Origin: Escherichia coli
GTDB lineage: Bacteria > Pseudomonadota > Gammaproteobacteria > Enterobacterales > Enterobacteriaceae
DNA length: 64,000 nt
Assembly: GCF_024502345.1 (NCBI RefSeq)
Contig: NZ_JALDNN010000001.1
Reading direction: 5' to 3' (one strand)
Positions within the stretch are counted from its first letter, which is position 1. The number at the start of each line of letters is the position of its first letter. The position numbers were made by a program, and so were the translations under genes. Positions 1 to 64,000 of the stretch are shown piece after piece. The notes under the pieces were generated by a model. It was not told where the DNA came from, searched no databases, and saw nothing but the letters and a program-made list of their open reading frames with translations.

Positions 1-624
1 CGTCTGCATCGCATCCAGACCACCACACATTAATACTGTCGGGAACGGGCCATCGCCTTTCGGCATATGCAAAAAGCCGGTGATGGGCGCACCGCCGGGT
101 ACGGTAAACTCCATCTGCCGCATCGTGCCCGGCAGACGCTGGGCGGCCTCTTCATAGGCGCGGTTTGATAAAGCCTGCGCTTGCTCGGCCAGGTCATCTC
201 CTTTCAGATGAGGATAGGCGGCAATGTTGTACAACGTAGCCGCATGCAGCCAGTGTCGACCACTGAGTTGCGGATCTTCTTCCGCACAGGCTTTTTGTTG
301 CCACACCATCGCCTGGGTGGCCCACTCATAAATCCAGTTGCCACCACGGTAGCCAATCACGGTATCGTATAAATCATCATCGGTACGTTCAGCATCGCTC
401 ATCACAATACGTGCCTGGACGTCGAGGATTTCACGTGGGTCAATGCCGCGCCAGATCCACATCAGACGGTTAATCATGCGATACCAGTGAGGGATGGTTT
501 TACCATCAAGGGCCGACTGCACAGGCGGTTGTGCGCCGTGATTAAAGCGGCGGACTAGCGTCGAGGTTTCAGGATGTTTAAAGCGGGGTTTGAACAGGGT
601 TTCGCTCAGGTTTGCCTGTGTCAT
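1..624 (-). CDS. frsA: FrsA esterase (fermentation/respiration switch protein), 5' portion; gene runs off the window start
   Basis: Reverse strand from ATG (cat at 622-624) reads MTQANLSE...; rc of bases 1-60 encodes [20 protein letters not shown]; absent from ORF track because no stop lies inside the window. Confidence 0.85.
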
Positions 625-715
625 GGATGCAGCCTCCAGAATACTTACTGGAAACTATTGTAACCCGCCTGAAGTTAAAAAGAACAACGCCCGGCAGTGC
701 CAGGCGTTGAAAAGA

Positions 716-1174
716 TTAGCGACCGGAGATTGGCGGGACGAATACGACGCCCATATCCCACGGCTGTTCGATCCAGGTATCTTGCGGGATATCAACAACA
801 TAATCATCAACCAGCGGACGACCAGCCGGTTTTGCGAAGATAGTCACAAAATGTGCTTTTGGATACATTTCACGAATCGCAACCGCAGTACCACCGGTAT
901 CCACCAGGTCATCAATAACGATGAAGCCTTCGCCATCGCCTTCTGCGCGTTTTAGCACTTTAAGCTCGCGCTGGTTGTCGTGATCGTAGCTGGAAATACA
1001 AACGGTATCGACATGACGAATACCCAGTTCACGCGCCAGTAACGCACCCGGTACCAGACCGCCACGGCTTACGGCAATAATGCCTTTCCATTGTTCAGAA
1101 GGCATCAGTCGGCTTGCGAGTTTACGTGCATGGATCTGCAACATGTCCCAGGTGACGATGTATTTTTCGCTCAT
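716..1174 (-). CDS. gpt: Xanthine-guanine phosphoribosyltransferase
   Basis: 152-aa [22 protein letters not shown]... with PRTase motif [11 protein letters not shown]. Confidence 0.95.
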
Positions 1175-1434
1175 GTGAAGTGTCCCAGCCTGTTTATCTA
1201 CGGCTTAAAAAGTGTTCGAGGGGAAAATAGGTTGCGCGAGATTATAGAGATCTGGCGCACTAAAAACCAGTATTTCACATGAGTCCGCGTCTTTTTACGC
1301 ACTGCCTCTCCCTGACGCGGGATAAAGTGGTATTCTCAAACATATCTCGCAAGCCTGTCTTGTGTTGACAACATTTTCTGCTAACCCTGTGACCTGCAAT
1401 ACTGTTTTGCGGGTGATCGACAAGGAGACTTAAC

Positions 1435-2892
1435 GTGTCTGAACTGTCTCAATTATCTCCACAGCCGCTGTGGGATATTTTTGCCAAAATCTGTTCTATT
1501 CCTCACCCGTCCTATCATGAAGAGCAACTCGCTGAATACATTGTTGGTTGGGCAAAAGAGAAAGGTTTCCATGTCGAACGCGATCAGGTAGGTAATATCC
1601 TGATTCGTAAACCTGCTACCGCAGGTATGGAAAATCGTAAACCGGTCGTCTTACAGGCCCACCTCGATATGGTGCCGCAGAAAAATAACGACACCGTGCA
1701 TGACTTCACGAAAGATCCTATCCAGCCTTATATTGATGGCGAATGGGTTAAAGCGCGCGGCACCACGCTGGGTGCAGATAACGGCATTGGTATGGCGTCT
1801 GCGCTGGCGGTTCTGGCTGACGAAAACGTGGTTCACGGCCCGCTGGAAGTGCTGCTGACCATGACCGAAGAAGCCGGTATGGACGGTGCGTTCGGCTTAC
1901 AGAGCAACTGGTTGCAGGCTGATATTCTGATTAACACCGACTCCGAAGAAGAAGGTGAAATCTACATGGGTTGTGCGGGGGGTATCGACTTCACCTCCAA
2001 CCTGCATTTAGATCGTGAAGCGGTTCCAGCTGGTTTTGAAACCTTCAAGTTAACCTTAAAAGGTCTGAAAGGGGGTCACTCCGGCGGGGAAATCCACGTT
2101 GGCCTGGGTAATGCCAACAAACTGCTGGTGCGCTTCCTGGCGGGTCATGCAGAAGAACTGGATCTGCGCCTTATCGATTTCAACGGCGGCACACTGCGTA
2201 ACGCCATCCCGCGTGAAGCCTTTGCGACCATTGCTGTCGCAGCTGATAAAGTCGACGTCCTGAAATCTCTGGTGAATACCTATCAGGAGATCCTGAAAAA
2301 CGAGCTGGCAGAGAAAGAGAAAAATCTGGCCTTGTTGCTGGACTCTGTAGCGAACGATAAAGCTGCCCTGATTGCGAAATCTCGCGATACCTTTATTCGT
2401 CTGCTGAACGCCACCCCGAACGGTGTGATCCGCAACTCAGACGTGGCAAAAGGTGTGGTCGAAACCTCCCTGAACGTCGGTGTGGTGACCATGACTGATA
2501 ATAACGTAGAAATTCACTGTCTGATCCGTTCACTGATCGACAGCGGTAAAGACTACGTGGTGAGCATGCTGGATTCGCTGGGTAAACTGGCTGGCGCGAA
2601 AACCGAAGCGAAAGGCGCATATCCTGGCTGGCAGCCGGACGCTAATTCTCCGGTGATGCATCTGGTACGTGAAACCTATCAGCGTCTGTTCAACAAAACG
2701 CCGAACATCCAGATTATCCACGCGGGTCTGGAATGTGGTCTGTTCAAAAAACCGTATCCGGAAATGGACATGGTTTCTATCGGGCCAACTATCACCGGTC
2801 CACACTCTCCGGATGAGCAAGTTCACATCGAAAGCGTAGGTCATTACTGGACACTGCTGACTGAACTGCTGAAAGAAATTCCGGCGAAGTAA
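1435..2892 (+). CDS. pepD: Cytosol non-specific dipeptidase (aminoacyl-histidine dipeptidase) PepD
   Basis: 485-aa ORF, GTG start, MSELSQLSPQPLWDIFAKICSIPHPSYHEE...; M20-family metallopeptidase. Confidence 0.95.
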   Translation: MSELSQLSPQPLWDIFAKICSIPHPSYHEEQLAEYIVGWAKEKGFHVERDQVGNILIRKPATAGMENRKPVVLQAHLDMVPQKNNDTVHDFTKDPIQPYIDGEWVKARGTTLGADNGIGMASALAVLADENVVHGPLEVLLTMTEEAGMDGAFGLQSNWLQADILINTDSEEEGEIYMGCAGGIDFTSNLHLDREAVPAGFETFKLTLKGLKGGHSGGEIHVGLGNANKLLVRFLAGHAEELDLRLIDFNGGTLRNAIPREAFATIAVAADKVDVLKSLVNTYQEILKNELAEKEKNLALLLDSVANDKAALIAKSRDTFIRLLNATPNGVIRNSDVAKGVVETSLNVGVVTMTDNNVEIHCLIRSLIDSGKDYVVSMLDSLGKLAGAKTEAKGAYPGWQPDANSPVMHLVRETYQRLFNKTPNIQIIHAGLECGLFKKPYPEMDMVSIGPTITGPHSPDEQVHIESVGHYWTLLTELLKEIPAK

Positions 2893-2905
2893 TTATTTGA
2901 TTTGC

Positions 2906-2940
2906 TGCCGGATGGCGTTTAATCGCCTTCCGGCAGTTTC
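2906..2940 (+). terminator. Putative rho-independent terminator after pepD
   Basis: GC hairpin tgccggatggcg/tcgccttccggca followed by a T-rich run just after the pepD stop. Confidence 0.4.
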
Positions 2941-2948
2941 ATCCTTCA

Positions 2949-3506
2949 TTATCCTTCGATAAAAGCCATCCCTGTAAATGTCCGTCTCGGGTTGCCACGT
3001 TCAATCTGGTGATGGAACATTCGCCGCTGCGATTTCAGCACCGCGCTATTTTCCTGTTGCTGCTGCTCCAGCTTCCAGGCAATCAGCAATCGTGCCAGCC
3101 GCTTGTTAGCATGCTGACTACGCTCTGACTGAACCTTCACGCTAATACCGGATGCCAAATGCGTGGCGCGTACCGCCGAGTCGGTTTTATTGACATGTTG
3201 ACCGCCCGGCCCCGACGAACGCAACGTCTCATAACGGATTGCATCCGATTGTTCCTGCTCATCAGCGGTAAAACGCCCAATGCCCAGAAACCAGTTTTTG
3301 CGCCCATGATGAGGCCGATACGGACTCGGACAAATCCACTGAATAGTGCCGCACCAGCTTTCGCTTAATGCCCATGCGTTATCGCCATCCAGAGAAACCA
3401 GCGCCGAACGCAGCGTGTCAGAGTAGCGGCCTGTTTCTGTTTCCAGCACCGTTACCGCGACGTCTTGTCGGGTAAAAACGACCAACAGAGAAGAACGCTG
3501 CGCCAA
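2949..3506 (-). pseudogene. prfH: Peptide chain release factor homologue PrfH, N-terminally truncated
   Basis: 185-aa ORF with GGQ motif ([16 protein letters not shown]); first residues do not match a PrfH N-terminus and the ORF overlaps the ykfJ fragment. Confidence 0.75.
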
Positions 3507-3684
3507 TCGGGTAGCCGCGTCCGGGGTGTAAATCTGGCATCCCCACTACGCGCTGCATGTTGGGTAAATTTGCCGTGGTGTGTAATTGTTGGATCGCTAA
3601 ACTCTCGATCCACAGGTCATCAGATGCGATGGTAAATACCGCATCGGATAAGGGAAGAATATATTTGCCCATGTACCATTCCAT
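3418..3684 (-). pseudogene. ykfJ: RtcB-like RNA ligase N-terminal fragment
   Basis: 88-aa ORF MGKYILPLSDAVFTIASDDLW...[17 protein letters not shown] (RtcB N-terminal motif), then runs into the prfH frame. Confidence 0.75.
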
Positions 3685-3989
3685 TTATACTCGTCATACT
3701 TCAAGTTGCATTTACTGCGACTGCGTTCGTTCACCCCAGTCACTTACTTATGTAAGCTCCTGGCGATTCACTCGCTTGTCGCCTTCCTGCAACTCGAATT
3801 ATTTAGAGTATATAAATATAAAAATCAGGAAATGGCAGACGAATCCAGGGCAAGAAAAAAAGAATTAATCCTGGAAAGGTCTGCAAAGAGTCATTGATAA
3901 AGGATTTGTCATGATTTACCTCCTTGCAGTTTGTGGAATAAGAAAACGCGCACATACCAAGCGGGCGTTATTTTCATTGCAAGCTGGAT

Positions 3990-4442
3990 TTAATGTTGCG
4001 GTTTATATCGCATATAAAAATTAGTAAACCACGCTCCCCGGCATTCAACGCGCTGCTGCTTAACTGTCTGAAAACCATAACGTTCAAAAAAGGGTTTTGC
4101 GGTTATGCTGGCATCTACCGTAAGTTCGGATTCAGACTTAATCAATGGTTTTAACAAGGCGCTGGCAACCCCGCGGCGGGTGTATTCAGGGTCAACAAAT
4201 AACATATCGATATAACGTTCAATGCGGGAAATAAAACCAACCGGTTGTGCATTAATGACGGCAACCCGCACTTGTGATTTCGCGAGTTTCTCCTTCCAGC
4301 GAGATTCGTCAATCTGCGCCCAGGCGGCAATTTGTTGTGGAGAATAGTGCTGACTGGAGGTCATCGTAACCGCTCTAATGAAAATAGCGCATAGTTGCTG
4401 AAAATCGCCAGGCTGATAGTTTCTTATTTGTATGTTATTCAT
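3990..4442 (-). CDS. yafP: GNAT-family acetyltransferase YafP
   Basis: 150-aa [24 protein letters not shown]...; start overlaps the dinB stop (ATGA). Confidence 0.9.
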
Positions 4443-5494
4443 AATCCCAGCACCAGTTGTCTTTCCATTTGCGGATCCAGCAACGTCACATGCAGCCCCA
4501 CCAGTCGCACACCTCGCCCGCCGCGGCGTTCATCCCAGGTTTTACGCGCGGTGGCGATTAAGTCAGCTTTATTCAGCCTCGGCCAGACGTGCTCCTGGGT
4601 GGTTTGCTGAAAATCGTCGAACTTTAATTTCACCCCCTGGCGAGCAATCAGTAAATCAGGTTTTACCTTTGCCAGACGGCGTTCAAGTTCCGGATACAGC
4701 CGCTCGATAATCGCTTCACATTCAGACCAGTGATGAATATCTTCCGCCATCGTGCGTTCCACGCCGACGGATTTTCGCAACCGTTCGCTGTTAACATCGC
4801 GTTCGTCAATCCCCTGACTACGCTCCCACAAAATGCGGCCAAATTTGCCAAAGCGTTTAAGCAGCATCACCAGATCACACTTTTGTACATCACCGCAGGT
4901 CCGCAGCCCCATCGCTTCCAGTTTTGCCGCCGAGACTTTGCCGACGCCGGGGATTTTTGCCAGTGGTAAGGTTTGTAAAAATGCCGGAACTTCTGCCGGC
5001 GTAATCACAAACTGGCCGTTGGGTTTATTCATGTCGGAGGCGATTTTGGCGAGAAACTTTACTGGTGCCACGCCCGCAGACGCCGTCAGTTGCAGCTCGC
5101 TGAAAATCGTCTGGCGGATTTCCTGGGCGATGAGGGTCGCAGAACCGTGGCAATGGACGCTATCGGTGACATCGAGATAAGCCTCATCCAGTGACAACGG
5201 TTCAATGCGCGAAGTGTAGCGCGAGAAGATTTCACGGATATGATTTGAGGCTTCTTTGTAGGCGTCAAAGCGCCCCGGAAGCAAGGTGAGATGTGGGCAT
5301 AATTTGAGCGCCATCCCAGTAGGCATAGCGCTACGTACGCCAAATTTACGCGCGGGATAATTGGCGGTGCTGATCACCCCCCGACGTTCGCGGCTGCCGC
5401 CAATAGCAATAGGGATATCGCGCAGGGCGGGATTGTCGCGCATCTCCACCGCTGCGAAAAAGCAGTCCATATCCACATGAATGATTTTACGCAT
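4439..5494 (-). CDS. dinB: DNA polymerase IV (Y-family translesion polymerase)
   Basis: 351-aa [36 protein letters not shown]... Confidence 0.95.
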
Positions 5495-5508
5495 TGCTCA
5501 CCTCTCAA

Positions 5509-5528
5509 CACTGGTAAAGTATACAGTG
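5509..5528. promoter_or_regulatory. LexA (SOS) box upstream of dinB
   Basis: CACTGGTAAAGTATACAGTG, i.e. CTGT-N8-ACAG on the reverse strand, 15 bp upstream of the dinB start. Confidence 0.8.
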
Positions 5529-5564
5529 ATTTCAGGGTTTGAGAAATGCGTAAAGATTCAGCAT

Positions 5565-6455
5565 TTAGCGCGTTCGTTGTGAAAGCACCTGCTGCTTATC
5601 CAGCTTTTGCACCAGCGGCTGCACCACTTTATCCCCATGCTGACCAAAGTATTGATACAGCGTATCGGACGCGCTTTTAGTCAGCACCATAATCTCAATG
5701 CGCCGATTGCCCGCGCTTTGCGGATTTTTGGCATCCAGCAGCATCTGGTCCGCCATTGCGCTTACCTGCATCACTTTATCTTCCGGCATTCCGGCCTCTT
5801 CCAGCACCCGACGAGCCGAAAGCGCGCGGTCACCCGAAAGGTTCCAGTTGTTGTAGATATTGTTTTTGTAGGCCATCGCATCGGTATGCCCGGTAATAAT
5901 AATTTTATTATCGAGCGAGTCGAACACTGGCGCTAACTCCACCAACAGCGTTTTAAAGAACGGCATAATCTGCGCGCTGCCGCGTTCGAACATATTGCGA
6001 TTCTGGTCGTCTTTAATCAGCACGCGTAATCCCTGCGGGACAATCTCCATCTCCAGATTCGCTTCCATATGCGCATCACGGGCAATGGTGTTGATACTGG
6101 TTGCCAGCTCACCAAGCTCGGTGGCGGATTTCTTCTTCAGCAGCGCCGTTTTCTCGTTGACGTCGCGCGCTTTTTTCTCCGTCTCTTCCGGCACCGCCAC
6201 GGTGGCAGGTTTTGGCGGATGAGACGGGCTGATTTTATTTAACGGCGACAGCCCACCACCGTTAAAAATCGACTGCCCGTGCAGCGCGGCGATAATGCTT
6301 TCACGCTCGGATTTACTGACGCTGTTGACAATCAACTTTATCGTCGTCACCAAAGGGGCCGAGCGTATTTCCGAGGTTTCTGCCCGCTTCACCCTGGACG
6401 CGATGCCCGGCAAGCAGATGGCGATTGACGCCGATCTTAACGCCGGGTTGATCAA
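5565..6455 (-). pseudogene. lafU: Lateral-flagellar MotB-like protein LafU, fragment
   Basis: OmpA/MotB C-terminal domain (ITGHTD...NWNLSGDRALSARRV...RRIEIMV); the 5' end of the ORF overlaps the divergent lfhA fragment. Confidence 0.7.
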
Positions 6456-8034
6456 CCAGGCGCAGGCGCAAACCCGGCGTAAAGATGTCGCCAGCGAGGC
6501 CGATTTCTACGGCGCGATGGACGGGGCATCGAAGTTTGTGCGCGGGGATGCCATCGCCGGGATGATGATTCTGGCGATCAACCTGATCGGCGGCGTCTGT
6601 ATCGGGATCTTCAAATACAACCTGAGCGCCGATGCCGCCTTCCAGCAATATGTGCTGATGACCATCGGCGACGGCCTGGTGGCGCAGATCCCTTCCCTGC
6701 TGCTCTCCACGGCGGCGGCGATAATCGTCACCCACGTCAGCGACAACGGCGATATCGCCCATGACGTGCGCCACCAGTTGCTGGCAAGCCCGTCGGTGCT
6801 CTACACCGCTACCGGGATTATGTTTGTGCTGGCGGTGGTGCCGGGAATGCCGCATCTGCCGTTTTTGCTGTTCAGCGCCCTGCTTGGCTTTACCGGCTGG
6901 CGAATGAGCAAACGCCCGCAGGCAGCGCAGGCGGAAGAGAAAAGCCTCGAAACGCTGACCCGCACCATCACTGAAACCAGCGAGCAACAGGTCAGTTGGG
7001 AAACCATTCCGCTGATCGAGCCCATCAGCTTAAGCCTCGGCTACAAACTGGTGGCGCTGGTGGACAAAGCGCAGGGCAACCCGCTCACCCAGCGGATTCG
7101 CGGCGTGCGGCAGGTGATTTCTGACGGCAACGGCGTGCTGCTGCCGGAGATCCGCATTCGGGAAAACTTCCGCCTTAAGCCCAGCCAGTACGCTATTTTC
7201 ATCAACGGCATTAAGGCTGATGAAGCGGATATTCCGACGGATAAACTGATGGCCCTGCCCTCCAGCGAAACCTACGGCGAGATTGACGGCGTGCTGGGGA
7301 ACGACCCGGCGTACGGGATGCCGGTGACCTGGATCCAGCCTGCGCAGAAAGCGAAGGCGCTGAATATGGGGTATCAGGTGATCGACAGCGCCAGCGTGAT
7401 TGCCACCCATGTGAATAAGATTGTACGCAGCTATATTCCTGATTTGTTTAACTATGACGACATCACACAGTTGCATAACCGTTTGTCGTCGATGGCACCG
7501 CGCCTGGCAGAAGACTTAAGCGCGGCGCTGAATTACAGCCAGTTGCTGAAAGTGTACCGCACACTACTGACCGAAGGCGTTTCCCTGCGCGATATCGTCA
7601 CCATCGCCACCGTGCTGGTCGCCAGTAGCGCGGTGACTAAAGATCATATTCTGCTGGCGGCCGATGTACGCCTGGCGCTGCGGCGCAGCATTACCCATCC
7701 GTTCGTTCGCAAGCAGGAGCTGACGGTGTATACGCTGAATAATGAGCTGGAAAATCTGCTGACCAACGTGGTGAATCAGGCGCAACAGGGCGGTAAAGTG
7801 ATGCTCGACAGCGTGCCAGTGGACCCGAATATGCTCAACCAGTTCCAGAGCACGATGCCACGGGTGAAAGAGCAGATGAAAGCGGCGGGGAAAGATCCGG
7901 TGCTGCTGGTGCCGCCGCAGCTGCGTCCTTTGCTGGCGCGCTACGCAAGGTTGTTTGCGCCGGGGCTGCATGTGCTGTCGTATAACGAAGTGCCGGACGA
8001 GCTGGAGTTGAAGATTATGGGGGCCTTGATGTAG
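6295..8034 (+). pseudogene. lfhA: FlhA-like flagellar export protein, N-terminally truncated (Flag-2 remnant)
   Basis: 579-aa ORF begins mid-protein in an FlhA-conserved region (FTLDAMPGKQMAIDADL); about 110 N-terminal residues are missing. Confidence 0.75.
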
Positions 8035-8039
8035 GTATT

Positions 8040-8215
<176 letters not shown>

Positions 8216-8219
8216 ACAA

Positions 8220-8717
8220 TTATGAAATGATACGCTCCCCGGCACTAAAATCCGTTATGTCTCCCGCCCAATCAATGGGATATAACCCTCGCGCCACATC
8301 GCGATGGAACGTTGAGAATGGCCAATCTCTCACCTGCTTTACCCAGCCATGTTTCACTGGATTTATATAAATATAATCAACATGATGTCGGTAATCTGTG
8401 GTATTGCGAATGGCATGCTCCCAAAAACGCGGTTGCCAGATATTATTCAATCCGCAAGCATGGGTGAACTGCTTTTTAATCTCCCGCCAGCGGGAGGAAA
8501 AATCATCATCGCTTTCGGGTAATGTCCATATGCAATGCATATGCTCCGGCAAAACTACCCAGGCATTAATTTCAAAAGGTCTGGCTCGCTTAACTTTAAT
8601 AATGGCGTTACGGAGCGTCTGGTACTGGGTAGTCAAAAGTTGGCTTCGACGATTCCGTAAATTCACCGTGAAAAACCAGCTTCCCCCCTTGAGGTAATAA
8701 CGACGATATTCAGACAT
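8220..8717 (-). CDS. rayT: REP-associated tyrosine transposase RayT (TnpA-REP)
   Basis: 165-aa ORF MSEYRRYYLKGGSWFFTVNLRNRR...; flanked on both sides by REP clusters. Confidence 0.9.
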   Translation of the reverse strand: MSEYRRYYLKGGSWFFTVNLRNRRSQLLTTQYQTLRNAIIKVKRARPFEINAWVVLPEHMHCIWTLPESDDDFSSRWREIKKQFTHACGLNNIWQPRFWEHAIRNTTDYRHHVDYIYINPVKHGWVKQVRDWPFSTFHRDVARGLYPIDWAGDITDFSAGERIIS

Positions 8718-8807
8718 AGCGACTCCTTTTTCTCAACGGTAAGAGGAAAAGGAAAGGTCGGCAATGAGGTGATGGAATAACGGGAAAGCAGCTCGCAAAA
8801 ACGCACA

Positions 8808-8895
8808 AATTTGTAGGCATGATAAGACGCGCCAGCGTCGCATCAGGCATCGGTGCACAACTGCCGGATGCGGCGTAAACGCCTTATCCGTCCTA
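8808..8895. repeat. REP/BIME cluster
   Basis: Same REP units as at 8040-8215, on the other side of rayT. Confidence 0.8.
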
Positions 8896-9642
8896 CAAAA
8901 TCGTCTCCTCCGTCAAAATCCGGCGCGCGCCTAAAAAATGATCCTGCCAGAAAGGTTCAGCTAACCGACTTACCCGAATGGTTTCCCCGGTGCGCGGTGA
9001 CTCAATAAACTGACCGTCGCCCAGATACACCCCCATATGGTCGGCAATCTCACGACTGTGAATATGGAAAAACAGCAAATCTCCCCGGCGCAGGTCGTTA
9101 TTCGCCACAATCGTTGCCCGGCGGTAGTGATACATCTCATTGGCCGTGCGCGGGAGCTTCGCCTCGAGGATCTTGTTGTAGGCATAAAAAACCAACCCGC
9201 TACAGTCGAAGCCTTTATCAGGCCGCGTGCCGCCCCAGACGTAAGGCTTGCCAAGCTGCTGCTCCAGGCGGTGAATCGCCACTTCGGTGATGTTATGCAG
9301 GTGATCGCTGCTTAAAAAGTGGTTGTTTTCCGCCAGCGCCTGCCAGCGTCTGTCACTCGCCTTGAGCGGCGCAGGAAACCATTCTGGATGCTGTTTTATC
9401 TGTTCGCGGTTGTGCTGGCGCAGCGCCCTTCTGCTTTCGGCATTGCCTTCCACAATATAGCTGGCCTGCTTTTTCAGATGGGTTTGGTACTGTTTTAATA
9501 AACGCGCACGGTTTTGCATCCGCTGGCGGGCGGCGTAGCTGAAAGAGATATGTGATGTGGTGGCGCTGGCAAATGAAGAAAACGGCAAACAAATCAACAG
9601 TAATCCCGACAATACAAAGGATGGAATCGACGGCAAGGACAT
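8893..9642 (-). CDS. yafL: NlpC/P60-family lipoprotein peptidase YafL
   Basis: Start moved to MSLPSIPSF... (cat at 9640-9642); catalytic Cys context DCSGLVFYAY; the track ORF extends further upstream to 9702. Confidence 0.85.
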   Translation of the reverse strand: MSLPSIPSFVLSGLLLICLPFSSFASATTSHISFSYAARQRMQNRARLLKQYQTHLKKQASYIVEGNAESRRALRQHNREQIKQHPEWFPAPLKASDRRWQALAENNHFLSSDHLHNITEVAIHRLEQQLGKPYVWGGTRPDKGFDCSGLVFYAYNKILEAKLPRTANEMYHYRRATIVANNDLRRGDLLFFHIHSREIADHMGVYLGDGQFIESPRTGETIRVSRLAEPFWQDHFLGARRILTEETIL

Positions 9643-9819
9643 ACTCAATAATGGCTGGTCATGCTTTAATGTTGCAGTGTATCCCGGATCGTTTCTGAAC
9701 AAACTTAATAAACCATTATTATAAAATTAACATATATATTTCAGTGAATTATGTAAATACATCAGTTTATTGAATTGTTCATGAATTGCCGCTGTTGCTC
9801 ATTTGAGCTACAATTCAAG

Positions 9820-9835
9820 CTGAATAAATATACAG
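9820..9835. promoter_or_regulatory. LexA box upstream of dinJ-yafQ
   Basis: CTGAATAAATATACAG (CTG-N10-CAG) 17 bp upstream of dinJ. Confidence 0.6.
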
Positions 9836-9851
9836 CACAGGAGATACCCCA

Positions 9852-10112
9852 ATGGCTGCTAACGCGTTTGTTCGTGCCCGAATCGATGAAGATCTGAAGA
9901 ATCAGGCGGCGGACGTACTGGCCGGGATGGGGCTGACCATCTCTGACCTGGTTCGCATAACCCTCACAAAGGTCGCGCGTGAAAAGGCATTGCCGTTTGA
10001 TTTACGCGAGCCTAATCAATTAACCATTCAATCAATCAAAAACAGCGAAGCTGGCGTTGATGTTCATAAGGCCAAAGACGCCGATGATTTATTTGATAAA
10101 TTAGGAATTTAA
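9852..10112 (+). CDS. dinJ: Antitoxin DinJ (RelB/DinJ family)
   Basis: 86-aa ORF MAANAFVRARIDEDLKNQAADVLAGMGLTISDLVRI... Confidence 0.9.
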   Translation: MAANAFVRARIDEDLKNQAADVLAGMGLTISDLVRITLTKVAREKALPFDLREPNQLTIQSIKNSEAGVDVHKAKDADDLFDKLGI

Positions 10113-10114
10113 AT

Positions 10115-10393
10115 ATGATTCAAAGGGATATTGAATACTCGGGACAATTTTCAAAGGATGTAAAACTTGCACAAAAGCGTCATAAGGATATGAATAAATT
10201 GAAATATCTTATGACGCTTCTTATCAATAATGCTTTACCGCTTCCAGCTGTTTATAAAGACCACCCGCTGCAAGGTTCATGGAAAGGTTATCGCGATGCT
10301 CATGTCGAACCGGACTGGATCCTGATTTACAAACTTACCGATAAACTTTTACGATTTGAGAGAACTGGAACTCACGCGGCGCTCTTTGGGTAA
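10115..10393 (+). CDS. yafQ: mRNA interferase toxin YafQ
   Basis: 92-aa ORF 3 bp after dinJ; MIQRDIEYSGQFSKDVKLAQKRHKDMNKL... Confidence 0.9.
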   Translation: MIQRDIEYSGQFSKDVKLAQKRHKDMNKLKYLMTLLINNALPLPAVYKDHPLQGSWKGYRDAHVEPDWILIYKLTDKLLRFERTGTHAALFG

Positions 10394-10548
10394 AGCACGC
10401 TGCCGATGAAATTTGTAAACCCTGCGCCGACAGGCTTGCGTAAAACTCTTTTGGTGATAATGTGAGCCTTCCAAATCCAGACTATTCCGATTTGGGATCT
10501 ATTTTGCCGTCCTGGCGTGTGTAACCGTTTTATCAAGGAATAAGCAGT

Positions 10549-11289
10549 ATGCGTAAAATCGCATTAATTCTTGCGATGTTGTTGATCCCGTGCGTTTCGT
10601 TTGCCGGTTTGCTGGGCAGCAGTAGCTCGACCACGCCAGTGAGCAAAGAGTATAAGCAGCAGTTGATGGGATCCCCTGTCTACATCCAGATCTTCAAGGA
10701 AGAACGTACGCTCGATCTCTACGTCAAAATGGGCGAGCAATATCAGCTGCTCGACAGTTATAAAATCTGTAAATATTCCGGCGGCTTAGGGCCAAAACAG
10801 CGTCAGGGCGATTTCAAAAGCCCGGAAGGGTTTTATAGCGTCCAGCGTAATCAGTTAAAACCAGACAGCCGTTACTACAAAGCGATTAATATTGGTTTCC
10901 CCAATGCCTATGACCGTGCGCATGGTTATGAAGGGAAATACCTGATGATCCACGGCGATTGTGTTTCCATCGGCTGCTACGCAATGACCAATCAGGGTAT
11001 TGATGAGATCTTCCAGTTCGTTACTGGTGCGCTGGTGTTTGGTCAGCCGAGCGTGCAAGTGAGTATTTACCCGTTCCGCATGACCGACGCCAATATGAAG
11101 CGCCATAAATATTCCAACTTTAAGGACTTCTGGGAGCAACTGAAGCCGGGTTACGACTACTTTGAGCAAACCCGTAAGCCACCGACCGTTTCTGTGGTCA
11201 ATGGTCGTTACGTGGTCAGCAAGCCGTTAAGCCACGAAGTTGTGCAGCCACAACTGGCATCAAACTACACGCTCCCCGAGGCAAAATAA
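10549..11289 (+). CDS. yafK: L,D-transpeptidase-like periplasmic protein YafK
   Basis: 246-aa ORF with signal peptide [19 protein letters not shown] and YkuD-like core ([12 protein letters not shown]). Confidence 0.9.
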
Positions 11290-12027
11290 GCGCCATTCGC
11301 CTGGCATAATCTTTTGCCAGGTTTCATTGCCCGTCAGCGGCTGTGTTGCAATCACCGTGACCACATCATTCGGTGTGGTCTGCGAGCTGAAGTCGATTTC
11401 CACATCCTGATCCAGCAGCGTTGCCACGCCAAACGGCGCGCGGCGGGTGATCCAGTGTAAATTAGTCGAGCAATACGCCATCACATAGCGCCCGTCAGAA
11501 AGCAGCATGTTGAAAACGCCCTTCTGCCGCAGTTCATCCGCCAGTGAGGCGATATATTTAAACACTGCCGCCATGTTGCCCGGTGTGCGCGGGTAACGCT
11601 GCGTTAATTTATGCAGGAGCCAGCAGAAGGCTTTTTCGCTATCGGTTTCACCGACCGGGCGGAAGTTGCCGGTTTCCAGTGATTTGTAGCCCGTCAGTTG
11701 TCCGTTATGGGCATAAGTCCAGTTACGCCCCCATAACTCACGGGTAAACGGGTGAGTATTTTCCAGCGCCACCTCGCCCCGATTGGCCTGGCGAATATGA
11801 GCCACCACCGAACAGGATTTTATCGGGTAGTCCTGGACAAGTTTGGCGATGGGGGAATTAAAGCTGGGTTGTGGATCTTTAAATGTGCGACAGCCTTTAC
11901 CTTCGTAAAAGGTAATGCCCCAGCCATCTTTATGTGGCCCGGTTCCACCACCACGCTGCACCAGACCGGTGAAACTAAAGCAGATATCGGTAGGGACGTT
12001 GGCGCTCATCCCGAGCAATTCGCACAT
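11260..12027 (-). CDS. yafJ: Class II glutamine amidotransferase YafJ
   Basis: Start moved to [12 protein letters not shown]... (cat at 12025-12027), preceded by GGAGG; N-terminal Cys nucleophile. Confidence 0.9.
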
Positions 12028-12089
12028 GGGTAACCTCCACAACAGCGGGAGCGCATGGCCCCCGGCGAAGATTGATTTAAGAATTTTCA

Positions 12090-12228
<139 letters not shown>

Positions 12229-12232
12229 AGAC

Positions 12233-12811
12233 TTACTTAACCATCTCTTTTTCAATTAACTGGATCAGGATATGGATCACTTTAATGTGAATCTCCTGAA
12301 TGCGGTCGGCATAACCAAAGTGCGGAACGCGAATTTCGATATCCGCCGTGCCAGCCATTTTACCGCCGTCTTTACCGGTCAGGGTGATCACTTTCATCCC
12401 CTTCTCACGCGCCGCTGCGATCGCTTTGATCACGTTTGCAGAGTTACCGGAGGTGGAGATCCCCAGCAGTACATCGCCTTCGCGACCTACCGCTTCAACG
12501 TAGCGGGAGAAAATATCATTGAAACCGAAATCATTACCGACGCAGGAAATATGACTAACGTCAGAAATAGCAATCGCCGGGTAGCCCGGACGGTTTTCAC
12601 GGTAGCGACCGGTCAACTCTTCGGCAAAGTGCATAGCGTCGCAATGGGAACCGCCGTTGCCGCAGGAAAGCACTTTGCCACCGGCTTTAAAGCTGTCTGC
12701 TAACAGGACCGCCGCGCGCTGAATGGCGTGAATATTGGCGTCATCTTTTAAAAAGTTAGCCAGCGTTTCCGCCGCTTCGTTCAGTTCGTTACGAATAAGA
12801 TCCTGGTACAT
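12233..12811 (-). CDS. gmhA: Phosphoheptose isomerase (sedoheptulose-7-phosphate isomerase)
   Basis: Start moved to [17 protein letters not shown]... (cat at 12809-12811), giving 192 aa; SIS domain motifs; the track ORF has a 54-codon 5' extension. Confidence 0.95.
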
Positions 12812-13050
12812 GAGGATATCCTTCAGCATAAATGTAATAGACAAAATGCAGTGTACCGGATACCGCCAAAAGCGAGAAGTACGGGCAGGTGCTATGACCA
12901 GGACTTTTTGACCTGAAGTGCGGATAAAAACAGCAACAATGTGAGCTTTGTTGTAATTATATTGTAAACACATTGCTAAATGTTTTTACATCCACTACAA
13001 CCATATCATCACAAGTGGTCAGACCTCCTACAAGTAAGGGGCTTTTCGTT

Positions 13051-15495
13051 ATGATGATTTTGAGTATTCTCGCTACGGTTGTCCTGCTCGGCGCGTTGTT
13101 CTATCACCGCGTGAGCTTATTTATCAGCAGTCTGATTTTGCTCGCCTGGACAGCCGCCCTCGGCGTTGCTGGTCTGTGGTCGGCGTGGGTACTGGTGCCT
13201 CTGGCCATTATCCTCGTGCCATTTAACTTTGCGCCTATGCGTAAGTCGATGATTTCCGCGCCGGTATTTCGTGGTTTCCGTAAGGTGATGCCGCCGATGT
13301 CGCGCACTGAGAAAGAAGCGATTGATGCGGGCACCACCTGGTGGGAGGGCGACTTGTTCCAGGGCAAGCCGGACTGGAAAAAGCTGCATAACTATCCGCA
13401 GCCGCGCCTGACCGCCGAAGAGCAAGCGTTTCTCGACGGCCCGGTAGAAGAAGCCTGCCGGATGGCGAATGATTTCCAGATTACTCATGAGCTGGCGGAT
13501 CTGCCGCCGGAGTTGTGGGCGTACCTTAAAGAGCATCGCTTCTTCGCGATGATTATCAAAAAAGAGTACGGCGGACTGGAGTTCTCAGCTTATGCCCAGT
13601 CTCGCGTGCTGCAAAAACTCTCCGGCGTGAGCGGGATCCTGGCGATTACCGTCGGCGTGCCGAACTCATTAGGCCCGGGCGAGCTGCTGCAACATTACGG
13701 CACTGACGAGCAGAAAGATCACTATCTGCCGCGTCTGGCGCGTGGTCAGGAGATCCCTTGCTTTGCACTGACAAGCCCGGAAGCGGGTTCCGATGCGGGC
13801 GCGATTCCGGACACCGGGATTGTCTGCATGGGCGAATGGCAGGGCCAGCAGGTGCTGGGGATGCGTCTGACCTGGAACAAACGCTATATTACGCTGGCAC
13901 CGATTGCGACTGTGCTTGGGCTGGCGTTTAAACTCTCCGACCCGGAAAAGCTGCTGGGTGGCGCAGAAGATTTAGGTATTACCTGTGCGCTGATCCCGAC
14001 CACCACGCCGGGCGTGGAAATTGGTCGTCGCCACTTCCCGCTGAACGTACCGTTCCAGAACGGACCGACGCGCGGTAAAGATGTCTTCGTACCGATCGAT
14101 TACATCATCGGTGGGCCGAAAATGGCCGGGCAAGGCTGGCGGATGCTGGTGGAGTGCCTCTCGGTAGGCCGCGGCATCACCCTGCCTTCCAACTCAACCG
14201 GCGGCGTGAAATCGGTAGCGCTGGCAACGGGCGCGTATGCTCACATTCGCCGTCAGTTCAAAATCTCTATCGGTAAGATGGAAGGGATTGAAGAGCCGCT
14301 GGCGCGTATTGCCGGTAATGCCTACGTGATGGATGCTGCGGCATCGCTGATTACCTACGGCATTATGCTCGGCGAAAAACCTGCCGTGCTGTCGGCTATC
14401 GTTAAGTATCACTGTACCCACCGCGGGCAGCAGTCGATTATTGATGCGATGGATATCACTGGTGGCAAAGGCATTATGCTCGGGCAAAGCAACTTCCTGG
14501 CGCGTGCTTACCAGGGCGCACCGATTGCCATCACCGTTGAAGGGGCTAACATTCTGACCCGCAGCATGATGATCTTCGGACAAGGAGCGATTCGTTGCCA
14601 TCCGTACGTGCTGGAAGAGATGGAAGCGGCGAAGAACAATGACGTCAACGCGTTCGATAAACTGTTGTTCAAACATATCGGTCACGTCGGTAGCAACAAA
14701 GTTCGCAGCTTCTGGCTGGGCCTGACGCGCGGTTTAACCAGCAGCACGCCAACCGGCGATGCCACTAAACGCTACTATCAGCACCTGAACCGCCTGAGCG
14801 CCAACCTCGCCCTGCTTTCTGATGTCTCGATGGCAGTGCTGGGCGGCAGCCTGAAACGTCGCGAGCGCATCTCGGCCCGTCTGGGGGATATTTTAAGCCA
14901 GCTCTACCTCGCCTCTGCCGTGCTGAAGCGTTATGACGACGAAGGCCGTAATGAAGCCGACCTGCCGCTGGTGCACTGGGGCGTACAAGATGCGCTGTAT
15001 CAGGCTGAACAGGCGATGGATGATTTACTGCAAAACTTCCCGAACCGCGTGGTTGCCGGGCTGCTGAATGTGGTGATCTTCCCGACCGGACGTCATTATC
15101 TGGCACCTTCTGACAAGCTGGATCATAAAGTGGCGAAGATTTTACAAGTGCCGAACGCCACCCGTTCCCGCATTGGTCGCGGTCAGTACCTGACGCCGAG
15201 CGAGCATAATCCGGTTGGCTTGCTGGAAGAGGCGCTGGTGGATGTGATTGCCGCCGACCCAATTCATCAGCGGATCTGTAAAGAGCTGGGTAAAAACCTG
15301 CCGTTTACCCGTCTGGATGAACTGGCGCACAACGCGCTGGCGAAGGGGCTGATTGATAAAGATGAAGCCGCTATTCTGGTGAAAGCTGAAGAAAGCCGTC
15401 TGCGCAGTATTAACGTTGATGACTTTGATCCGGAAGAGCTGGCGACGAAGCCGGTAAAGTTGCCGGAGAAAGTGCGGAAAGTTGAAGCCGCGTAA
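13051..15495 (+). CDS. fadE: Acyl-CoA dehydrogenase FadE
   Basis: Start moved to [20 protein letters not shown]... (ATG 13051), giving 814 aa; the track ORF starts 26 codons upstream. Confidence 0.95.
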
Positions 15496-15503
15496 TTGAA
15501 TAA

Positions 15504-15530
15504 CGGAGCCGAAAGGCTCCGTTTCTTTAT
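15504..15530. terminator. Putative bidirectional terminator between fadE and ivy
   Basis: Hairpin acggagcc-gaaa-ggctccgt followed by ttctttat. Confidence 0.5.
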
Positions 15531-15537
15531 CCGCTAA

Positions 15538-16011
15538 TTATTTAAAATTAAAGCCATCCGGATGGTTTTCCAGGCTGCCGGTCAACGCCGCGAACAGCAC
15601 CGTTTTACCATCAATCGAAAGCGCATCGTTCACATTCAGCCAGGTGAGTTTCTCTTGCGACGTTTTCTCATCAATAGTCGAGAACAGCCCCGTCATCTGA
15701 TTAGATTTCTCGGACCACATCACAGCGATACGTTGCGAGCCACAGTCATGCGGTTTGCACGCGCTCATCACCTGATACGTCTCATCTCCCAACGTTACGG
15801 TTTGTGCGGGAGTATAAGTACCGCCTTTCATCACCCAGGCAGGCAGCTTATGCCCTTGTACCATCTGATTAAATGCAGCTTTGGTGGTTTCGCCCTTTGC
15901 AAGGCTGCTAATGGTTAAATCATCCTGCGCCATTGCACTGGTGGCGATGACCAGAGCGGCGACTGTCGTTATTGCCTTAAACATCATTCCTCCCGAGCTT
16001 ATCCTGCCCAT
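15538..16011 (-). CDS. ivy: Inhibitor of vertebrate lysozyme Ivy
   Basis: 157-aa ORF with signal peptide and CKPHDC motif. Confidence 0.95.
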   Translation of the reverse strand: MGRISSGGMMFKAITTVAALVIATSAMAQDDLTISSLAKGETTKAAFNQMVQGHKLPAWVMKGGTYTPAQTVTLGDETYQVMSACKPHDCGSQRIAVMWSEKSNQMTGLFSTIDEKTSQEKLTWLNVNDALSIDGKTVLFAALTGSLENHPDGFNFK

Positions 16012-16164
16012 GTTATTAACCTTCTAAAGCCTGGCGATAACACGATAATTTGCAAATCAGATATTTCCAATATCAGCATTTGTTATCAATTTATTCTGCG
16101 CTAAGGCAACTGCCTGATAAGGTGTTAAAGTTATAAAACCCTTCGCATAAAGGAGTTGTACACC

Positions 16165-16935
16165 GTGCCTGGTTTGAAGATTACGCTTTTGCAGCAACCA
16201 CTGGTGTGGATGGATGGCCCTGCCAACCTGCGTCATTTTGATCGTCAACTGGAAGGTATTACCGGGCGCGATGTGATCGTTCTACCGGAGATGTTTACCA
16301 GCGGCTTTGCCATGGAAGCGGCAGCTTCGTCGCTAGCACAAGATGACGTAGTGAACTGGATGACAGCTAAGGCGCAGCAGTGCAATGCGCTGATTGCAGG
16401 CAGTGTTGCATTACAAACGGAGTCTGGTTCGGTTAACCGCTTTTTGCTGGTTGAGCCGGGCGGCACGGTACATTTTTATGATAAGCGTCATCTGTTCCGC
16501 ATGGCAGATGAGCATCTACATTATAAAGCGGGCAATGCGCGAGTGATTGTGGAATGGCGCGGCTGGCGTATTTTGCCGTTGGTGTGCTACGACTTACGTT
16601 TTCCGGTGTGGTCGCGCAATCTCAACGATTATGACCTCGCCATCTACGTTGCCAACTGGCCTGCTCCGCGCTCTCTGCACTGGCAGGCATTGCTGACGGC
16701 CCGCGCGATTGAGAATCAGGCGTATGTGGCGGGATGCAATCGCGTCGGCAGCGATGGCAACGGCTGCCATTATCGCGGTGACAGCCGGGTGATTAATCCA
16801 CAAGGCGAGATTATCGCTACTGCCGACGCGCATCAGGCAACGCGCATTGATGCGGAGCTGTCGATGATGGCATTGCGGGAATATAGAGAAAAGTTTCCGG
16901 CATGGCAGGATGCGGATGAGTTTAGGTTGTGGTGA
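16165..16935 (+). CDS. yafV: Nitrilase-superfamily omega-amidase YafV
   Basis: C-N hydrolase ORF (...[19 protein letters not shown]...); GTG at 16165 chosen because AAGGAG sits 9 nt upstream; the track starts at TTG 16156. Confidence 0.85.
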
Positions 16936-17007
16936 GTGGGGGTTGTGTTTAAGGACGGGGAGAGTCGGGGTATTACTACGAAAGCCCGCTCTCCTGCGAC
17001 CACTTTT

Positions 17008-17175
17008 ATCATAGGAGTGTGGAAGCGCTTTTCCATCAATTGCGATGACGTCTTTATCATTTGATGAATGGCAGTCACGCATCCAGTTAATAAAGCATTC
17101 GTGAAATTATACTGAACGGATACAAGACATAACTCTAATTATGGTGTCGTGAACAGGATTACCATTTTCAAAATT
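17008..17175 (-). mobile_element. H-repeat (ISAs1-family transposase gene) internal fragment, copy 1
   Basis: Reverse strand encodes ...[25 protein letters not shown]...; a near-identical 168-bp copy lies at 18928-19095. Confidence 0.6.
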
Positions 17176-17206
17176 ACGATATTATTTGCAGTAATTATGT
17201 TATTAA

Positions 17207-17719
17207 TCATTGTGATATTTCCATCTCTGTGATTAATACCGGATAAGCATTTAATTGCAGAGTTTGCACGAAATTATCGCAGATAACTGGCAATAACAAT
17301 AACCCATCAGCCCGCTGCTGTAATACCTCCATTCGTTCTACTGATTCAACATTAACAACCAAACCAAGGGCATTTAGCGATTTAAGGATCTCCAGATGTT
17401 CACTCATCCAGCGCAGAGAAAAAGGATCATCCCCAATTATAAAAACAGCCCCCCAGCCGGTTAATAACTGGCGTTTCATTACAGAGCCAGGATGAAGTCG
17501 AGTACATATTACAGGAAATACCCCCTGTTGCGATGGTTCCGATGATGTGGATAATTCAGAAATATTTTCCATTGTTAGTGAAGAATTAACATCCATTAAT
17601 AATGGTGAAACAACCTCACTTTCCTTGCTAGTAATGGCTGCACTAATCTGAAAGGGAAATAACAATATTATTACGTATAAACTCATTTTTAACATAACAC
17701 ATTCAATCCGTTTATTCAT
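17207..17719 (-). CDS. Hypothetical secreted protein (signal peptide), unknown function
   Basis: 170-aa ORF in an AT-rich block; hydrophobic N-terminus MLKMSLYVIILLFPFQISAAITSK; no family recognised. Confidence 0.45.
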   Translation of the reverse strand: MNKRIECVMLKMSLYVIILLFPFQISAAITSKESEVVSPLLMDVNSSLTMENISELSTSSEPSQQGVFPVICTRLHPGSVMKRQLLTGWGAVFIIGDDPFSLRWMSEHLEILKSLNALGLVVNVESVERMEVLQQRADGLLLLPVICDNFVQTLQLNAYPVLITEMEISQ

Positions 17720-17785
17720 GTTATAGAATAATGATGCTATAAATCATCATTAATGTTCAATTATTTAATCACACAATTTGAAAAA

Positions 17786-18289
17786 TCATTGACCAATGTG
17801 AATTGGCAATGTACCACTCAAGTTAAAATCACTGAATATTTTATCAATTTCTCTTGCAGTTTCTATATATTTAACCTCTTTCGTACTTGCATTATAAATA
17901 GCCCAAGCCTCGGGATGGGATGTTCCACCAAACCTTACAAAAAAACTTGATTTCATATTATTATATAAATTAACATCAGGAAAAGGATCTTCTCCAAAAT
18001 TAGTAGTATTGAATAATGAAAGTTCGTATCGCTTAGAAAATTCTGTTGGTAGGATAGCTTCACTGCCATCAATAGCATTCATCCAGAGTTTGTTACCATT
18101 ATATTCCAACAATAATCTCTGTTTTGCATGTGTCTTATCTCGTTCTTTAACGACAGCGAATACCTTTTTAACAACTTGCTGTGCGGATGGTCCTATTGTA
18201 TTACCAAAAGCTGGCAACCCGATTTTGCCATAAACACTCTCCTGAATGAAATAAATATCCGTTTTATCGGCCTCGACAATATCTACCAT
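17786..18289 (-). CDS. Hypothetical protein, unknown function
   Basis: 167-aa ORF in an AT-rich block between the H-repeat fragments; no family recognised. Confidence 0.45.
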   Translation of the reverse strand: MVDIVEADKTDIYFIQESVYGKIGLPAFGNTIGPSAQQVVKKVFAVVKERDKTHAKQRLLLEYNGNKLWMNAIDGSEAILPTEFSKRYELSLFNTTNFGEDPFPDVNLYNNMKSSFFVRFGGTSHPEAWAIYNASTKEVKYIETAREIDKIFSDFNLSGTLPIHIGQ

Positions 18290-18612
18290 TTATCCCTCCA
18301 AACAAGACCTGACTCCAGTACAAGAGCATAGTGTGTAGTAAACACTTCATGCTCTTGCCTTGACCATTGAAATAACAACTTTCGTTTGTTTACTGTACGC
18401 TGTCTAAATAGCTGCGTGGAATAAAGTTGCACTTTTTATCATCCCTTGCAGAGCAAGATTACGAAAGCCCGCCCCCGAAAGGACTGACGCGAGGTAGTCT
18501 CTGTCCGCAGCTGCTTTCACATCTTACATCTTGCCCCTGCCTTGAGTATCTTATCTTTCTTTGAAATATTAATAGCGATGTTCCGTATCCCTGAAAATAA
18601 TTCTGTTGCATT

Positions 18613-19095
18613 TCATCTTCTTATTATAAAGTCGTCTTTATTCATTACCACGTCCAGATGCCAGTGCAATTTATTCTCCACTTGCCAGTGATTTCGGTTC
18701 GCTGTGGCGAACTTCTCTGCGGTTAAATCAGCAGAAATGCTATAATATCTGTCCGTCATTTCTGGCTCTTTCTTTTGTTCTGTTATTATTGAACGAAAGG
18801 AGACTGCCATGCATAATTTCTTCAGCCCTTTTCATTCAAACGTGAAATCAATAAGTTCATCAGGGACATCGCAAATAATATGAAGACGGATTTTAATGAC
18901 ATAAATCGCTCCCTTGCGGCGACTCTTGTCATAAGAGTGCCGAAGCGTTTTTCCATCAATTGCAATGACATCTTTATCATCTGAGGAATGGCAGTCACGC
19001 ATCCAGTTAATAAAGCACTCATGAAATTTTGCAGGACTGATACAGGATACAACTCTGGCAATGATATCGTGAACAGGAATACCATTTTCAAAATC
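18613..19095 (-). pseudogene. H-repeat-associated (ISAs1-family) transposase remnant with internal deletion
   Basis: C-terminal ...[21 protein letters not shown]... (65-aa ORF) plus an upstream copy of the [14 protein letters not shown]... fragment. Confidence 0.65.
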
Positions 19096-19440
19096 ACCAT
19101 ATCACTTCAAAAAATTGGGATGTGTTTCCCCAAATCATCTATATCTTCCCAGCCTTATGCACCAAAAATAACGGCGCAAATAGTTAACAGATAGAATATC
19201 TGGCAATTTATGTTCCACTTTCCAGGCTTGCCTGTAATCGGGGATAATAGAAATATGTTCCATCAATTTTTTAAGTTCCATTTTGTCCCCCTTAATTATG
19301 CAATGAGTATTTGATCATGTATAAGCAATGAAAAACAGCTTTAGGTAATAAGGAACACCTCAATTATTGAACATAAAATGCGAATTATTTAGTACAAAAA
19401 AAACAGCATTACGTGATTTTTCCCTGGGAGTACAGTGTGA

Positions 19441-19490
19441 AGTTTCCGGCATGGCGGGATGCGGATGGGTTTGAACTGGGGTGAATAGGC
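19441..19490. repeat. Imperfect direct repeat of the yafV 3' end
   Basis: agtttccggcatggcgggatgcggatgggtttgaactggggtga closely matches 16892-16940 (agtttccggcatggcaggatgcggatgagtttaggttgtggtga). Confidence 0.6.
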
Positions 19491-21246
19491 ACTACATGTC
19501 TACATTTTCCCGGTCACCAACCCCTCAATCTTATGAACTTAACCTCGGCTCACCGTTTTCGATTCCATCCAATAAATGACCCGGTTGGATGTGGGCTGAT
19601 CGCCAACAACTTTGCCATCTGCAGAGATTAGCTTCAGCTCTTTATTAGCCTCATCACCGAAGTAAATCATGCGGTAGCGAAAATAACCGCCCCAGGGTTC
19701 ACGTCCACCCAGCGAACTTTGCATAAACCAGGCGCGGGAGTCGTGAACCTGGTCATCATAGAGGGCCAGTAATTCAGCGCATGGCTGAGTACGCGTTCCC
19801 GTTCCCAGTGAATCAATAAAAAATTGTGGATAGAGTCCGTCTCCCATAGCCTTAATTTGCTGATATTCTTTTGCTTCATCATCGCCATTAATCAGATACA
19901 CCGGATATTTAGGAATGACATCCACAAGAATCTGAATGGCTTTCTCCATGACGCTGCCGTTAATATCGCGCGTCCATCCTTTATAATCGCTCTGAAATTC
20001 TCGGGCTGCCTCTCGCAACTGATACTGAGCATTGGTTGGGTCAAGGATAGGAATGCCCTGATTACTTTCATCAAGTGTGCCATTCCCTTTCTGCTTGTTC
20101 GCCCGCTCTTTTTCAATATTTTCCATTTGTTCTTTACGCGCTTTAGCCTCTTTATCAAGTCCATCTTTATCCAGCTGTGGCGCCTTAATATAAAAAGGTT
20201 GCACAAGAAGGCTGTTATTCGCATAGCGACCGATACGCCAGGCGGTGATCCAGCCGATCTGATCGCTAATTGCGCTTTCAAGAACCTGGGCAAGTTGATA
20301 GGAGTGATAACCTTCCCTCGTATCAATCATTTCTTCTGTACCCTGCAAGGTGGTGTTCAGCAGCGTTTGTCGCCAGATGTTGAAGCGTTTTGTTAATGAA
20401 TTAGCAATCGTAAATTCCTTTACGCTAGAAGGACTCATAATTCGCAGAGGCGACACACCTTTTATTAATGGAGTAACAAATTTAGAATAAACAGCAAGTG
20501 GTGCTCCTGAATCAAATGCAGCAAGATACATATCATGCAGTGCTATCTGAGAAAGAATTTCGCCTGAGTCACCACAGGACTTCCCCTGATCGCGAACGGG
20601 ATAGCCACCACCGACATCAGAGTGCATCCCCGGATAGATAATTTCCGTCTGGACGACGGATTGAATCCAGCGGAAAGCACAGCCGCTGCTCATGCGCGGC
20701 AACGAAGTGGCGGCAGCATTTAATCAGGCCGGGAAACTGCCTCTCATCAGGGAGTTGCTGAGTACTATCGGCCCATCCCATATGACCGGCAGCGCCCGGT
20801 AAAACATGCGCCGCCCCCACAGAAGCTACGGTATCCAGCAGCCCCAAAAACTCAATACTGACAGCTAACCCGGCCAGCATCACCTGTTGCTCCTGCGGGC
20901 AAGCTAACTGAGTCAACCAGTTAACAAAAGTTCGTGCTTCCGCTGCGCCACGGGAAAATCCGTAGATAAACAGCTTTACGTTTAGCAGGCGCGGACTGGC
21001 TTGCTCTAACAGTCCCTGTAATTTTTCCAGGTAGGGGTTAATCACATTGCGACGATTCACTTCACCAGTCATAGGCCAGGGAGCGCGCATAAGAGGAATG
21101 TGCTCTTTTGCCACATTATCATCCAGTCGCTTATGGGAAGGGTCAATGGAATAGTTCAGGGCATCCACGAGGCGTAATAATGCCCAATTAATTCGATCTT
21201 CACCACCAGTAGCGAACTCCAGCCCGCTGTTGCTGTAATCCATTTC

Positions 21247-22303
21247 GGCTTTGTTGAATAAATCGAACTTTTGCTGAGTTGAAGGATCAGATCACGTATC
21301 TTCCCGACAACGCAGACCGTTCCGTGGCAAAGCAAAAGTTCAAAATCACCAACTGGCCCACCTACAATAAAGCCCTCATCAACCGTGGCTCCATAACTTT
21401 CTGGCTGGATGATGAAGCTATTCAGGCCTGGTATGAGTCAGCAACACCTTCTTCACGAGGCAGACCTCAGCGCTATTCTGACCTTGCCATCACGACTGTG
21501 CTGGTCATTAAACGCGTATTCAGGCTGACCCTGCGCGCTGCGCAGGGCTTTATTGATTCCATTTTTTCTCTGATGAACGTTCCGCTACGCTGCCCGGATT
21601 ACAGCTGTGTCAGCAGGCGGGCAAAGTCGGTTAATGTCAGTTTCAAAACGCCCACCCGGGGTGAAATCGCACACCTGGTAATTGATTCCACCGGGCTGAA
21701 GGTCTTCGGTGAAGGCGAGTGGAAAGTCAAAAAGCATGGCCAGGAACGCCGCCGTATCTGGCGTAAGCTGCATCTCGCCGTTGACAGTAAAACACATGAA
21801 ATCATCTGCGCTGACCTGTCGCTGAACAACGTTACGGACTCAGAGGCCTTCCCCGGGTTAATCCGGCAAACCCACCGGAAAATCAGGTCAGCCGCCGCCG
21901 ATGGCGCTTACGATACCCGGCTATGTCACGATGAACTGCGGCGTAAGAAAATCAGCGCGCTTATCCCTCCCCGAAAAGGTGCGGGTTACTGGCCCGGTGA
22001 ATATGCAGACCGTAACCGTGCAGTGGCTAATCAGCGAATGACCGGGAGTAATGCGCGGTGGAAATGGACAACAGATTACAACCGTCGCTCGATAGCGGAA
22101 ACGGCGATGTACCGGGTAAAACAGCTGTTCGGGGGTTCACTGACACTGCGTGACTACGATGGTCAGGTTGCAGAGGCTATGGCCCTGGTACGAGCGCTGA
22201 ACAAAATGACGAAAGCAGGTATGCCTGAAAGCGTGCGTATTGCCTGAAAACACAACCCGCTACGGGGGAGACTTACCCGAAATCTGATTTATTCAACAAA
22301 GCC
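21247..22303 (+). mobile_element. IS903-like insertion sequence (IS5 family), 1057 bp
   Basis: Terminal inverted repeats GGCTTTGTTGAATAAATC at both ends; perfect 9-bp target duplication ATCCATTTC at 21238-21246 and 22304-22312. Confidence 0.9.
21279..22247 (+). CDS. IS903-family transposase
   Basis: ORF ...AKQKFKITNWPTYNKALINRGSITFWLDDEAIQAWYES...; true start may be a few codons downstream of the track ATG. Confidence 0.9.
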   Translation: MKDQITYLPDNADRSVAKQKFKITNWPTYNKALINRGSITFWLDDEAIQAWYESATPSSRGRPQRYSDLAITTVLVIKRVFRLTLRAAQGFIDSIFSLMNVPLRCPDYSCVSRRAKSVNVSFKTPTRGEIAHLVIDSTGLKVFGEGEWKVKKHGQERRRIWRKLHLAVDSKTHEIICADLSLNNVTDSEAFPGLIRQTHRKIRSAAADGAYDTRLCHDELRRKKISALIPPRKGAGYWPGEYADRNRAVANQRMTGSNARWKWTTDYNRRSIAETAMYRVKQLFGGSLTLRDYDGQVAEAMALVRALNKMTKAGMPESVRIA

Positions 22304-22659
22304 ATCCATTTCACCTATCTTGGGAAATGGTGTGCCTACACCCGGTATATAGTAGTTAAAATATCCCTGTTCTTCTGCGTTCTGATAGGTCGTATGAAAC
22401 AGTTTGGCAATATTGGTTGGGTGTCCAGGAGTGTCATTATATTCATTATTATTTGTACCATCAAAAAACAGACTAATATGCAGACTTTGATTACACGTAA
22501 AGCCAATTCTAAATCCAGCCTGTTTACTACAGTTGGTTTTGTGCTCTTCTGTTTTATTGATTTGTTTTAGGTAGTTCGCGTTTACCTGCGCTTCAGATAA
22601 TATTAATCGCCCATCTTCAGGGAACAACGGGGGGGCATAACACGGAAAAGCCAGACCAC

Positions 22660-23202
22660 TTATTTTGCTGGACATGTTGCAGGTTCCTTCATCTCGCGGG
22701 GTTCTTTGATAGGATAATTCGGTGTGCCATAGCCCTCGCAGACGGTTGTCACTTTAATCTGATTACACGGCAGAAAATGAACGGTCAGGCCACAACGTTC
22801 AGCGCCGTATTCCGGGATGTCAACAATTACTTTATATTTTTGATAATTTGCAGCATGTTTAGCATAAGCATCTTCTTCATAGCCAAAACCTTCTTTTTTC
22901 ATTGCAATAGGTTCAAGGGGGTTCGGGTCTACTTCCCACTCGATCCGGGCTTTTAATCCAGAATGCCACTTCTTTGGTAACATTATGCAGCAATATCCAC
23001 CGCCCAAACCATGGACCCGATAACCATTTACGGTGAACCAATTAATACTGATACCTTTAATATGATTTATTGCCCGGAGATCACCAGCAGTATAATCGTC
23101 GTAATTAGCTGCTGAGCAACCCGAAATCACCATCAAAATTAACACCAGACAGCCTTTAACTACTTTTGTTATATTCATTCCATTTCTTATTTTGCTGGAC
23201 AT
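22660..23202 (-). CDS. Lipoprotein next to the Tle1 effector gene (possible Tli-type immunity protein)
   Basis: 180-aa ORF with lipobox LILMVISGCSA; sits immediately upstream of the Tle1 fragment; the immunity role is inferred from position only. Confidence 0.5.
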   Translation of the reverse strand: MSSKIRNGMNITKVVKGCLVLILMVISGCSAANYDDYTAGDLRAINHIKGISINWFTVNGYRVHGLGGGYCCIMLPKKWHSGLKARIEWEVDPNPLEPIAMKKEGFGYEEDAYAKHAANYQKYKVIVDIPEYGAERCGLTVHFLPCNQIKVTTVCEGYGTPNYPIKEPREMKEPATCPAK

Positions 23203-23616
23203 GTTGCTGGTTCTTTTACTTTGAGAGATTTTAATTGATGGGTATTGTTTCTACGACAATAAAGTTTTGACAAAGAAGCAAATAAAATGCATATCTTTCG
23301 ATTGTCACACATTGGAATATCGACAGAGCATTGATGATATTACGCAAAATATATTGCAGCCAAGTGAACTGACATTACGATCGAACACAAATGCAACATG
23401 ATGGATACTACCATTACATGTCGAGCTTGATTTTCCGTTTATTTCACGATTATCTCTTGATATTAACAGCTACGGACTTTTAAACAGATAAATCTCCCCG
23501 TACATCACCACAATATTATCCTTCGAAGTCCCGCAAAGCTCCGAAATATTTCGCGTCATTGGCCCTGAAAGCAATATCAAGACAGTGGGCAAAATAGCTT
23601 TCCTGACTGAGTTCAC

Positions 23617-23845
23617 TGTGGGATGCAAATAAAGTTTCATCCTAACCCTAAAAACAGAGAGAAACGTCGCGCGCTCTCCTATTCATAAAAAATCCCTTTT
23701 ATATCAGTATGTTGTGAGCACTTACACCCGAGACTGGATCGTTTTGCCTTTCATGGGAGAATGATTAAGGGCGCTAAAGTATCATCCTAATTTTCGCCCA
23801 GGCTCGAAAAATACGGTAAATGGTGAAAATAAAGATTCATCCTTT
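23617..23845. repeat. Tn7-like left end with three spaced TnsB-binding-type repeats
   Basis: ATAAAGTTTCATCC (about 23626), TAAAGTATCATCC (about 23776), ATAAAGATTCATCC (about 23829). Confidence 0.7.
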
Positions 23846-24138
23846 TCCGATGTTGCCCGTTCCAACACGTAAGCAGTCAGTCAGAAAAAACACATAGATC
23901 CAATCCCTAGCGAGCATTGAGCTCTCTCATCCGTGCCAACTGCTCCAACCCTTGGACGCCCTAAATGCTTACCCAAAAAAATCAACACCTTCTTTTAAAA
24001 ACACAATCAAAAATGACACCCTTATATCCATTTAACCTAAACAGCCTTCCCCCCACTGCACTAGCTAGGGCTCGTAGTTCGGCGCAAGGCTGAAGTCGCT
24101 TGGCTGCTTCGCTGTGCAGATCCATGACCCACTTTCCA

Positions 24139-25302
24139 TCAAACTCCCGGTTGTAGTTCCACAAGCATCTCGCGAGTCTTGCCGGCCCGCTCCACTAACA
24201 AGACCACAACATCTCCAACGTTCTTGTCGTCTAGCCGGGCCTGTAATGTGGTGACGTCGTCGACGGCGATACCGTCGATGCTGATAACGCGATCGCCGGG
24301 CACGATGCCGCCTGCGGTGACCTCGACGCCGACGAGCCCGGCCCTGTGCGCCGCCGAGCCCGGCGTCACGCGCAATACGAATACGCCCTTACTGCCGGTC
24401 AGCGCCTGCAGACGCGCGTTGAGCTGCTCATCCACCTCGATGCCCAGCGCCGGACGGATGTACTTGCCGGTCTTTATGAGTTGCGGCACCACGCGCATGA
24501 CGGTATCGACCGGCACCGCAAAGCCGATGCCGGCCGAGGCGCCAGACGGACTGTAGATGGCGGTATTGATGCCGATCAGCCGCCCAGCCGAATCGAGCAG
24601 CGGGCCACCGGAATTGCCGGGGTTGATAGCGGCGTCGGTCTGGATCAGGTGGTCAATGGCCGGGCCACTGGCGTCGCCGGAAAGGGTGCGGTCAAGCGCC
24701 GAGACGATGCCGGTGGTGAGCGTCCAGTCGAGCCCGAAGGGATTGCCAATGGCAAAGACCTTTTGCCCCACCTTGAGATCGGCACTGGTGCCCACCGGCA
24801 CCGCCGGCGGGCGCTTGAAGCCGACGCCAATCTTGAGTACCGCGATGTCGTGCGCAGGACTAGCGCCAACGAGCGCAGCCTGATAATCGCGACCGTCGGC
24901 CAGTTTGACCGTGGCAGACGATGCCCCCTGGATCACGTGGAAGTTGGTCACCACGTGGCCGGCATCGTCCCAGATGAAGCCGGAGCCGGTGCCGCGCGGC
25001 ACGGAAAAGACATTGCGCGACCAGACGTGACGCACTAGTTGTGCCGTGGTGATGTAAACCACCGACCCGCGCGATTTCTCGAACAGCTCGATGGTGGTTT
25101 TTTCGTCGGCGGCCAGGTCGCCGCGCGGCGTCACCGTGCGCTCCTGCGTTTCGTGGGGACTGAACCAGGCTTCGATGGCGGGCAGGAACTGCCACAGCAG
25201 CATGAGTGCGGCGATGCAGCCAGTGATGACGAGCCAGCGCCGGATGAAGCGGTCCGGCGCCGGGCGGCTGTAGGGGTCGGGGTAGGTCACGTCATTCTCC
25301 AT
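24139..25302 (-). CDS. degP: DegP/HtrA-family periplasmic serine protease
   Basis: 387-aa ORF with trypsin-like catalytic motif GNSGGPLLD and a C-terminal PDZ-like region. Confidence 0.85.
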   Translation of the reverse strand: MENDVTYPDPYSRPAPDRFIRRWLVITGCIAALMLLWQFLPAIEAWFSPHETQERTVTPRGDLAADEKTTIELFEKSRGSVVYITTAQLVRHVWSRNVFSVPRGTGSGFIWDDAGHVVTNFHVIQGASSATVKLADGRDYQAALVGASPAHDIAVLKIGVGFKRPPAVPVGTSADLKVGQKVFAIGNPFGLDWTLTTGIVSALDRTLSGDASGPAIDHLIQTDAAINPGNSGGPLLDSAGRLIGINTAIYSPSGASAGIGFAVPVDTVMRVVPQLIKTGKYIRPALGIEVDEQLNARLQALTGSKGVFVLRVTPGSAAHRAGLVGVEVTAGGIVPGDRVISIDGIAVDDVTTLQARLDDKNVGDVVVLLVERAGKTREMLVELQPGV

Positions 25303-25309
25303 GTTGAAA

Positions 25310-26299
25310 TCAGCGCCAAAGGCCGCCGGTGCGCCAGCGTGGCGGACGTGGTGATACGGTCACCTCGGGGACGAAACGGGCCGATGGAAACGGCGGCATC
25401 GCGGGCGGCGGAGCAAGTTCCAGCAAGCGCTCAATGCGTTCAGCCGTCGCCGGATGCGTGCGCAACCAGGAGGGTTCCGGATTGCCCCATCCGGGCAGCA
25501 GCCAGGCGCGCCAGGAGCGGCTCACCCGCTCGATCTTGGCGAGCGCCGAGGCCAGCCCGTGCGGGTCGCCGGTCAATTCGGCAGCGAGCCGGTCGGCGTC
25601 GAATTCGCGCACCCTGGACAAGCCCAACTGAGCCAGCAAGGCCAGCTGTGGCGCGACCGCCAGTAGAAGCAACGCGGGCCAATTGACTTCCGCGACTCCA
25701 AGCAGCAGCGCTGGCAAGCTGAGCACGATCGCAAGCTGCCCCAGCAGGGCCAGCAGATGGGTCAGCCGGCTGATGGAATCGGCCAGGCCCATGACACGCA
25801 AATCCTCGTTCGCAATATGCGCGATTTCGTGGCCGAGCACGCCGGTCAACTCGCGGGGCGTGAGGCTACGCAGCAGGCCGTCGGTCAGCGCGATGGCCGC
25901 GTGATGCTTCGAACCGGTGGCGAAGGCGTTGACGACCCCGCTGGGCACGTAGTGCGGTACCGGCACGGCAGGCAGCCCGGCCCGCGCCGCCAGTTCGCGC
26001 AACACAGCCCAAAGATCGGGCGCTTCATCCGGGTACAGGGGGCGTGCGCCATACAGCCGCAAGGTCAGTCCGGAGGCGGCCGCCGGTTCGAGCAGCAGGG
26101 TGAACCCCGCGGCCGCAAGCGCCAGCCACAGCCCGCCGTCACCCAACAGCAGGCTGCCAGCGACGGCGGCAATCCCGAGCAGGGTCAGCACCAACAGCGC
26201 GGTTTGCAGGCGATTGAGCCAGCGATGCCGCGCGCCGACATCCTGCGCGTGGCGCAGATCACGACTGATCATCTGAGCGTTCCCCGGCGGTCCGGTCAT
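25310..26299 (-). CDS. M48-family zinc metalloprotease (HtpX-like)
   Basis: HEXXH motif in LGHEIAHIANEDL; hydrophobic N-terminal segments. Confidence 0.8.
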   Translation of the reverse strand: MTGPPGNAQMISRDLRHAQDVGARHRWLNRLQTALLVLTLLGIAAVAGSLLLGDGGLWLALAAAGFTLLLEPAAASGLTLRLYGARPLYPDEAPDLWAVLRELAARAGLPAVPVPHYVPSGVVNAFATGSKHHAAIALTDGLLRSLTPRELTGVLGHEIAHIANEDLRVMGLADSISRLTHLLALLGQLAIVLSLPALLLGVAEVNWPALLLLAVAPQLALLAQLGLSRVREFDADRLAAELTGDPHGLASALAKIERVSRSWRAWLLPGWGNPEPSWLRTHPATAERIERLLELAPPPAMPPFPSARFVPEVTVSPRPPRWRTGGLWR

Positions 26300-26762
26300 C
26301 GCGCTCGCGCAGCAGCCAGTAAGTCACCCCGAGCGCCAGCGTAGCACCTGCGAGCGCGGCGATCTTGCCGGGGCTCGCCTCGGGGTCGAGGATCACGAAC
26401 TTGCGCGCCAGCGCGATCAGGCCGATGAGGATCACCGTCTTGACCTGGATGATGCTGTCCCGACGCAGCGCCACGCGCACGATGGAATGCTTGAATTCCA
26501 TGGCGATGAGCAGCGTCATGATCATGGCGAACACGGTCTGGAAGACCTTGTGATCAAGCGGATTGAACGCGTCGAGGATCAGCAGCGTGAAGACAATGGA
26601 CATGAGCTGGAGCAGCGACACCACGATGATCACGGCGATCACCGCAGACAGCACGAGCGCGATGACCTGCTCGAAGCGCTCGTAGAACGTCATCACGGCC
26701 CATTGGGCGCGAAAAGTTTTCGTCAGCGTAGGTTGCTTTTCATTCATCGCCATTTCCCTCAA
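26259..26762 (-). CDS. psiE: PsiE-family inner-membrane protein (phosphate-starvation-inducible)
   Basis: 167-aa multi-pass membrane ORF with a PsiE-like hydrophobic pattern. Confidence 0.75.
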   Translation of the reverse strand: MREMAMNEKQPTLTKTFRAQWAVMTFYERFEQVIALVLSAVIAVIIVVSLLQLMSIVFTLLILDAFNPLDHKVFQTVFAMIMTLLIAMEFKHSIVRVALRRDSIIQVKTVILIGLIALARKFVILDPEASPGKIAALAGATLALGVTYWLLRERDDRTAGERSDDQS

Positions 26763-27610
26763 TTTACATTGGCAACCATAACTTGGTTGCGCCCTTGTCT
26801 TTTTGCCTGGTAGAGCGCGCTGTCCGCCTGCTGCATCACCTGCTCGGAAGAGTTTAAGCGGACGTCGAGGGGAGCCACCCCCATGCTGGCGCTATAGCTG
26901 ATCGACACCTCTCCACACACCAGCGCTGTCGCCGCAACGTCCTGACGAAATCGCTCCGCCCATACTTGGGCGTCTTCTATCGATGCCGCTTCCAACAACA
27001 CAGCGAATTCCTCCCCCCCCCCAATCCGTGCAGCCATGTCGGTTGCGCGAACATGTTCCCTCAACCGTGAAGCAAAGTGCTTGAGCACCTCATCGCCGCA
27101 TCCGTGCCCATAGGTATCATTGATGCGCTTGAAGTGATCGATATCGCAGAGCACAAGTGCTGCTTGTATCTCCGGGCTGCGTTTGAGGCGCGCCCATTCC
27201 AGCTGTAATCGTTCGTTAAAAGCCCGCCGGTTCGACAAGCCGGTCAAGGGGTCGGTGATCGCCATGCGCAGCAACCGCTGCTCCATTTCCTTGCGAGAAG
27301 AGATGTCGAGCAGAGTGCCCACCATCAATTGCCTGCCCGTGTCACCCAGCCAACGACCGCGATCCAGCACCCAAATCCAAACGCCGGATCGATGACGAAC
27401 GCGGTACTCGCACTCCAATCGCTCCGACGGATTTTCTTGGTAAGCGCGCACCTTTGCCAGAACGACCGGTAAATCCTCCGGATGAATACGCGCTTGCCAT
27501 GCGGCATGGGTGGCGCCAATCTCCTCGTCGGAGGTCAAGCCGAACATCGCCAGACTGCGGGCAGAAAGCCTGAAGCTGTCGGTGGCAAGATCCCACTCCC
27601 AGAATCCCAA
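26759..27610 (-). CDS. PAS-GGDEF protein, putative diguanylate cyclase
   Basis: 283-aa ORF with GGDEF-domain signatures (RIGGGEEF active-site motif, DHFKRIND) after an N-terminal PAS-like region. Confidence 0.75.
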   Translation of the reverse strand: MGFWEWDLATDSFRLSARSLAMFGLTSDEEIGATHAAWQARIHPEDLPVVLAKVRAYQENPSERLECEYRVRHRSGVWIWVLDRGRWLGDTGRQLMVGTLLDISSRKEMEQRLLRMAITDPLTGLSNRRAFNERLQLEWARLKRSPEIQAALVLCDIDHFKRINDTYGHGCGDEVLKHFASRLREHVRATDMAARIGGGEEFAVLLEAASIEDAQVWAERFRQDVAATALVCGEVSISYSASMGVAPLDVRLNSSEQVMQQADSALYQAKRQGRNQVMVANVN

Positions 27611-27779
27611 CTCTGCGCCTTCCAGGGCGATGGCGATCCGTTCGTTGTCGTCGATTTTCGCTTGTTGGCGATGCTTCAGCTCGTCACGCCTGTGGCGATT
27701 GGTACGAGCAAAACGCCATAACGCAACCCCATGCCAACATTGGCAAGTAGCGACACCATCAGCCAGATGGTCGGCCCGT

Positions 27780-29498
27780 TCATGGTCTATCCCCGCCTGA
27801 CTGACTGAGTGCCTGCCGTAATTCCTCGATCCGGTGGTCGACTTGGTCGGCGTTGATGCCCAACATCAACAGTACCTGCTCGGCCAGTCCCAGTCCCGCA
27901 GCCAGGTACAACGGGTACAGTCTGACATTGGGCAGATTACGCAAAAGCTGGGCATCCGTTACGCGCTCAGTGGCCACCACCACGGACAAGCTCAGGCGGC
28001 GGTCGAGAACCGCCTGAGCGATACGCAGGGCCGTCTGCGGACGGGCAAACGTCAGCACCACCAGGCGGGCATGGGCCAATCCGGCGGCGGCCAGGGTGTC
28101 GAGCCGACTGGCATCGCCATACGACACCGGCGCCCCCATAGCACGCCCCGCTTCGACCCGTTGGCGGTCCGATTCCAGCAGCAAATGCGGTATGCCTGCC
28201 AGGCGCAGCGTTCGGCTCAGCAGCAGCCCGACGTCATCCGCCCCACAGATGATCACATGGTCGCGCAACGACCGCGCCCGCTCGGCGACTTCGCCTTCTT
28301 CGGCCTGCGGTGGCTGACCGAGTGCGCCCGAGCGGCTGAAAGCCCGCGCCCATCGGTCATGGTGTCGGATCAGGAGCGGTGCCAACCCCATGCTCAACAC
28401 CAGCGCCACCAGCATCGGTTGCACCATGGTGGCGGCGATCAGGTGCTGCTGCATGACCATGCCCAGGAGCAGCAGCGCAAACTCGCCGCCATGACCCAGC
28501 ACGATGCCTGCGCGCCAGGCGTCGAGCGCCGACAGGCGGGTTGCGCGCAGCGCCAGAAAGTTCAGCCCCATCTTGAGAGGCACCAAGGCCAACAGCCAAC
28601 CCAGTACCGCCAGCGGTGCGGCCACGATCTGCGCGGTGTCCAGCTGCAGGCCAATGGTCACGAAGAACAGGCCCGACAGCACATCACGAAAGGGCTTGAG
28701 GTGGCTTTCCATGTGGTGCCGGAAGTCGCTCTCGCCCAGGACCATGCCGGCGAGAAAGGCCCCCAGGGCGGCGGATACGCCGACGGCGTGTGCAGCAGCG
28801 GCTGCCGCCACGACCACGCACAAGGAGACCAGCACGAAGGATTCTTCGTGGCCCTGCCGCGCCACCCAGCCCAGCAGGCCATGCAACAGACGACGCGAGG
28901 CAACCGCCGCTGCCGCGAACAACACCAGCACGCCCAACACTTCGAGCAGCACGCTCTCGATCTTCGGCGAGTCGCCGCGCGCCCAGATCGCCAGCAGGGC
29001 CAGCAGGGGCACGCTGGCCAGGTCCTGAAAGACCAGCACGGCGATGGCACTGCGGCCGTGGCGGGTGGTGAGCTCGCCTTGGTCGGCCAGCTGTCGGCTG
29101 ACCAGCGCCGTGGACGACATGGCCGCTGCGGCGCCGAGCAGTGCAGCGCTCTGAGCTGGCTGACCCAACCCGATCAGCACCAGGGTCAGTGGCGCGGCCA
29201 CGACGACCATCTGCAAGCTGCCGGACGCCAGTACGGTCTTGCGAGTGAGCCAGAAGTGCCCCAGCGAGAATTCCAGTCCGACCATGAACAGCAGCAGGGC
29301 CACACCCAGTTCGGATATGAAAGTCAACGCCTCTCCCGGCGCGATCACACCGCTGACCGAGGGGCCCAGCAAGGCGCCGACGGCGAGGTAACCCAGCAAG
29401 GCGGGTACTCTGAACGCCGCCGTCGCCACCACCGAGAGGCTGCACGCCGCCAGCAGGATCAGGGTAGTGCCGAGCAAATCCTGCGGATTCCACGCCAT
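27780..29498 (-). CDS. kefB: KefB-like cation/proton antiporter with C-terminal TrkA-N domain; first five codons derive from the IS21-family end
   Basis: 572-aa ORF with multiple TM helices and a Rossmann-like VIICGADDVG; start ATGGCGTGGAATCCGCAG lies inside the IS terminal repeat plus target duplication. Confidence 0.8.
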   Translation of the reverse strand: MAWNPQDLLGTTLILLAACSLSVVATAAFRVPALLGYLAVGALLGPSVSGVIAPGEALTFISELGVALLLFMVGLEFSLGHFWLTRKTVLASGSLQMVVVAAPLTLVLIGLGQPAQSAALLGAAAAMSSTALVSRQLADQGELTTRHGRSAIAVLVFQDLASVPLLALLAIWARGDSPKIESVLLEVLGVLVLFAAAAVASRRLLHGLLGWVARQGHEESFVLVSLCVVVAAAAAAHAVGVSAALGAFLAGMVLGESDFRHHMESHLKPFRDVLSGLFFVTIGLQLDTAQIVAAPLAVLGWLLALVPLKMGLNFLALRATRLSALDAWRAGIVLGHGGEFALLLLGMVMQQHLIAATMVQPMLVALVLSMGLAPLLIRHHDRWARAFSRSGALGQPPQAEEGEVAERARSLRDHVIICGADDVGLLLSRTLRLAGIPHLLLESDRQRVEAGRAMGAPVSYGDASRLDTLAAAGLAHARLVVLTFARPQTALRIAQAVLDRRLSLSVVVATERVTDAQLLRNLPNVRLYPLYLAAGLGLAEQVLLMLGINADQVDHRIEELRQALSQSGGDRP

Positions 29499-29586
29499 TC
29501 GGACACTCAGCCCACGCTGATCCGGACACCTGTTCCACGGCCATTCGGACAGGCAGTCGGAGCGCAGCGACGCAGGGGTTGCATTG

Positions 29587-30342
29587 TTAGTCTGAGGTGC
29601 CCGGTGTCGTCAATTTCTTCACCCGCTTTCTCATCGATTCGCCCTTGAGGTTGATCCGATAAGCGTTGTGCACCAGGCGGTCGAGGATGGCATCGGCCAG
29701 GGTTGGATCGCCGATCAGTTCGTGCCAGTTGTCCACGGGCATTTGGCTGGTCACGAGGGTCGAGCGCTGGCCGTAGCGGTCGTCCAGTAGCTCCAGCATG
29801 TCGCGGCGCTGTTCGGCGGTGAACGGCGCCAGGCCCCAGTCGTCGAGGATCAGCAGGTCGGTCTTGGCGTAGCTGCTCATCAGCTTGGCGAAGCGCCCGT
29901 CGCCGTGGGCTAGGCCCAACTCTTCCAACAGGCGCGGCAAGCGCAGGTAACGCACGCTGTAGCCCTCTCGGCAGGCCTGGTGTGCCAGGGCGCAGGCCAG
30001 CCAGGTTTTACCCACGCCAGTCGGACCGTTGATGATCAGGTTGAGTCCGTCGCGCAGCCACTGGCCGCTACCCAGTTGCAGGATCAAGCCCTTGTCCAGC
30101 CCGCGCGGGGCACGGTAGTCGATGTCTTCGAGGCAGGCGCTGTGCTTGAGCCGGGCCTGGCGCAGGCGGCTGCTGAGGCGCTTGTCGTCGCGTTCGGTCA
30201 GTTCGCGGTCGACCAGCAGGCCGAGGCGTTCCACGAAGCTCAAGCTGTCGATGTCCGGGGTTTTCAGTTGCTCGGCGAGTGCCTTGAGCATGCCGGTCAG
30301 GCGCAGGGTCTGGAGCTTGTCCAGGGTCGGATGGGGCAGCAT
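29587..30342 (-). CDS. istB: IS21-family helper ATPase IstB
   Basis: Start MLPHPTLDKLQTLRL... (cat at 30340-30342); Walker [12 protein letters not shown]. Confidence 0.85.
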   Translation of the reverse strand: MLPHPTLDKLQTLRLTGMLKALAEQLKTPDIDSLSFVERLGLLVDRELTERDDKRLSSRLRQARLKHSACLEDIDYRAPRGLDKGLILQLGSGQWLRDGLNLIINGPTGVGKTWLACALAHQACREGYSVRYLRLPRLLEELGLAHGDGRFAKLMSSYAKTDLLILDDWGLAPFTAEQRRDMLELLDDRYGQRSTLVTSQMPVDNWHELIGDPTLADAILDRLVHNAYRINLKGESMRKRVKKLTTPGTSD

Positions 30343-30359
30343 GGTGGGATTCCTTGTGT

Positions 30360-31874
30360 TTAGTGGTAGTAGCCGGGGCCGCGCAGGTTGGCGTGGTCGT
30401 CCGGCAGCAGGGGCAGGTGCTGCTGGGCCAGCGGCAGATTTTCCAGCCCCTGGCGCAGGATCGATTCGAGGCTCTTGTAGCTGCACGCACCGAGGCTGAG
30501 GGCGCGACGGCAGGCCAACTCCAAGCACACTTCGCCATGGGTCTTGCCCAGGCGCAGGATGCCCAGGCAGGCCCGGTAGCCTTGGGTTGGGTGGATGCGC
30601 CGTTCGAGGATGTGGCTGATCACGCCGGCCGTGTTCGGCCCGGTCTGCTCAGCCCAGCGGATCAGCCGTTGTGGCGTCCACTCGGCGTGCTCGCGATGGC
30701 TCTTGGGCATGTGCTCGGCCTGTGTGCTGTGCCGGCCCTTGTGCGGTGAGCGAAGGTGGCTGGCCACCCGCTGATTGGCGTGGAAGCACTCCACCGTGCG
30801 CGCTGTCAGGCGTACTTCCAGTTGTTTCTTCACCAGTTGGTACGGCACCGAGTAGTAGTGCCCATCGACCTCGACGTGGTAGTCGATGTGCACCCGCGCC
30901 TTCTTCCACTCGGCATAGACGTAGGGCTGCTCCGGCAGTGGGCGCAGCGCTGGACGATCCAGGGCTTCGAAGGCCGAGTGCCGGGAGCCCGGCAGCTTGC
31001 GAAACGGTCGTCGGTTGAGCCGCTCCAGCAATAAGGCGATGGCGCTGTTGAGTTCGTCCAGGGAGAAGAACTGGCGGTTCCTCAGCGCGGCGAGGATCCA
31101 GCGCTCGACCACCTGCACGCCGACCTCGGCCTTAGCCTTGTCGCGCGGCTTACGCGCCCGCGCCGGCACCACCGCCACGCCATAGTGCTCGGCCAGATCG
31201 CGGTAGCTCGGGTTGATGTCCGGCTCGTAGCGATGGCTCTTACTCACCGCGCTTCGCAGGTTGTCCGGCACCACGATCTCCGGCACACCGCCGAGAAAGG
31301 AGAAGCAGCGGGCATGTGAGCCCAGCCAGTCAGGTAACTGCTGCGACCAGGTGGCTTCGGCGAAGGTGTAGCTGGATGCACCAAGCACCGCGACGAACAC
31401 CTGCGCCTGGCGGATCTCGCCGCTGTGGCGGTCGATCACCGGCACCGTCTGCCCGGCGTAGTCGACGAACAACTTCTCGCCAACGCGATGTTCCTGGCGC
31501 ATCACCACGTCCAGCTTGCCCTGCCAGGCTCGGTAGTGCTCGCAGAACCAGCTGTACTGAAAGCCTTTCGGCTGGCTCAGGCGATACTCCTGCCAGAGCA
31601 GCGCCAAGGTCACGCCCGGCCGGCGTAGCTCGGCGTGGATCATGGCCCAATCGGGCAGCGGTCGTTGCTCGGAGGGTACCGCCGCCGGTGGCGGGAACAG
31701 CTGCTGCTCCAACTCCGCATCGGACAACGAACAGGGCCAACTGAGGCCGCTGGCGGCAAAGCGACAGAGGTAATCACCGGCACTGCTGTGGCCTATGCCC
31801 AGACTGCGGGAGATCTTACGGACAGACAGCCCGCAATCGAACTTGAGGCGCAACACCTCACGGATTTTACGCAT
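30360..31874 (-). CDS. istA: IS21-family transposase IstA
   Basis: Start MRKIREVLRLKFDCGLSVRKISRSLG... (cat at 31872-31874); HTH then DDE region; the track ORF extends upstream into trx. Confidence 0.85.
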   Translation of the reverse strand: MRKIREVLRLKFDCGLSVRKISRSLGIGHSSAGDYLCRFAASGLSWPCSLSDAELEQQLFPPPAAVPSEQRPLPDWAMIHAELRRPGVTLALLWQEYRLSQPKGFQYSWFCEHYRAWQGKLDVVMRQEHRVGEKLFVDYAGQTVPVIDRHSGEIRQAQVFVAVLGASSYTFAEATWSQQLPDWLGSHARCFSFLGGVPEIVVPDNLRSAVSKSHRYEPDINPSYRDLAEHYGVAVVPARARKPRDKAKAEVGVQVVERWILAALRNRQFFSLDELNSAIALLLERLNRRPFRKLPGSRHSAFEALDRPALRPLPEQPYVYAEWKKARVHIDYHVEVDGHYYSVPYQLVKKQLEVRLTARTVECFHANQRVASHLRSPHKGRHSTQAEHMPKSHREHAEWTPQRLIRWAEQTGPNTAGVISHILERRIHPTQGYRACLGILRLGKTHGEVCLELACRRALSLGACSYKSLESILRQGLENLPLAQQHLPLLPDDHANLRGPGYYH

Positions 31875-32046
31875 GGACAAACGCTCCACGACGACCTCTC
31901 TGCTTCGAAAAAGAGGTCGATGGTAGTGAATAAATCCTGCGTAGCTGCCTGCCTGGAAAGTGTCCGGATGGCCGTGGAATCGGTGTCCGGATGCTCGTGG
32001 AATAAGTGTCCGGATCAGCGTGGAATCCGCACAAATCCTGCATCGG

Positions 32047-32487
32047 TCAGCGTCCCACCTGTGCAGAGGCCCAGCGCACGATGTCCTGCGAGCCCATGGC
32101 GCCTGCCTGGCGGGCGATCTCACGTCCGCCCTGGAACAGGGCGAGCGTCGGAATGCTGCGGATACCGAACTGCGCGGCCAGGTGGGGCTCAGCCTCGGTG
32201 TTCACCTTTGCCAGCCTGATCCCGGGTTCGAGCTGGCGCGCGGCTTGTTGAAACTGCGGCGCCATCATCTTGCACGGCCCGCACCAGGGCGCCCAGAAAT
32301 CGACCAGCAGCGGCAGATCGCTGCGCTCCACGTGGCGCGAGAACGTCGCCGTCGTCAACTCGATGGGCTCGCCGGTGAACAAGGGCTGCTGGCAGCGGCC
32401 GCAGTTGGAACGATCCGCGAGCTTGGCGGCCGGCACGCTGTTGATGGACTGGCAATGTGGGCAGACGATGTGGAGTTCATTTTTCAT
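32047..32487 (-). CDS. Thioredoxin with N-terminal zinc-finger extension (Trx2-like)
   Basis: 146-aa ORF with CPHC...CGRC N-terminal cysteines and active site WAPWCGPCK. Confidence 0.85.
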   Translation of the reverse strand: MKNELHIVCPHCQSINSVPAAKLADRSNCGRCQQPLFTGEPIELTTATFSRHVERSDLPLLVDFWAPWCGPCKMMAPQFQQAARQLEPGIRLAKVNTEAEPHLAAQFGIRSIPTLALFQGGREIARQAGAMGSQDIVRWASAQVGR

Positions 32488-33628
32488 GGTTCGCTTGCTT
32501 GGACTGCGGTGAGGTTGCCTCGCTTCGGATCACCGACATCGCCGACCAATTTACGCCTTTGATCCAATCGTTCCCGTCTTCGCTCACGCCGGCATCTTCC
32601 ACGTGAGCCGCAATGAAGGCTTCGGCTTGAATGAGCCCCGCTCTGACAGCATCTATCTTATTAGGCATCCGCAGGATTTCAGCAGCGCAGCCTGCATCCA
32701 GCCCATCCACCCGGATAAGCAGAAAAATGCGGCGCCACAAGTGCGGCATACCCTTCATCAGGTCGAATGCAAATGCGAATTCGCTCGATCTGTCACCAAT
32801 TTCCTCCTGTTCGGCGATTGCTGCTGGGTCGGGAAGCCGACTATCAGCCATGACGTCGGCCAGGCTGAGTGCGTCATCAGGCTGATAAAACTCGTAGAAC
32901 TCTTCCTCTACCATGGCCTCCGCCATGTCCTGCGCATCCGCTTCGACCGGCGCATCCAGCGAAACGGCCTCGCCATATTGCCGGCTGTTTGCCACTTCGC
33001 GATCAATGACGGCAAAAAGATGCTTCAAAAGATCGAGGTAAGCGGCATTTTCTTCTGGAACGGATGTCCATACCGATTCAGCCAGAGCAATCGCTTCGTC
33101 CACCACGTCGTGCAGCGTCGGATAATCGCGAGGCAAATCACCGGCGGCATGCAGATAAGCCAACTCGCGTTGCGCAACGGCCTCAACCTTCGGCAGCAGC
33201 GTCTCGATTATCCCGCGTGCTTGCTGGACGACAGAGGCAGGTTGAGTGTCGATCCGCGCCTTGAGCTCGCGCAAGCGTTCACGACGCGCCTTACGCTTGA
33301 TTTGATCCTGAGCGCTCAGCCGATCAAAGTGCTTCTTGGCCTGCCGGAACAACGCCTGCGCTAGCATGTGCGCGAGAGGCGTCAGATCGTTATGCGATGC
33401 AGTGACGCTGACGATTTTTTTGCCCGGCAAGTGCATGTGGCCACTGGCCGTTAAGCGAGATCCTTTTTTCGCGCGTTCGAGGACGATTTGAAGACGTACC
33501 GAATCTTCGGAGCGCTTTTCGATCAGCGGCTTGAGAGCGGGTTCAACCGCTTTTTCTACAGACATTCGCCAAGGTTCATGAAATTCTTTTTCGACGAGTC
33601 GATAGCTATATTGTATACGCATGCTCAA
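32477..33628 (-). CDS. Hypothetical protein of the heat-resistance island
   Basis: 383-aa ORF MSMRIQYSYRLVEKEF...; acidic C-terminal half; no family recognised with confidence. Confidence 0.55.
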   Translation of the reverse strand: MSMRIQYSYRLVEKEFHEPWRMSVEKAVEPALKPLIEKRSEDSVRLQIVLERAKKGSRLTASGHMHLPGKKIVSVTASHNDLTPLAHMLAQALFRQAKKHFDRLSAQDQIKRKARRERLRELKARIDTQPASVVQQARGIIETLLPKVEAVAQRELAYLHAAGDLPRDYPTLHDVVDEAIALAESVWTSVPEENAAYLDLLKHLFAVIDREVANSRQYGEAVSLDAPVEADAQDMAEAMVEEEFYEFYQPDDALSLADVMADSRLPDPAAIAEQEEIGDRSSEFAFAFDLMKGMPHLWRRIFLLIRVDGLDAGCAAEILRMPNKIDAVRAGLIQAEAFIAAHVEDAGVSEDGNDWIKGVNWSAMSVIRSEATSPQSKQANHEK

Positions 33629-33720
33629 GTCCTTTAGGGTTGTCCGCCCAGGTGAGTGGACCCGGGTGATTGGATATGTTGATTTTCAAAGATGATCTTA
33701 CGGTTTGGTTTTTCACGCCC

Positions 33721-34332
33721 TTACCTCTGACGCGCTTTGCGCAAACGCCAACTAAGAAGCAAAAGAGTCATACCGAAGATCGCAGCATGGAAACCCAATA
33801 CCCAGCCCGCGGCCAGAAATGATTCGATCGGGCGGGTAAAAAACATCCATAGGATGATCGCACCGAGGAGCACGGAAAGCAGCCCGCTGAGGGCAAGCCA
33901 GATCTCGCCCTTGATTTCCCGGCGCAGACGAACGGCGGCGGATATCTCCAGCATACCGGTGAAAATTGCCCAGAATGCCACGCTTACCCACAAGAAATAG
34001 GCCAACGCCAAAGTGGCAGCCAGAGGGGCAACTACCACAACGACACCGGTGAGTATGCCGACGATGCCGCTGAACAACAGCCAGCCCCAGCGCTGCTTTT
34101 GCCGCATTTGCCGCACCGCTGCAACCAGGTTGAACGCACCATTGACCAAAGAAAATGCGCCGAACACTATCGTCATGGCGAACAAAGCCGAGTGTGGCAT
34201 CCAGAATGCGAGGACTGCAAAAATCAACGCGAATATGCCGCGCAGCGCAAACAACCACCAATTTTGGGTCAGTGAACACACGGCATCGGCAGGGTTATCC
34301 GCATTCGAATCGGCGATGGTATTTGCATTCAT
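33721..34332 (-). CDS. hdeD: HdeD-like acid-resistance membrane protein
   Basis: 203-aa ORF with six hydrophobic segments typical of the HdeD family. Confidence 0.7.
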   Translation of the reverse strand: MNANTIADSNADNPADAVCSLTQNWWLFALRGIFALIFAVLAFWMPHSALFAMTIVFGAFSLVNGAFNLVAAVRQMRQKQRWGWLLFSGIVGILTGVVVVVAPLAATLALAYFLWVSVAFWAIFTGMLEISAAVRLRREIKGEIWLALSGLLSVLLGAIILWMFFTRPIESFLAAGWVLGFHAAIFGMTLLLLSWRLRKARQR

Positions 34333-34417
34333 GCGATATCTCCTTGATGGATCATGAGATCAGGAAAATCAAGCCTTCATCGCGAAGAGAGGGGCTATTC
34401 GCCCCTCTCTTGCGGTT

Positions 34418-35305
34418 TTAGAACAGCTTTGACAGTCTCGCCTTGATTTCATCGAGCCAGCCTTTTCCGCTCCCGCCTCCGGCCGTCTTTTCCTTGACTT
34501 TCTTGAGTTCAGAGTACAGGGGCTCAAAGTCCTTCTTTTTGCCATAGCCCAGCAGTTCTGCCATTTCCAACTGCTGCCGGGCTTCGTTTAACAAGTCCTG
34601 CAGGCGTTCACCGGACGCCTCGCTGCGCTGGCCATCTTCTGTCAAGGTCTCGGCGCGCTTGACGAGCAGTTTGGCGCGCAGGATGGGCAGCGGGATGACG
34701 CTGAGTGTCTCGACGAGCGTGCCGAGCGCCAACTGCAGCGCGGCCTTGGCCTCTTCGATCTTGCCCTGATCGATCAGCGGCACGACGGATTTCACGGCTG
34801 CCGGGTAAGTCGCCAGAGGGATGTTGGTGACCGCAATCACGATTTCGCTGGCCAGCAATGCCAACACGCGACGAGCGCGTTGCACCTCGCCATGTTTGAG
34901 GGCATCCAGCGCCTCGTCAGTCATCGCCTCAACGGTTTCCGTGTTGGCGAACAAGTCGTGCACGATGGTGCGCACATCAACGGGGGCCAGGGCGAGCGTG
35001 GGTTCGCGTGCAACGATCAGCTCCAGCTTTCCCGTCACTTCGGCCAGCGTTGCCAGTGCTCGCGCGGATTCTTTTTCGTCCAGGGCCGCCAGCGCTGATT
35101 TGGTCAGCGCCAAGGCCGAGACGGCCTCATCGAGGACTTGTTTACGTTTGTCTGCCGCTTGCGAGTCCGTTTCCTTCTGAACCTCAGGCTGTACCTCCGT
35201 GACGACTTCAGGCTTGGGCTCTGGTCTGGCAGGAAGGCTGCTTACCGCGGCCTGTTCGTTCGTGCCTTCGTTGATCGCGTTGGGATTCGATGTTTGCTCA
35301 TTCAT
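34418..35305 (-). CDS. yfdX: YfdX-family periplasmic protein (copy 2)
   Basis: 295-aa ORF sharing blocks with the neighbouring YfdX copy (LAREP..ALAPVDV, LPLPILRAK, LLGYGKKKDF). Confidence 0.8.
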   Translation of the reverse strand: MNEQTSNPNAINEGTNEQAAVSSLPARPEPKPEVVTEVQPEVQKETDSQAADKRKQVLDEAVSALALTKSALAALDEKESARALATLAEVTGKLELIVAREPTLALAPVDVRTIVHDLFANTETVEAMTDEALDALKHGEVQRARRVLALLASEIVIAVTNIPLATYPAAVKSVVPLIDQGKIEEAKAALQLALGTLVETLSVIPLPILRAKLLVKRAETLTEDGQRSEASGERLQDLLNEARQQLEMAELLGYGKKKDFEPLYSELKKVKEKTAGGGSGKGWLDEIKARLSKLF

Positions 35306-35407
35306 GGTGATATGCCTCGTATGAGATAGTGAAAATAGGGGAATCTATTGGGGCCGACTGCGAATATCGCGAGACTGACCGATGGAGCAGTCGGCCCCTT
35401 CATCACC

Positions 35408-36322
35408 TCAAAACAGCTTTTGGATGCGCGTCTTCAACTCGTCGAACCATCCATTGCCGCTTTTGCCACCAGCCGACTTTTGCTCAATGGACTTCACCTG
35501 ATCGAAGATGGGTTTGAAGTCCTCCTTCTTGCCATAACCCAGGATTTGCGCCAGCTCGATCTCCGTGCGCACGGACGACAGCAAGGTGCTGAGCTCCTCG
35601 TTCTGCTTGGCATCGCGCTTGTCAGTCTCGGCCAGCTTTTCAGCTTTTGCCATCGCGGCTTCGGCCCGTAGCACGGGCAGAGGGAGTACAACTTGGGTGA
35701 CCACCAGCGTGTTCAGTGCTCGGGCGAGTTCCGCCTTGGCGTTGTCGATCTTGCCGCTGTCGATGAGCCGTGCGGCCGACTTGATCGCTGCCGGGTACGT
35801 TGCCATCGGCAGGTTGTCGGTTTCGATCACGATTTCGCTGGCAAGATTGGCAACAATGGGCCGTGCCTTTTGCACCTCGCCATCATCCAACAACTCCTGA
35901 GACAACTTGACCGCTTTCTTGACCGATTCCACGTCGGCGTGGATGTCATGGGTGATGACGCTTACATCGACGGGCGCCAAAGCAATTTTTGGCTCACGCG
36001 CCAATACCAGTTCCAGCTTTCCGCTGGCCAGTTCCAGCGCAGCGAGCGCCTCCTTGGTCTTCTTTGCATCAAGGAGGATCAATGCCTCATGGGTCTTGGC
36101 CAGCGCAGTGATTGCATCTTGGGCGAGTTCGGCGCGCTTCTTCGCGGCTTCCCGGGCGACCTTGTCATCTACCTGTGGCAGCGCCGCTTTGGATGCGGCA
36201 GAGGGTGCTGCAGCACCTGGGCTAGAACCTGCCGCCGATTGGGCCAGAGCCGGTCCGCTCAGTCCGACGACGACCGCCAGGGCAAGTGCGGAGAAGATGT
36301 ATTGTGGCTGTTTGATATTCAT
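35408..36322 (-). CDS. yfdX: YfdX-family periplasmic protein (copy 1)
   Basis: Start MNIKQPQYIFSALALAVVVG... (cat at 36320-36322) with signal peptide; paralogous to 34418-35305. Confidence 0.8.
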   Translation of the reverse strand: MNIKQPQYIFSALALAVVVGLSGPALAQSAAGSSPGAAAPSAASKAALPQVDDKVAREAAKKRAELAQDAITALAKTHEALILLDAKKTKEALAALELASGKLELVLAREPKIALAPVDVSVITHDIHADVESVKKAVKLSQELLDDGEVQKARPIVANLASEIVIETDNLPMATYPAAIKSAARLIDSGKIDNAKAELARALNTLVVTQVVLPLPVLRAEAAMAKAEKLAETDKRDAKQNEELSTLLSSVRTEIELAQILGYGKKEDFKPIFDQVKSIEQKSAGGKSGNGWFDELKTRIQKLF

Positions 36323-36343
36323 GATGTTGGACTCCAATTGAAG

Positions 36344-36802
36344 TTAATTGACTGAAATTTCAATCTGTTTCGGTTTGGCTTGCTCGGCCTTGACAAGCCG
36401 CACTTCCAGCACGCCGTCTTTCATGGAAGCCGTCACCTTGGTCGGATCAACGTTGTCAGGCAAGACAAAGCTGCGCACAAAGCGGCCATACGCACGTTCG
36501 ATGCGGTGGAACTTCTTGCCCTGCTCCTCTTTTTCCAGTTTGCGCTCGCCGCTGATGGTGAGCACACCGTTTTCCGCGCTGACGCGCACGGCATCCTTGG
36601 GGACCTCCGGCAGATCCAGCTTGAGGAGGAATGCGTTCTCATCCTCGCTGATGTCCACCATTGGTGCCCAGTCCGCCGTGGTCATGGCTTCGTTGCCGGT
36701 ACGGGCGCCCTGTCGCTGGGGTGTCCGTCCCAACATCGTCGCCAGGCGGTTTTGCAATTCATCCAGTTCCCGGAAGGGGTCCCACGGAGTCAATGCAGAC
36801 AT
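36344..36802 (-). CDS. Small heat shock protein (Hsp20/alpha-crystallin family)
   Basis: Start MSALTPWDPFRELDEL... (cat at 36800-36802) after AAGGAG; alpha-crystallin domain (GVLTISGERK..., GVLEVRL). Confidence 0.85.
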   Translation of the reverse strand: MSALTPWDPFRELDELQNRLATMLGRTPQRQGARTGNEAMTTADWAPMVDISEDENAFLLKLDLPEVPKDAVRVSAENGVLTISGERKLEKEEQGKKFHRIERAYGRFVRSFVLPDNVDPTKVTASMKDGVLEVRLVKAEQAKPKQIEISVN

Positions 36803-36896
36803 ATCGGTTCTCCTTGAACAATGCCGGTGAATTGGATGACGCACCGAACAGAGCCGCCGGCTCACTCTGAATAGCGCCTATTACTTTTCGTTTCTA

Positions 36897-38231
36897 TCAA
36901 GAACAGGCCATGAGCAAGAATAGTCCATGAAGCAATAGCGCATGTCCCATCTCGTGATAGGCCACGGTTTCCCGCTCCTTCGGATTGAGCACACGGTTCT
37001 TCCTTTCCAGGCCGGCCACGATGCGCTCGATGGCGGCGGTGAAGTCTTGCAGCTCCACAGCCTGCGCCTTGCGCCGCGTCGCGTTCAGCGCTGCTTCGTT
37101 CACGAGATTGGCCAGATCAGCGCCGGAAAAGCCGGTGGTCAACGCCGCCACCTGTTCCAGATCTACACCGTGGGCCAGGGTGATCTTCTTGACATGGACC
37201 TTCAGGATATCCAGGCGACCTTTCTTGTCGGGACGGTCCACCAGCACCTGACGGTCGAAGCGACCGGCACGAAGCAAGGCCTGATCGAGGATTTCGGGGC
37301 GGTTGGTGGCGGCGAGGATGATCAGCCCGACCGAGCTGTCGAAGCCATCCATTTCGGTGAGCAACTGGTTCAGCGTCTGCTCACGCTCGTCGTGTCCGCC
37401 GGTCGGTCCTCCGACACCGCGTGCGCGGCCCAAAGCATCCAGCTCATCAATGAAGATGATCGCCGGCGCCTGCCCGCGCGCCTGCTCGAACAGGTCGCGC
37501 ACGCGCGCCGCACCCACGCCGACGAACATCTCGACGAACTCCGAGCCTGAGATGGAAAAGAACGGTACCCCGGCCTCGCCCGCCACGGCCTTGGCCAGCA
37601 GGGTCTTGCCCGTGCCCGGCGGGCCAACCAGCAACACACCTTTCGGGATGCGCGCGCCGAGGCGGCCGTAATCCTGCGGGTTCTTCAGGAAGTCGACGAT
37701 TTCGACCAGCTCGGCCTTGGCCTCATCGACACCCGCGACATCGGCAAAGGTGACGCCGGTGTTCTTCTCCATGAACACCTTGGCGCGGCTCTTGCCGATG
37801 CTCAGGAAGCCGCCCATGCCCTGCTTCTCGGCGAAGCGGCGGAACAGGAAGAACCAGACGCCGAAGAAGGCCACCGCCGGCAGAATCCAGGAGAGCACAT
37901 CACGTAGCCAGGTGCTTTCCACCACCCGCGCGTAGGGCACCTCGTACTTGGACAGCCGCTCGGCCAGGTCGGGTTCGACGCGAGTGGCCACGATGGTGGT
38001 CTTGCCCCGGCTGTCCGGCGATTTCAGGCGCCCGGTGACCGTGCGGTCCGACACCAGCACTTCGGCGACGCGCCCCTCGGCCAGCGCCTTCTCGAATTCG
38101 CTGTAGGGCACGGGCTCGACGGTCTTGGCCGCCTGCCAGTAGTTCTGCAGCGTCAGCAGCAACAGGCCGGCGACGATCCAGTAGCCAATGTTCCATTGAT
38201 CTTTCTTTTCCATGGGCAATGTTCCTCGCAA
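36897..38231 (-). CDS. ftsH: FtsH-like AAA+ protease, C-terminally short (ends about 20 residues after HEXXH)
   Basis: 444-aa ORF with TM N-terminus, Walker A GPPGTGKT, Walker B IIFIDELD, then AYHEMGHAL and an early stop. Confidence 0.75.
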
Positions 38232-38240
38232 GTCGTGCCG

Positions 38241-39701
38241 CTAGAGAATGGGGGTGAACAGACGGGCCACCCCGTCGCGCAAGCGCATGGCCAGCGGGTG
38301 GGCGCGCAACGCCTTCGCCGATATCTCGCCCGACACATCACGAGCGGCATCAAAAAGGGATGACAGCCGCGTAGACAACGCGGTGTCGTACACCTCCACA
38401 TTGAACTCGAAGTTGAGGCGCAAACTGCGCGCATCCCAATTGGCCGAACCCAGGCAGCACCACGCTCCGTCTACCAGCATCAGCTTGCTGTGGTCGAACG
38501 GGCCAGGCCGTTCGAAGATGCGCACACCGTGCTCCAGCACCTGCCAGTAGTGGGCGCGCGCGGCCCATTGCACCGTGGGATGGTCGCCGTTTGCGGGCGT
38601 CAGCACGTCGATACGCACGCCGCGCAACGCGGCCGTGCTCAGCGCCGCGATCATCGGCTGATCGGGGACGAAGTAAGGTGTCCAGATGCGCACCGAATGC
38701 TTCGCCGCGCTCAAAGCGCCCATGAAGGTCCAGCGCATCCGGTCCAGGGCCTCGTCGGGACCGGCCTCGATGCCGCGCGCCCAACTGGTTCCCGGCTCAT
38801 CAGCCGTTACGGGCGGTTCGCCCCAGAAACCCTCGTTGAGCCGCTCGCCCGTGGTATCGCACCAATCATCGGTGAAGCTCCGCATCAGATGCTCCACCAC
38901 CGGCCCGCGCAGACGAAAGTGCAAATCGTGACAGGCCTGGTCCGGCGCATCGGGCCGCCAGTACGGGCTGAAGATGTTCAATCCGCCGGTGAAACCCGTC
39001 TCGCCATCGATCACCAGCAGCTTGCGGTGATTCCGCAGATGCGCGGCATGCAGGCGCGCGGGAATCAATGTCGGGTTGAACGTCGCCGCCGGAACGCCGG
39101 CGCGCTGCAAGGCGCGGTAGGCGCTGCGGGGCGTCCAGCGGGCATACACGTCGTCGATCAGCACCCGCACTTGCACGCCGCGCTCATGAGCCCGGCGCAG
39201 CGCATCGACGAACTGCGCCCCGATGCCTTGGCTGTCGAAGATGTACGAGGTCAAGGCGACGCTGTACCGCGCCGATTCGATGGCGGCGAGCATGGCCGGG
39301 TAGGCCTGCTCGCCATCGACAAGCGGCTCGATGCGGTTGCCGCCGGTCAGCGACTGGCCGGTGGCGCGTCCCACCAGGTGGGCCAGACCGGCAAGTGGCG
39401 GCGATACAGCCTCGGGTATCGTGGGCGAGAGATCCTGCCGAACAGCAGGATCTGCCCCCGGGAAGAGCCGCCGCGCCCGCCGCTGGTAACGGTTGATGCC
39501 GAACAGCCCATACAGCAGCGAACCGCCCAGCGGCAGCAAGGCGATCAGCAGTACCCACAGCGTGGCCGATCGAGGGTCACGCTTGTAGATGACCGCATGC
39601 CCCGCTGTGGGGATAGCGACCGCCAGCGACACGAGGGTGGCTGCCCATGTCAGCCCATTGGGGTCGGACACGACAGCCTCCCATCGCTCAAGATTCGCCA
39701 T
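38241..39701 (-). CDS. cls: Cardiolipin synthase / phospholipase D family
   Basis: Start [11 protein letters not shown]... (cat at 39699-39701); two HKD motifs (HRKLLVIDGE; HSKLMLVDGAWCCLGSANWD). Confidence 0.8.
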   Translation of the reverse strand: MANLERWEAVVSDPNGLTWAATLVSLAVAIPTAGHAVIYKRDPRSATLWVLLIALLPLGGSLLYGLFGINRYQRRARRLFPGADPAVRQDLSPTIPEAVSPPLAGLAHLVGRATGQSLTGGNRIEPLVDGEQAYPAMLAAIESARYSVALTSYIFDSQGIGAQFVDALRRAHERGVQVRVLIDDVYARWTPRSAYRALQRAGVPAATFNPTLIPARLHAAHLRNHRKLLVIDGETGFTGGLNIFSPYWRPDAPDQACHDLHFRLRGPVVEHLMRSFTDDWCDTTGERLNEGFWGEPPVTADEPGTSWARGIEAGPDEALDRMRWTFMGALSAAKHSVRIWTPYFVPDQPMIAALSTAALRGVRIDVLTPANGDHPTVQWAARAHYWQVLEHGVRIFERPGPFDHSKLMLVDGAWCCLGSANWDARSLRLNFEFNVEVYDTALSTRLSSLFDAARDVSGEISAKALRAHPLAMRLRDGVARLFTPIL

Positions 39702-42543
39702 CCGCTGACTTCTTCTTGCGCGCAGGCTTGCTCGCGTCGCCAGGCGGTGCCTCGGCCACGTCCGCGGCATCGGGCTTTTCAGGCTCAGCCGACTTCGCGG
39801 GTGGCTCCTGGCGCTCGAAGACCACCCGTTCGGCCTTGTCGTCCCAGCGGGCGTTGGCGTGATCACCCTTGCCGATACCGCCACCCAGCATCTCGCGCGC
39901 CAGCGCGGTTTCCAGCTCGCTGCGGATCAGCCGCTTGAGCTCACGCGCGCCGAACTCGGGCTTGTAGCCTTCCTCCGCGAAGTGGTCGATCAAGGTCTGA
40001 TCGAAGGTCAGCGTCACGCCCTGGCTGGCGGCGTTGCGGGCCACACGATCAAGCTGCAGGCCGACGATATGGCGGATTTCCTCCTTGCCCAGCGCATGGA
40101 AGACGATGATCTCGTCGATGCGGTTGATGAACTCGGGGCGGAAGTGTCCGCGCAGCACGTCCATCACCTCGGACTTGGTCTTCTCGTATTCCTCGCCGGC
40201 GGCGCCACCGGCCTTCAGCCGACGCTGGATGATGTCCGAGCCCAGGTTCGAGGTGGCGATGATGATGGTATTGGTGAAATCCACCACCCGGCCCTTGCCG
40301 TCGGTGAGCCGCCCGTCGTCGAACACCTGCAGCAGGATGTTGTAGACGTCGGGGTGCGCTTTTTCGATCTCATCGAGCAGCAACACGCTGTAGGGCTTGC
40401 GACGCACCTTCTCGGTGAGCTGGCCGCCCTCGTCATAGCCCACATAACCCGGAGGCGCGCCCACCAGGCGTGCCACGGCATGGCGTTCCCCGTACTCGGA
40501 CATGTCGATGCGCAGCAGCGCACCTTCATCGCCATAGATGGACTCGGCCAGCGCCTTGGCGAGCTCGGTCTTGCCCACGCCGGTCGGCCCAAGGAACAGG
40601 AAAGTCGCCACCGGCTTGTCGCCTTCGCGCAGGCCCGCGCGCGACAACCGCACGGCATCGGCCACCGCGCGCACCGCTTCGTCCTGGCCCACCAGGCGCT
40701 CATGCAGCCGCTGCTCCAGATGCAGCAGCTTCTCGCGTTCTTCCACCGTCAGCTCGTTGACCGGAATGCCGGTCAGGCGCGAGACGATCTGCGCGACATG
40801 CTCGGCCTTGACTTCGGCGCTGCCCGAGGCGCGCTCGCGTTCCCATTCCTCGACGAGCTGCTTGAGTTCAGTCTCCTTGGCCTCGATGCGCTTGCCCAGC
40901 TCGGCGGCCTTGTCGTACTGCTTGCGCGAGGCCATGTAGTCCTGCTCACGCCGCAACTGGTGCAGTTCGGACTCCAGCTCCTGCACCGCCACCGGGCGAG
41001 CCGTGGCCGACAGCTTCACGCGTGCGGCCGCCTGGTCAAGCAGGTCGATGGCCTTGTCAGGCAAAAAGCGCGCGGTGATGTAGCGGTCCGACAACTCGGC
41101 GGCGGCGATGATCGCATCCTCGGTGATGCTGACCTTGTGGTGCGCCTCGAAGGTGTCGCGCAGGCCGCGCAGGATCATCATGGTCTGCGCTACCGTCGGC
41201 TCGGGCACCATCACCGGCTGGAAACGACGCTCCAGCGCGGCGTCCTTCTCGATGTACTTCTGATACTCGTTGAGCGTGGTGGCGCCGATCAGGTTCAGTT
41301 CGCCGCGCGCCATCATCGGCTTGAACACGTTGGCCACGTCCAGCCCGCCTTCGCCGCCACCCTGGCCTGCACCGACGATGGTGTGCACTTCATCGATGAA
41401 GAGAATCATCTCGCCCTGGTGCTCGGTCACTTCCTTGAGCACCTTCTGCACGCGCTCCTCGAACTCGCCGCGATACTTGGCGCCTGCCACCATGGCGTTG
41501 ATGTTGAGCTCGACCAGACGCTTGTCGCGCAGCGTCTCGGGCACTTCACCGGCGACCATGCGCTGCGCCAGCCCTTCGACAATGGCGGTCTTGCCGACGC
41601 CGGGCTCACCGATCAACACCGGGTTGTTTTTCTTGCGCCGGGCCAGCACCTCGATGGTGGTCTCGATCTCCTGCGCACGGCCGATGACTGGATCGAGTTT
41701 GCCCTCGCGCGCCATCTTGGTGAGGTCGCGCGAGTATTTATCCAGCTCGGGCGTGTTGGTCGGCGTCTCGGCGCGGCCATCCTCGGCCCCTTTGCCGACC
41801 ACCTTGCTTACCTGCTGGCGCAGCGCTTGCGGCGTGAGGCCGTAACGGCGCAGCAGGTTGGCCGCCAAACCTTCGCCTTCCTCAGCGAGCCCGATCAGGA
41901 AATGCTCCGGCCCGACATAAGAGTGGCCGAGTTCGTTGGAGGCCACGAAAGCGCGGCTGAGCGCGTCCTTGACCCGGGGCGACACGCCGACTTCGCCCTC
42001 GAACGGCTTCTCGCCGCGCTTGGCTTCGGATTCGATCTGTCGCTTGAGGTCATCGACCTTGATCTTGAACTGTCCCAGGATGGTCTTCACCACGTCGCTG
42101 TCGGATAGCGCCAGCAGCAGGTGTTCGGTATCGACTTCGGCGCGCCCGAACTCTGCAGCGTGTCGGGCGGCCTCCTGCAATAGGGCCTCGGACTGTTCGC
42201 TGATACGGCTGGCGAGCCCACTGCCGCGACGGCGCGCAGTGCCCGTACCGGCCGGGGCGGGTTCGCCGAACGAGGCATCGACCACCTCGTCGGTATCGGC
42301 CGCCATGGACGGCGAATCGTCACCGATGCGGAAGAAGTCGCTGCCGAGGAAGTCTTCGAACAAGCCGCTGCGCGAGCCAAACAAGGCTTCCAGCGGCGAG
42401 ACGGTGCGCTTTTGCTGGCGCGCCAGTTGGCGATAGTGATCGTCACACAACAGCATGGTGCTGTGGCGACCATTGAGATTGGCTTCCACCCGCACCGTGG
42501 CGGGCTGGCCGCAGACCTGGCATTGTTTTCTGGCCATGCTCAT
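39688..42543 (-). CDS. clpK: ClpK/ClpG-type AAA+ disaggregase (ClpB-like with N-terminal zinc-binding domain)
   Basis: Start [17 protein letters not shown]... (cat at 42541-42543) after GGAG; two AAA+ modules (GEPGVGKT and GPTGVGKT). Confidence 0.9.
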
Positions 42544-42634
42544 GCTCCTTGAGAGGACTGATTTGACGAGGCGCCGAAGGTCACGGCGCCTCGCCATTCA
42601 CTTGGTTTTTCTGTAGAGAACAAGCCGATCGGCG

Positions 42635-43204
42635 TCAGCCGTTGATCGGGATCGAGCGGCCCTGCTTGGGCGCACTGGCCTCGCGCTTTTCCATTGTGAT
42701 CGTGAGTACGCCGTTCTTGAAAGCGGCCTTGATCGTGTCCTGGTTGGCATCGGTCGGCAGGTTCAGAGCGCGCTGAAAGCTGCCGTAGGAGCGCTCCACC
42801 CGGTGGAAACCGCCGTCTTTGCTTTCCTGCTCCTGACGCTTTTCACCGCGAACCAGCAGCACGTCGTTGTCGAGCGTGATATGGATGTCTTTTTCCTCGA
42901 CGCCGGGAACCTCCAAAGAAATCTTGTACTGCTTGTCGGTCTCCTGGATGTCCAGCGCCGGCTTCAGCAGGCCCGGCCAGTCCGACGGCCAGCGTGGCAT
43001 GGCCAGCGCCGGAAAGCCGAAGCCTCGAAACGTGTCGTCGAAGAGGCGGTCGATCTCGCGGTGCAATTGCAGGATGGGACTGACGGGCCCACCCGCTACC
43101 GGCAGGTCATTGCGCTGCACCGGCAGCGAGGCAGTGCTCTGTTGTTCTTCCTGCTCCTTCTTGAACCAGTTCCAGGGAGCCAACTTCTTGAAATCAATGT
43201 CCAT
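42635..43204 (-). CDS. Small heat shock protein (Hsp20 family)
   Basis: Start MDIDFKKLAPWNWF... (cat at 43202-43204) after GGAGGTG; alpha-crystallin domain. Confidence 0.85.
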   Translation of the reverse strand: MDIDFKKLAPWNWFKKEQEEQQSTASLPVQRNDLPVAGGPVSPILQLHREIDRLFDDTFRGFGFPALAMPRWPSDWPGLLKPALDIQETDKQYKISLEVPGVEEKDIHITLDNDVLLVRGEKRQEQESKDGGFHRVERSYGSFQRALNLPTDANQDTIKAAFKNGVLTITMEKREASAPKQGRSIPING

Positions 43205-43239
43205 GTCACACCTCCAGAACAAAAATTGAAGACTCTCGC

Positions 43240-43521
43240 TCACTCCGTTTGCCTGCGGCTATGGATAGCGCGCCCAGGCAACACGGGATGTTTCGCTGAC
43301 TTCGGCTGCTCATCTGTACGTATCACCTCCTTCTTTCTGCCTGCTTGGATCTGATCATTGATCCATCGATCGATTTCACTTTGACGAAACCGCCACGTCC
43401 CGCCGACCTTGAAGGCCGGAATCTCCCCGTGCGCGGCGAGCCGGTAGAGCGTCCGCTTGCCGACCTTTAAGTAGGTAGCCAACTCGTCGAGTGTGAAGAT
43501 CGCCTGCTGGCGCGCTGTCAT
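43240..43521 (-). CDS. Helix-turn-helix DNA-binding protein (MerR/excisionase-like), first gene of the heat-resistance island
   Basis: Start MTARQQAIFTLDELATYLKVGKRTLYRLAAHGEIPAFKVGGTWRF (cat at 43519-43521); HTH pattern. Confidence 0.65.
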   Translation of the reverse strand: MTARQQAIFTLDELATYLKVGKRTLYRLAAHGEIPAFKVGGTWRFRQSEIDRWINDQIQAGRKKEVIRTDEQPKSAKHPVLPGRAIHSRRQTE

Positions 43522-44026
43522 ACCACCCCCACAAGTTCCGTCGTCACGCGGCCTCGCCTGAGGAAGTTCTTGCAAGACTTTGCAAGATATTGCGCCTAAT
43601 ATGCCAAAAGTCAAGAGTCAACATCCAGCGATCTGCTGGCCGATTGATGTGACTCAAATCTTCAAGGACGGTATGCCAGGGCGGGCCGGTCCGGCGCAGG
43701 GGACGGTGGGTTGATCGGGACCTTGCGGGCGCCGCCCACGGCCGCAGATCAAACACCGATCCTCACGTTGTAACCGAGCGCCCGCAGCCCCTTGCTCGTG
43801 CGCATGTTCCTTGGCGGAAACTCGTCTGGGCGCGCCCAGCCGACGATTTCCCCGAGGCTGCTCAGGCCAATGTGCGGAATTGCCCAGTCGTCGCTGCGGA
43901 TCGCGTTCCAGAGTCGGGCCGAAAAACCTCCGTTGCCCCAGACAACGTAGTTCAACAGTATCCGTCCTGCCAACACACCTTCCCGACACCGCCGCCGAAG
44001 GCCATGGCCCATCAAGCGGATTTTCC

Positions 44027-44399
44027 ATGCCCCCTCAGCGCCGTACCTACAGCAAATCTTTCAAGGCCCAGGTCATTCAGGAGTGTTCTGAACCCGGTGC
44101 CTCCATCGCAAACATCGCCTTGGGCTACAGCCTCAATGCCAACCTCGTCCACAAATGGATTCGGCTGCATACCCAGAAAACCACGGCTATCCAGCCAGCG
44201 TTCATCCCGTTGCCTTCTCAAATGCTCGGCGCGGGATCGCATGCTCAAGTGCGCTGCTGCGATCATGAGTTTGATCCAGTCGGCCCGTAATAATGGGCAC
44301 GATCCGTATGCCTATCTCAAGGATGTGCTGACACGGTTGCCGACGCAGCGGGCGAGTGAGATTGCAGAGCTGCTGCCGCATAGGTGGCATCCGGCATAG
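44027..44399 (+). mobile_element. IS66-family remnant (TnpA-like N-terminus fused to the last residues of a TnpC-like transposase)
   Basis: MPPQRRTYSKSFKAQVIQECSEPGASIANIALGYSLNANLVHKWIRL... then ...NGHDPYAYLKDVLTRLPTQRASEIAELLPHRWHPA; internal deletion inferred. Confidence 0.5.
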
Positions 44400-44659
44400 T
44401 CGCGCAAGACGGTCTGCCCGCACGCTTACGTTCAACAGCTCAAGCACCGTCCGCCCTTCGCGGGATCGTTGCCGCCAGAGCCACACGCCGAACTTTTCCA
44501 CCTTGTCGTCGCCGGCCTGCGGTCAGTCAGGCAAGCCCAGGTGCTTGTTTTCCTGCTTGATCGCGTGGTCTCGGATCGCGTGCACCCGGGAAACGGCATC
44601 CACGAACTGCCACCATCTCTTAGCTTGGCGGGGTCAAGCCAGCCGGGATGCCCGGACGG

Positions 44660-46497
<1,838 letters not shown>

Positions 46498-46505
<8 letters not shown>

Positions 46506-48000
46506 TCCATCTTCCTATCAATCGAATGAACGCAGTGGTCAGTGGTGCCACCCTGCTTTTTTCCAATCCACAACGCTTTTCCAGCTCCCAGCGCCTAGAC
46601 GTTATGCCTGTCTGTACATCCTTCAGCATCGCTGCAGTCAGGCGACGGATCTGATACTCGCCGACGGACTCGGCATAGCGATCCAGGAAGGTGCAGCAAA
46701 GAGGCAATTGATCGAGACGGTGCTCGACTGATGCCCGATGGGGTAGCTGCTGCAGGAACCAGTTGCGACTCCTGCGCGGAAGGCCCAGGTCTTCTTCGCT
46801 ACCTCTACCAATCCGGATCAGCAGGCGCACCAACCTTATGTCACGCGCTCGCCAGTCGATGTGGCTGTTGTTGCCCTGTCGGCGCTGCCTGACCTGGTTC
46901 GCAACCATCAGCCAGTGTCGGTCATGACGATAGAGCCAGGCGTAACATGCCCCTGCTCCGTCTTGCCTGGCTGCCTTGGCTCCACCGTGATTAGCCAGTG
47001 CTTGCAGCCAAATGGCTCGGTACTGCTGCTTTTGCTCAAACTCAGCAGGGAGCAGCTGCACTGACCGCTCGGAGGCAAGGTCGACCTGGCGAGTCTTCGC
47101 CTCGCTGATCAGCTCGCCAGCATGCTGGCCAGGGCGCAGGCTGGTCCAGACGATCAGATGCTGCAGCGCACTGAATCCCTTGCGATGCTTCCTGAACATC
47201 GCCAACAGCCAAGGTGGAGGCTCTCCGGATGTCAGCAGACCGTTCGCAGCAAGCCAATCCCTTTGATGGGATGCCAGGATCTTCTCCCAGATGACTTCAG
47301 CCCTGACCTGCCGGCCTCGCCTGGCGCCGCACTCTGTAGCCAGGTACCGGTACAGGTTGGTCCAGCGTCCGTAGCCAGGCGATTGCACCTCTTCGAGCGC
47401 CAGCAGCTGCATAGCAGCCTTGGCGAGCCTGATAGCCTCTTCGCCCACGGGACTCACGCGAAGATCACGGGGCAGAAACAGTGGAGAGGCTGTATGAAAC
47501 TCGTGCCGCTGCGCTCGACGGAACGGGATAGGTGAGTTCAGGAGCTGACAGCCATGCTCGGGACAGGCATCTATCCCTTGAATCTGCCAGCTGCGCCGCC
47601 AGTAGGGTTCACCGTAGCGCGCAGCCATATCTTCAAAGCAGATCGGGCAGTAACGCAGCCAATCGGGCCACTTGACCAAGGCCGTCGAGGCCCCAGACAG
47701 ACCAATCGTCGGCCGGTCGGGAGCAAGCATGGCCTGAAAAAGATCGGTACGGCGCTCCGGCGGAATGAAAGGGGCATAGAGCGGGAACAGCGTGTGATTC
47801 AGGATCATGCCTTCCGCATCCAAGCCCGTGTTGTTCGCCAACGCAGTCAGGTGTGTGGGCAGATCGGTGATCGCGGCAACCTTGCTGTCACCGAAAAGCA
47901 TGTGCAGCAAGGTCTTGTGGCTGCCTATCCCCAGATGTACCCGGCACCGGGCAATACCGCTGTAAAGCAGTTCGTCCGGGTAGAGCCTGGGGAAGTACAT
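46498..48000 (-). CDS. tnsD: Tn7 TnsD/TniQ-like target-selection protein
   Basis: 500-aa ORF MYFPRLYPDELLYSGIARC...; zinc-finger-like RYCPICF...CPEHGC; FRKHRKGFSALQHLIVW and YAWLYRHDRHWL blocks. Confidence 0.8.
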
Positions 48001-48001
48001 G

Positions 48002-49612
48002 TCAGCTCGCTCTCAGCAGAGGCCGTAGATCGAGGATCAAGCCAGCCTGCTTGAATCTGTCATAGGCCTCGCTTTCAGGCCCATCGGCATAACGTCGGCG
48101 CAGATCCTCCTCGGATAGGCACCCCCACTCCGTCCGCTTAACTCTGGAAATGCCGGGCCTCTTGGGAGCGTCCTGCGCGAGGTAGGCCGTGGCCTTGTGA
48201 ATCAGGGCCGCCAGCGGGATGTCCGGATTCTCCGCCAACAATTCATCGGCCATGGGAATGGCGATGTCCCTCGGGATTTCCATACCTTCGAGCAGGGCGG
48301 CCAACCGCTTTGCCTTGTCATCAGCCGGAGGGGCCGGTGGTTTAGGTTGGGGGACGCTATCCAGAGAGCGAGTCAGGGTCAGCAACCGTCCCTCGATCTC
48401 TGGCATCAGCAGGTCGTCATATTTGGCGATCAGCTCGGGCCTACCGCTCCGCAAGGCCGCCAGCATCGGATGGACCGGTTTGAACTCGTCCTCGAAAACC
48501 CTGCGCAGCAACAGCGGCTTAATGCACTCGACACCTGTCACTATCGCCCGGATCTGCGCCAGCGCGAACAGCTTGATGACGATGTCCATGACCCCTTGGG
48601 TGAGGTCGTACATCGTAGCCTCCAGTTCATCATCCAGCGGCGCCGCATTTCGCAGCCACTGATACTTCCAAAGCCGCTTCAACAGACGCTTCCAATGCTC
48701 GTCCCGAGGCAACCTATCCCAGCGGATGCTGCCCAACCCGGAGACCCGCCGAGCAGCCCGGAACGTGCGCTGGAAGAACTTGCTGGCCCGGTGGGTGCCG
48801 ACCTGAATGATCGGAACACCGATGGTGTTCACCAGCGACACGAAGAAATTGTGCATTTTTTCGGCACCACCGGAGCGTGCCTCGTTGAGGTTCTGAACCT
48901 CGTCGATGATCAGCACTCCGAGCGTGTGCAGATTGGCCAGCTGGCACATGGATGCCAGCAGACGTTTGGTACCCAGCTTCTTGCGTCCGTGGCTACGGCT
49001 GTAGTGGGTACCCAGGATCTTGTCTACTTCGTTGAAGAAGCTCAGGCACAGCTCATCCAAGTCACCGTCAATTGGGCAGTCGATCTTCAGGTAGACCAGT
49101 TGGGTGATGTCGTAATCAGGGTGATGGAGAGCTTGGGGGTACATGCCCAGAATCCGCTCCAGCGTGCGCGTCTTGCCGCAACCGGAGCAGCCGAACAGCG
49201 ACAGGCTGTTGGCCGTAGAGGAGACACTCTGGTACACCGCCGCATCCAGATCCTCCTCCTCGACACGGCGATAGCCATTCTGCAGGTGCGCATACCAGGC
49301 ACCGCTGGCCGGATTCCGACCGATGTACCCTTGACGGATCATCAGGCTGATCTTGCTCTCCAGCTCCAAGTGATGGCTCAGCGGCTGGAAGAAGCCGTGC
49401 AACAGGCGGGCAATCGCATGTGCCCTGAGCCGACCATCCAGAAGCGCCTCCTGCGGCTCGAAACCGGGAAGCTGCTGCAATAGATCGACCACCTCCTGCA
49501 GATCAGGAATCGGAGGCAATGCGCTGATGAGCGGATTGTCCTGATACTCGGGAAGCTGCTGCTCCTGGTAACGCGCCAGGGGAATGACTCCGCGCTGGAA
49601 TTCTTCAGTCAT
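48002..49612 (-). CDS. tnsC: Tn7 TnsC-like AAA+ transposition regulator
   Basis: 536-aa ORF with Walker A GCSGCGKT and Walker B LIIDEVQNL. Confidence 0.85.
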   Translation of the reverse strand: MTEEFQRGVIPLARYQEQQLPEYQDNPLISALPPIPDLQEVVDLLQQLPGFEPQEALLDGRLRAHAIARLLHGFFQPLSHHLELESKISLMIRQGYIGRNPASGAWYAHLQNGYRRVEEEDLDAAVYQSVSSTANSLSLFGCSGCGKTRTLERILGMYPQALHHPDYDITQLVYLKIDCPIDGDLDELCLSFFNEVDKILGTHYSRSHGRKKLGTKRLLASMCQLANLHTLGVLIIDEVQNLNEARSGGAEKMHNFFVSLVNTIGVPIIQVGTHRASKFFQRTFRAARRVSGLGSIRWDRLPRDEHWKRLLKRLWKYQWLRNAAPLDDELEATMYDLTQGVMDIVIKLFALAQIRAIVTGVECIKPLLLRRVFEDEFKPVHPMLAALRSGRPELIAKYDDLLMPEIEGRLLTLTRSLDSVPQPKPPAPPADDKAKRLAALLEGMEIPRDIAIPMADELLAENPDIPLAALIHKATAYLAQDAPKRPGISRVKRTEWGCLSEEDLRRRYADGPESEAYDRFKQAGLILDLRPLLRAS

Positions 49613-51692
49613 CCTCTTCCTCCTTGAATATCAGGTCACTGAGATCTGGGAAGGCATAATCTTCCTGCTTCTCGCCCCGCAGTGGGATCACCTCGGCTGG
49701 CTTTTCCTGCTGTGCTTTATCCGGTTTGAATGCTGTTTTCTGGCGTTCCTGGCGCTTTTCCTGCTGCTTGTTCTCGCGGATCTGGGTTCCCAGATCCTTC
49801 GTGGTCATACCCGTTTTGAGCGGACTGGCATCCTCTGCCTGGGCAACGATGGACTCGATCTGCTTCAGAAGATTGCCTCTCTCTACCAAAGCTTCCGCCG
49901 CCGCGTTGGTATCGCTACGCCGTTCCTCTCTGGACAGCAGCCAGACATCCCAGAAGGTCATCCCCCTGAAGCGTCGACTGCGGTCGGCAAGATCGCAAAC
50001 CCAGTAGTCCTTGAGACTATTGGACGGCCGCAGGTAGATGTGGTCGGCGCTACGCGGATCGTATGCGACCGTTACCCCTGTCGGCCGGCGCCCCTGGCCT
50101 CGGTGAAACCAACCCTCCCTGATTGCTTCCTGGCAGGTGTAGAAGCAGCCGAACAGTCTGATTCCCAGCTCCGAAACCGTGGCCGACTCATGGGGCAAGA
50201 GATTTATCCGCACCAGCTCCTCGGGCGCAGTACGTAACCGGCCGGTCAAGTTGGCCAAGCCCCAGTTCCACAGCATGACCGGGATGGCTGGCAGATCGCC
50301 CGGCATACCAGAGGTTCTGTCGTATTTGCTCAAGGTATGAAAGTTGTTGTGGTAGAGGATGCCGGCAATGATGATCTGGGTGAACTCGGGCAAGGTCAGA
50401 CTGGCATCAAGTCTGTAGTCGTGGCCACCCCGCTTCCGGCTGGTGGTGTCCTCGACCACACCGCTGGCATAGGGCTTGAAACGCTCCTGCACCGTCCGGA
50501 AATAACGCTCGACGATCCCCTTGGCATCTCCTCGCCTGGCCGGTGCATTCTCGATGCGAACGCCGAAGGCTTGGGAAAATGCTTCCACCTTGGTGCCATT
50601 CAGTTCGCCCTTATCGGCCAGCACCACATCCGGCAAGCCTTTGACCGGCCAGTCGCTGGCATCGATCTCCACGCTATACTGGCGGCAATACTCAACCTTG
50701 TCGGCGACCGTGTTGGCCAATGCCACCATGGCACTGACCCAGGAAGGTCCCTCGAATCCGACGTACATACCAACGACCATGCGGCTGAACACGTCGATCA
50801 CCATGTAAACGACAGGCCTGCCGACGATAAGGCTGCGATCATGTTCTGAAACCAGATAGATATCGGCGATGGTGGCATCGATCTGGTAGCGGTATCCTGG
50901 CCCCAGTGCCTCGGTCGTCGATGTACTGCTGAGCGGTCGGAAGTCCTTGGCAAAATCCACTGCGGACACCCTGCATGGCAAGGTGTCGGTGAAGTGATAT
51001 TCGCGCCCATAGAAGTAACGGAACTGCCCCAATGTAGGCAGTTCGGAGGTCGGCAGCTCCGTCAGAACAGCACGGAGCAGATTCAGCCCGGCGGCGTAGG
51101 CATCAGGAATGGACGGATGTTTTTCCTTGAGCAAACGTTCCTCGATGACCCGGCGAAAAATGCGCTCGATGTCCGGCGTGACATTGCTCCCTTTCCCCTC
51201 CATCACCACTCTGGGCCTGCCCAGCTTGGCCTGGTTCGGCTTTCTGCGCTTGCCACGGGCGCCCGAGTTGACATAGTCCGGCAAGAGGGCATTCCTGCAC
51301 ATGCCTCGCTGCCAGTAGCGCCTCAGTAACCTATACACCGTCTGATTGGTGACACCATGGCGCTCCATGATGCCTCTGACAATGAGCCCTCTGGGGCGCC
51401 GCACGAAAAGCTGGGGGTTGTGCACAAAATCCGCCAGCATTCCCCAAGCTTCATCACGCTTCTGCTGATCAAGGGAACCTTCCTCAACCTCCCGTAGGAC
51501 TGTTTCCTCGAAGGGATCGGCAATGCTCTCCAGCTCCCGCTCCATGATCAGACGCTCCAGCTCTACAATCGATATCGGTTCGGGCAACGCCGTGTCCGAA
51601 TCGATATCGATCCAGATTGCCTGCTCGGTACCGGACCAAAGCAGGCGCTTTCGCAGTTCCCCCATCCGGAACACCTGATTAACGGGCAACAC
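49605..51692 (-). CDS. tnsB: Tn7 TnsB-like DDE transposase
   Basis: 695-aa ORF with YQIDATIADIYLV, VLADKGE and GIVERYFRT blocks matching the Tn7 TnsB catalytic region. Confidence 0.9.
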   Translation of the reverse strand: MLPVNQVFRMGELRKRLLWSGTEQAIWIDIDSDTALPEPISIVELERLIMERELESIADPFEETVLREVEEGSLDQQKRDEAWGMLADFVHNPQLFVRRPRGLIVRGIMERHGVTNQTVYRLLRRYWQRGMCRNALLPDYVNSGARGKRRKPNQAKLGRPRVVMEGKGSNVTPDIERIFRRVIEERLLKEKHPSIPDAYAAGLNLLRAVLTELPTSELPTLGQFRYFYGREYHFTDTLPCRVSAVDFAKDFRPLSSTSTTEALGPGYRYQIDATIADIYLVSEHDRSLIVGRPVVYMVIDVFSRMVVGMYVGFEGPSWVSAMVALANTVADKVEYCRQYSVEIDASDWPVKGLPDVVLADKGELNGTKVEAFSQAFGVRIENAPARRGDAKGIVERYFRTVQERFKPYASGVVEDTTSRKRGGHDYRLDASLTLPEFTQIIIAGILYHNNFHTLSKYDRTSGMPGDLPAIPVMLWNWGLANLTGRLRTAPEELVRINLLPHESATVSELGIRLFGCFYTCQEAIREGWFHRGQGRRPTGVTVAYDPRSADHIYLRPSNSLKDYWVCDLADRSRRFRGMTFWDVWLLSREERRSDTNAAAEALVERGNLLKQIESIVAQAEDASPLKTGMTTKDLGTQIRENKQQEKRQERQKTAFKPDKAQQEKPAEVIPLRGEKQEDYAFPDLSDLIFKEEEDD

Positions 51693-52506
51693 TGCTCAGC
51701 TCCTGATGCATTTGATGAGAGTTGGCAACCAGGTCTTTCGGCTTCAGCTCCCGGTAAGGAGTGTCAAGATCGAAAAGGAAACAGTGCCGGGCCAGCAACT
51801 GGCGTAGCCAATAGAGCGCCTGACCGGCCTCCAGCTGGCCGGAGGTATCCAGTCCTTGGGCAATAGCGGTCAGCTTCCGGTCTGGGTGACGCTGAAACTC
51901 GAGCAGAAACAGCTGCTGGTAATGGGCGAGATCGTCCTGAGCGATGTCGCCTTCAGCATGGGCAGGATAGAGCCATTGGATATTGGCAAATGCCACCTTG
52001 GATACCTCGCGCTCCGTAACGATGACCCAGGGAATACCTTTTTCCTGCCAGTAGCGCCTTTCAAGCTCAAGCCTCTCGATAACTTCAGGCTTCTGCAGGT
52101 CGGTACTGTACTTGGCCTGAATCGCGATGCTCGGGCGCTGAGGATCTTCGAAATCCACCAGAAAGTCGCTGGTCAGTACCTGCGGGGTACCCTTGTAACA
52201 ACCGTGGGGCAGGCCAAGCTCCTCGGCGATGCGCACCGTATCTTCGACCCGCATCGGAAACTGTTCACGGATATCGGTGACATGGGGAGACCGATCCAAG
52301 GTCAGGAAGATGGCCAGTTCAAGATCGGATAGAAGATGGTGTAAACGCCGGGTCTTGCTGCCAGGCAGGCGGTGGGAGCGACCCAGCGAGGACACGTCCC
52401 TTGTGTAGATGAACGGCTTGTAGTCTGATCCCTGGCCTTGACCACGCCCGTCCTTGAGCCTTCTATCGATCTGGGCCTGGGTCAGCCCCTTGAATGTTCC
52501 AGACAT
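51679..52506 (-). CDS. tnsA: Tn7 TnsA-like endonuclease
   Basis: 275-aa ORF MSGTFKGLTQAQIDRRLKDGRGQGQGSDYKPF...HHLLSDLELAIFL...TSDFLVDF...AIQAKYS; sits just inside the right transposon end. Confidence 0.9.
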   Translation of the reverse strand: MSGTFKGLTQAQIDRRLKDGRGQGQGSDYKPFIYTRDVSSLGRSHRLPGSKTRRLHHLLSDLELAIFLTLDRSPHVTDIREQFPMRVEDTVRIAEELGLPHGCYKGTPQVLTSDFLVDFEDPQRPSIAIQAKYSTDLQKPEVIERLELERRYWQEKGIPWVIVTEREVSKVAFANIQWLYPAHAEGDIAQDDLAHYQQLFLLEFQRHPDRKLTAIAQGLDTSGQLEAGQALYWLRQLLARHCFLFDLDTPYRELKPKDLVANSHQMHQELSSVAR

Positions 52507-52562
52507 GAGAAAGCCTGCCCCCGCTGTGTCGATGACCTCAACATAGCGGATGCAGGCTCAGA

Positions 52563-52626
52563 ATGAAACTTTATTTATACGGATGATACTTTATTTATAC
52601 GGATGAACCTTTATTTGCATCCCACA
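52563..52626. repeat. Tn7-like right end with three contiguous TnsB-binding-type repeats
   Basis: Reverse complement reads TGTGGGATGCAAATAAAGGTTCATCC-GTATAAATAAAGTATCATCC-GTATAAATAAAGTTTCATTC. Confidence 0.75.
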
Positions 52627-52703
52627 CATTTTACTTAAGGCATAAGCGGTAGAGTTGAGTGATAACCCTTCCATAATTTCATTTTCTAACACACTAATTT
52701 AAT

Positions 52704-53069
52704 TTAGTGTGAATTTCCACTTTTAGTCATTATCGCTATCGCTTCATCGATAGTCGGTATTGTAAAGAGAGAATTCTCTCTACAATCCTTGCGAATAACC
52801 TTCCTGTTTTTTTGAACAGAAATATTTTCGCACCAGGCTAATGTCCCGGTGAAATGCTTTTCTTCCATCCTCATATCTAGAAAAGCAAGTCGATCATTAA
52901 GGGATTGCATATCTTCAGTTACAGTAGAGGGACCTGATTCTAACAGTTCCAGACGGCTTTCCACATCAGCAACCTTGCCTTTAACCTGTGAGACGTCTTC
53001 TGCTAACTTTTCATGTCTGTGGATAGTATCAGCAAGTGCTCGTGAGTTTTGGGCGAATATCTCAGCCAT
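52704..53069 (-). CDS. Hypothetical protein, unknown function
   Basis: 121-aa ORF just outside the Tn7-like right end; coiled-coil-like N-terminus; may be a gene fragment. Confidence 0.3.
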   Translation of the reverse strand: MAEIFAQNSRALADTIHRHEKLAEDVSQVKGKVADVESRLELLESGPSTVTEDMQSLNDRLAFLDMRMEEKHFTGTLAWCENISVQKNRKVIRKDCRENSLFTIPTIDEAIAIMTKSGNSH

Positions 53070-53562
53070 TTGCGCTAAGGCAGATCCTTTCGCTTCTGGT
53101 GGAGGTGGGTATATATACCTAATGCTTAGTCAACGACAGTATGACCTCATGGAATAACCATTTTTGAAAGTGCTCACCAGCTGCGCTTCGGTCGCTCGAC
53201 ATGACTCAATACAAACCTAGTTGGAGCTATAACTTTCGCCGTAGGAATTAATGACCATTATTTGGCCAGCATCAACAGGCTGGCCATCTAAAGTAACAAG
53301 TCGTTTAGTTGCACGCTCTGGAAAGATAATATCCTTTGACTGCCTATCTTCTTCAATGTCCTTTAGTACCTTAGCCAAGGAGGTTTTCAATGTTCCATGG
53401 GGCGCATACAAAGAGCACACGCCGTCAATGCTATTAATTCTGGTAAAGTCTAACTACTCCACCAGTTTATTGATGCTGTAACAGTTCTCCAGATCCAGTC
53501 CAAGTTTCATTTCGACTTCTTTTTCAAATCGTTCATTTCAAAAAACTGTGAATTAACACAGC

Positions 53563-55216
53563 TCACGCATACCTGCTTGAAAACTCGTCCATCGAATTAG
53601 ATACCGTAAAATTCACCTCATCACCCAGTGCTTCAAAATGTGCATAACCACATTTTATTTTGGCATTTTCCTCCGGACGTCGTTCCACCGAGAAAAGCGT
53701 GCTTTTGGTTTCGACAACGAAATAGAGCTTTTCTTTTCCGTCCTTTTCGATCAGCACCGCCCAGTCGGGGTTGTAACCGCCTAATGGGGTATCGATTTTG
53801 AACCAACTAGGGAGTTTGGCGTAAAGTTTGATATCCTCGTTTCGCTCGAAGGCCGAGGCGAATTCCAATTCGATATCAGAGTCGTAAACCACGTGGTCGA
53901 AGACGGACTTCGTCATACCAGCGGTAGTTGGCGACCTTGTCGATAAAAAACAGGCTCAGCACCTTAATGCCCTGTGGGCGCAGGCGCATTTCTTTATCGA
54001 GATGCTCTTCAATGGTTTTGCGGATCTGCAGGCGTTTAAATTCATCCGGATCAACTTCTCCCAAGGCCTGACCCAGTTTCAGAATATCGGGCTTACTGGT
54101 AAAGCTGATGTATTCATTGCCCTGTTCGCAGTAGATGTCATCAATAATGTAGCCGTCATATACATCGCGGCCACCGCTGTACCTGGCATCCAGCAAATCC
54201 GCTCCGCTGGTCACCGTGACTTCCTTGCGCTTAATGCTGCCATTCTTCAGGCGAGCATCAATTTCGATTTTGGCACTGATCGGGCTTTTTTTATTGTTCA
54301 CACTGACCAGCTTGATAAAGGCCTTATTGTGGCCGTCCTTAACCTCAATGCCTGCCACTTCAATCTGCTTAACCAGTTTTTGCTCGTAGGCATCAACTGA
54401 ATCAAGCTTGTAGAGCATATGGTGCTTTTCCACATGGGTAGCTGAATAACGCAGTGTACACATGGGATTAAGCGAGGCGATGGCCTCTTTACTCTTATCT
54501 GTGGTGTCAACACTCTGCGGCTCATCGACAATCACAATTGGGTTGGTTTGCTGGATAAATTCGATCGGCTTGGCACCGGTCATCCGGTCGTGTGCCCGGT
54601 GAATGATGTTGGCTTTGTTCTCTTGCTCCGGGTCGCTAAAGCTTTTCCGGAAGGCATCGATATTGATGACCATGATCTGAATGTCAGGGCTGGTCGCAAA
54701 GTTACGCACATCCGACAGCTTACTGGAATCGTAGGTGAAATAGTCGAAGGCAACGTTTTCGTACAGCTCTTTAAAATGAGTCGCCGTAATTTCCAGTGAC
54801 TTCTGCACTCCTTCTTTAATGGCGATGGACGGCACCACGATAATAAACTTGGTAAAGCCATAGAGCCGGTTCATTTCGAAAACTGTACGCAGGTAAACAT
54901 AGGTTTTACCCGTTCCGGTTTCCATTTCCACGGTTAAGTGAATGCCGTATTTCGAGTCAAATGACTCTGACGGCGCGAGGCCATTTTTCAGCTGTATTTT
55001 GCGGATATTGGCATGGATGTCTTCATCCAGCAGGCGTAGGCGGTTACCAATACCCAGGGTATCTTCCTGAATACCATGAAACAGCGAGCCTTCTTCCCAG
55101 GAATGCAGCGGTGCTACCGTAAAGTTGGTCTGGCAGATTTCCTGGCCGGCGAATACGCCCGTTACTGACTCAATCGCATCACGCTGATAGCCAAGGTGAT
55201 AGCTGTAACTCTTCAA
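53563..55216 (-). pseudogene. Type III restriction Res-like helicase/endonuclease, frameshifted and internally deleted
   Basis: 446-aa ORF with helicase motif I (EMETGTGKTYVY), IVIVDEPQ and KVLSLFFIDKVANYR, overlapping a 117-aa ORF with a PD-(D/E)xK-like core (GGYNPDWAVLIEKDG...LYFVVETKS); the expected C-terminal helicase motifs are missing. Confidence 0.65.
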
Positions 55217-55700
55217 TGACCCACTTTGCTTGATCCGCTCTGTTTATGCGCTTGTCCGCCAGGCAGATAGCCAGTTGTTCTTTGTCGTGTTGTTTTTCGC
55301 GTACGTTTGAATCCGAATCGCCAGTGCCCTCTGTGCCTTTGTTTTCAGCGTGCACAAAGAAAATTACTAATGGGTAAGGTATCGCCCTGTTGATCAGCTG
55401 ACCAATTCGTTCTGCGCTTTTGGTATTGCTTAATTCCACGTGCAGAAAGGCCAGCTCACCATAGTCGCGCAGGTCGTCACTAAAAGGCGCGATATTGATG
55501 GTGCTGGGCTTTAGGGTGTAGAGCCAACGGATTTTATCAACATCGTCCTTCAGAGCCTTTTTGTCTTTAGCGTCCAGGTCGGCGTGCTCCTGAAACATCT
55601 TTTTGAACAGGGGCTTATTGAGCACACAGCTATTGGGCACGTTCAAGCCTTCCAGAAAGGCTTCGAATTGTGGCAAGCCTAACCTCATATCAGACATCAC
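55179..55700 (-). CDS. Hypothetical protein coupled upstream of the Res-like gene
   Basis: 173-aa ORF whose stop overlaps the Res-like start; no family recognised with confidence. Confidence 0.45.
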   Translation of the reverse strand: MMSDMRLGLPQFEAFLEGLNVPNSCVLNKPLFKKMFQEHADLDAKDKKALKDDVDKIRWLYTLKPSTINIAPFSDDLRDYGELAFLHVELSNTKSAERIGQLINRAIPYPLVIFFVHAENKGTEGTGDSDSNVREKQHDKEQLAICLADKRINRADQAKWVIEELQLSPWLSA

Positions 55701-56337
55701 GCTCTCCTTGACCTTCTGTTCCCTGAGTAACGGCTGTCAATATCAGGTAGGACACCACCATAAAGTCTTCAATGCCCTGACTGGAGGTGGCGGTAAGTAC
55801 AGTACCGCCTTTGGCAAACAGGCTTTCAATGCCTTTTTCTTCGCTCTTCCCGGCAATGCTATCTACAGCGACAGCTAATAGGTGCTGAAAGTGGCTCATA
55901 TCACACCCGTGGCGTGTCATGCGGTTAACTTCGGTGATGGCGGGTTGATCGGGCACTTTGTGCTTAAAGGCTTCACGCTTGAGCAGATCGAGTATCTTTT
56001 TACTTTGGGTGAAGTTCAGCTCAACTACAGTGCTGCCTTCGGCATCAGCGGTCACGTAGATCAGGAAGTAAGGTGCCAGCGGGTAATTATCATCTACCTG
56101 AACCGCTTCTTTACCGCTGCGGATATTCTTCAGGCAGAAGATGACGCCGGGTTTGATGCCATCGGCGACCATATCTTCGTCAATGCTGACGGCGGCATAC
56201 AGGCCTAGCGGTGTTTGCTCCAGCGTTGCGAGACGGGCCTTATCGTTCATGTAGCCTGACAGATCCATGCGGAAGTCATTGAGGGTAAGGTCGGTAATGG
56301 ATACCGGATGGGGCGTGGAGGATATGGTAGCAACCAT
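55690..56337 (-). CDS. Hypothetical protein, first gene of the Res-like module, possibly 5'-truncated
   Basis: ORF overlaps the start of the 173-aa gene; the upstream in-frame extension runs into unrelated GC-rich DNA and no convincing RBS precedes Met at 56337. Confidence 0.4.
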   Translation of the reverse strand: MVATISSTPHPVSITDLTLNDFRMDLSGYMNDKARLATLEQTPLGLYAAVSIDEDMVADGIKPGVIFCLKNIRSGKEAVQVDDNYPLAPYFLIYVTADAEGSTVVELNFTQSKKILDLLKREAFKHKVPDQPAITEVNRMTRHGCDMSHFQHLLAVAVDSIAGKSEEKGIESLFAKGGTVLTATSSQGIEDFMVVSYLILTAVTQGTEGQGERDV

Positions 56338-56835
56338 GATGCGCTGTCTGCCGGACCGCGCCACCAGCCCAGTAGCGACACAGTTGCACGGGAGGCTCTG
56401 CACGGAGCCGGTAAAGTCGCAGGCCCGTGACGGCTTCGGTGAGGCGGTGGGGCGGGTGTTCGATACGGCAGAGTCATCGTCATTCCTGCCTGCGCCGCTG
56501 AAGACGGTGATACGTACCGTGCGTGATGCGGTGGTGTCTGTAGCCCGCGCGGTCTGGGACTGGATCTTCTTCTGAATGAGTAAAAGGTCATCAGCGTTGT
56601 AGTGGATGGCTCTGTTTATTCACAGCCTGGTGGATGATTATTTTAAAGCAGACACAACCTGTCCTGACCAGCAAAAGATATCACCAGTCATAAGCGCGTC
56701 ACCACTGCCGACGTTGCATCCACGCAGTCTTCTCGCGCCAGGCGTTTCGCTACGTATCACGGACATAACCTGTCAGTCTCATCCTTTACAGTAATACCTT
56801 CTTAATTAATCAATTACCAAACACGGAGATAATAC

Positions 56836-57159
56836 ATGTCTCAGACTGAGCGTCGTTATGACCGCCTGTCTGTCCGGCTTTCTCTGATTATCAGCCGTCT
56901 GCTCGCGGGTGAAACGCTGAATATGCGCAAACTGGCCGCTGAGTTTGGCGTCTCGGAGCGTACCCGCCAGCAGTCAGCGGCTGTGGCGTCACAATACACC
57001 AACGTTGCTACAGAGGATGACCAGAACACACATTTTCGCCTGGTGGTCCGGGATACCGACGGCAGGATGCACTGGCGGGCCAGGAACTTTGAGCCGGAGG
57101 CGGGTTACTGGCTGAACCGCTATCTCACCAGCGATGGCATTCGCAGAGCCACAACGTAA
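56836..57159 (+). CDS. Hypothetical protein with a helix-turn-helix-like N-terminus
   Basis: 107-aa ORF ...[29 protein letters not shown]...; possibly a fragment. Confidence 0.35.
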
Positions 57160-57278
57160 TACATACTACCGTTACCTTCAGCATACCACCCGCAACGATG
57201 TTATAAACAGAGCTAGGCCACACCTCCTTCGGGAAGTGTGGCCTTTCGTATTTTTATCGAGAGAATAAGGAGTTATCC

Positions 57279-58097
57279 ATGCGACTCGCCAGCCGCTTTG
57301 GCCGTATCAATCAGATCCGCCGCGACCGCCCCTTAACCCATGAAGAATTAATGCAGGTTGTTCCCAGCGTCTTCGGGGAAGGTAAGCACGTGTCCCGTTC
57401 AGACCATTACAGCTACATACCGACCATTACCCTGCTGGAGAACCTGCAGCGTGAAGGATTCCAGCCATTCTTTGCCTGCCAGACCCGCGTCAGGGACCAG
57501 AGCCGCCGTGAGCATACGAAACATATGCTGCGCCTGCGTCGCTCCGGGCAGATAACCGGTCAGCAGGTGCCGGAAATTATCCTGCTCAATTCGCATGACG
57601 GTTCGTCCAGTTACCAGATGTTGCCGGGGTATTTCCGTGCCATCTGTACCAACGGTCTCGTCTACGGGCAGTCATTTGGCGAGGTGCGAGTGCCACACCG
57701 GGGAAATGTCGTGGAGAAAGTGATTGAAGGCGCTTACGAAGTCCTCGGTGTGTTCGACCGGGTGGAAGAGAAGCGTGATGCGATGCAGTCGCTTTTACTC
57801 CCGCCACCGGCACAACAGGCTTTTGCCAGAGCCGCGCTGACGTACCGCTTCGGGGAAGAGCACCAGCCGGTGACGGAAGCGCAGATACTGACACCCCGCC
57901 GCTATAAAGACCGTCAGGATGACCTGTGGTCAGTTTTTAATCGGTGCCAGGAGAACCTGCTCAAAGGGGGGCTGCCAGGACGTACTGCCAAAGGCAAACG
58001 CAGCCATACCCGCGCGGTGAAAGGCATCGACGGCGACGTTAAGCTCAACCGGGCACTCTGGGTGATGGCGGAAAAACTGCAGCAGGCGCTGAGCTGA
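57279..58097 (+). CDS. DUF932-family protein (YfjQ/YafZ-like) of a CP4-like prophage remnant
   Basis: 272-aa ORF at the position this family occupies in CP4-type elements; assignment from recalled family resemblance. Confidence 0.6.
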   Translation: MRLASRFGRINQIRRDRPLTHEELMQVVPSVFGEGKHVSRSDHYSYIPTITLLENLQREGFQPFFACQTRVRDQSRREHTKHMLRLRRSGQITGQQVPEIILLNSHDGSSSYQMLPGYFRAICTNGLVYGQSFGEVRVPHRGNVVEKVIEGAYEVLGVFDRVEEKRDAMQSLLLPPPAQQAFARAALTYRFGEEHQPVTEAQILTPRRYKDRQDDLWSVFNRCQENLLKGGLPGRTAKGKRSHTRAVKGIDGDVKLNRALWVMAEKLQQALS

Positions 58098-58364
58098 TGC
58101 CACCGCTGCCTGATAACGCCCACCCGGTCGCCATTTATCCTGCCCCCTGGAGAACAACCCCGGCAGCCGCTCCATCTCCGATGACGACCTGTGCGCCTAT
58201 GCTCACACCTTCTTTATCGTCCCGGTGAACTCAGTTTCTGCCGGTTAAGTCTCGCTGACGGCCACTGGCCCTCACACTGTGATGAAGACGGCTATGCGCA
58301 GTCATGTCCGTCACTCCGATTGAACCAGTATCCCCAACACAATGAATGAAAGAGGAAAAACAAC

Positions 58365-58835
58365 ATGACCGATAACACTCTGCCACTGTTCACACCCGCA
58401 GCAGATGCTCTTGCTGCGGCTCAGCATCAGATTATCGCTATACCGGTAACCGATGAGAACCGCATCAGCTTCTGGCCGCAGCACTTTGGCAGCATTCCGC
58501 AGTGGATAATCCTTGAGCCGACCATCTTCGCGTGGATGGACCGCTTCAGCACGGACTACAACGGCGGCATCTGGAATTTTTACACGCTGAGCAACGGCGG
58601 TGCGTTTATGGCCCCGGAAGTGGAGAACGATGAACTCTGGTCGCTGTTTAACACGATGAACGGCAACGGCGGTGACATGAGTGCTGAAGCTGCAGGGATT
58701 GCGGTCTGTCTGATGGCTTACAGCCACCATGCCTGCCGTACCGAATGCGACGCCATGACGGAGCACTACTACCGCCTGCGGGACTACGCGCTCAACCACG
58801 CGGAATGCAACGCCATCATGCACATCATCGACTGA
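58365..58835 (+). CDS. Antirestriction protein (KlcA/ArdB family; YfjX/YafX-like)
   Basis: 156-aa ORF with family-typical blocks ([25 protein letters not shown]). Confidence 0.7.
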
Positions 58836-58846
58836 GGTCAGCCGCT

Positions 58847-59326
58847 ATGGAGCAACAGTTACCGTTGTTTGCCCGTGAATTAGCCCCTGCCGACCTGCAG
58901 ACAGTCAGGAAAGCCTTATCTCTGTTGAAGTGCCAGCTACGTGAAACCGGGGCGTCATTTACTTCCAGCCATGCCGTCCGCGACTGGCTGCGCCTGCAGC
59001 TCGCGTCACTGGAGCGGGAAGAGTTTACCGCGCTCTTTCTCGATAACCAGCATCGCCTGATAGCCCACGAAACGCTATTTACCGGCACCATCAACCATAC
59101 GCAGGTCCATCCCCGCGAAGTGGTGAAGGCCGGTCTGAAGCATAACTGCGCCGCTGTCATTGTCGCCCATAGCCATCCCTCCGGGGAGGCTGAACCCAGC
59201 AAGGCAGACCGTCAGGTCACTACGCGTATTCAGCAGGCGCTGGACCTGGTTGATATCCGCCTGCTGGACCACCTGGTGGTCGGCGGCATGGAGATCACCT
59301 CGTTTGCAGATCGTGGCTGGCTGTAG
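58847..59326 (+). CDS. RadC-like JAB/MPN-domain protein (YeeS/YfjY/YkfG family)
   Basis: Start [12 protein letters not shown]... (ATG 58847); JAMM motif [19 protein letters not shown]. Confidence 0.85.
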
Positions 59327-59346
59327 CACAACAGGAGAATAACCCA

Positions 59347-59568
59347 ATGAAAATTATCAGTAAACGTCAGGCTATGGCGATATACCGCCAGCATCCGCAG
59401 TCCCGGTTGTTTCCCTTCTGCACGGGTAAATACAAATGGTCTGGCAGCATCTGCCACTACGCCGGGCAGGAGGTTCAGGATATCAGCGGTGTGCTCGCGG
59501 TCTTCGCTGAACGCCGTCAGAACCGCAACGGCCACTATGTCGTATTACGCAGCGTCACGCTGAATTAA
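59347..59568 (+). CDS. DUF987-family small protein (YeeT/YkfH-like)
   Basis: 73-aa ORF between the radC-like gene and the antitoxin gene, as in CP4-type elements. Confidence 0.65.
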   Translation: MKIISKRQAMAIYRQHPQSRLFPFCTGKYKWSGSICHYAGQEVQDISGVLAVFAERRQNRNGHYVVLRSVTLN

Positions 59569-59591
59569 CACACGTTTAAGGAAGGTTAAAA

Positions 59592-59951
59592 TTGTCGAAT
59601 AAAACACCGATAGTAAACCACGATGTCACTGAACCCTGGTGGGGGCTTAAACGCAGTATCACGCCCTGTTTTGGCGTACGGCTGGTGCAGGCGGGCAACT
59701 GTCTGCATTATCTCGCTGACCGGGCCAGCATCACCGGACAGTTCAGCGACGCGGATTTACGGCATCTCGACCAGGCATTTCCACTGCTGCTCAAACAGCT
59801 TGGACTGATGCTCACCAGCGGTGAACTCACTCCCCGCCATCAGCACTGTGTCACGCTCTATGCAAAAGGGCTGACCTGCGAGGCCGACTCCCTCGGCTCG
59901 CATGGTTACGTATACCTGGCGATTTATCCGACACCAGCGGCAACCGCGTAA
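59592..59951 (+). CDS. CbeA/YeeU-family antitoxin (type IV TA)
   Basis: TTG-start 119-aa ORF with PWWGL...[19 protein letters not shown]...[21 protein letters not shown] blocks. Confidence 0.8.
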
Positions 59952-60001
59952 AGCTTCTTACTACTTACCCTCGTTTTACCCATCAACAAAGAGATCCCAC
60001 T

Positions 60002-60379
60002 ATGCAAACCCAACCACTATCCTCAACGCAGGAGGCTACATCACGCCCGTCACCGGTGGAGATCTGGCAACAGCTTCTGAGCCACCTGTTGGATCGTCAC
60101 TACGGTCTGACGCTTAACGACACGCCGTTTGGCAACGACGGTGTGATTCAGGAGCATATCGACGCCGGTATATCACTGTGCGACGCCGTGAATTTTATTG
60201 TGGAGAAGTACGATCTGGTGCGCATCGATCGTCACGGTTTCAGTACAGAAACACAGTTGCCGCGTCTCACCAGTATCGATATTCTCCGCGCCCGCAAAGC
60301 CACCGGGTTGATGACTCGCAACGATTACAGAACGGTGACCGACATCACCACCGGTAAATACCGTGGGGGGCATCGATGA
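60002..60379 (+). CDS. CbtA/YeeV-family toxin (type IV TA, cytoskeleton-targeting)
   Basis: 125-aa ORF ...[30 protein letters not shown]...[17 protein letters not shown]...[18 protein letters not shown]. Confidence 0.8.
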
Positions 60380-60867
60380 AGTTATCCCTGACGGTAGAAG
60401 CCGACGCCATCAACGTTCTGGCCCTGAATGCGGGCCGAATCGCTGTGGATATTGACGGCATTGAACTGGCTGCGCTGATCGATGTGGTCTGTGATAACGG
60501 TTATTCCCTTCGCGTTGCTGACTCCCCCGGAAAGCTGGTCGTTGAAGATCCGCTTCCACCCGTCGCCCGCGTTAATGGCATCCAGTGCAGTACCGCGCAT
60601 ATTACGGAGGAAGACAACGCTCTGCTGTTTACTCTTTCACACCAGAATGAAGACTTTGGTGAGTCGGAATGGATTAGTTACACCGGGTCGGGTTATCTGC
60701 TCCACCTGGGTGCCTGGTCATTTCCGGTCTTACGCCTCAAACGTCTCGGTCTGTCGAAAGCCTGCCGTCGGTTAGTAGTGACGCTTATCCGTCGCTACGC
60801 CGTTGGCATTGTTCATCTGGATGCCTTTGGCGCAGTGCTGCCGGGCTTTGACATTTTCGACTGGTAA
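60376..60867 (+). CDS. Hypothetical protein translationally coupled to the CbtA-like toxin gene
   Basis: 163-aa ORF whose ATG overlaps the toxin stop (ATGA); family not recognised. Confidence 0.4.
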
Positions 60868-60898
60868 ATCTTCTCACCAATAAGCACAGGATATTCTC

Positions 60899-61102
60899 AT
60901 GGAGAAATTAACCACCGAAGTGGCTCTCAACGTTCTGATTGACTGGCTGCAGGACAACATCGATTGTGGGAACATGATTATTTTCGACAACGACGAAGAC
61001 AACACCGATTCAGCAGTGCTGTTGCCCTGGATTGAACGTGCGCGTCAGGACGTTCGCGATCTCCGTCATCTTCAACTTCTGCGACAGACCAGTACAAATT
61101 AA
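60899..61102 (+). CDS. Hypothetical small acidic protein
   Basis: 67-aa ORF MEKLTTEVALNVLIDWLQDNIDCGNMIIFDNDED... Confidence 0.35.
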   Translation: MEKLTTEVALNVLIDWLQDNIDCGNMIIFDNDEDNTDSAVLLPWIERARQDVRDLRHLQLLRQTSTN

Positions 61103-61182
61103 CCACCGAACAGTACTCATCACTTACTCATAATCGCCAGCCCTCACCGGCTGGCGCTTTGCTTTATATAAGGAACGAAATA

Positions 61183-62034
61183 ATGTCAGAGCTTACTCTC
61201 ACCAAACCCGAAGTATTAACCGGCCACACCGACGTGATTTGCTCCACCAGCATTGAGCGTATTGTCACCGGACGTAATGCCGCACTGGCGCAGATTGAAG
61301 CGCTGATACAACAACTTGACACTATTTCAACGCTGACCCGCAGTATCGGGGGAAAAACCGCGTTGGACTGGGCTATGAAGCAGGATTTCCGTTGTGGCTG
61401 CTGGCTGATGGAGAAACCAGAAGCAGCGCTGAAGGCCATTACCCGTAATCTCGATCGCAGCATATGGCGAGACCTGATGAAGAAGTCGGGCATGCTTTCG
61501 CTCATGGATGCTCAGGCTCGTGAGCAGTGGTACAACAGCCTGGAAAAGGACGATATTCCCGCTGTCAGTGAAGCCAATATCCTCAGTACGTTTGAGCAGT
61601 TGCACCAGAGCAAAGGCGAGGTGTTTGAGCGTGGGGCGATCAACGTGTTTAAAGGGCTGAGCTGGGATTTTAAGAGCAATAGCCCATGTAAGTTCGGGAA
61701 AAAGATCATCGTTACGGGACTGGTCAAATGTGATCGGTGGGGATTTGGGCTTAACTGGGGCTGGCAACGTGATCGGCTTGCAGACCTTGAACGCATGCTG
61801 ATGCTTCTTGATGGCAAACCGGTTCCCGACAACCGCGCTGACGTTACCCGTCGTCTCAGCGATCATATCCATGCTAATCGGCACAGCAATCGTTACGAGG
61901 ACGAGATGTTTGCGATCAAGTACTTTCAGAAGGGGACAGCGCATATCATCTTCAAACGACCAGAGCTGGTTGATAAGCTGAACGACATCATCGCCCGACA
62001 CTATCCGGGAGCACTGCCAGCGAGAAGAGAGTGA
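61183..62034 (+). CDS. DUF4942-like prophage protein
   Basis: Start MSELTLTKPEVLTGHTDVI... (ATG 61183); last gene before aspV. Confidence 0.55.
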   Translation: MSELTLTKPEVLTGHTDVICSTSIERIVTGRNAALAQIEALIQQLDTISTLTRSIGGKTALDWAMKQDFRCGCWLMEKPEAALKAITRNLDRSIWRDLMKKSGMLSLMDAQAREQWYNSLEKDDIPAVSEANILSTFEQLHQSKGEVFERGAINVFKGLSWDFKSNSPCKFGKKIIVTGLVKCDRWGFGLNWGWQRDRLADLERMLMLLDGKPVPDNRADVTRRLSDHIHANRHSNRYEDEMFAIKYFQKGTAHIIFKRPELVDKLNDIIARHYPGALPARRE

Positions 62035-62111
62035 GTTGTCCGATGCTATCTCAGGTAAGCCAGCGCAAGCCGGACGGTAATGGCATACTGGATGGCATAC
62101 CGAAAAAAACA

Positions 62112-62147
62112 GATATAAAAAAGGCCATGCTAATCAATAGCATGGCC
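62112..62147 (-). terminator. Rho-independent terminator of aspV
   Basis: Hairpin ggccatgc...gcatggcc followed on the reverse strand by a T-run (aaaaaa on the forward strand), 8 nt past the tRNA 3' end. Confidence 0.55.
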
Positions 62148-62155
62148 TAGAATAG

Positions 62156-62232
62156 TGGCGGAACGGACGGGACTCGAACCCGCGACCCCCTGCGTGACAG
62201 GCAGGTATTCTAACCGACTGAACTACCGCTCC
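62156..62232 (-). tRNA. aspV: tRNA-Asp (anticodon GUC)
   Basis: Reverse complement reads GGAGCGGTAGTTCAGTCGGTTAGAATACCTGCCTGTCACGCAGGGGGTCGCGGGTTCGAGTCCCGTCCGTTCCGCCA (77 nt with CCA). Confidence 0.97.
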
Positions 62233-62364
62233 GCGTTGTGTTCCGTTGGGAACGAGGCGAATATTACGGATTGCCTCACCCGTCGTCAATGGTTTTTCTC
62301 ATCTTTTGAATCGTTTGCTGCAAAAATCGCCCAAGTCGCTATTTTTAGCGCCTTTCACAGGTAT

Positions 62365-63096
62365 TTATGCTCGCCAGAGGCAGCTTCCGCCTTTCTTCTG
62401 CACCAGATCAAGACGGGCTTCATGTGCTGCAAGCTCTTCATCTGTCGCAAAAACAACGCGTAACTTACTTGCCTGACGTACAATGCGCTGAATTGTTGCT
62501 TCACCTTGTTGCTGTTGTGTCTCTCCTTCCATCGCAAAAGCCATCGACGTTTGACCACCGGTCATCGCCAGATAAACTTCCGCAAGGATCTGGGCATCGA
62601 GTAATGCCCCGTGTAGCGTTCGTTTACTGTTATCTATTTCGTAGCGGGCACATAACGCATCGAGGCTGTTGCGCTTACCAGGAAACATTTTCCTCGCCAC
62701 CGCAAGGCTATCGGTGACCTTACAGAAGGTATTGGTCTTCGGAATATCGCGCTTAAGCAACGAGAACTCGTAGTCCATAAAGCCGATATCGAACGCTGCG
62801 TTATGGATCACCAACTCCGCGCCGCGGATATAGTCCATGAACTCATCGGCTACTTCGGCAAACGTGGGCTTATCGAGCAAAAATTCATCGGCAATACCAT
62901 GTACGCCAAAGGCTTCCGGATCCACCAGCCGATCGGGTTTGAGATAAACATGGAAGTTATTGCCCGTCAGGCGACGGTTCACCACTTCAACGGCACCAAT
63001 CTCAATGATCTTGTGGCCTTCATAGTGCGCACCAATCTGGTTCATACCGGTGGTTTCGGTATCGAGAACGATCTGGCGTGTAATTGCAGTGCTCAT
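62365..63096 (-). CDS. dnaQ: DNA polymerase III epsilon subunit (3'-5' proofreading exonuclease)
   Basis: Start [20 protein letters not shown]... (cat at 63094-63096), giving 243 aa. Confidence 0.95.
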
Positions 63097-63160
63097 AGCG
63101 GTCATTTATGTCAGACTTGTCGTTTTACAGTTCGATTCAATTACAGGAAGTCTACCAGAG

Positions 63161-63628
63161 ATGCTTAAACAGGTAGAAATTTTCACCGATGGTTCGTGTC
63201 TGGGCAATCCCGGACCTGGGGGTTATGGCGCTATTTTACGCTATCGCGGACGCGAGAAAACTTTTAGCGCTGGCTACACCCGCACCACCAACAACCGCAT
63301 GGAGTTGATGGCCGCTATTGTCGCGCTGGAGGCGTTAAAAGAACATTGCGAAGTCATTTTGAGTACCGACAGCCAGTATGTCCGCCAGGGTATCACCCAG
63401 TGGATCCATAACTGGAAAAAACGTGGCTGGAAAACCGCAGACAAAAAACCAGTAAAAAATGTCGATCTCTGGCAACGTCTTGATGCTGCGCTGGGGCAGC
63501 ATCAAATCAAATGGGAATGGGTAAAAGGCCATGCCGGTCATCCAGAAAACGAACGTTGCGATGAACTGGCTCGTGCCGCGGCAATGAATCCCACACTGGA
63601 AGATACGGGCTACCAAGTCGAAGTTTAA
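63161..63628 (+). CDS. rnhA: Ribonuclease HI
   Basis: 155-aa [28 protein letters not shown]... inside the track ORF 63050..63628. Confidence 0.95.
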
Positions 63629-64000
63629 GCCTGTGGTTTACGAAATTGCCGGGTGGCGCCGACCGCCTGGCGAATTCGCGGTTTGTTTTTGCTCTGTTTC
63701 ATCGGGTTGAGCGTTAAAGGAATAGTCCGTTTCCGGGCAACGATAAGTTGTAAGCAACCAAGCGCAGGAATATGCGCGCTCAATAGTTTTCCACCATGTT
63801 TATTCCACGGGAGAACGTGGAAACGGCTGGCGTGTAGCACTTCAAAATTCAACAAAGAGAGCCAGTCCAGTTGCCGCATCAGAGTAAACATCCGGCTGTT
63901 ATAGGGCGAGGTTTTTCGCAATACCGGCACAAGTTTGCGTAATCCCATTAAACTAATGGGATTGAAGCCACTAATCACCAGCCAGCCATCATCAATCAAT
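63625..64000 (-). CDS. yafS: SAM-dependent methyltransferase YafS, 3' portion (gene starts beyond window end)
   Basis: Reverse-strand ORF ending ...[17 protein letters not shown] with stop at 63625; open to the window edge. Confidence 0.8.

Follow-up and report, generated by a model that had tools for sequence, protein, structure and literature searches.

Does the interval between yafP and pepD in this Escherichia coli strain still encode a working ribosome repair system, or only what is left of one? When intact, the rtcB2-prfH operon serves to rescue and repair ribosomes after colicin E3-type ribotoxins have cut their 16S rRNA between A1493 and G1494: the damaged 70S ribosome is relieved of its nascent peptide by PrfH, after which RtcB2 religates the 16S rRNA of the 30S subunit that has been set free. 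Tian et al. (2022; PMC9304027) found that ribosomes cut at A1493/G1494 are the only ones on which intact PrfH releases peptide and that RtcB2 religates the 30S subunit; they state that neither RtcB1 nor other rescue factors can stand in for the RtcB2-PrfH pair and that the substrates of RtcB1 and RtcB2 are mutually exclusive. A first-pass annotation of the locus studied here had described a PrfH homologue overlapping a short RtcB fragment and had regarded both as deletion remnants. We examined this proposal within the whole stretch of chromosomal DNA that was analysed, 64,000 nt in length (hereafter the window). With a probability of about 95%, we interpret the locus as the inactivated remnant of an rtcB2-prfH operon, a pseudogene pair that is the same allele as ykfJ and prfH of K-12.

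Reading frames and surroundings of the locus

The gene order in the window is gpt, pepD, prfH', 'rtcB2, yafP, dinB, lafU and an flhA-like pseudogene, on the E. coli chromosome. Between pepD and yafP lie two minus-strand ORFs of the lengths described previously, 2949..3506 (185 aa, TTG start) and 3418..3684 (88 aa), which overlap by 89 nt (3418-3506). The features of the locus are as follows.

2949..3470, minus strand: prfH remnant, PrfH codons 32-204 plus the stop codon (2949-2951), without a native start codon
3198..3206, minus strand: GGQ codons (PrfH G120-G121-Q122), intact, residues 101-103 of the ORF, GGCGGTCAA
3418..3468, minus strand: out-of-frame tail of the rtcB2 remnant, 16 residues past P68 and then a stop, prfH DNA read in the wrong frame
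3466..3472, minus strand: deletion junction, a 7-nt imperfect microhomology that reads CCCGACA in the window
3469..3672, minus strand: rtcB2 remnant, codons 1-68 of 379, native ATG at 3670-3672
3471..3506, minus strand: 12-residue N-terminal extension of the 185-aa ORF, rtcB2 DNA out of frame, TTG start
3682..3808 (ends approximate), minus strand: ERIC (IRU) repeat, ~127 bp, core at 3728-3771

The 185-aa ORF scores above the equivalog cut-off of NCBIfam TIGR03072, 'peptide chain release factor H' (E=1.1e-82, 276.4 bits against a cut-off of 166.65), with its residues 13-182 aligned to positions 31-200 of the 200-position profile, and it also matches Pfam RF-1 (PF00472; 2e-24). Together with the GGQ codons at 3198-3206, these matches uphold its description as a PrfH homologue with an intact GGQ motif. 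In a C-terminally anchored alignment with the intact 204-aa PrfH of strain EC19, the remnant carries 2 substitutions over residues 32-204. The 88-aa ORF covers only profile positions 1-69 of 379 in the RtcB family model NF007153 (E=6e-30, 104 bits against a cut-off of 407) and in TIGR03073, 'release_rtcB' (E=1e-28, 99.9 bits against 271.8), and thus falls far under both full-length cut-offs. When intact RtcB2 was used as a tblastn query, its residues 1-69 mapped to 3672-3466. RtcB2 has its native start at 3670-3672 (ATG); the ATG at 3684 is simply the most upstream one. Identity to the RtcB2 of EC19 extends over 66 of the 68 residues of the remnant and ends at residue 68.

NCBIfam places both ORFs in PrfH-specific equivalogs and not in prfA, prfB or generic RtcB. 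In this they differ from canonical RtcB (RtcB1, of the rtcBA operon) and from the class-I release factors RF1 and RF2, which belong to the same superfamilies (Pfam RtcB PF01139 and RF-1 PF00472). The RtcB2 N-terminus is orthologous to that of intact E. coli loci and occupies the same yafP-pepD interval. Judged by these profile matches, the resemblance of the ORFs to the PrfH and RtcB2 families is genuine homology and not chance. The genome closest to the window at this locus is that of strain 88-3493 (99.5% identity over the locus), in which PGAP flags the equivalent prfH coding sequence as 'missing N-terminus'. This strain was also considered as an annotation source for the whole window and was rejected, being collinear with it only to 17,183.

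Within the yafP-rtcB2 spacer, the ERIC repeat is inserted immediately ahead of the rtcB2 start and is separate from the deletion. Its core (3728-3771) agrees at 42 of 44 bases with the ERIC core as given by the ERIC1R and ERIC2 primer sequences; 0 matches were expected by chance. The repeat is full length (~127 bp) in the window and in K-12, present in a short form in intact EC19, and absent from intact S2.

Several further differences among strains were observed around the locus. In the window dinB and yafP overlap directly at 4439-4442; the yafN-yafO toxin-antitoxin pair, which lies between these genes in K-12, is absent here as well as in EC19, S2 and 88-3493, and yafO does occur in some other strains (L007, L009). 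A strong GC-rich hairpin (2904-2936; -27.1 kcal/mol, z=-6.6 relative to shuffled sequences) separates the convergent pepD and prfH; it is plausibly a terminator, shared or bidirectional, and was not flagged in a scan for consensus terminators. Some strains with an intact operon carry two extra genes between prfH and pepD, encoding a metal-dependent hydrolase and a hypothetical protein (L009 at 502-1309, L017 and L020), and their PrfH ends in ...FVAV, not ...FIEG. Farther along, 5565-8034 holds a Flag-2 lateral flagellar remnant in which lafU abuts an N-terminally truncated flhA-like gene (lfhA), as in K-12; in EC19 and S2, whose operon is intact, lafU is longer and motA comes after it. From about 23,600 to 64,000, the window matches other strains that carry clpK and FtsH-like genes, of the heat-resistance or stress-tolerance island type, together with IS21, a type III restriction-modification system and a Tn7-like element (TnsE, Mu-type transposase).

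End points and frame of the deletion

Window positions 2700-4200 were searched by megablast against 5,426 complete E. coli genomes. This 1.5-kb query matched a median of 6 places per genome because of the ERIC repeat. The rtcB2-prfH locus itself was found in essentially all 5,426 genomes, where it falls into two main size classes. The intact loci, for example those of EC19 (L002), S2 (L003) and the ST131 strain EC958 (L019), have an rtcB2 of 1,140 nt (379 aa) and a prfH of 615 nt (204 aa), with a 4-nt overlap between the rtcB2 stop and the prfH start. The intact operon, which is also found in E. coli ATCC 25922 and CFT073 and for which a PrfH structure is available (PDB 7SA4), has a locus and flanks orthologous to those of the window. 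The parts that the window retains, among them PrfH 32-204 with the GGQ motif, are 94-99% identical in DNA to this operon.

Alignment of the window to the EC19 locus opened a single gap, 1,027 bp long. When the window was compared base by base with the EC19 locus on either side of this gap, the junction fell at 3466-3472, and the junction and flank sequences were compared in 20 loci. Intact alleles have a left repeat copy, (T/C)CCGGCA, at rtcB2 codons 67-70 and a right copy, CCCGACA, at prfH codons 31-33. One 1,027-bp deletion between short imperfect direct repeats (CCCGGCA in rtcB2 and CCCGACA in prfH) joined rtcB2 codon 68 out of frame to prfH codon 32. RtcB2 residues 69-379, PrfH residues 1-31 and the overlapping stop and start codons are missing from the window. 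Alignment to intact loci, the check proposed along with the original description, therefore confirms that both genes are deletion remnants, and it attributes them to one deletion and not to two separate truncations.

The length of the deletion also accounts for the unusual appearance of the two ORFs. Since 1,027 is 3x342+1, the remnants are out of frame with one another, and both the 12-residue N-terminus of the 185-aa ORF and the 89-nt overlap follow from this shift. The N-terminus had been called foreign. Twelve residues that do not belong to PrfH are indeed present, but their origin is a frame artefact: mechanical extension of the ORF to the first upstream TTG leads to the 5' DNA of rtcB2 being misread. 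A frame that restores full-length RtcB, which had been suggested as something to look for, is not possible given that the 1,027 bp encoding RtcB2 residues 69-379 are absent. Consistent with this, tblastn with the intact proteins as queries detected no second RtcB2 or PrfH coding sequence in the window beyond the two remnants.

The K-12 allele and its frequency

The locus is already known and ordinary, being the ykfJ/prfH pseudogene pair of K-12. In K-12 MG1655, ykfJ (b0235, 267 nt) and prfH (b0236) are annotated as pseudogenes in the same place, between yafP and pepD, with the same 1,027-bp deletion, the same junction location and residual ORFs of 88 codons and about 166-185 codons. Identity between the window and K-12 is 98.8% over 1,098 bp, with 13 mismatches and no gaps at the junction. 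One of the 13 point differences falls within the junction repeat, where the window has A and K-12 has G. Comparing K12 and O157 with CFT073, 042 and UTI89, Baranov et al. (2006; PMC1586002) reported that ~1,000 nt are deleted in the former two strains and classed both genes as pseudogenes.

Each of the 5,426 complete genomes was scored for a contiguous match to a 121-nt probe with the junction at its centre. The probe was contiguous in 2,689, including K-12 J53, the BL21-derived T7 Express and O157:H7, and the deleted 1,027-bp segment was present in 2,675. The deletion class and the intact class thus cover nearly all genomes and divide them roughly 50/50. The deleted segment occupies a second place in 42 of the 2,717 records carrying it, and 6 of all its places are on plasmids.

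These counts bear on the suggestion that both genes are really full length and that the truncation is a sequencing or assembly artefact of the window. Such an error could hardly recur as an identical, contiguous junction in 2,689 independent complete genomes that include reference strains, and the window follows K-12 from spacer to stop with only 2 gap columns, both at the alignment ends. We consider the artefact explanation refuted and give it a negligible probability.

Another alternative is repeated, independent deletion at the same microhomology, in which case the class would represent recurrent loss and not one inherited event. Three junction haplotypes occur among the deletion alleles: ACCCGACAAG in the window, the BL21-derived strain and O157; ACCCGGCAAG in K-12, L007 and L013; and ATCCGGCAAG in L006 and L014. 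The positions that distinguish these haplotypes are exactly those that vary between the two repeat copies or among the intact alleles, and either mutation or recombination after the deletion, or repeated deletion, could have produced them. Apart from this the end points are the same, however, and the 5' remnant of rtcB2 is nearly monomorphic in 9 deletion alleles (2 haplotypes, 0 synonymous variants), whereas 8 intact alleles contain 10 synonymous variants. This near-uniformity is consistent with one origin and subsequent point mutation or recombination close to the junction, and we regard recurrent deletion as rather unlikely.

Residual coding capacity and function

The ligase remnant keeps none of the catalytic motifs that we located in intact RtcB2. 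Four RtcB motifs were sought in intact RtcB2, and all of them lie inside the deletion: NDIGCG (73-78), GGGNHF (133-138), HSGSRG (168-173) and HGAGR (294-298), the last of which contains His294. RtcB2 His294 and PrfH Q122 are the catalytic residues mutated by Tian et al. (PMC9304027), and mutation of H294 inactivates RtcB2. The remnant is therefore neither full length nor in possession of the metal-binding and guanylylation residues.

The condition of PrfH is more mixed. What its remnant retains is the GGQ domain (residues 108-161) together with R83, H86 and R88, which bind the 3'-phosphate of cleaved A1493. It falls short of the full length of ~204 aa, has no start codon of its own, and lacks the first 31 residues of an rRNA-recognition domain made up of residues 2-98 and 180-204. 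Coupling to an intact upstream rtcB2 is also absent, because the 4-nt overlap falls inside the deleted 1,027 bp. The deletion thus deprived PrfH of its start codon, of translational coupling to rtcB2 and of the beginning of its rRNA-recognition domain. Baranov et al. (PMC1586002) argued that the missing part includes a central beta-strand of domain 2 and predicted misfolding.

The state of this remnant speaks against a pseudogene: it is a remarkably clean, 173-codon open frame with the GGQ motif, R83, H86 and R88 intact and only 2 amino acid changes from an intact allele. It could be proposed that a truncated PrfH (~32-204) is still made from an internal start and has some residual or new ribosome-associated activity, leaving the locus half dead. 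By loose analogy with ArfB, such a protein might act as a stand-alone GGQ peptidyl-tRNA hydrolase. If a truncated PrfH were retained in this way, the open frame and the mostly synonymous polymorphisms would be explained. The persistence of the allele in about half of E. coli genomes fits this proposal, and a reviewer of Baranov et al. (2006; PMC1586002) pointed out that expression had never been checked. On the other hand, we saw by eye no recognisable Shine-Dalgarno sequence ahead of the candidate TTG (3506) or a GTG start, and the native start, the coupling to rtcB2 and part of the rRNA-recognition domain are all deleted, with the misfolding predicted by Baranov et al. counting further against an active product. 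A scan of 2850-4050 gave no consensus sigma-70 promoter, a result that is uninformative on real transcription.

Polymorphism over prfH codons 33-204 was compared between 9 deletion and 8 intact alleles. Nonsynonymous to synonymous counts were 12:37 in the deletion alleles, matching the 13:36 in the intact alleles, and at face value the former ratio suggests purifying selection on the remnant. The raw counts cannot tell whether constraint is relaxed, however, because most variants are common to both classes. The pattern of sharing points to variants that are ancestral or that recombination on the pepD side has transferred, and the excess of synonymous variation would then predate the deletion or have been imported. 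Variants private to single deletion alleles number 7 nonsynonymous and 6 synonymous (Fisher p=0.09; binomial against the neutral expectation p=0.06), which in this small sample of 17 alleles is a weak, non-significant shift towards neutrality.

A second deletion provides stronger evidence of ongoing decay than these polymorphism counts. In L006, L007 and L014, a frameshifting deletion of 169 bp with ATGC microhomology (window-equivalent ~3115-3279) removes the GGQ segment; the window has the first deletion only. A junction-spanning probe was unusable for counting this event since BLAST joins pieces 169 bp apart, and we scored it instead as absence of the internal GGQ segment. This segment is missing from 671 of the 5,426 genomes (about 12%), and its flanks are present in 5,410. 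Assuming that the second deletion always occurs on the background of the first, as it does in 3/3 examples, the GGQ segment is gone from about 24% of deletion carriers, which counts against a retained role for the truncated protein. In addition, an IS1 element was seen upstream of the remnant in one strain.

Published experiments also argue against a functional truncated PrfH. BW25113, which carries the truncated operon, is sensitive to colicin E3, and knockouts of its remnants (prfH and ykfJ) have no phenotype with this toxin; the intact genes on a plasmid protect against colicin E3, and plasmid-borne prfH alone does not (PMC9223846). Overall, we judge an active truncated PrfH to be very improbable and favour the interpretation that both genes are inactive, in agreement with the description of K12 rtcB2 and prfH as 'presumably inactive' owing to the deletion (PMC9304027).

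Because RtcB2 69-379, PrfH 1-31 and the coupling stop and start codons are missing, the function established for the intact pair (PMC9304027, PMC9223846) is not expected here. The earlier supposition that the strain probably lacks this function holds for this locus. The truncated allele confers no protection from colicin E3 in BW25113 (PMC9223846), and we infer that the present strain behaves like BW25113. As a discovery the finding carries little weight: the K-12 annotation has included the pair for decades, a 2006 paper already described the deletion, and in 2022 the allele was shown to lack function. The genome counts, with the 50/50 split and the ~12% of genomes that have the second deletion, are a small addition to what these papers state. 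For the biology of the strain, this locus would be predicted not to protect it, by way of RtcB2-PrfH, from toxins of the ColE3 or CdiA-CT(ECL) type. Like K-12, the B lineage (for which a BL21 derivative was checked) and O157:H7, the strain is predicted to be unable to repair 16S rRNA cuts of the colicin E3/CdiA-CT(ECL) type by way of this locus.

Follow-up and report, generated by a model that had tools for sequence, protein, structure and literature searches.

The window, i.e., the whole 64-kb stretch of Escherichia coli DNA analyzed here, encodes a short dinB operon in which a yafP orthologue lies directly downstream of dinB on the same strand and both reading frames are intact. The features of the operon are listed in Table 1. 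DinB scores 546 bits (cut-off, 256) with the NCBIfam model for DNA polymerase IV, NF002677; at the amino-acid level, its identity with K-12 DinB is 99.7%. Likewise, YafP scores 324 bits (cut-off, 146) with NF007338, and its identity with K-12 YafP is 96.7%. A terminator scan found no consensus terminator downstream of yafP.

Table 1. Features of the dinB operon in the 64-kb window.
Feature	Coordinates	Strand	Basis or remark
LexA (SOS) box of the dinB promoter, CACTGTATACTTTACCAGTG	5509..5528	minus	K-12-identical, CTG-N10-CAG form
Sigma-70-like promoter, TTCTCA / 16 nt / TATACT, overlapping the LexA box	5518..5545	minus	Consensus scan, 9/12 matches
dinB, DNA polymerase IV, 351 aa	4439..5494	minus	ORF list; Pfam IMS, IMS_HHH, IMS_C
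Junction, single ATTATGA copy	4439..4445	minus	Direct sequence reading and window-versus-K-12 blastn
yafP, GNAT-family N-acetyltransferase, 150 aa	3990..4442	minus	ORF list; Pfam Acetyltransf_10

An earlier note on this DNA described a 4-bp overlap between the dinB stop and the yafP start, and direct reading agrees. The plus-strand letters tcat at 4439-4442 correspond to ATGA on the coding (minus) strand, the last four bases of ATTATGA, and these 4 nt are common to the two genes, with dinB ending in TGA (4441..4439) and yafP beginning with ATG (4442..4440). The coding-strand junction reads ...CTGGGATT-ATGA-ATAAC..., and the distance from the end of dinB to the start of yafP is -4 nt in the window versus +755 nt in K-12. 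Upstream of the yafP ATG, GGGA is the sole purine-rich stretch; it lies two bases away, too close for normal Shine-Dalgarno spacing.

The overlap leaves no room for a yafN-yafO pair between dinB and yafP, as the note had also claimed, and no trace of the pair was found in the operon or in the rest of the window. A six-frame tblastn search with the K-12 proteins, which the note had proposed as a check on the operon and which we ran over all 64 kb, returned no YafN or YafO homologue and nothing better than E = 0.64; blastn of the 755-bp K-12 cassette against the window gave only chance matches of 12-22 nt. No frame of the 64-kb window showed similarity to the YafNO type II toxin-antitoxin system (YafO_toxin, PF13957, with a Phd/YefM-type antitoxin). 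The K-12 record has both genes between dinB and yafP, in line with the note's account of the K-12-type operon, and this four-gene order does not occur in the window. Relocation of yafNO to another part of the window was ruled out by the same tblastn and blastn searches.

Several features of the surrounding DNA were recorded alongside the operon. Window 2949-3684 holds truncated fragments of rtcB (ykfJ) and prfH, as in K-12; rtcB is intact in HS, O111:H8, TUM14697, FDAARGOS_144, and E. marmotae, the last of which also has an intact prfH, and all four combinations of the rtcB/prfH deletion with yafNO presence or absence occur. In window 5565-8034, remnants of lafU and lfhA abut or overlap and form the Flag-2 lateral-flagella deletion scar that K-12 also has, while E. 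marmotae (L036) retains motA, motB, and a sigma-factor gene upstream of dinB. Finally, a roughly 45-kb island that is not in K-12 occupies 16994-62232 and adjoins tRNA-Asp (aspV, 62156-62232). It features a clpK heat-resistance locus (ClpK, 39688-42597; FtsH-like, 36897-38231; DegP-like, 24139-25302; KefB-like, 27780-29498), a Tn7-like set at 44883-52506 that is likely tnsABCDE based on scanned TnsB-, TnsC-, and TnsE-like ORFs, and a fragment of a Tle1-like T6SS effector (19539-20702). Coverage of a 25-kb part of the island reaches at least 80% in just 19 of the 5,426 complete E. coli genomes, and plasmids account for some of the matches.

SOS promoter and expected expression of yafP

Compared with K-12, the 106 nt located 5' of dinB show three differences, each of them over 70 nt away from the dinB ATG. 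The last 70 nt before dinB, including CACTGTATACTTTACCAGTG, are the same in both, and neither the ribosome-binding site of dinB nor the -10 element that overlaps the LexA box has changed. The LexA box also lies at an equal distance from the dinB ATG in the window and K-12, and position 5528, at which the region treated in the earlier note ended, is its outer end. The note's statement that the SOS box upstream of dinB is intact therefore stands, as both the box and the promoter equal their K-12 sequences. The sigma-70-like promoter is a match at the level of consensus only, with the same sequence as in K-12. We take the LexA box of Table 1 to be the functional dinB SOS box of established knowledge. 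Published work supports the function of the dinB SOS box (PMC2814082).

Two promoters serve the genes after dinB in K-12, namely the SOS-induced PdinB and a proximal one, directly upstream of yafN, which YafN autoregulates (PMC2814082). Because the YafN-autoregulated promoter lies inside the segment missing here, PdinB is the sole known promoter upstream of yafP in the window. From the sequence and the published K-12 promoter mapping, we infer that yafP is under SOS control in the window and would be expressed only with dinB from the LexA-repressed PdinB. ATGA overlaps allow translation to restart upon termination. Given this general behavior and the lack of a well-spaced Shine-Dalgarno sequence, translation of yafP is most likely coupled to dinB termination at the overlap; ribosomes ending on dinB would restart at the ATGA, and YafP would be made. 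The short form would tie YafP synthesis directly to Pol IV synthesis. Such tight co-expression of dinB and yafP agrees with the published genetic interaction of their products, with YafP increasing the cytotoxicity of nitroaromatic compounds in cells that lack Pol IV (PMC3105422). Results obtained for K-12 yafNO, for example SOS-linked mRNA interferase activity and a second promoter feeding yafP, are inapplicable to the window's strain.

Frequency of the direct junction and the flanking repeat

Through a 200-nt probe that spans the window junction, we compared the dinB-yafP boundary across E. coli genomes, as the earlier note had suggested. The probe matched end to end in 2,569 of 5,426 complete genomes and as two split halves in the remaining ones. 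The K-12 yafNO cassette was present in 2,847 of the 5,426, including 16 genomes in which it is partial; dinB was present in 5,416, and the direct-junction and cassette classes together cover essentially all of them. All eight two-gene E. coli alleles that were sampled have the same ATGA junction, as do Escherichia sp. MOD1-EC7003 and E. marmotae. A two-gene form that is rare or specific to one lineage was ruled out by the count of complete genomes.

The two-gene operon is already known, since it was described by Gutierrez et al. 2011 (Nucleic Acids Res 39:4192; PMC3105422) as an operon with an ATGA overlap in 40-50% of E. coli strains; it is common and ordinary. The same authors proposed recombination between two ATGA sequences and at least three losses, and they used CFT073, a two-gene strain, for functional work (PMC3105422). 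The short dinB operon places the source of the window among the roughly 47% of E. coli-type genomes that have this form, which in itself matters little. The allele is not peculiar to the window's genome; E. coli and its sister lineages have long been polymorphic for it. We attach negligible probability to an assembly collapse or a sequencing error that dropped about 0.76 kb: we found no evidence in support of such an artefact, the identical junction is present in 2,569 complete genomes and several other Escherichia species, both frames are intact, and a unique 755-bp cassette with only a 7-bp flanking repeat gives an assembler nothing to collapse.

In 9/9 sampled four-gene alleles, the left edge of the cassette at the dinB stop reads GGG-ATTATGA-TGTATAC, and the right edge at the yafP start reads TAT-ATTATGA-ATAAC. 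The direct repeat that flanks the cassette is 7 bp (ATTATGA), not 4 bp, and has a period of 759 bp. By blastn, window 4439-4445 aligns to both of the K-12 repeat copies that flank yafNO (251947-251953 and 252706-252712). The window keeps one ATTATGA copy, consistent with a 759-bp deletion between the repeats. In a four-gene allele, a 755-bp segment with the yafN promoter/operator, yafN, and yafO lies between the dinB stop and the yafP start; a deletion from one ATTATGA to the other would take out the toxin-antitoxin module and one repeat copy exactly, probably by replication slippage or other short-homology recombination. The product would be dinB...GGATT-ATGA-ATAAC...yafP, with both frames intact and the yafP ATG overlapping the dinB TGA. 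Because a deletion between the repeats yields the same product each time, it would account for the identical junction in every two-gene allele. In Escherichia sp. E1V33, yafO has been cut to 8 codons via TTAT microhomology, which indicates that the region does undergo short-repeat deletions. Overall, we consider it probable that the SOS-regulated dinB operon of the window is a two-gene, CFT073-type allele, derived by deletion between the ATTATGA repeats and representing a common, long-standing polymorphism. A precise deletion of this kind would be scarless, and sequence cannot prove that the window's lineage ever had the cassette.

The flanking genes were compared by taking dinB and yafP from eight two-gene alleles, nine four-gene alleles, and the window, and building neighbor-joining trees, on which the two allele classes are intermixed. 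Between TUM14697 (two-gene) and FDAARGOS_144 (four-gene), there are differences at 0/1056 dinB sites and 5/453 yafP sites, and PE164 (two-gene) and O157:H7 (four-gene) differ at 1/453 yafP sites. HS and O111:H8 represent a separate two-gene haplotype. The window groups with 88-3493; their yafP genes are identical over 453 nt, and their dinB genes feature 14 differences, mostly in the 5' half. After 88-3493, the window is nearest to K-12-type four-gene alleles (17 dinB and 14 yafP differences) and not to the common two-gene haplotypes, the major ones of which (HS, O111:H8) are about 96.5% identical to it around the junction. The deletion is therefore carried on at least five flank backgrounds, a distribution compatible both with recurrent deletion, as argued in 2011 (PMC3105422), and with frequent recombination.

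Alternatively, the deletion may have arisen once or a few times elsewhere, and the window's lineage may have received a two-gene allele by homologous recombination. The mosaic nature of the locus, with yafP shared with 88-3493 and dinB divergent from it, speaks for such an import, as do the disagreement between the dinB and yafP flank trees and the matches to window 3700-5700, the best of which among complete E. coli genomes is 99.0% (O169:H41 strains, 88-3493) with none higher. We nevertheless regard import as rather doubtful. Some of the at least five two-gene flank haplotypes are near-identical to four-gene alleles up to the junction, and very short tracts would be needed each time; moreover, recurrence is expected where the repeats fix the outcome of the deletion. 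Import also bears on the history of the allele only, and the structure of the operon is the same as that produced by a deletion between the repeats within the lineage.

Direction of change and age of the cassette

Adjacent dinB and yafP genes without a cassette are found in Citrobacter amalonaticus (dinB TAA, 5 nt, ATG of yafP) and Kluyvera sichuanensis (dinB TAA, the 2-nt spacer CC, ATG of yafP), both with dinB-yafP-pepD-gpt-frsA synteny, and the E. marmotae representative has the two-gene, ATGA form. Taken alone, Citrobacter, Kluyvera, and E. marmotae suggest that the short form is primitive. The adjacency in Citrobacter and Kluyvera implies that a cassette-free arrangement existed at some depth, unless there were independent losses. 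Four genes are present in E. whittamii and in the divergent E. coli-labelled genome SCPM-O-B-8794. Published work lists four genes in E. fergusonii as well (PMC3105422) and is the sole source for that state here; the contig scan with YafP, which needs exact peptide words, recovered four Escherichia loci and missed E. fergusonii, E. albertii, and the main E. coli representative.

The four-gene operon was also recovered from an enterobacterial MAG of another genus (L043:1597-3858 and L044; metagenome scaffolds ERZ28584503 and ERZ4561121), in the order nqrM-dinB-yafN-yafO-yafP-pepD-gpt-frsA. As related Kluyvera and Citrobacter loci are without the cassette, the presence/absence polymorphism extends beyond Escherichia. 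The MAG cassette has the same left boundary as that of Escherichia, TGA/TGTATAC, and the 7-bp repeat is absent. Nucleotide identity is 77% for the cassette, 80% for dinB, and 85% for pepD, such that divergence of the cassette is in line with that of its flanks. Amino-acid identity is 83.5% for YafN, 84.8% for YafO, and 91.5% for DinB, and PepD of the MAG is 92% identical to that of E. coli, 94% to that of C. amalonaticus, and 85% to that of Kluyvera. More distant YafNO pairs of Klebsiella are in unrelated contexts. A cassette at the same site with proportionate divergence argues that it has occupied this site since before Escherichia arose, and we interpret the window's allele, with moderate confidence, as a derived deletion. 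The view that the two-gene form is simply ancestral and the K-12 type a recent insertion is weakened by the MAG cassette, with its shared boundary and proportionate divergence.

Within Escherichia, divergence of the cassette is low. Mean pairwise divergence among nine four-gene alleles is 1-2.5% in the cassette and 4-6% in the flanks, and the resulting valley is centered on yafO (loci L001, L003, L005, and L028-L033; K-12 251954-252708). Synonymous codon differences per 100 codons amount to 2.6 in yafO and 5.7 in yafN, compared with 11.3 in dinB and 6.9 in yafP. Between E. whittamii and K-12, nucleotide identity is 98.0% for yafN and 99.0% for yafO, versus 92.5-94.6% for the six flanking genes lafU, dinB, yafP, ykfJ, prfH, and pepD; more generally, yafO is 98-99% identical across Escherichia lineages whose flanking genes differ by 5-7%. 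Relative to the dinB synonymous rate, the synonymous deficit of yafO has a Poisson P of 3e-7 for E. whittamii and 4e-5 for FDAARGOS_144. Across the collection, identity to K-12 reached a minimum of about 98% for the cassette (2,831 genomes) and of 94.4% for the 3' 755 nt of dinB (all dinB-carrying genomes).

In the deeper comparison with L043/L044, the cassette does not evolve slowly. In this small sample, the valley within Escherichia therefore most likely stems from a younger common ancestor of the cassette, which would imply lateral exchange or a sweep across Escherichia lineages. The low divergence fits recent lateral spread better than vertical descent with repeated loss. Strong purifying selection is an unlikely cause of the low diversity, given that it is synonymous differences that are scarce and that the cassette keeps pace with dinB at greater depth. 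As a side comparison, yafP from window 3990-4442 and loci L001-L005 and L021-L033 evolves fast at the protein level, with 6.9 nonsynonymous versus 6.9 synonymous differences per 100 codons in four-gene alleles (dinB, 0.9 versus 11.3); these ratios indicate that the YafP acetyltransferase may be under relaxed or diversifying selection.

The same low divergence can also be read in favor of a primary absence, in which the dinB-yafP adjacency is original and the K-12 type is derived by insertion of yafNO with a 7-bp ATTATGA target duplication, followed by spread through homologous recombination. This origin would accommodate the conserved cassette-free synteny of C. amalonaticus and K. sichuanensis, the two-gene E. 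marmotae, the near-identity of yafN and yafO between E. whittamii and K-12 relative to their flanking genes, the synonymous deficit of yafO, and the collection-wide floor of cassette identity. In addition, a 7-bp duplication that spans exactly the dinB stop and yafP start resembles a target-site duplication, with a chance occurrence that we estimate at roughly 1 in 3,000. However, the MAG cassette with its shared boundary places the insertion before Escherichia, the ancestor of which probably had the cassette, and the lack of the 7-bp repeat in that MAG argues that ATTATGA is not a conserved insertion signature. Neither a transposase nor terminal inverted repeats are visible in the cassette, and the window flanks are closest to four-gene K-12-type and rare two-gene alleles rather than to the major two-gene haplotypes. 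We therefore consider a primary absence unlikely and retain deletion between the ATTATGA repeats as the preferred origin of the window's allele.

Deletion and spread may also be combined. We tentatively raise the possibility of two-way traffic, in which slippage between the ATTATGA repeats removes the cassette and recombinational import brings it back, even across Escherichia species. The yafO-centered valley speaks for such traffic, as does the cassette's divergence in another genus (77% identity against 80-85% for dinB and pepD). If so, the window would represent the "empty site" of a selfish addiction module that re-invades a fixed chromosomal position in an SOS operon. The 7-bp repeat, the occurrence of the cassette at this site outside Escherichia, and the yafO valley bear on the persistence of chromosomal toxin-antitoxin modules as polymorphisms.

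Comparison with named operon forms

The four-gene dinB-yafN-yafO-yafP operon of E. coli K-12 was reportedly described by McKenzie et al. 2003. It was also the subject of Christensen-Dalsgaard et al. 2010 (PMC2814082). The window and K-12 have the same dinB promoter and LexA box, are 98.4% identical in dinB and 96.9% identical in yafP at the nucleotide level, and are alike in their neighbors, with lafU upstream and the ykfJ and prfH fragments and pepD downstream. The window is collinear with K-12 from 257150 to 235163 except for the yafNO gap and the 45-kb island adjoining aspV. It differs from the K-12 operon in lacking the 755-bp segment that holds the YafN-autoregulated promoter, yafN, and yafO; yafP overlaps dinB in the window, whereas in K-12 it follows yafO after a 9-nt gap.

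Escherichia sp. E1V33 (L002) resembles the window in that a short-repeat deletion in the same operon has removed the toxin gene. Unlike in the window, only yafO has been lost, yafN and its promoter are kept, and dinB and yafP are 376 nt apart. This third operon form, dinB-yafN-yafP, features an orphan antitoxin gene (L002:3676-4001).

Finally, the window corresponds to the two-gene operon of CFT073 and about half of the ECOR strains, with which it shares the ATGA overlap, the absence of yafN and yafO, and the upstream dinB SOS promoter (PMC3105422). As in the CFT073-type operon, dinB comes first and yafP next, and the window junction, GGGATTATGAATAAC, is identical in every sampled two-gene E. 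coli allele. The flank haplotype of the window is uncommon; in structure, there is no difference between the window and the CFT073-type operon.

Follow-up and report, generated by a model that had tools for sequence, protein, structure and literature searches.

A complete Flag-2 (lateral flagella) locus is known in the literature from Escherichia coli strain 042. The fhiA/mbhA scar of E. coli K-12, a well-known remnant of such a locus, was reportedly described by Ren, Beatson, Parkhill and Pallen in 2005 (J Bacteriol 187:1430). In the available text of later accounts, that work is cited for the K-12 pair (PMC3032704; PMC6993521), and lfhA (fhiA) and lafU (mbhA) are presented as a pseudogene pair left by a Flag-2 deletion (PMC6993521; PMC3032704; PMC11420993), the remnants being treated as pseudogene debris of en bloc deletions (PMC6993521; PMC11420993). 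The corresponding sections of De Maayer et al. (2020; PMC6993521) count truncated lfhA plus lafU in 531 of 4028 strains, chiefly from taxa where complete loci occur as well, and report no scars in Salmonella and other Flag-2-free genera. Flag-2-negative E. albertii are described, in the excerpted account, as carrying a uniform remnant of ~2.5 kb (PMC11420993).

Routine annotation treats the locus as dead pseudogenes dating from one ancient deletion, a picture at odds with the sequence data. One and the same nucleotide junction is found in several genera and two families, the remnants evolve as functional genes do, their flanks are unlinked, and near-clonal strains differ only by the 35-kb cluster. 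Set against the available portions of PMC6993521 and PMC11420993, what is new is the nucleotide-identical junction across genera and families, together with two frames that remain open under low dN/dS. The vanished linkage across the junction and the near-identical intact/scar pairs likewise go unmentioned in the available literature text. The reading preferred here, with a probability of roughly 50%, is that intact loci, on various E. coli haplotypes as well as in other genera, have undergone this same precise deletion time and again.

The Flag-2 remnant in the window

Positions 5565-8034 of the window, the whole 64-kb stretch of DNA analysed, very probably represent the canonical Flag-2 deletion scar of the fhiA/mbhA type (Table 1). 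They lie between dinB and rayT/yafL, and yafP (3990-4442) comes directly after dinB here, without yafN-yafO. The sequence-only reading of this region had already named a Flag-2 scar. As first written, that finding is real, correctly read and known before; it re-identifies a textbook remnant, and the main gain is its correct filing and a junction fixed at 6331-6333.

Table 1. Coordinates of the scar, its parts and its neighbours in the window
Feature	Position	Strand	Description
dinB	4439..5494	-	conserved left neighbour; ORF listing and syntenic annotation
lafU' remnant (mbhA in K-12)	5565..6333	-	LafU codons 53-307 and stop codon 5565-5567
Forward-ORF read-through	6295..6330	+	antisense lafU', not LfhA; ATG at 6295
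Deletion junction	6331..6333		ATC, sole exact sequence common to both parental sites
lfhA' remnant (fhiA in K-12)	6331..8034	+	LfhA codons 131-697 and stop codon 8032-8034
Reverse-ORF read-through	6334..6455	-	antisense lfhA', not LafU sequence
REP-element cluster	8041..8169		right neighbour of lfhA'; REP matches
rayT	8220..8717	-	right neighbour of lfhA'; ORF and annotation

A MotB-like ORF on the reverse strand (5565..6455, 296 aa, TTG start) and an FlhA-like ORF on the forward strand (6295..8034, 579 aa, ATG start) occur in the ORF listing exactly where the earlier reading had placed them, and profile matches agree with both assignments. The overlap claimed for the two, 6295-6455, is accurate as a pair of coordinates but not as an overlap of gene-derived sequence. 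Alignment to an intact Flag-2 locus, suggested there as a check, places the lafU side up to 6333 and the lfhA side from 6331, and the apparent 161-bp overlap is each ORF reading through the junction into the antisense of the other gene. Similarly, the N-terminal truncation ascribed to the FlhA-like ORF alone is genuine, but the LafU piece is truncated too. Neither ORF aligns full-length to functional homologues, LafU residues 1-52 and LfhA residues 1-130 being gone.

The reverse ORF matches the NCBIfam LafU profile NF005273 (E 1e-143; ORF residues 41-287 on profile positions 42-297 of 297). Its Pfam match is to OmpA alone (PF00691, E 1.3e-14, ORF residues 155-248), with no MotB_plug (PF13677), a domain found in full-length relatives and not in truncated forms. 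The lafU' reading frame is open and colinear with positions 8863-9631 of the reference intact locus, that of E. coli TUM9803 (L001), at 97.3%, the match to intact lafU running from nt 156 on. Compared with a functional MotB/LafU stator, the periplasmic linker and OmpA-like peptidoglycan-binding domain remain in the fragment, and the N-terminal 52 residues, with the membrane helix, conserved Asp39 and MotB plug, are missing. Residues 33-52 of intact LafU (WKVAFADFTLAMMALFMTLW, including Asp39) align with the MotB membrane segment and lie inside the deleted part.

The forward ORF matches Pfam FHIPEP (E 4e-188; ORF residues 9-570 on profile positions 99-656 of 657), and its NCBIfam FlhA score of 591.5 falls below the cut-off of 772.1, with TIGR01398 positions 1-113 missing. 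The lfhA' frame is open and colinear with positions 44949-46652 of the reference locus (94.7%). Its first 130 residues, equivalent to FHIPEP profile positions 1-98, are absent, leaving the N-terminal membrane domain of a functional FlhA/LfhA export gate incomplete. The partner gate genes lfhB and lfiPQR, which lie upstream of lfhA in intact loci, were not found in the 64-kb window. The same holds for the other lateral-flagella genes, as the earlier reading had anticipated: compared with the window, the interior Flag-2 DNA (35.3 kb of L001) gave only short REP matches in blastn and tiny summed segments in tblastx. Because these interior genes are absent from the window, the two pieces are unable to build or drive a lateral flagellum.

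PGAP calls a 261-aa 'LafU' from a GTG start at 6348-6350, inside the reverse-ORF read-through, and labels lfhA' incomplete. In other genera, truncated LafU proteins have the translation of this read-through (..SEIRSAPLVTTIKL) at their N-terminus. A promoter scan returned one weak promoter-like site (6269-6296), which is not counted as evidence. There is next to no chance that the arrangement consists of two true intact divergent genes with overlapping 5' ends, or of an assembly chimera. Both ORFs are long and open, and the literature once listed fhiA-mbhA among conserved overlapping gene pairs; however, the overlapping portions have no LafU or LfhA homology and equal the antisense of the partner gene, N-terminal segments are missing from both proteins, and thousands of independent assemblies have the same arrangement. 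Both possibilities were rejected on the antisense nature of the overlap and its recurrence across assemblies.

The junction and the fate of its flanks

The locus also proved to be, as claimed, the endpoint of a large lateral-flagella deletion, since 35,320 bp present in the intact TUM9803 locus, lafT through lfhB, are missing. The event removed a ~35-kb ancestral cluster between dinB and rayT/yafL, from lafU (MotB-type stator) to lfhA (FlhA-type export gate). It started after lafU codon 52 and ended after lfhA codon 130, with the ends joined at 2-3 bp of microhomology, AT(C), and left behind two divergent 3' gene pieces, lafU' and lfhA'. Base by base against the intact locus, the parental sites read GACAATC/CAC on the lafU side and GATCATC/AAC on the lfhA side (the slash marking the breakpoint), and the canonical joined sequence is GACAATC/AACTTT, the same in K-12 and 15 other E. 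coli alleles; the junction was checked against three intact loci. An imperfect direct repeat surrounds it (11/15 positions, also 9/12).

Several candidate causes were considered for the choice of site. Microhomology was rejected as a sufficient cause, because 1191 position pairs within lafU and lfhA alone have microhomology as good as the one used, and because a direct repeat nearby (13/14) was left unused by the deletion. The lafU breakpoint coincides with a hairpin (8-bp stem, dG -12.9 kcal/mol, z = -3.6), which is weakened as a universal cause by its imperfect stem in Kluyvera. RayT, adjacent to the scar in E. coli, was rejected as the deleting agent because it is not beside the scar in Kluyvera, Atlantibacter or the Ewingella-like loci.

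The scar is present in one contiguous piece in 4071 of 5426 complete E. coli genomes, K-12 included, and at least part of the region is kept in 5420 of them; the best match to the window allele in this set is 97.8%. The identical junction occurs in 16 distinct E. coli scar alleles and in the decayed allele of OkiPb01690. At the DNA level it recurs in E. albertii, Kluyvera, three Atlantibacter lineages, Citrobacter, Dryocola and an Ewingella-like member of the Yersiniaceae, and at the protein level in Edaphovirga and others. This cross-genus evidence comes from the protein database and the contigs encoding those proteins; a scan of genome contigs for the locus was dominated by the universal FlhA motif DAMPGKQM and gave four informative loci (two Citrobacter, E. 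albertii and Aeromonas). Each scar outside E. coli is embedded in its own genus-typical sequence. In each genus, synonymous differences appear already a few bases away from the junction, the arms are only 70-80% identical across genera, and both breakpoints fall in nucleotide-conserved membrane-helix codons in all genera.

The 16 E. coli scar alleles, up to ~5% different, share the junction with both frames open. The first seven alleles contain 222 synonymous and 33 non-synonymous variants, against a neutral expectation of 68% non-synonymous, and among the 240 variable sites of seven scars there is not one stop codon, against an expectation of 5.7 (P = 0.003), with 13% of changes non-synonymous. 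Net length change is absent in 44 of 45 evenly sampled scar genomes. Values of pN/pS in E. coli are 0.049 for lafU' and 0.034 for lfhA' in scars, 0.066 and 0.040 for the intact genes and 0.020 for dinB; dN and dN/dS of the scars equal those of intact genes, membrane and gate-loop regions included. Private mutations divide 25:10 (synonymous:non-synonymous) in scars and 13:5 in intact loci, a comparison of few changes that is confounded by recombination. The dN/dS of the fragments is 0.02-0.05 within species and within Atlantibacter, and up to 0.19 between families. Interspecies comparisons of Atlantibacter scars give 0.024-0.034 at dS 0.8-1.2, and the differences between two Ewingella-like scars are 27 synonymous and one non-synonymous.

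Both fragments are open in almost all scar-bearing taxa, and the open frame of lfhA' measures exactly 567 codons in each genus examined. Decayed alleles do occur: lfhA' has lost 22 bp in the E. albertii type strain, OkiPb01690 carries a stop in lafU' and IS421 in lfhA', and Z1323CEC0019 a stop in lafU', with rare in-frame deletions in P0011, P0016 and P0017. No start codon or ribosome-binding site of either remnant is conserved across genera, the forward piece has no good Shine-Dalgarno match, and the upstream read-through varies from 27 to 399 nt in length between genera.

Within E. coli, four intact and 16-17 scar alleles were fully analysed. Over distances below 150 nt, linkage disequilibrium among scars is r2 = 0.016 across the junction versus 0.22-0.23 within either flank, as if the flanks were sequences once far apart. 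Synthetic scars built from the intact loci of FAM21845 and TUM9803 have perfect matches (2470/2470) among scar genomes, and one built from O111 TW05614 has a 99.9% match. Three intact/scar genome pairs, on three haplotypes, are near-identical over 3-12 kb in both flanks. FAM21845 and CFSAN051542 show 0 differences within 12 kb on the left and 6.5 kb on the right, O111 TW05614 and Z1323CEC0019 show 5 mismatches in 7.4 kb, and TUM9803 and ECCWS199 show 4 mismatches in 9.6 kb on the left, their right 4.5 kb being just 99.2% identical. Single arms are also found on both sides of the divide: K-12 lfhA' has 0/1704 differences from intact TUM9803 and FAM21845, and ABWA45 lafU' has 3/766 from FAM21845.

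The 10 E. coli alleles that were compared first are identical over a 77-nt stretch around the junction. Beyond a stretch that is likewise invariant in intact loci, there is neither a diversity trough around the junction among scars nor a lowered E. albertii-E. coli divergence near it. No SNP is fixed between E. coli scars and intact loci, and at the breakpoint positions intact loci lack the step in divergence that site-specific insertion would produce.

Competing origins of the scar

If the deletion recurs, each scar is young and its pieces keep the sequence, open frame and low dN/dS of recently functional genes. The same junction on many unrelated backgrounds and in several genera, with undecayed pieces, does not have the appearance of a one-off accident. 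Recurrence is supported by the E. coli alleles that share the junction and open frames at ~5% divergence, by the loss of linkage across the junction, by the agreement of synthetic with real scars, by the three near-identical pairs, by the identical junction on genus-typical sequence and, in the available text of De Maayer et al. (PMC6993521), by scars occurring mainly in taxa that also hold complete loci. Against it stands a site specificity that the many equal microhomology pairs, the unused repeat and the hairpin weakened in Kluyvera leave without an explaining mechanism, and a search of the uncharacterised interior ORFs yielded no recombinase domain. The E. coli support comes from just four intact and 16-17 scar alleles, and the intact/scar pairs could be long replacements from same-haplotype donors. 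The within-species haplotype and linkage patterns could also reflect recombination between scar and intact loci, since the junction necessarily bounds any tract received from an intact donor. The stronger proposition, that the junction is the reproducible product of a site-specific process repeatedly deleting the whole of Flag-2 wherever it is present, the Yersiniaceae member included, is tentative, at a little short of even odds. If true, such a deletion would be a sequence-determined off-switch built into a 35-kb flagellar system and would explain the undecayed remnants. Recurrence as such would be an unusually precise and widespread way to silence a costly organelle.

Many of the same observations could follow from one deletion whose junction was carried from lineage to lineage, and across species and even genera, by homologous recombination in the very conserved flanks, a history that is possible but doubtful. 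Scar flanks would be continually overwritten from intact strains by tracts that necessarily stop at the junction, and purifying selection in intact carriers would clean the shared gene pool and thereby the remnants. Junction-terminated exchange predicts the observed loss of linkage exactly at the junction, and it accommodates the invariant 77-nt stretch, breakpoints in conserved membrane-helix codons, alleles freely common to scars and intact loci, the lack of fixed differences between these and a unique junction without special chemistry. However, it requires recombination through arms only 70-80% identical between genera and families, in which synonymous differences start near the junction. 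Scars show no diversity trough beyond the stretch invariant in intact loci, intact loci lack the divergence step at the breakpoints that scar donors should create, and each of the three clone-level pairs needs two tight exchanges or a same-haplotype donor. If the junction does spread in this manner, it would be a clean natural example of a "contagious" deletion allele, with the gene pool of the species keeping the remnants free of decay. Whether by repeated deletion or by spread, presence or absence of Flag-2 is unsuitable as a simple vertical phylogenetic marker.

It is unlikely that truncated LafU, truncated LfhA or both are expressed and useful, with purifying selection keeping junction and frames. 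The former would be a periplasmic peptidoglycan-binding domain and the latter a partial membrane domain with the cytoplasmic FlhA domain. Both frames are open in at least six genera at saturated synonymous divergence, the Ewingella-like scars changed almost only synonymously, at least some of the region survives in nearly all E. coli genomes, and PGAP calls a LafU CDS. Yet start codons and ribosome-binding sites are not conserved across genera, the read-through varies in length, and scars evolve like intact genes even where function is unexpected without the N-terminal segment and gate partners. Natural knock-outs exist (E. albertii type strain, OkiPb01690 and Z1323CEC0019), and in the available text of PMC6993521 scars sit mainly beside complete loci and are absent from Salmonella and Flag-2-free genera. 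Quite unlikely, too, is a Flag-2 interior that is site-specifically excisable and perhaps re-integrating, the scar being its empty attachment site and the recombinase located elsewhere or unrecognised. Such an element would account for one junction recurring over many taxa, for intact/scar pairs that are clean, for the missing linkage across the junction and for the co-occurrence of scars and intact loci described in part of PMC6993521. An 11/14 imperfect inverted repeat lies at the ends of the deleted segment (TGTTTATCATCCTG in lfhA, CAGCGTCATAAACA in lafU), but two similar hydrophobic peptide motifs underlie it, and it is near chance level. The shared core is only 2-3 bp, any 6-bp overlap contains a mismatch, and intact loci have no sequence discontinuity at the putative att positions. 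Neither the uncharacterised interior ORFs, when searched for integrase and recombinase domains, nor the annotation of the four intact loci revealed any. The standard account, in which one old Escherichia deletion left two promoterless pseudogenes drifting neutrally ever since, is very unlikely. It has in its favour the description of the locus in the available literature text (PMC6993521; PMC3032704), the PGAP "incomplete" flag on lfhA' and the decaying alleles and in-frame deletions listed above. It is at odds with the missing stops and the deficit of non-synonymous variants, with the constant length of nearly all sampled scar genomes, with the low dN/dS of Atlantibacter scars at high dS and the 567 open codons of lfhA', and with a junction that also occurs outside Escherichia. 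Neutral relics are already contradicted by dN/dS and open frames, and mis-assignment of intact genes, the one way to rescue them, is excluded by the junction sequences.

Comparison with described loci and deletions

The K-12 fhiA-mbhA pair resembles the remnant in its dinB-rayT/yafL site, fragments, nucleotide junction and lengths (786-nt PGAP lafU, 1719-nt lfhA'), and the two are colinear in a single BLAST piece at 95.8%. The window allele differs from K-12 by C instead of T at 6342 and by the absence of yafN-yafO beside dinB. Complete E. coli Flag-2 clusters, examined in TUM9803, O111:H8 TW05614, XYEH3783 and FAM21845, occupy the same chromosomal site with the same terminal genes, and their lafU and lfhA are colinear with the remnants up to the junction. 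They differ in possessing the 35-kb interior (lafT-lfhB, ~40 genes) and in encoding LafU and LfhA at full length (307 aa and 697 aa). None of the four complete loci is free of disrupted genes, the disruptions being a frameshifted glycosyltransferase, a flgK stop, a frameshifted fliF, and a flgF stop with IS1.

Deletion hot spots in lacI and the precise excision of Tn10 and Tn5 are classical examples of slipped mispairing between short direct repeats, helped by inverted repeats. By analogy, the Flag-2 scar may resemble these RecA-independent joins in its short imperfect direct repeat (9/12, 11/15) and breakpoint hairpin. The classical hot spots involve longer repeats and far shorter spans, and use the best homology on offer. 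In contrast, the Flag-2 deletion joins 2-3 bp of exact identity over a 35-kb span, at one of more than 1000 equal pairs.

The junction and the gene pieces it joins

Profile searches identify the reverse ORF as a fragment of LafU, the lateral-flagellar MotB (NCBIfam NF005273, E 1e-143), with the match limited to residues 41-287 (positions 42-297 of the 297-position profile); the sole Pfam domain in it is OmpA-like. The forward ORF is a FlhA-family fragment (Pfam FHIPEP, E 4e-188; residues 9-570, covering positions 99-656 of the 657-position profile) whose TIGR01398 FlhA score of 591.5 lies under the 772.1 cut-off. These searches found no family homology in the opening residues of either ORF. 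The ORF listing reproduced both ORFs and their overlap at 6295-6455 as the sequence-only reading had described them.

Coordinates of the two ORFs in the window and of the intact genes in the reference locus L001
Feature	Position	Strand	Length	Source
Reverse ORF (lafU')	5565..6455	-	296 aa	ORF listing
Forward ORF (lfhA')	6295..8034	+	579 aa	ORF listing
Intact lafU	L001 8863-9786	-		TUM9803
Intact lfhA	L001 44559-46652	+		TUM9803

In a megablast search of the scar region against 5426 complete E. coli genomes, 4070-4071 gave a single colinear match and others matched from query position 923-932 on only, under a gene annotated as full-length flhA. The intact reference, TUM9803 (L001), was drawn from this non-colinear class; its complete Flag-2 cluster lies between dinB and rayT, with ~40 flagellar genes separating lafU and lfhA. 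Window 5400-6336 aligns to L001 8698-9634 on the lafU side, and window 6322-8170 to L001 44940-46789 on the lfhA side. Nucleotide by nucleotide, identity on the lafU side extends through window 6333 (..GACAATC) and on the lfhA side begins at window 6331 (ATCAACTTT..), an ATC triplet being common to both. The proposed Flag-2 deletion is upheld: both sides align to the ends of the intact cluster, the junction is placed at 6331-6333, and the 35,320 bp between them are absent. The 35.3-kb interior has no counterpart elsewhere in the 64-kb window except REP elements, and no further lateral-flagella gene occurs there. Alignment thus identifies a canonical Flag-2 deletion scar.

Compared with the intact TUM9803 locus, codons 131-697 remain in lfhA', so that the FlhA-like ORF is N-terminally truncated as had been claimed; the MotB-like ORF, for which no N-terminal truncation had been stated, proves to be so too, with codons 53-307 remaining in lafU'. 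The deleted LafU segment carries the membrane helix WKVAFADFTLAMMALFMTLW, including Asp39, which aligns to the MotB membrane segment of solved stator structures. The ORF overlap is mechanical: each ORF carries on past the junction and there reads the antisense of its partner. A sigma-70-like site on the plus strand at 6269-6296 (TCGACT, 16-nt spacer, GATAAT), a consensus match only (9/12), sits within antisense lafU', directly upstream of the forward-ORF ATG, with which it overlaps. Among complete E. coli genomes, scar-region matches include 17 places on plasmid-typed records, and OkiPb01676 (H126) retains just the last 6% of lfhA'.

Remnants and intact loci within Escherichia coli

Seven scar alleles, and later 16 distinct ones, were picked evenly down the BLAST ranking. 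All 16 have the same junction, keep both frames open with zero indels, and differ at no more than 30/766 (lafU') and 101/1704 (lfhA') positions. Pooled pN/pS in scars is 0.049 for lafU' and 0.034 for lfhA'; the four intact alleles give 0.066 and 0.040, respectively, and dinB, a working neighbour, gives 0.020. The first seven alleles hold 222 synonymous vs 33 non-synonymous variants, where a neutral model expects 68% non-synonymous, and no stop codons against 5.7 expected; in 44 of 45 scar genomes taken at even spacing, the net length is unchanged. By these measures the remnants lack the appearance of old pseudogenes. Decay is present but rare: OkiPb01690 has a lafU' stop and IS421 in lfhA', Z1323CEC0019 has a stop codon in lafU', and a few remnant proteins carry in-frame deletions.

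The type strain of E. albertii, NBRC 107761 (L013 2831-5521), another decayed case, has the canonical junction with a 22-bp lfhA' deletion at ~window 7264, and the 3' end of its lafU' is rearranged; dinB was not found within 3 kb left of its lafU', and it diverges from E. coli alleles by only ~6% in lfhA' but by ~9% in lafU'. Two rare E. coli proteins, P0013 and P0014 (357 and 429 aa; 10 and 2 contigs), have an N-terminal part rich in proline and glutamine that is fused to LafU at ~residue 80 (..AVLSPLNKISPSHPP..). They look like products of another deletion, internal to Flag-2 cluster 3, so that other deletion types seem to exist, though uncommon.

Scars and intact loci have alleles in common. 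K-12 lfhA' matches intact lfhA of TUM9803 and FAM21845 at every position (0/1704 differences), ABWA45 lafU' differs from intact FAM21845 at 3/766 positions, and no fixed SNPs separate 16 scar from 4 intact E. coli alleles. For SNP pairs <150 nt apart in the 16 scars, mean r2 is 0.016 across the junction vs 0.22-0.23 within either flank; by this measure the two flanks are unlinked, and the K-type lfhA' allele occurs in scars next to four distinct lafU' haplotypes. Intact loci joined in silico at the junction were also searched among real scars. These synthetic scars found perfect 2470/2470 matches for FAM21845 and TUM9803, and best matches of 99.9% for O111 TW05614 and 99.2% for XYEH3783. Extending the flanks reveals three near-clonal intact/scar pairs. 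FAM21845 (intact, raw-milk cheese) and CFSAN051542 (scar, blue cheese) show 6 differences in 24.7 kb, none of them within 12 kb left or 6.5 kb right of the junction. TUM9803 and ECCWS199 have 4 mismatches over the left 9.6 kb; their right 4.5 kb, where rayT and yafL are frameshifted in ECCWS199, is just 99.2% identical (15 mismatches, 20 gap positions). O111 TW05614 and Z1323CEC0019 have 5 mismatches in 7.4 kb. The three haplotypes that these pairs represent diverge from one another by several percent, and intact loci show no divergence step at the breakpoint positions.

Each of the four complete E. coli clusters (L001, L008, L009, L090) has at least one disrupted gene, never the same one: a frameshifted glycosyltransferase in TUM9803, a flgK stop in O111 TW05614, frameshifted fliF (and dinB) in XYEH3783, and in FAM21845 a flgF stop plus IS1 in a lafZ-like regulator.

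Other genera and the origin of the scar

A protein search with the reverse ORF as query found truncated LafU proteins without the MotB_plug domain in E. albertii, three Citrobacter species, Kluyvera, Atlantibacter, Dryocola, Edaphovirga and further taxa. Their N-termini are the same antisense-lfhA read-through at the same LafU residue (..TT[I/M/T]KL|IVNSVSK vs full-length FMTLW|IVNSVSK). DNA was compared for Kluyvera ascorbata, two A. hermannii lineages, Atlantibacter sp. RC6, Citrobacter sp. R-1.5.2, Dryocola clanedunensis and two genomes of a taxon whose closest named full-length LafU (89%) is that of Ewingella americana (Yersiniaceae). The junction falls at the same nucleotide in all of these non-Escherichia loci (..GAC[A/G]AT[C/T]|AACTT..), with synonymous differences starting at once to either side; the open frame of lfhA' spans exactly 567 codons, and that of lafU' runs as far as its own stop. 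Comparisons between genera give saturated dS and a dN/dS of 0.02-0.19; three Atlantibacter scars have a mutual dS of 0.8-1.2 and dN/dS of 0.024-0.034, and the two Ewingella-like scars differ by 27 synonymous vs 1 non-synonymous change. Scar divergence keeps pace with that of the neighbours (L107 and L108 share 87% identity in a contiguous 6.5-kb alignment across the junction), and scar sequences are like those of intact alleles from the same genus (Kluyvera scar/intact, 98.6% over 3.8 kb). Their genomic context varies between genera.

Recurrent deletion in situ, including by an unrecognised site-specific system, would account for all of these patterns with one event each, and is assigned a probability of about 0.5. 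It lacks a mechanism: exact homology amounts to just 2-3 bp (9/12 and 11/15 as an imperfect repeat), lafU x lfhA offers 1191 further position pairs of equal quality, and a nearby 13/14 direct repeat is not used. The lafU breakpoint lies in the loop of a hairpin with an 8-bp stem (dG -12.9 kcal/mol, z = -3.6), though this is imperfect in Kluyvera, and a domain search of uncharacterised interior ORFs found no recombinase domain in the cluster. A single deletion followed by neutral decay is very improbable, being contradicted by the undecayed E. coli remnants and by the same junction in other genera.

Spread of one junction by homologous recombination is conceivable, if doubtful. It is possible within a species, both breakpoints lie in nucleotide-conserved membrane-helix codons, and exchange tracts from intact donors must end at the junction; it would, however, have to bridge 70-80% identity between genera and families, leave no foreign tract behind and make several tight exchanges per clone pair. 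It is unlikely that the fragments are functional and their frames kept by function. Such a role would explain the open frames, but there is no conserved start codon or ribosome-binding site, the dN of scars equals that of intact genes, natural knock-outs occur, and scars are, in the available text of the published survey, reported mainly where complete loci exist. Some other explanation takes the remaining probability.

Surroundings and published descriptions

Left of yafP, a 185-aa prfH ORF lies in 2949-3684 together with a short fragment of an RtcB-like ORF; rtcB-prfH is full-length in O111 TW05614 and truncated in TUM9803 and FAM21845. At 3990-5494 yafP directly follows dinB, their stop and start codons overlapping. 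K-12, TUM9803 and FAM21845 carry a yafN-yafO toxin-antitoxin pair that is lacking here, as it is in ECNB21-M121, GPEC673, 88-3493, ABWA45 and O111 TW05614. The dinB-lafU'-lfhA'-rayT-yafL stretch (3998-9578) is unusually diverse throughout: identity to ABWA45 is 96.3% then 92.1%, vs 98.7% for the fadE region (10409-16994), dinB pS is 0.11 among 10 alleles, and the best scar-region match among complete E. coli genomes reaches 97.8%. Between lfhA and yafL, hicA-hicB replaces rayT in 95-3322, O111 TW05614 and Z1323CEC0019; a dinJ-yafQ toxin-antitoxin pair at 9852-10393 is absent from the otherwise similar ABWA45 locus. REP-element clusters around rayT (8041-8169, 8813-8900, 12083-12232) belong to a family also found in intergenic gaps of intact Flag-2 (L001 interior ~5.5, 11.3, 13.5, 14.5, 16.5, 23.5 and 30.5 kb).

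A heat-resistance island at 23617-42928, 99.6% identical to ABWA45, encodes clpK, sHSP20-GI, yfdX1/2, hdeD-GI, trx-GI, a truncated ftsH, htpX and a psiE-family gene, with an IS21 insertion; identity of 99% or above to window 30000-36000 is reached by only 4/5426 complete E. coli genomes. Mobile DNA at 50000-56000, 99.9% identical to ABWA45, C 236-04A and LR536430, encodes a TnsA-like endonuclease, a protein with a Mu-transposase C-terminal domain and a type III restriction-modification system, and forms part of an island reaching ~64000. Given these two stretches, the window right of ~17 kb therefore appears to be mostly island, not core.

K-12 has the same arrangement as the window, and fhiA and mbhA of K-12 and B have been described as lfhA and lafU pseudogene remnants of Flag-2 (PMC3032704). 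The available text of De Maayer et al. (2020; PMC6993521) places remnants mainly where complete loci occur too, that of PMC11420993 reports a ~2.5 kb remnant of the same type in all Flag-2-negative E. albertii, and PMC1940028 enters fhiA-mbhA as an overlapping gene pair; all four cite Ren et al. (2005). The finding is thus genuine, its interpretation correct, and the scar itself already known. The available portions of the published scar descriptions mention neither the identity of the junction across genera nor the undecayed state of the remnants.

Follow-up and report, generated by a model that had tools for sequence, protein, structure and literature searches.

A conserved gene pair between decayed ISAs1 copies at the yafV-proximal edge of an Escherichia coli T6SS island

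In the window, i.e. the whole 64,000-nt stretch of Escherichia coli DNA analysed here, the 3′-end of yafV recurs in diverged form beyond a segment of about 2.5 kb, which also holds two H-repeat fragments and two AT-rich open reading frames (ORFs) on the minus strand, 17207–17719 (170 aa) and 17786–18289 (167 aa). Is this a module that was inserted as a unit, with the repeats as its borders and the two genes as its cargo, as a sequence-only reading had suggested, and what are the two proteins? The locus is ordered as yafV, a 41-bp spacer, an ISAs1 remnant (ISAs1-B), the gene of the DUF2859 protein, the gene of the 167-aa protein, 159 bp of non-coding DNA, a second ISAs1 copy (ISAs1-A), a 58-nt second yafV end (yafV′), 54 bp and tle1, with the following features:

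16165..16935, plus strand: yafV (2-oxoglutaramate amidase), intact, from the ORF and the RefSeq annotation of identical loci
16977..17196, minus strand: ISAs1-B, 220-bp ISAs1/H-repeat remnant
17207..17719, minus strand: PFL_4695/DUF2859 gene, 170 aa from the first ATG
17786..18289, minus strand: 167-aa ORF, predicted cytoplasmic protein
18290..18448, minus strand: non-coding stretch upstream of the two-gene unit
18449..19426, minus strand: ISAs1-A, ISEc1-like, with both terminal inverted repeats
19427..19484, plus strand: yafV′, relic of a second yafV end
19539..22675, minus strand: tle1 pseudogene (T6SS phospholipase effector), convergent with yafV′

The DNA of the two genes has a GC percentage of 28–42, versus 50–59 in the flanks, and the segment is found in only 10–14% of complete E. 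coli genomes. The gene pair, with 1.2 kb between it and tle1, sits at the margin of the island between aspV and yafV; the segment is foreign, and constitutes the yafV-proximal edge of the variable aspV–yafV T6SS island. Neither integrase nor recombinase was identified among the ORFs of the segment, on the basis of the ORF list and profile searches, and an Rfam scan of 16500–20000 returned no matches. Terminator-like sites numbered five against 1.7 expected, none of them interpretable, and the upstream non-coding stretch includes a 16-nt inverted repeat at 18321–18357.

The H-repeat pair (16987–17196 versus 18907–19116) is real, with 81% identity over 210 nt, slightly longer than the 168 bp first noted. 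The two copies come from two separate decayed ISAs1 elements, whose fragments matched NF033564 in a profile search, and which belong to the ISAs1 family (ISEc1/H-repeat) by their inverted repeats and transposase homology. ISAs1-A has both inverted repeats (CAGAGCAAGATTACG ... CGTGATTTTTCCCTG) and is 90–92% identical to complete ISEc1, but for an internal 312-bp deletion (junction 18893/18894) which joins ISEc1 position 447 to 760; its transposase frame is broken, and its flanks, ATCCCTTG and GGAGTACA, do not match as a target-site duplication. ISAs1-B consists of some 18 nt from the right end (TACGAAAGCCCGCTCTCC) joined to an internal piece (ISEc1 positions 773–969, 83%); the left end, most of the right inverted repeat and an intact transposase gene are missing. 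Its junction with yafV is that of K-12 yafF, and almost every E. coli examined has it too. The copies are not recent, mobile ISAs1 elements, as intact transposase genes and a target-site duplication are absent, and a composite transposon was rejected, because ISAs1-B no longer has complete ends and both copies lack an intact transposase gene. Nor do the H-repeats bracket the genes as had been supposed, since the right-hand copy lies about 450 bp inside the 978-bp ISAs1-A and does not touch the cargo. They are pieces of a dispersed IS: a query of the H-repeat plus about 140 nt of yafV, the latter adding one place per genome, matched a median of five places in an E. coli genome, with a maximum of 12. 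Dispersed repeats were among the outcomes that the sequence-only reading itself had named as refuting it. In strain PK8275, a different and intact ISEc1 is inserted at 18398.

With a minimum coverage of 80%, the region 16800–19600 was recovered from 540 complete E. coli genomes, and the cargo by itself from 553. From yafV through ISAs1-A, the block is one conserved haplotype, which about 10% of complete E. coli genomes carry, joined to varied right-hand flanks, and the second yafV end accompanies it in only about 71 of about 553 carriers, ca. 87% being without it. In locus L001, for example, collinearity with the window extends up to 19426 and is followed by PAAR-like, DUF2169 and VgrG genes, with no second yafV end. 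The yafV repeats are accordingly not the borders of a module, when the same block occurs with other flanks.

The contents of the block likewise speak against a single delivered unit. In locus L013, genes of 327, 411, 137, 165 and 164 aa adjoin ISAs1 and yafV, and those of 165 and 164 aa align to the window cargo with 76% nucleotide identity, the homology stopping at 18330. The two ORFs represent the end of an operon that was once longer and is intact in L013, and are not cargo that arrived as a 2.5-kb unit; from the proposal of an old insertion or recombination delivering a small cargo, the foreign nature of the DNA and its shaping by old recombination stand. The 327-aa and 411-aa proteins of L013 had no Pfam match, just a sub-threshold one to TIGR02270.

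The repeat of the yafV end (16877–16940 versus 19426–19489) was borne out, with 78% identity over 64 nt and no match in 100 shuffles, and it includes a 33-nt core (16891–16923 versus 19440–19472) with only 2 mismatches. Only these two matches were found within the window. The first copy corresponds to the last 59 nt of yafV (16877–16935), and the second, yafV′, encodes the last ca. 19 codons and the stop of a divergent yafV allele (...KFPAWRDADGFELG, stop). It directly adjoins the left inverted repeat of ISAs1-A, and its start coincides with the end of the IS inverted repeat in the window as well as in L005, L007 and L008. In the ca. 71–72 genomes where it was seen, yafV′ was always together with the Tle1-type T6SS flank; it goes with that flank, and tle1 is not part of the block. 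In P0116, P0121 and P0130, which represent another enterobacterial lineage, YafV ends in exactly the tail that yafV′ encodes, and left of the core yafV′ and L029 have GAGTACAG in common. An exact search of the GTDB species representatives for a donor of the tail returned no match. The short yafV copy is a recombination scar, not the border of a mobile element.

The explanation that we favour, with reasonable though not strong confidence, combines the edge of a T6SS island with piled-up ISAs1 copies, a recombination scar and a functional gene pair, of which the 167-aa protein would be an effector-like branch. ISAs1 elements would have piled up beside yafV and come to enclose the last two genes of a once longer foreign operon. 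As for yafV′, we infer an order of events in which an ISAs1 copy first came to adjoin position −59 of a divergent yafV allele, the one belonging with the Tle1-type island. Homologous recombination would then have brought in an intact yafV and, with it, the ISAs1-flanked gene pair, with crossovers probably in the fadE-ivy-yafV region on one side and in ISAs1 on the other, and the displaced yafV end would have been left behind as the scar. The two yafV ends may recombine later, which would delete the block.

Rather unlikely, yet the next to be considered, is the opposite polarity, in which yafV′ is the ancestral Escherichia end and no import with the Tle1 island, having been displaced at the base of E. 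coli by a new tail with ISAs1-B, and mostly lost later with T6SS rearrangements. Most enterobacterial YafV proteins indeed end in ...F(T/E)LG like yafV′, the E. coli ending (...EFRLW/R/L) being unusual and variable, and the junction of tail, 41-bp spacer and ISAs1-B was present in all E. coli loci examined, K-12 included. The replacement tail, however, has no evident source, yafV′ is limited to some 72 genomes, all with a single type of flank, and its distance to the E. coli tail equals that to the outgroup (L029) tail, with 47/59 nt (80%) shared with each.

Turning to the two genes, the sequence-only reading had placed both proteins in no recognisable family, which is wrong for the 170-aa ORF. 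This ORF is a member of the PFL_4695/DUF2859 family, with a score of 119.4 bits against TIGR03765 (cutoff 59.75, full model 1–105) and an E-value of 7.1e-28 against Pfam PF11072. It is labelled “integrating conjugative element protein” in RefSeq, where the gene starts at 17695 to give 162 aa. The protein has a signal peptide, as had been noticed, of the Sec type, followed by a low-complexity linker of ca. 35 residues and the 105-residue domain, for which the structure model predicts a thioredoxin-like fold without CxxC.

A Shine-Dalgarno sequence, GGAGGG, lies 5 nt ahead of the start of the 167-aa ORF. This ORF had no Pfam, NCBIfam or PADLOC match, and no PADLOC defence model matched either ORF or the proteins of the L013 operon. 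A structure search returned no PDB relative of its fold, and identification as an Eag-type chaperone or an Hcp-like protein was rejected, as there was no structural match to either. The full HMMER search assigned the protein to an unnamed family of ca. 190-aa proteins from Enterobacterales, Burkholderia and marine gammaproteobacteria, all with the cluster name “hypothetical protein” and with no conserved catalytic Cys/His motif across the family. The E. coli branch is without an insert of ca. 30 residues, and its members are acidic (pI 5.3–5.9) versus ca. 9.2 in their relatives; the E. coli proteins may therefore have lost or changed their activity.

For the 167-aa ORF, the guess of effector and immunity functions gained indirect support from the surroundings of the family members. 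In L014, the gene is located 15 nt after hcp, and in L025 inside a T6SS cluster, after tssBC and among other effector-immunity-like pairs; physical T6SS linkage was found in these two of the nine foreign loci, the remainder being orphan islets. In all nine, a gene of 135–157 aa directly follows the family member. Eight of these downstream partners were translated and scanned, and contained two to four hydrophobic segments (four in 7 of the 8), as in polytopic membrane proteins. A gene for a putative envelope protein, as is looked for in effector-immunity pairs, is thereby predicted immediately downstream. A narrower family alignment search led to a single Serratia ureilytica locus. The Serratia family member has a mass of 21.9 kDa against 20.6 kDa for the known effector Ssp3 (SMDB11_1112; PMC4924876), a comparison by mass that gives no ground for equating the two.

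In both E. coli alleles, the downstream gene encodes the signal-peptide DUF2859 protein, so the partner family differs from that of the foreign loci. Strains FDAARGOS_944 and LP5-1 have an ISEc60 or IS1 copy that interrupts the DUF2859 gene. An essential immunity role of DUF2859 is disfavoured, because the 167-aa gene persists intact in these strains; the split gene argues against it unless the toxin is inactive or undelivered. On this evidence, which is drawn from sequence comparison, an effector/immunity role of the pair appears plausible. The 167-aa protein would be the E. coli branch of a family resembling T6SS cargo effectors, in which the usual partner is an immunity-like, polytopic protein of the inner membrane, and in E. 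coli this membrane partner would have been replaced by a periplasmic, redox-inactive DUF2859 protein with a thioredoxin fold. The DUF2859 protein may bind or neutralise the 167-aa protein, or may have an unrelated role. Against this reading count the T6SS linkage in no more than two of nine foreign loci, and the fact that DUF2859 proteins otherwise belong to conjugation modules. The stronger version, i.e. that the 167-aa protein represents an undescribed T6SS cargo effector family in which E. coli shed a 30-residue subdomain and swapped its immunity protein for a redox-dead DUF2859 protein from conjugative modules, is doubtful in our estimation.

Both genes carry a coding signal and are conserved. 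Compared with the L013 alleles, the dN/dS is 0.30 for the 167-aa gene and 0.36 for the DUF2859 gene, the frames are unbroken over ca. 165 codons despite a nucleotide difference of 24%, and intact copies with 95–100% identity occur in hundreds. Given the purifying selection on both (dN/dS about 0.3), they are probably functional. The same data weigh against regarding them as functionless debris of an MPF_G ICE or of a decayed island, hitch-hiking between IS copies, which we find improbable. Elsewhere, DUF2859 genes belong to the transfer modules of ICEs and plasmids, with a lytic transglycosylase gene on one side and traD on the other, and the pair is dispensable, being missing in 86% of genomes and hit by IS630, ISEc60 or IS1 in some copies; furthermore, promoter predictions were not above chance, i.e. 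shuffled sequence. Yet neither in the segment nor in the longer operon of L013 was any other conjugation or ICE gene identified, and the 167-aa family has no ICE linkage; an ICE remnant was rejected.

This leaves the att-like appearance of the repeats. In locus L006 the block is absent, and yafV is a hybrid, of E. coli type left of the core and of yafV′ type from the core onward, which resembles an empty or excised site. Left of the core, however, yafV′ differs from L006 at 5 of 14 positions, with 1–3 differences over the next 260 nt; L006 is therefore a recombinant and not an ancestral target, and it lost the block by recombination between two yafV ends. A discrete 2.5-kb element inserted site-specifically in the yafV 3′-end, delivering a new yafV end and the two genes and leaving the original end at its far side, so as to form att-like repeats, accommodates the imperfect direct repeats with their well-conserved core, the intact yafV and L006, but it is largely refuted and most improbable, as the segment has no integrase or recombinase, the right junction is exactly the end of an ISAs1 inverted repeat, the second repeat is missing and the flanks differ in most block genomes, the cargo is the truncated tail of an operon, and L006 is recombinant.

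The repeat layout is an ordinary product of two processes, IS insertion and homologous recombination, at a locus already known as hypervariable; it adds no new mobile element to catalogue, and illustrates how a displaced gene end may mimic an att site. For the proteins, a “hypothetical protein” that recurs in about 550 further complete E. coli genomes, NC101 among them, is now tied to a wider unnamed family which bears the genetic signature of T6SS effector-immunity pairs. If confirmed, this family would add an antibacterial effector family, its fold having no PDB relative, and a role would be suggested for DUF2859, which is conserved in conjugative elements of the PAPI-1/pKLC102 type. The swap, if true, would be a case of exchange between immunity-protein families, and would provide the first functional context for DUF2859.

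Among known systems, genomic islands that integrate in gene 3′-ends share with this locus the direct repeat, the intact target gene and the variant arising by repeat-mediated loss. Here there is no integrase, the repeat adjoins an IS end, and the repeat is missing in most block carriers; an integrase-type island in the yafV 3′-end was rejected, with no recombinase ORF and the repeat not at both borders in all carriers. The K-12 H-repeat clusters (yafF beside yafV, ydcC, yhhI, ybfD/ybfQ) are of the same IS family, orientation and terminal repeats (CAGGGCAAGATTACG), and the yafV/ISAs1-B junction here is the K-12 yafF junction. Unlike in K-12, the two ISAs1 copies enclose a conserved two-gene unit, and one of them is joined to the relic of a second yafV end. 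Where H-repeats cluster at the distal end of an Rhs or T6SS locus in E. coli, they show the same tandem decayed copies after toxin-immunity genes.

Compared with PFL_4695/TIGR03765/DUF2859 proteins of MPF_G elements (PFGI-1, pKLC102/PAPI-1 type), the E. coli protein keeps the GDDxxSxxW and YPxLIT motifs and the N-terminal signal peptide, with 32–44% identity. The MPF_G genes are embedded in a full transfer module, as in Pantoea and Pseudomonas plasmids, whereas the E. coli gene stands alone, with no conjugation gene beside it or within the L013 operon.

T6SS cargo effector-immunity pairs of the Tae-Tai and Tse-Tsi type are encoded after hcp or as orphan two-gene islets. The E. coli pair departs from these in its partner, a periplasmic DUF2859 protein whose gene may be disrupted by IS while the upstream gene persists, and in the 167-aa protein, with neither a PDB relative of its fold nor a conserved catalytic Cys/His motif. 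The relatives of the 167-aa protein, for their part, resemble the cargo effectors in being small, predicted cytoplasmic proteins without a signal peptide, in being followed immediately, often with overlap, by the gene of a small envelope protein, and in their location after hcp, in a T6SS cluster, or in islets between housekeeping genes.

The segment directly follows yafV on the E. coli chromosome, in the known aspV-yafV T6SS-1 hot spot, the equivalent interval of K-12 containing solely yafF, yafU, ykfM and yafT. Past the segment lie the gene of the phospholipase effector tle1, Tli1a-type immunity genes and the remainder of the T6SS island up to aspV.

Features of the window around the segment and at the far end of the island
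12973-15495, fadE
15538-16011, minus strand, ivy
16165-16935, yafV
about 16977-17196, ISAs1-B, left-hand copy: ca. 18 nt of the right end fused to positions 773-969 of the reference element ISEc1, 83% identity
17207-17719, minus strand, 170-aa ORF
17786-18289, minus strand, 167-aa ORF
18449-19426, ISAs1-A, right-hand copy with both inverted repeats, 90-92% identity to ISEc1
62156-62232, tRNA-Asp gene aspV

In the window tle1 (19539-22675) is a pseudogene, containing an IS5-family element of ca. 1057 bp (about 21247-22303, transposase ORF 21279-22247) whose flanks overlap by 9 bp, and near 20617-20702 a frame break divides the remainder of the gene into ORFs of 387 and 208 aa. Downstream, the Tli1a-family immunity gene (22660-23202) is undamaged.

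The sequence-only reading had proposed a 2.5-kb module bordered by yafV and H-repeat (ISAs1) repeats and carrying two AT-rich ORFs. Both repeat pairs were confirmed: the yafV end at 16877-16940 recurs at 19426-19489 (78% identity), the second copy of its 33-nt core having two mismatches against zero matches in any shuffle of the window, and a 210-nt ISAs1 segment at 16987-17196 recurs at 18907-19116 (81% identity). The two ORFs likewise lie between the ISAs1 repeats, in DNA of 28-42% GC compared with 50-59% in the flanks. However, the repeat-bordered architecture itself is not real, as the repeats represent a dispersed insertion sequence and an IS-abutted recombination scar; ISAs1 gave a median of 5 and a maximum of 12 matching places per genome (with a query that also held the end of yafV).

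The element ends, CAGGGCAAGATTACG ... CGTGATCTTTCCCTG, were set by alignment of the segment to a complete ISEc1 and three other copies. Within ISAs1-A a deletion has brought ISEc1 positions 447 and 760 together between 18893 and 18894, and no target-site duplication was found in its flanks. Because the ISEc1 773-969 region is present in both copies, they come from separate elements; the cargo has not divided a single one. From yafV across a 41-bp spacer into ISAs1-B, the junction is that of K-12 yafF, common to every E. coli locus examined. The area around the cargo is an ISAs1 nest. Two tandem copies adjoin an Rhs-YdcD end in O104:H4, and in PK8275 (8213-12534 of its locus) an intact ISEc1 sits 51 bp nearer to the 167-aa gene than ISAs1-A does, at the equivalent of window position 18398, and is followed by a further ISAs1 copy into which a group II intron (ltrA) has inserted. 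These additional insertions in PK8275 indicate repeated ISAs1 targeting of the spot.

The second yafV end (the relic, 19427-19484) does not mark an edge of the block. Coverage of at least 80% was seen in 540 genomes for 16800-19600 and in 553 for the cargo alone, whereas the relic with the tle1 stretch occurred in only about 72, and the relic starts directly after ...TTTCCCTG in the window, FDAARGOS_944, NC101 and LP5-1; hence, the relic is part of the Tle1-type flank, with ISAs1-A as the recombination joint. The relic encodes (E)YSVKFPAWRDADGFELG and a stop. Of 120 YafV clusters, three end exactly in KFPAWRDADGFELG, all from another enterobacterium with 82-83% identity to E. coli YafV, the ending being ...F(T/E)LG in most genera versus ...EFRL(W/R/L) in E. 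coli. In that enterobacterium fadE-ivy-yafV is followed directly by dnaQ, without the island. Relic DNA is identical at 47/59 nt to the E. coli tail and likewise at 47/59 nt to that of the other enterobacterium, and left of the core it shares with the latter GAGTACAG, against GAATATAG in E. coli. On these matches the relic is a true vestige of a diverged yafV allele that either came in with the Tle1-type island or was ancestral; a search of GTDB species representatives gave no match to its exact tail. In NC101 (about 4990-5036 of its locus) the ISAs1 left-end motif precedes the relic in two tandem copies (GATCTTTCCCTG ... GACCTTTCCCTG), showing that in some lineages the IS end at this junction underwent one or more further rearrangements.

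ChlosBP-23-1, the sole such genome among 5,426, has tle1 immediately after yafV. Its yafV is of E. coli type as far as the core and of relic type from there on. Compared with it, the relic of the carriers has 5 differences in the 14 positions left of the core and only 1-3 in the next 260 nt, a pattern for which recombination between the two repeats is the best reading. From this alignment the locus would represent deletion of the 2.5-kb block by repeat recombination, and not an ancestral empty site. The most economical history would have two steps, in which an ISAs1 end was joined to position -59 of a yafV allele adjoining the Tle1-type island, and homologous exchange with common-type DNA (in the order yafV, ISAs1-B, gene pair, ISAs1) then supplied an intact yafV, the displaced end staying in place, with crossovers that would fall in fadE-yafV and inside ISAs1.

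Some part of the cargo was present, in single copy, in 758 of the 5,426 genomes; a further group of genomes kept only the DUF2859 part, beside IS630. A divergent allele of the pair (12 genomes) adjoins ISAs1 and yafV in E. coli OU349849.1, where nucleotide identity to window positions 18330 to 17207 is 76% and the two proteins are 67% and 74% identical. In that strain it closes a five-gene operon (6931-11031 of its locus) encoding proteins of 327 aa (no family), 411 aa (TIGR02270 match of 87 bits, below the cutoff of 207) and 137 aa (thioredoxin-like), then the 167-aa and DUF2859 alleles. The window cargo is the tail of a longer operon, of which the OU349849.1 form may be the ancestral full version. 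Undisrupted frames and dN/dS between the alleles of 0.30 (167-aa gene) and 0.36 (DUF2859 gene) identify both as real genes under purifying selection.

The 170-aa ORF, previously considered to lack a recognisable family, is a member of PFL_4695/TIGR03765/DUF2859, in which a hydrophobic signal sequence at the N terminus (residues 4-22) is joined by a low-complexity linker to a domain of 105 residues. Relatives on plasmids and ICEs (32-44% identity) reside in MPF_G transfer modules, where a lytic transglycosylase gene immediately precedes them and traD follows. No such transfer context was found at the E. coli locus, and the likeness is weak, a lead only; no assigned function for DUF2859 was found in the literature. 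In two plasmid loci (L033, 4396-5534; L034, 4243-5321) the DUF2859 gene abuts or overlaps by a few nt the preceding gene, annotated as lytic transglycosylase in a Pantoea plasmid and as hypothetical protein, in the same position, in pUM505; such a constant arrangement hints that DUF2859 and a cell-wall enzyme are functionally linked.

For the 167-aa protein the absence of a recognisable family held, with no match in Pfam, NCBIfam or PADLOC. A word-based search returned only E. coli relatives; searching all 1.84 billion representatives with HMMER yielded 31 proteins, mostly ca. 190 aa, with 30-40% identity. Near-invariant positions are G64, G98, D100, P101, P103, L107, Y108, F115, G120 and G121, and the alignment has no conserved Cys or His. 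E. coli members are without a ca. 30-residue insert of their relatives, and are acidic as opposed to the relatives' pI near 9.2. A 16-nt inverted repeat at 18321-18357 (CAAGAGCATAGTGTGT / ACACTTCATGCTCTTG, 81% complementary), 32-68 nt upstream of the start codon and partly in a stretch conserved with the OU349849.1 allele, could be an operator or RNA hairpin. Salmonella Senftenberg NCTC10384 has a 119-aa fragment (36% identity to the family; 4959-5318 of its locus) between sseK1 and rpoC, in a record filed as plasmid 4 yet holding chromosomal genes (thi operon, rpoBC).

Among the relatives, one family gene is 15 nt downstream of hcp (L014) and another directly follows tssB-tssC within a T6SS cluster (L025); the remainder are in two- or three-gene islets between housekeeping genes of Serratia, Morganella and other bacteria. 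The gene that comes next codes, in 9/9 foreign loci, for a rapidly evolving protein of 135-157 aa, often with an overlap of 4-14 nt between the genes. Eight of these products were translated and scanned; they contain two to four hydrophobic segments (four in 7/8). A DUF805 membrane protein gene often follows. This arrangement has the appearance of a cargo effector with its membrane immunity protein. The metagenome contig of L025 (JGI 3300078837, 7001-12062) has between tssC and tagJ a small-gene array resembling several effector-immunity pairs: headed by a 192-aa family member with a 4-TM protein, it also holds three proteins with signal peptides, an amidase-like Cys/His protein of 126 aa whose partner (183 aa) bears a signal peptide, and a glycine-zipper protein of 275 aa paired with one of 153 aa.

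No 4-TM homologue was found in the window. In E. coli the pair may comprise an effector-like gene whose partner has been exchanged for a periplasmic protein. ISEc60 in FDAARGOS_944 (8408-10794 of its locus) and IS1 in LP5-1 (2032-3891 of its locus) interrupt the DUF2859 gene and leave the 167-aa gene intact, which counts against an essential immunity role; the two insertions are independent. LP5-1 has also lost the T6SS island, an IS1 replacing it entirely between the relic and aspV. We lean slightly towards the 167-aa family being T6SS effectors; that the E. coli copy is an active toxin is doubtful, and the DUF2859 protein is still less likely to be its immunity protein.

As a structure, the segment is ordinary for the yafV-T6SS locus, and its genes are already annotated in RefSeq. 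What is added is the connection of an E. coli "hypothetical protein" to an undescribed T6SS-associated family, and its unusual DUF2859 partner.

Follow-up and report, generated by a model that had tools for sequence, protein, structure and literature searches.

A patchwork of known mobile elements between yafV and aspV in Escherichia coli, with a Tn7-like heat-resistance transposon beside a T6SS remnant

Features of the yafV–aspV interval

We analyzed a 64,000-nucleotide stretch of Escherichia coli DNA (contig NZ_JALDNN010000001.1, assembly GCF_024502345.1), here called the window. Its 45-kb yafV–aspV interval is a genuine patchwork of mobile elements, every component being of a known kind (Table 1), in which an apparently intact heat-resistance transposon lies amid a broken secretion system, integrative island and restriction system. 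In 1-kb steps, GC content varies between 0.35 and 0.68, compared with 0.518 (sd 0.038) for the core, and 22 of the 46 steps lie more than 2 sd off the core mean. This agrees with an earlier note on this DNA, which described separately acquired elements forming a compositionally uneven mosaic at aspV. The AT-rich block that it placed at 17.2-19.5 kb was recovered (GC 0.378 at 16.9-19.5 kb, z -2.6 to -3.9), as was a GC-rich block at 24-52.5 kb, where the Tn7-like element has a GC content of 0.608, peaking at 0.64-0.68 and dipping to 0.55-0.57 at 33-37 kb. A second proposed AT-rich block, at 52.6-56.3 kb, is weak, with GC 0.41 over the first 0.9 kb and 0.49 beyond it, z being only -0.6 to -1.9. 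An additional AT-rich block, absent from that note, lies at 22.3-23.6 kb (0.398). The four insertion-sequence types and the Tn7-like element that it listed were each verified by protein families or repeats.

Table 1 Features in and around the yafV–aspV interval (window coordinates)
Feature	Position	Strand	Basis or remark
yafV	16156-16935	+	core gene, left boundary; RefSeq annotation of 97-99% identical loci and ORF list
ISAs1 (H-repeat) transposase fragment A	16987-17181	-	NF033564, E 1.1e-15, conceptual translation
AT-rich ORF, DUF2859 / PFL_4695 ICE-protein family	17207-17719	-	PF11072, E 6e-28; TIGR03765, E 5e-35
AT-rich hypothetical ORF	17786-18289	-	
ISAs1 transposase fragment B, frameshifted	18459-19281	-	NF033564, E 9.6e-17, joined ORF pieces
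tle1 (T6SS phospholipase effector) pseudogene	19539-22675	-	Pfam Tle1 C-terminal and catalytic domains, three ORF pieces
IS903 (IS5 family), 1,057 bp	21247-22303	+	
tli1 (DUF3304), intact orphan immunity gene	22660-23202	-	PF11745, E 1.3e-24
tla1 (DUF4123 chaperone) 3' fragment	23516-23616	-	truncated exactly at Tn7-like left terminus
Tn7-like transposon, 29,010 bp	23617-52626	-	both termini TGTGGGATGCAAATAAAG; repeated TnsB-type sites at both ends
tLST/LHR heat-resistance locus, tLST2-like	24139-43614	-	RefSeq names from 99.7% identical loci
IS21-family element (istA, istB), 2,550 bp	29482-32031	-	terminal 23-bp repeats
IS66-family remnant, TnpA N-terminal part and TnpC C-terminal tail	43990-44400	+	NF047595, E 3.6e-18; NF033517, E 5e-6; PF01527
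Second, isolated IstB (IS21 helper ATPase) fragment	44660-44833	-	NF006616, E 1.8e-14
tnsE, tnsD, tnsC, tnsB, tnsA	44883-52506	-	all open, full length
CATTT	52627-52631		surviving right-hand copy of original 5-bp target duplication
121-aa hypothetical gene, CP4-like island	52704-53069	-	
Type III restriction endonuclease (res) remnant, start missing	53563-55189	-	PF19778, PF04851; PADLOC REase_III
DUF4391 N-terminal and Snf2-type helicase C-terminal fragments	55188-56304	-	PF14335
GTPase C-terminal fragment and WYL'-DUF905 fusion ORF	56302-57159	+	
CP4-like island conserved tail	57279-62034	+	Pfam; RefSeq annotation of L003, L007
Terminator hairpin at aspV	62122-62148		
att core, 20 bp	62150-62169		overlaps aspV 3' end; single copy in window
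aspV, tRNA-Asp (GTC)	62156-62232	-	ARAGORN

Adjoining yafV, two ISAs1 fragments enclose two AT-rich ORFs, the second of which gave no family match in protein-family profile searches; in 33F4, the annotation gives an ISAs1 pseudogene for the region of fragment A. Beyond them, tle1 is inactivated twice: by IS903, with 18-bp inverted repeats (GGCTTTGTTGAATAAATC), a 9-bp duplication (ATCCATTTC at 21238-21246 and 22304-22312) and an empty site in 33F4, and by a 23-bp deletion between GATAATTTCC repeats at ~20636, seen against PapRG-04-4. Homology to 33F4 and PapRG-04-4 stops at 23616-23618, where tla1 is cut.

At the aspV end, the Res-like module, which had been taken as independent, is cargo of an aspV-integrated island. 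Together with the CbtA/RadC/DUF4942 tail, whose genes are DUF932, antirestriction, radC, DUF987, yeeU, cbtA, DUF5983, DUF957 and DUF4942, it is one P4/CP4-like integrative island. NCTC9966 and LR536430 hold the complete island, with a second 20-bp att copy upstream of the integrase; this copy is absent from the window, whose island has also lost the integrase. The type III R-M/Snf2 module is removed in steps by four deletions, each with 2-5 bp of microhomology, in DNA otherwise 99.9-100% identical to LR536430. These took 1,376 bp inside res (deletion 1; junction 53908-53911, microhomology CTTC), 2,375 bp including all of mod (deletion 2; 55188-55189), 4,479 bp (deletion 3; 56302-56304) and 2,266 bp (deletion 4; 56961-56965, an allele identical in strain 873.10). 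Contig L012 is an intermediate with deletions 2-4 and without deletion 1, and the DUF4391/Snf2 fusion protein occurs in 25 collection blocks.

Neither the left junction nor the right-hand arrangement occurs in any of 5,426 complete RefSeq E. coli genomes; the interval is not conserved. This absence would also fit an assembly artefact or chimera, which we regard as extremely improbable: independent contigs from NCBI drafts, ENA and Logan repeat each unusual junction at 99.8-100% identity. Two of the 25 collection blocks with the right-hand arrangement are NCBI draft genomes; the left junction with the IS903 site occurs in three or four ENA metagenome contigs (99.8-100% identity), and the tla1/Tn7 left junction in contigs L028-L030. 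With every junction recovered from independent draft and metagenome contigs, the arrangement represents a real lineage.

A Tn7-like element with a heat-resistance cargo

The tns genes encode the domains TnsE_C, TniQ and TnsD, AAA_22/TniB, Mu-transpos_C, and TnsA N and C, and alignment to Tn7 TnsA (1f1z) shows that E63, D114 and K132 are conserved. The tLST reads degP, htpX-like, psiE, GGDEF, kefB-GI, the IS21-family element, trx-GI, orf11, hdeD, yfdX2, yfdX1, sHSP-GI, truncated ftsH, cls, clpK, sHSP20 and HTH. ClpK scores 2153 bits against NF033606 (cutoff 1900), and FtsH spans profile positions 8-432 of 598.

Two nesting claims of the earlier note were upheld. The heat-resistance locus is cargo between the termini of the tnsABCDE element, and the IS21-family element is a simple insertion into it, at kefB-GI codons 2-4, with a 7-bp duplication (CAAATCC at 29475-29481 and 32032-32038) and an empty site in strain 81 (L005). 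Of the IS66 TnpC, the last 37 residues remain; the isolated IstB fragment had not been listed before. The IS21-family element, the IS66 scraps and the tLST were not acquired successively at aspV, as copies at other chromosomal sites are already assembled: the IS21-family element, IS66/IstB scraps and tLST arrived as one preassembled unit. G3/10, strain 81 and TC24 carry the Tn7-like element at other sites. The G3/10 copy, at another chromosomal site, is near-identical, with 4 differences in the first 8.4 kb and the IS21-family element aboard, and the TC24 variant, 95% identical, lies at attTn7, downstream of glmS. According to a review (Kamal 2021, PMC8290217), tLST can be flanked by Tn7 elements; we found no literature pairing tLST with "Tn7-like", and the whole-cargo arrangement is not spelled out in the searchable literature.

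Origin of the left junction

The flanks of the Tn7-like element are mismatched in the window, with TTCAC on the left, inside truncated tla1, and CATTT on the right. The earlier note proposed strictly nested insertions, with the element entering directly where the T6SS remnant meets the Res module. The order of features along the window matches this model, but we consider it very improbable: the window lacks a 5-bp duplication, LR536430 has the element at the identical right junction with CATTT on both sides, inside its CP4-like island, NCTC9966 holds the empty site in its island, and the two flanks are different units that are not normally adjacent. The T6SS/Tn7 junction is therefore a later event and not the insertion site; it is a secondary loss, in which a deletion or recombination stopped precisely at the tip of the transposon.

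We infer the mechanism of this left-hand loss from the junction and its relatives. Homologous recombination between two Tn7-like copies, one in tla1 (TTCAC) and one in the aspV island (CATTT), is a serious candidate of somewhat less than even probability. Both copies would have lain on one chromosome, with the interval deleted, or on donor and recipient DNA in an inter-strain transfer. UGGI01000001 carries two chromosomal copies, strains 873.10 and 2273-PO3 each have one chromosomal and one plasmid copy, and the junction falls precisely on the transposon terminus. Moreover, the segment from Tn7 to 58 kb is near-identical to LR536430 where flanking core differs by 1-5%, which suggests lateral exchange. 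Against this, neither a tla1 copy nor the reciprocal junction was found in the 5,426 complete genomes, SNP density along the element reveals no clear crossover, and Tn7 target immunity, known from the literature, would disfavour neighbouring copies in one chromosome. A JGI metagenome scan, which also gave no tla1 copy or reciprocal junction, missed the known left junction as well and is hence uninformative.

Alternatively, the transposase may have cut at the left end alone, or an excision may have been aborted, after which the flanking DNA would have been resected and rejoined to the protected tip by microhomology-mediated end joining. A 2-bp TG overlap of the tla1 continuation with the transposon tip, the four other microhomology deletions in this lineage and the intact tnsA and tnsB favour this possible but unlikely route, yet such an overlap arises by chance about once in 16, and the 3-nt donor overhang expected from TnsA cleavage has left no trace. 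An adjacent deletion by intramolecular replicative transposition fits the geometry, with one original flank retained, the new flank exactly at the tip and no duplication. However, TnsA is full length with its catalytic residues conserved, and therefore cut-and-paste transposition is expected; to our knowledge, replicative Tn7 transposition occurs only with TnsA catalytic mutants. We thus regard an adjacent deletion as improbable.

Proposed history and comparison with known systems

Element boundaries, target duplications, empty sites, common junctions and the order of several events were observed directly. With them, the interval is very likely a three-layer mosaic that was then trimmed by deletions. 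The first layer would be the old end, next to yafV, of the E. coli T6SS-1 region, with ISAs1 scraps, the two AT-rich ORFs and tle1-tli1-tla1. A P4/CP4-like island would then have integrated at the aspV 3' end through the 20-bp att site, carrying a type III R-M and DUF4391/Snf2 helicase module and the usual antirestriction-RadC-YeeU/CbtA tail. The third layer would be the 29-kb tnsABCDE transposon, its whole cargo a GC-rich tLST2-like heat/stress resistance locus that beforehand held the IS21-family insertion at the kefB-GI start and the IS66 and IstB scraps; its transposition into the island, at a site other than attTn7, would have made the CATTT duplication. Later, the stretch from tla1 to the left tip would have been lost, and with it the remainder of the T6SS, attL, the integrase and the left-hand portion of the island; IS903 and a slippage deletion would have inactivated tle1, and stepwise microhomology deletions would have ruined res, mod, DUF4391, the helicase and the GTPase. 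In the reading of the locus as a layered record of successive acquisitions, deletion has to be given equal weight.

No genome was found with the presumed ancestor, an intact T6SS and an island carrying the Tn7-like element; the complete genomes that carry the element at this site number three, and the T6SS is missing from each. The left-hand event could also have been an exchange between genomes, as opposed to a deletion inside a single lineage. Relative to LR536430, divergence is ~0 and rises to ~1.4% right of ~58 kb; therefore homologous replacement has also shaped the locus, and it blurs a strictly linear order of events. The Tn7-like element with its tLST, tli1 and the toxin-antitoxin/antirestriction tail still look functional, the tLST, tli1 and the tns genes being judged from intact reading frames only; present-day activity of any gene is inferred. 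The locus is instructive, yet ordinary in kind.

Compared with the aspV-linked T6SS-1 islands of E. coli and SPI-6 of Salmonella (PMC2907695, PMC2941450), the chromosomal site is identical and the tle1-tli1-tla1 accessory module likewise adjoins yafV. In contrast, the window keeps only a 4-kb stump with doubly inactivated tle1 and truncated tla1, all core T6SS genes being missing from the locus. Like the CP4-6 and CP4-57-type islands of E. coli K-12, the island uses a tRNA gene and short att repeats and has the same tail (GTPase, WYL, YfjS/YafY, DUF905, DUF932, antirestriction, RadC, DUF987, YeeU/CbtA); it differs in lying at aspV with a cargo of type III R-M, DUF4391 and Snf2 helicase, and in having lost its integrase, attL and most cargo to deletion.

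The transposon shares with Tn7 the five tns genes, the TnsA catalytic triad and TGT...ACA ends with repeated TnsB-type sites, and its relatives show a 5-bp duplication and insert downstream of glmS, which their right end adjoins. Unlike Tn7 at its attTn7 site, the window element has other end sequences, other cargo and a non-attTn7 site, and it lacks a duplication because its left flank was replaced. Finally, the cargo resembles tLST2/LHR2 (Mercer 2015, PMC4563881; Kamal 2021, PMC8290217) in a ClpK above the NCBIfam cutoff, in gene set (sHSP20, cls, ftsH-GI, sHSP-GI, yfdX1/2, hdeD, trx, kefB, GGDEF, psiE, htpX-like, degP), in GC content (~0.62-0.64) and in mobile-element flanks. It differs in its truncated ftsH-GI, in the IS21-family element interrupting kefB-GI, in lacking the orfC/orfD insert of strain 81 and TC24, and in making up all the cargo of a complete tnsABCDE element.

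Composition and content of the yafV-aspV interval

The window runs from a Flag-2 deletion scar (lafU/lfhA') through fadE-ivy-yafV and the 45-kb interval between yafV and aspV to aspV, dnaQ and rnhA. The scar is K-12-like (lafU and a truncated lfhA, 5481-8169), and a dip in GC to 0.44 coincides with the dinJ-yafQ toxin-antitoxin pair (~9.6-10.4 kb), which is also present in strain 33F4 and missing in C 236-04A.

Measured in 1-kb windows, the core has a mean GC of 0.518 (sd 0.038), and within the interval 22 of 46 windows deviate from it by more than 2 sd, a strong heterogeneity in line with the alternating blocks that the earlier note had described. GC is 0.378 in the ISAs1 scraps and AT-rich ORFs, 0.398 in the tle1N/tli1/tla1' stump and 0.608 in the Tn7-like element (blocks of the heat- and stress-resistance locus tLST up to 0.64, the hdeD/yfdX block 0.57, the tns genes 0.58). 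To the right of this element it is 0.41 over the first 0.9 kb and 0.49 over the res/helicase remnants, so that the second AT-rich block proposed there holds only marginally; the island tail has 0.55. A further AT-rich block, absent from the note's list, lies at 22.3-24.1 kb. Profile searches and analysis of the ends recovered all four insertion sequence families and the tnsABCDE element that had been listed, together with one additional IstB fragment.

Features delimiting and composing the interval (positions in the window)
Feature	Coordinates	Strand	Remarks
yafV	16156-16935	+	left boundary
IS903	21247-22303		complete, 18-bp inverted repeats, 9-bp duplication ATCCATTTC
tli1 (DUF3304 immunity gene)	22660-23202		reading frame intact
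Tn7-like element	23617-52626		both termini TGTGGGATGCAAATAAAG; repeated binding-site-like motifs at both ends
IS21-family element	29482-32031		2,550 bp; duplication CAAATCC (7 bp)
aspV terminator hairpin	62122-62148		right limit of the 45-kb interval
aspV, tRNA-Asp GTC	62156-62232	-	right boundary

Next to yafV (16.9-19.5 kb), two degenerate ISAs1 (H-repeat) fragments surround an ORF of the DUF2859/PFL_4695 family and one ORF without a family. Neither an intact ISAs1 transposase nor intact ends were found; the two fragments, which are common to many E. coli genomes, were assigned by searching joined conceptual translations against NCBIfam and score below the family cutoff, and a Pfam search of the short ORFs gave no match. 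This block runs on into tle1-tli1-tla1, the genes for a T6SS phospholipase effector, its immunity protein and its chaperone, and the whole stretch up to tla1 is 97-99% identical in strains that carry T6SS-1 beside yafV, such as 33F4, PapRG-04-4 and NC101. The stretch is old resident DNA, as opposed to a late addition at aspV. No core tss gene was found in the interval: what is left of the cluster is a tle1 pseudogene, intact tli1 and the last 101 bp of tla1. The tle1 gene was knocked out twice, by a 23-bp slippage deletion between 10-bp repeats and by insertion of IS903, an IS5-family element of ~1,057 bp with a DDE transposase. With its effector gene doubly inactivated and the T6SS gone from the locus, tli1 is an orphan, whose product could protect against Tle1-armed neighbours.

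A complete Tn7-like transposon and its preassembled cargo

The Tn7-like element has inverted TGT...ACA termini, several putative internal transposase-binding repeats (20-bp repeats at 52563-52616) and full-length tnsA, tnsB, tnsC, tnsD and tnsE, with Pfam matches on five ORFs (TnsB transposase, TnsC AAA+, TnsD/TniQ, TnsE). TnsA aligns with Tn7 TnsA (1f1z; E 1.9e-60) and conserves all of the catalytic residues E63/D114/K132. In LR536430 and C 236-04A, tnsA is broken by a 1-bp indel (window position 51923) that could be a true inactivation or a long-read assembly error; the window and G3/10 have the unbroken gene.

As its cargo, the element carries a tLST2-like locus with a truncated ftsH-GI and with cls and GGDEF present, so that the heat-resistance locus does sit inside the Tn7-like element, as had been proposed. 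Gene order and names were taken from 99.7% identical RefSeq loci; ClpK scores 2153 bits against NF033606 (cutoff 1900), and ClpK/ClpG-GI, sHSP20 and the gene set for envelope and oxidative stress follow the conserved order. Resistance to extreme heat, chlorine or pressure is the putative function. Beside tnsE lie the IstB fragment and an IS66 remnant, reduced to the N-terminal part of TnpA and the last 37 residues of TnpC, with no tnpB.

The predicted nesting of the IS21-family element within the resistance locus was likewise borne out. It carries an istA/istB tandem (NF033546 and NF038214, both above cutoff) and 23-bp repeats at both ends, and it interrupts kefB-GI within codons 2-4, at a target duplicated in the window and empty in strain 81. 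The insertion (29475-32043) cuts the native ATG and ribosome-binding site of kefB-GI (now ~32041) off from the gene body, a new ATG in the IS21 end (29498) opens the kefB-GI ORF, and an effect polar on kefB-GI, GGDEF, psiE, htpX and degP may follow. Compared with near-identical copies, the window has 46 bp extra in the terminal 23-bp repeat of IS21 (31959-32027) and a 9-bp indel in kefB-GI (28989), and the 3' end of clpK (39714) is 12 bp shorter than in LR536430 and 24 bp shorter than in G3/10. There are ~29 differences in 150 bp from LR536430 in degP-GI (24652-24802), none from G3/10, and a dense SNP cluster against LR536430 in clpK (40588-40988); both clusters resemble patches of gene conversion among variants of tLST.

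The same composite element, with IS21 at the same position, occupies an unrelated chromosomal site in G3/10; its first 8.4 kb show only 4 differences from the window. Thus, tLST had already been joined by IS21 and the IS66 scraps when the element reached aspV, and the idea of their sequential acquisition at aspV does not hold. Variants 95% identical are found at attTn7 downstream of glmS (TC24), in the pheV island (strain 81) and on plasmids. The window copy lies at a site other than attTn7; insertion downstream of glmS is seen in relatives only, where tnsA adjoins glmS (TC24) or the left end adjoins pstS (locus L027). The attTn7 region of TC24 is a small mosaic itself, where the element and the lpf-O113 fimbrial operon lie side by side in the stretch from glmS to pstS (L035, 2.7-8 kb). 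Tn7-like/tLST DNA is present in 234 of the 5,426 complete RefSeq E. coli genomes, and at aspV in just 3. LR536430, C 236-04A and ABWA45 carry the element at exactly the right junction of the window; ABWA45 has a second, classical tLST in the CP4-6 island at thrW, ~30 kb from the aspV copy (L033, 45.5-49 kb).

The left junction and decay of the CP4-like island

From a 121-aa gene to DUF4942, the DNA to the right corresponds to the right two thirds of a ~27-kb CP4-like integrative island, which in NCTC9966 and LR536430 is bounded by a 20-bp direct repeat overlapping the 3' end of aspV, with an integrase at the far end. NCTC9966 represents the empty site for the transposon. The window has a single 20-bp att sequence (the aspV copy) and no tyrosine integrase, and its island is an immobilised remnant.

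The 5 bp to the left of the element are TTCAC, within tla1, and those to its right CATTT, whereas in LR536430, with an identical right junction, CATTT flanks both ends. The missing 5-bp target duplication is therefore due to a later rearrangement and is not a trait of the family. Moreover, the match to tla1 extends no further than the transposon tip, save for a 2-bp TG overlap (junction sequence TTCCTGACTGAGTTCACTGTGGGATGCAAATAAAG). Consequently, the insertion site was not the boundary of T6SS stump and res, where the earlier note had placed the element; a later event fused tla1 to the left tip, and with it went the remaining T6SS, attL, the integrase and the island's left third. We considered ABWA45 as an ancestor carrying both T6SS and island and rejected it, as it has no T6SS.

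Three mechanisms fit the geometry of this junction. Recombination between two copies of the element ranks first because genomes with two copies exist. Its reciprocal product, Tn7R-TTCAC-tla1, was predicted as a 36-mer (TTTATTTGCATCCCACATTCACTGACTRCTTTCTCC); a scan of JGI metagenomes gave 0 matches to it, which is uninformative, as the left junction seen in the window, used as a control, likewise gave 0. SNP density along the element against LR536430 and G3/10 revealed no clear crossover breakpoint, the differences clustering in short conversion-like patches and small indels. A break at the left end followed by microhomology joining at the tip ranks second, and replicative adjacent deletion last, since TnsA is predicted to be active. 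We think it unlikely that the exact fusion without target duplication records a transposase-initiated, one-ended event, in which left-end cleavage or strand transfer would come first and microhomology joining next. If it did, cut-and-paste Tn7-family elements would sculpt genomic islands by adjacent deletion, and the nearby serial deletions would have come about by that repair route, or under selection for shedding the type III R-M/Snf2 defence module.

These four deletions affect the island cargo, which in NCTC9966 and LR536430 comprises a type III R-M system, then DUF4391, then a Snf2-type helicase with matches to PADLOC REase_III/MTase_III neighbours and a candidate 'HKD+Snf2'. For the pair of DUF4391 and helicase (15596-19709 in the LR536430 locus; remnants at 55188-56304 in the window), PADLOC gives a match to the candidate 'C3a139 HKD+Snf2' and weaker ones to DrmD and BrxH; PADLOC has no DUF4391 model, and the pair is a candidate for a so far uncharacterised accessory of type III R-M. 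Four segments of the LR536430 sequence, of 1,376, 2,375, 4,479 and 2,266 bp, are missing from the window (deletions 1 to 4, from left to right), with junction microhomologies CTTC, TA, TAC and TACCC, while the DNA between the deletions is 99.9-100% identical. Lost with them were mod, the start and middle of res and most of the helicase, and in part DUF4391, a GTPase and the WYL-to-DUF905 region; mod is thus absent, and res lacks both of its ends as well as internal sequence. In a metagenome contig (L012), deletions 2-4 are present and res is undeleted, which places deletion 1 last. The deletion-4 allele (a 107-aa WYL'-DUF905 fusion) is an older one, shared with a different CP4-like island in strain 873.10. 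These two observations exclude a single complex event (MMBIR-type) for all four deletions.

Distribution, order of events and meaning

Neither the left junction nor the right-hand arrangement occurs in any of the 5,426 complete genomes, in agreement with the expectation that the interval is not conserved across E. coli. Independent assemblies were searched with the exact fusion proteins created by the rearrangements. The DUF4391 fusion was found in 25 collection blocks (GCA_001484085.1 and GCA_050022275.1 among them) and the Tle1N::IS903 fusion in 7 contigs; an exact look-up of the 56-aa ORF across the left junction returned no record. Because these independent contigs are 99.8-100% identical to the window across every junction, the arrangement belongs to a genuine circulating lineage, and an assembly artefact is ruled out.

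Divergence from LR536430 jumps to the right of ~58 kb. Another metagenome contig (L011) is identical to the window over the island (53.5-62 kb) and differs in the core flank, with 46 differences in 62000-64000, all right of aspV and following the LR536430 core pattern. The island may be common to different backgrounds, or recombination may have occurred at aspV; a chimeric contig is possible. Together, the jump and the differing flank suggest that homologous exchange also moves island segments between backgrounds.

Our model would begin with a resident T6SS-1 end carrying the ISAs1 scraps (step 1), followed by integration of the CP4-like island at aspV (step 2). Elsewhere, the Tn7-like element would have captured tLST, gained the IS66/IstB scraps and received IS21 (step 3) before transposing into the island and creating the CATTT duplication (step 4). 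Loss of the left-hand side up to the Tn7 tip (step 5) would come next; the two lesions of tle1, IS903 and the 23-bp deletion (step 6), found with this loss in every contig seen, may precede or follow it. Finally, deletions 2 and 3 and then deletion 1 would have been added to the older deletion-4 allele (step 7). Duplications, empty sites and shared junctions support steps 1-4 and 7. The left-hand loss is itself an established event, and we infer only its mechanism.

The feature noticed in the earlier note is real and its observation confirmed: the mosaic and the nesting of IS21 in tLST in Tn7 stand, while the Tn7 insertion site and stepwise acquisition at aspV do not. Positional nesting by itself misleads, and ordering needs target duplications and empty sites in relatives. 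The locus is a cleanly resolved case of a tRNA hotspot recording gain as well as loss, and the stepwise loss of restriction and helicase genes, with a metagenome intermediate, amounts to a modest natural time course of how a defence system decays. It also indicates that tLST, of clinical and food-safety relevance, travels with a complete Tn7-like transposon, of which it is the entire cargo and which can land at attTn7, on plasmids and in genomic islands.

A literature search for tLST paired with 'Tn7-like' found no paper; Tn7 elements flanking tLST are already on record (PMC8290217). All components belong to families already known, aspV is an established island hotspot in the literature, and the locus leaves current concepts unchanged.
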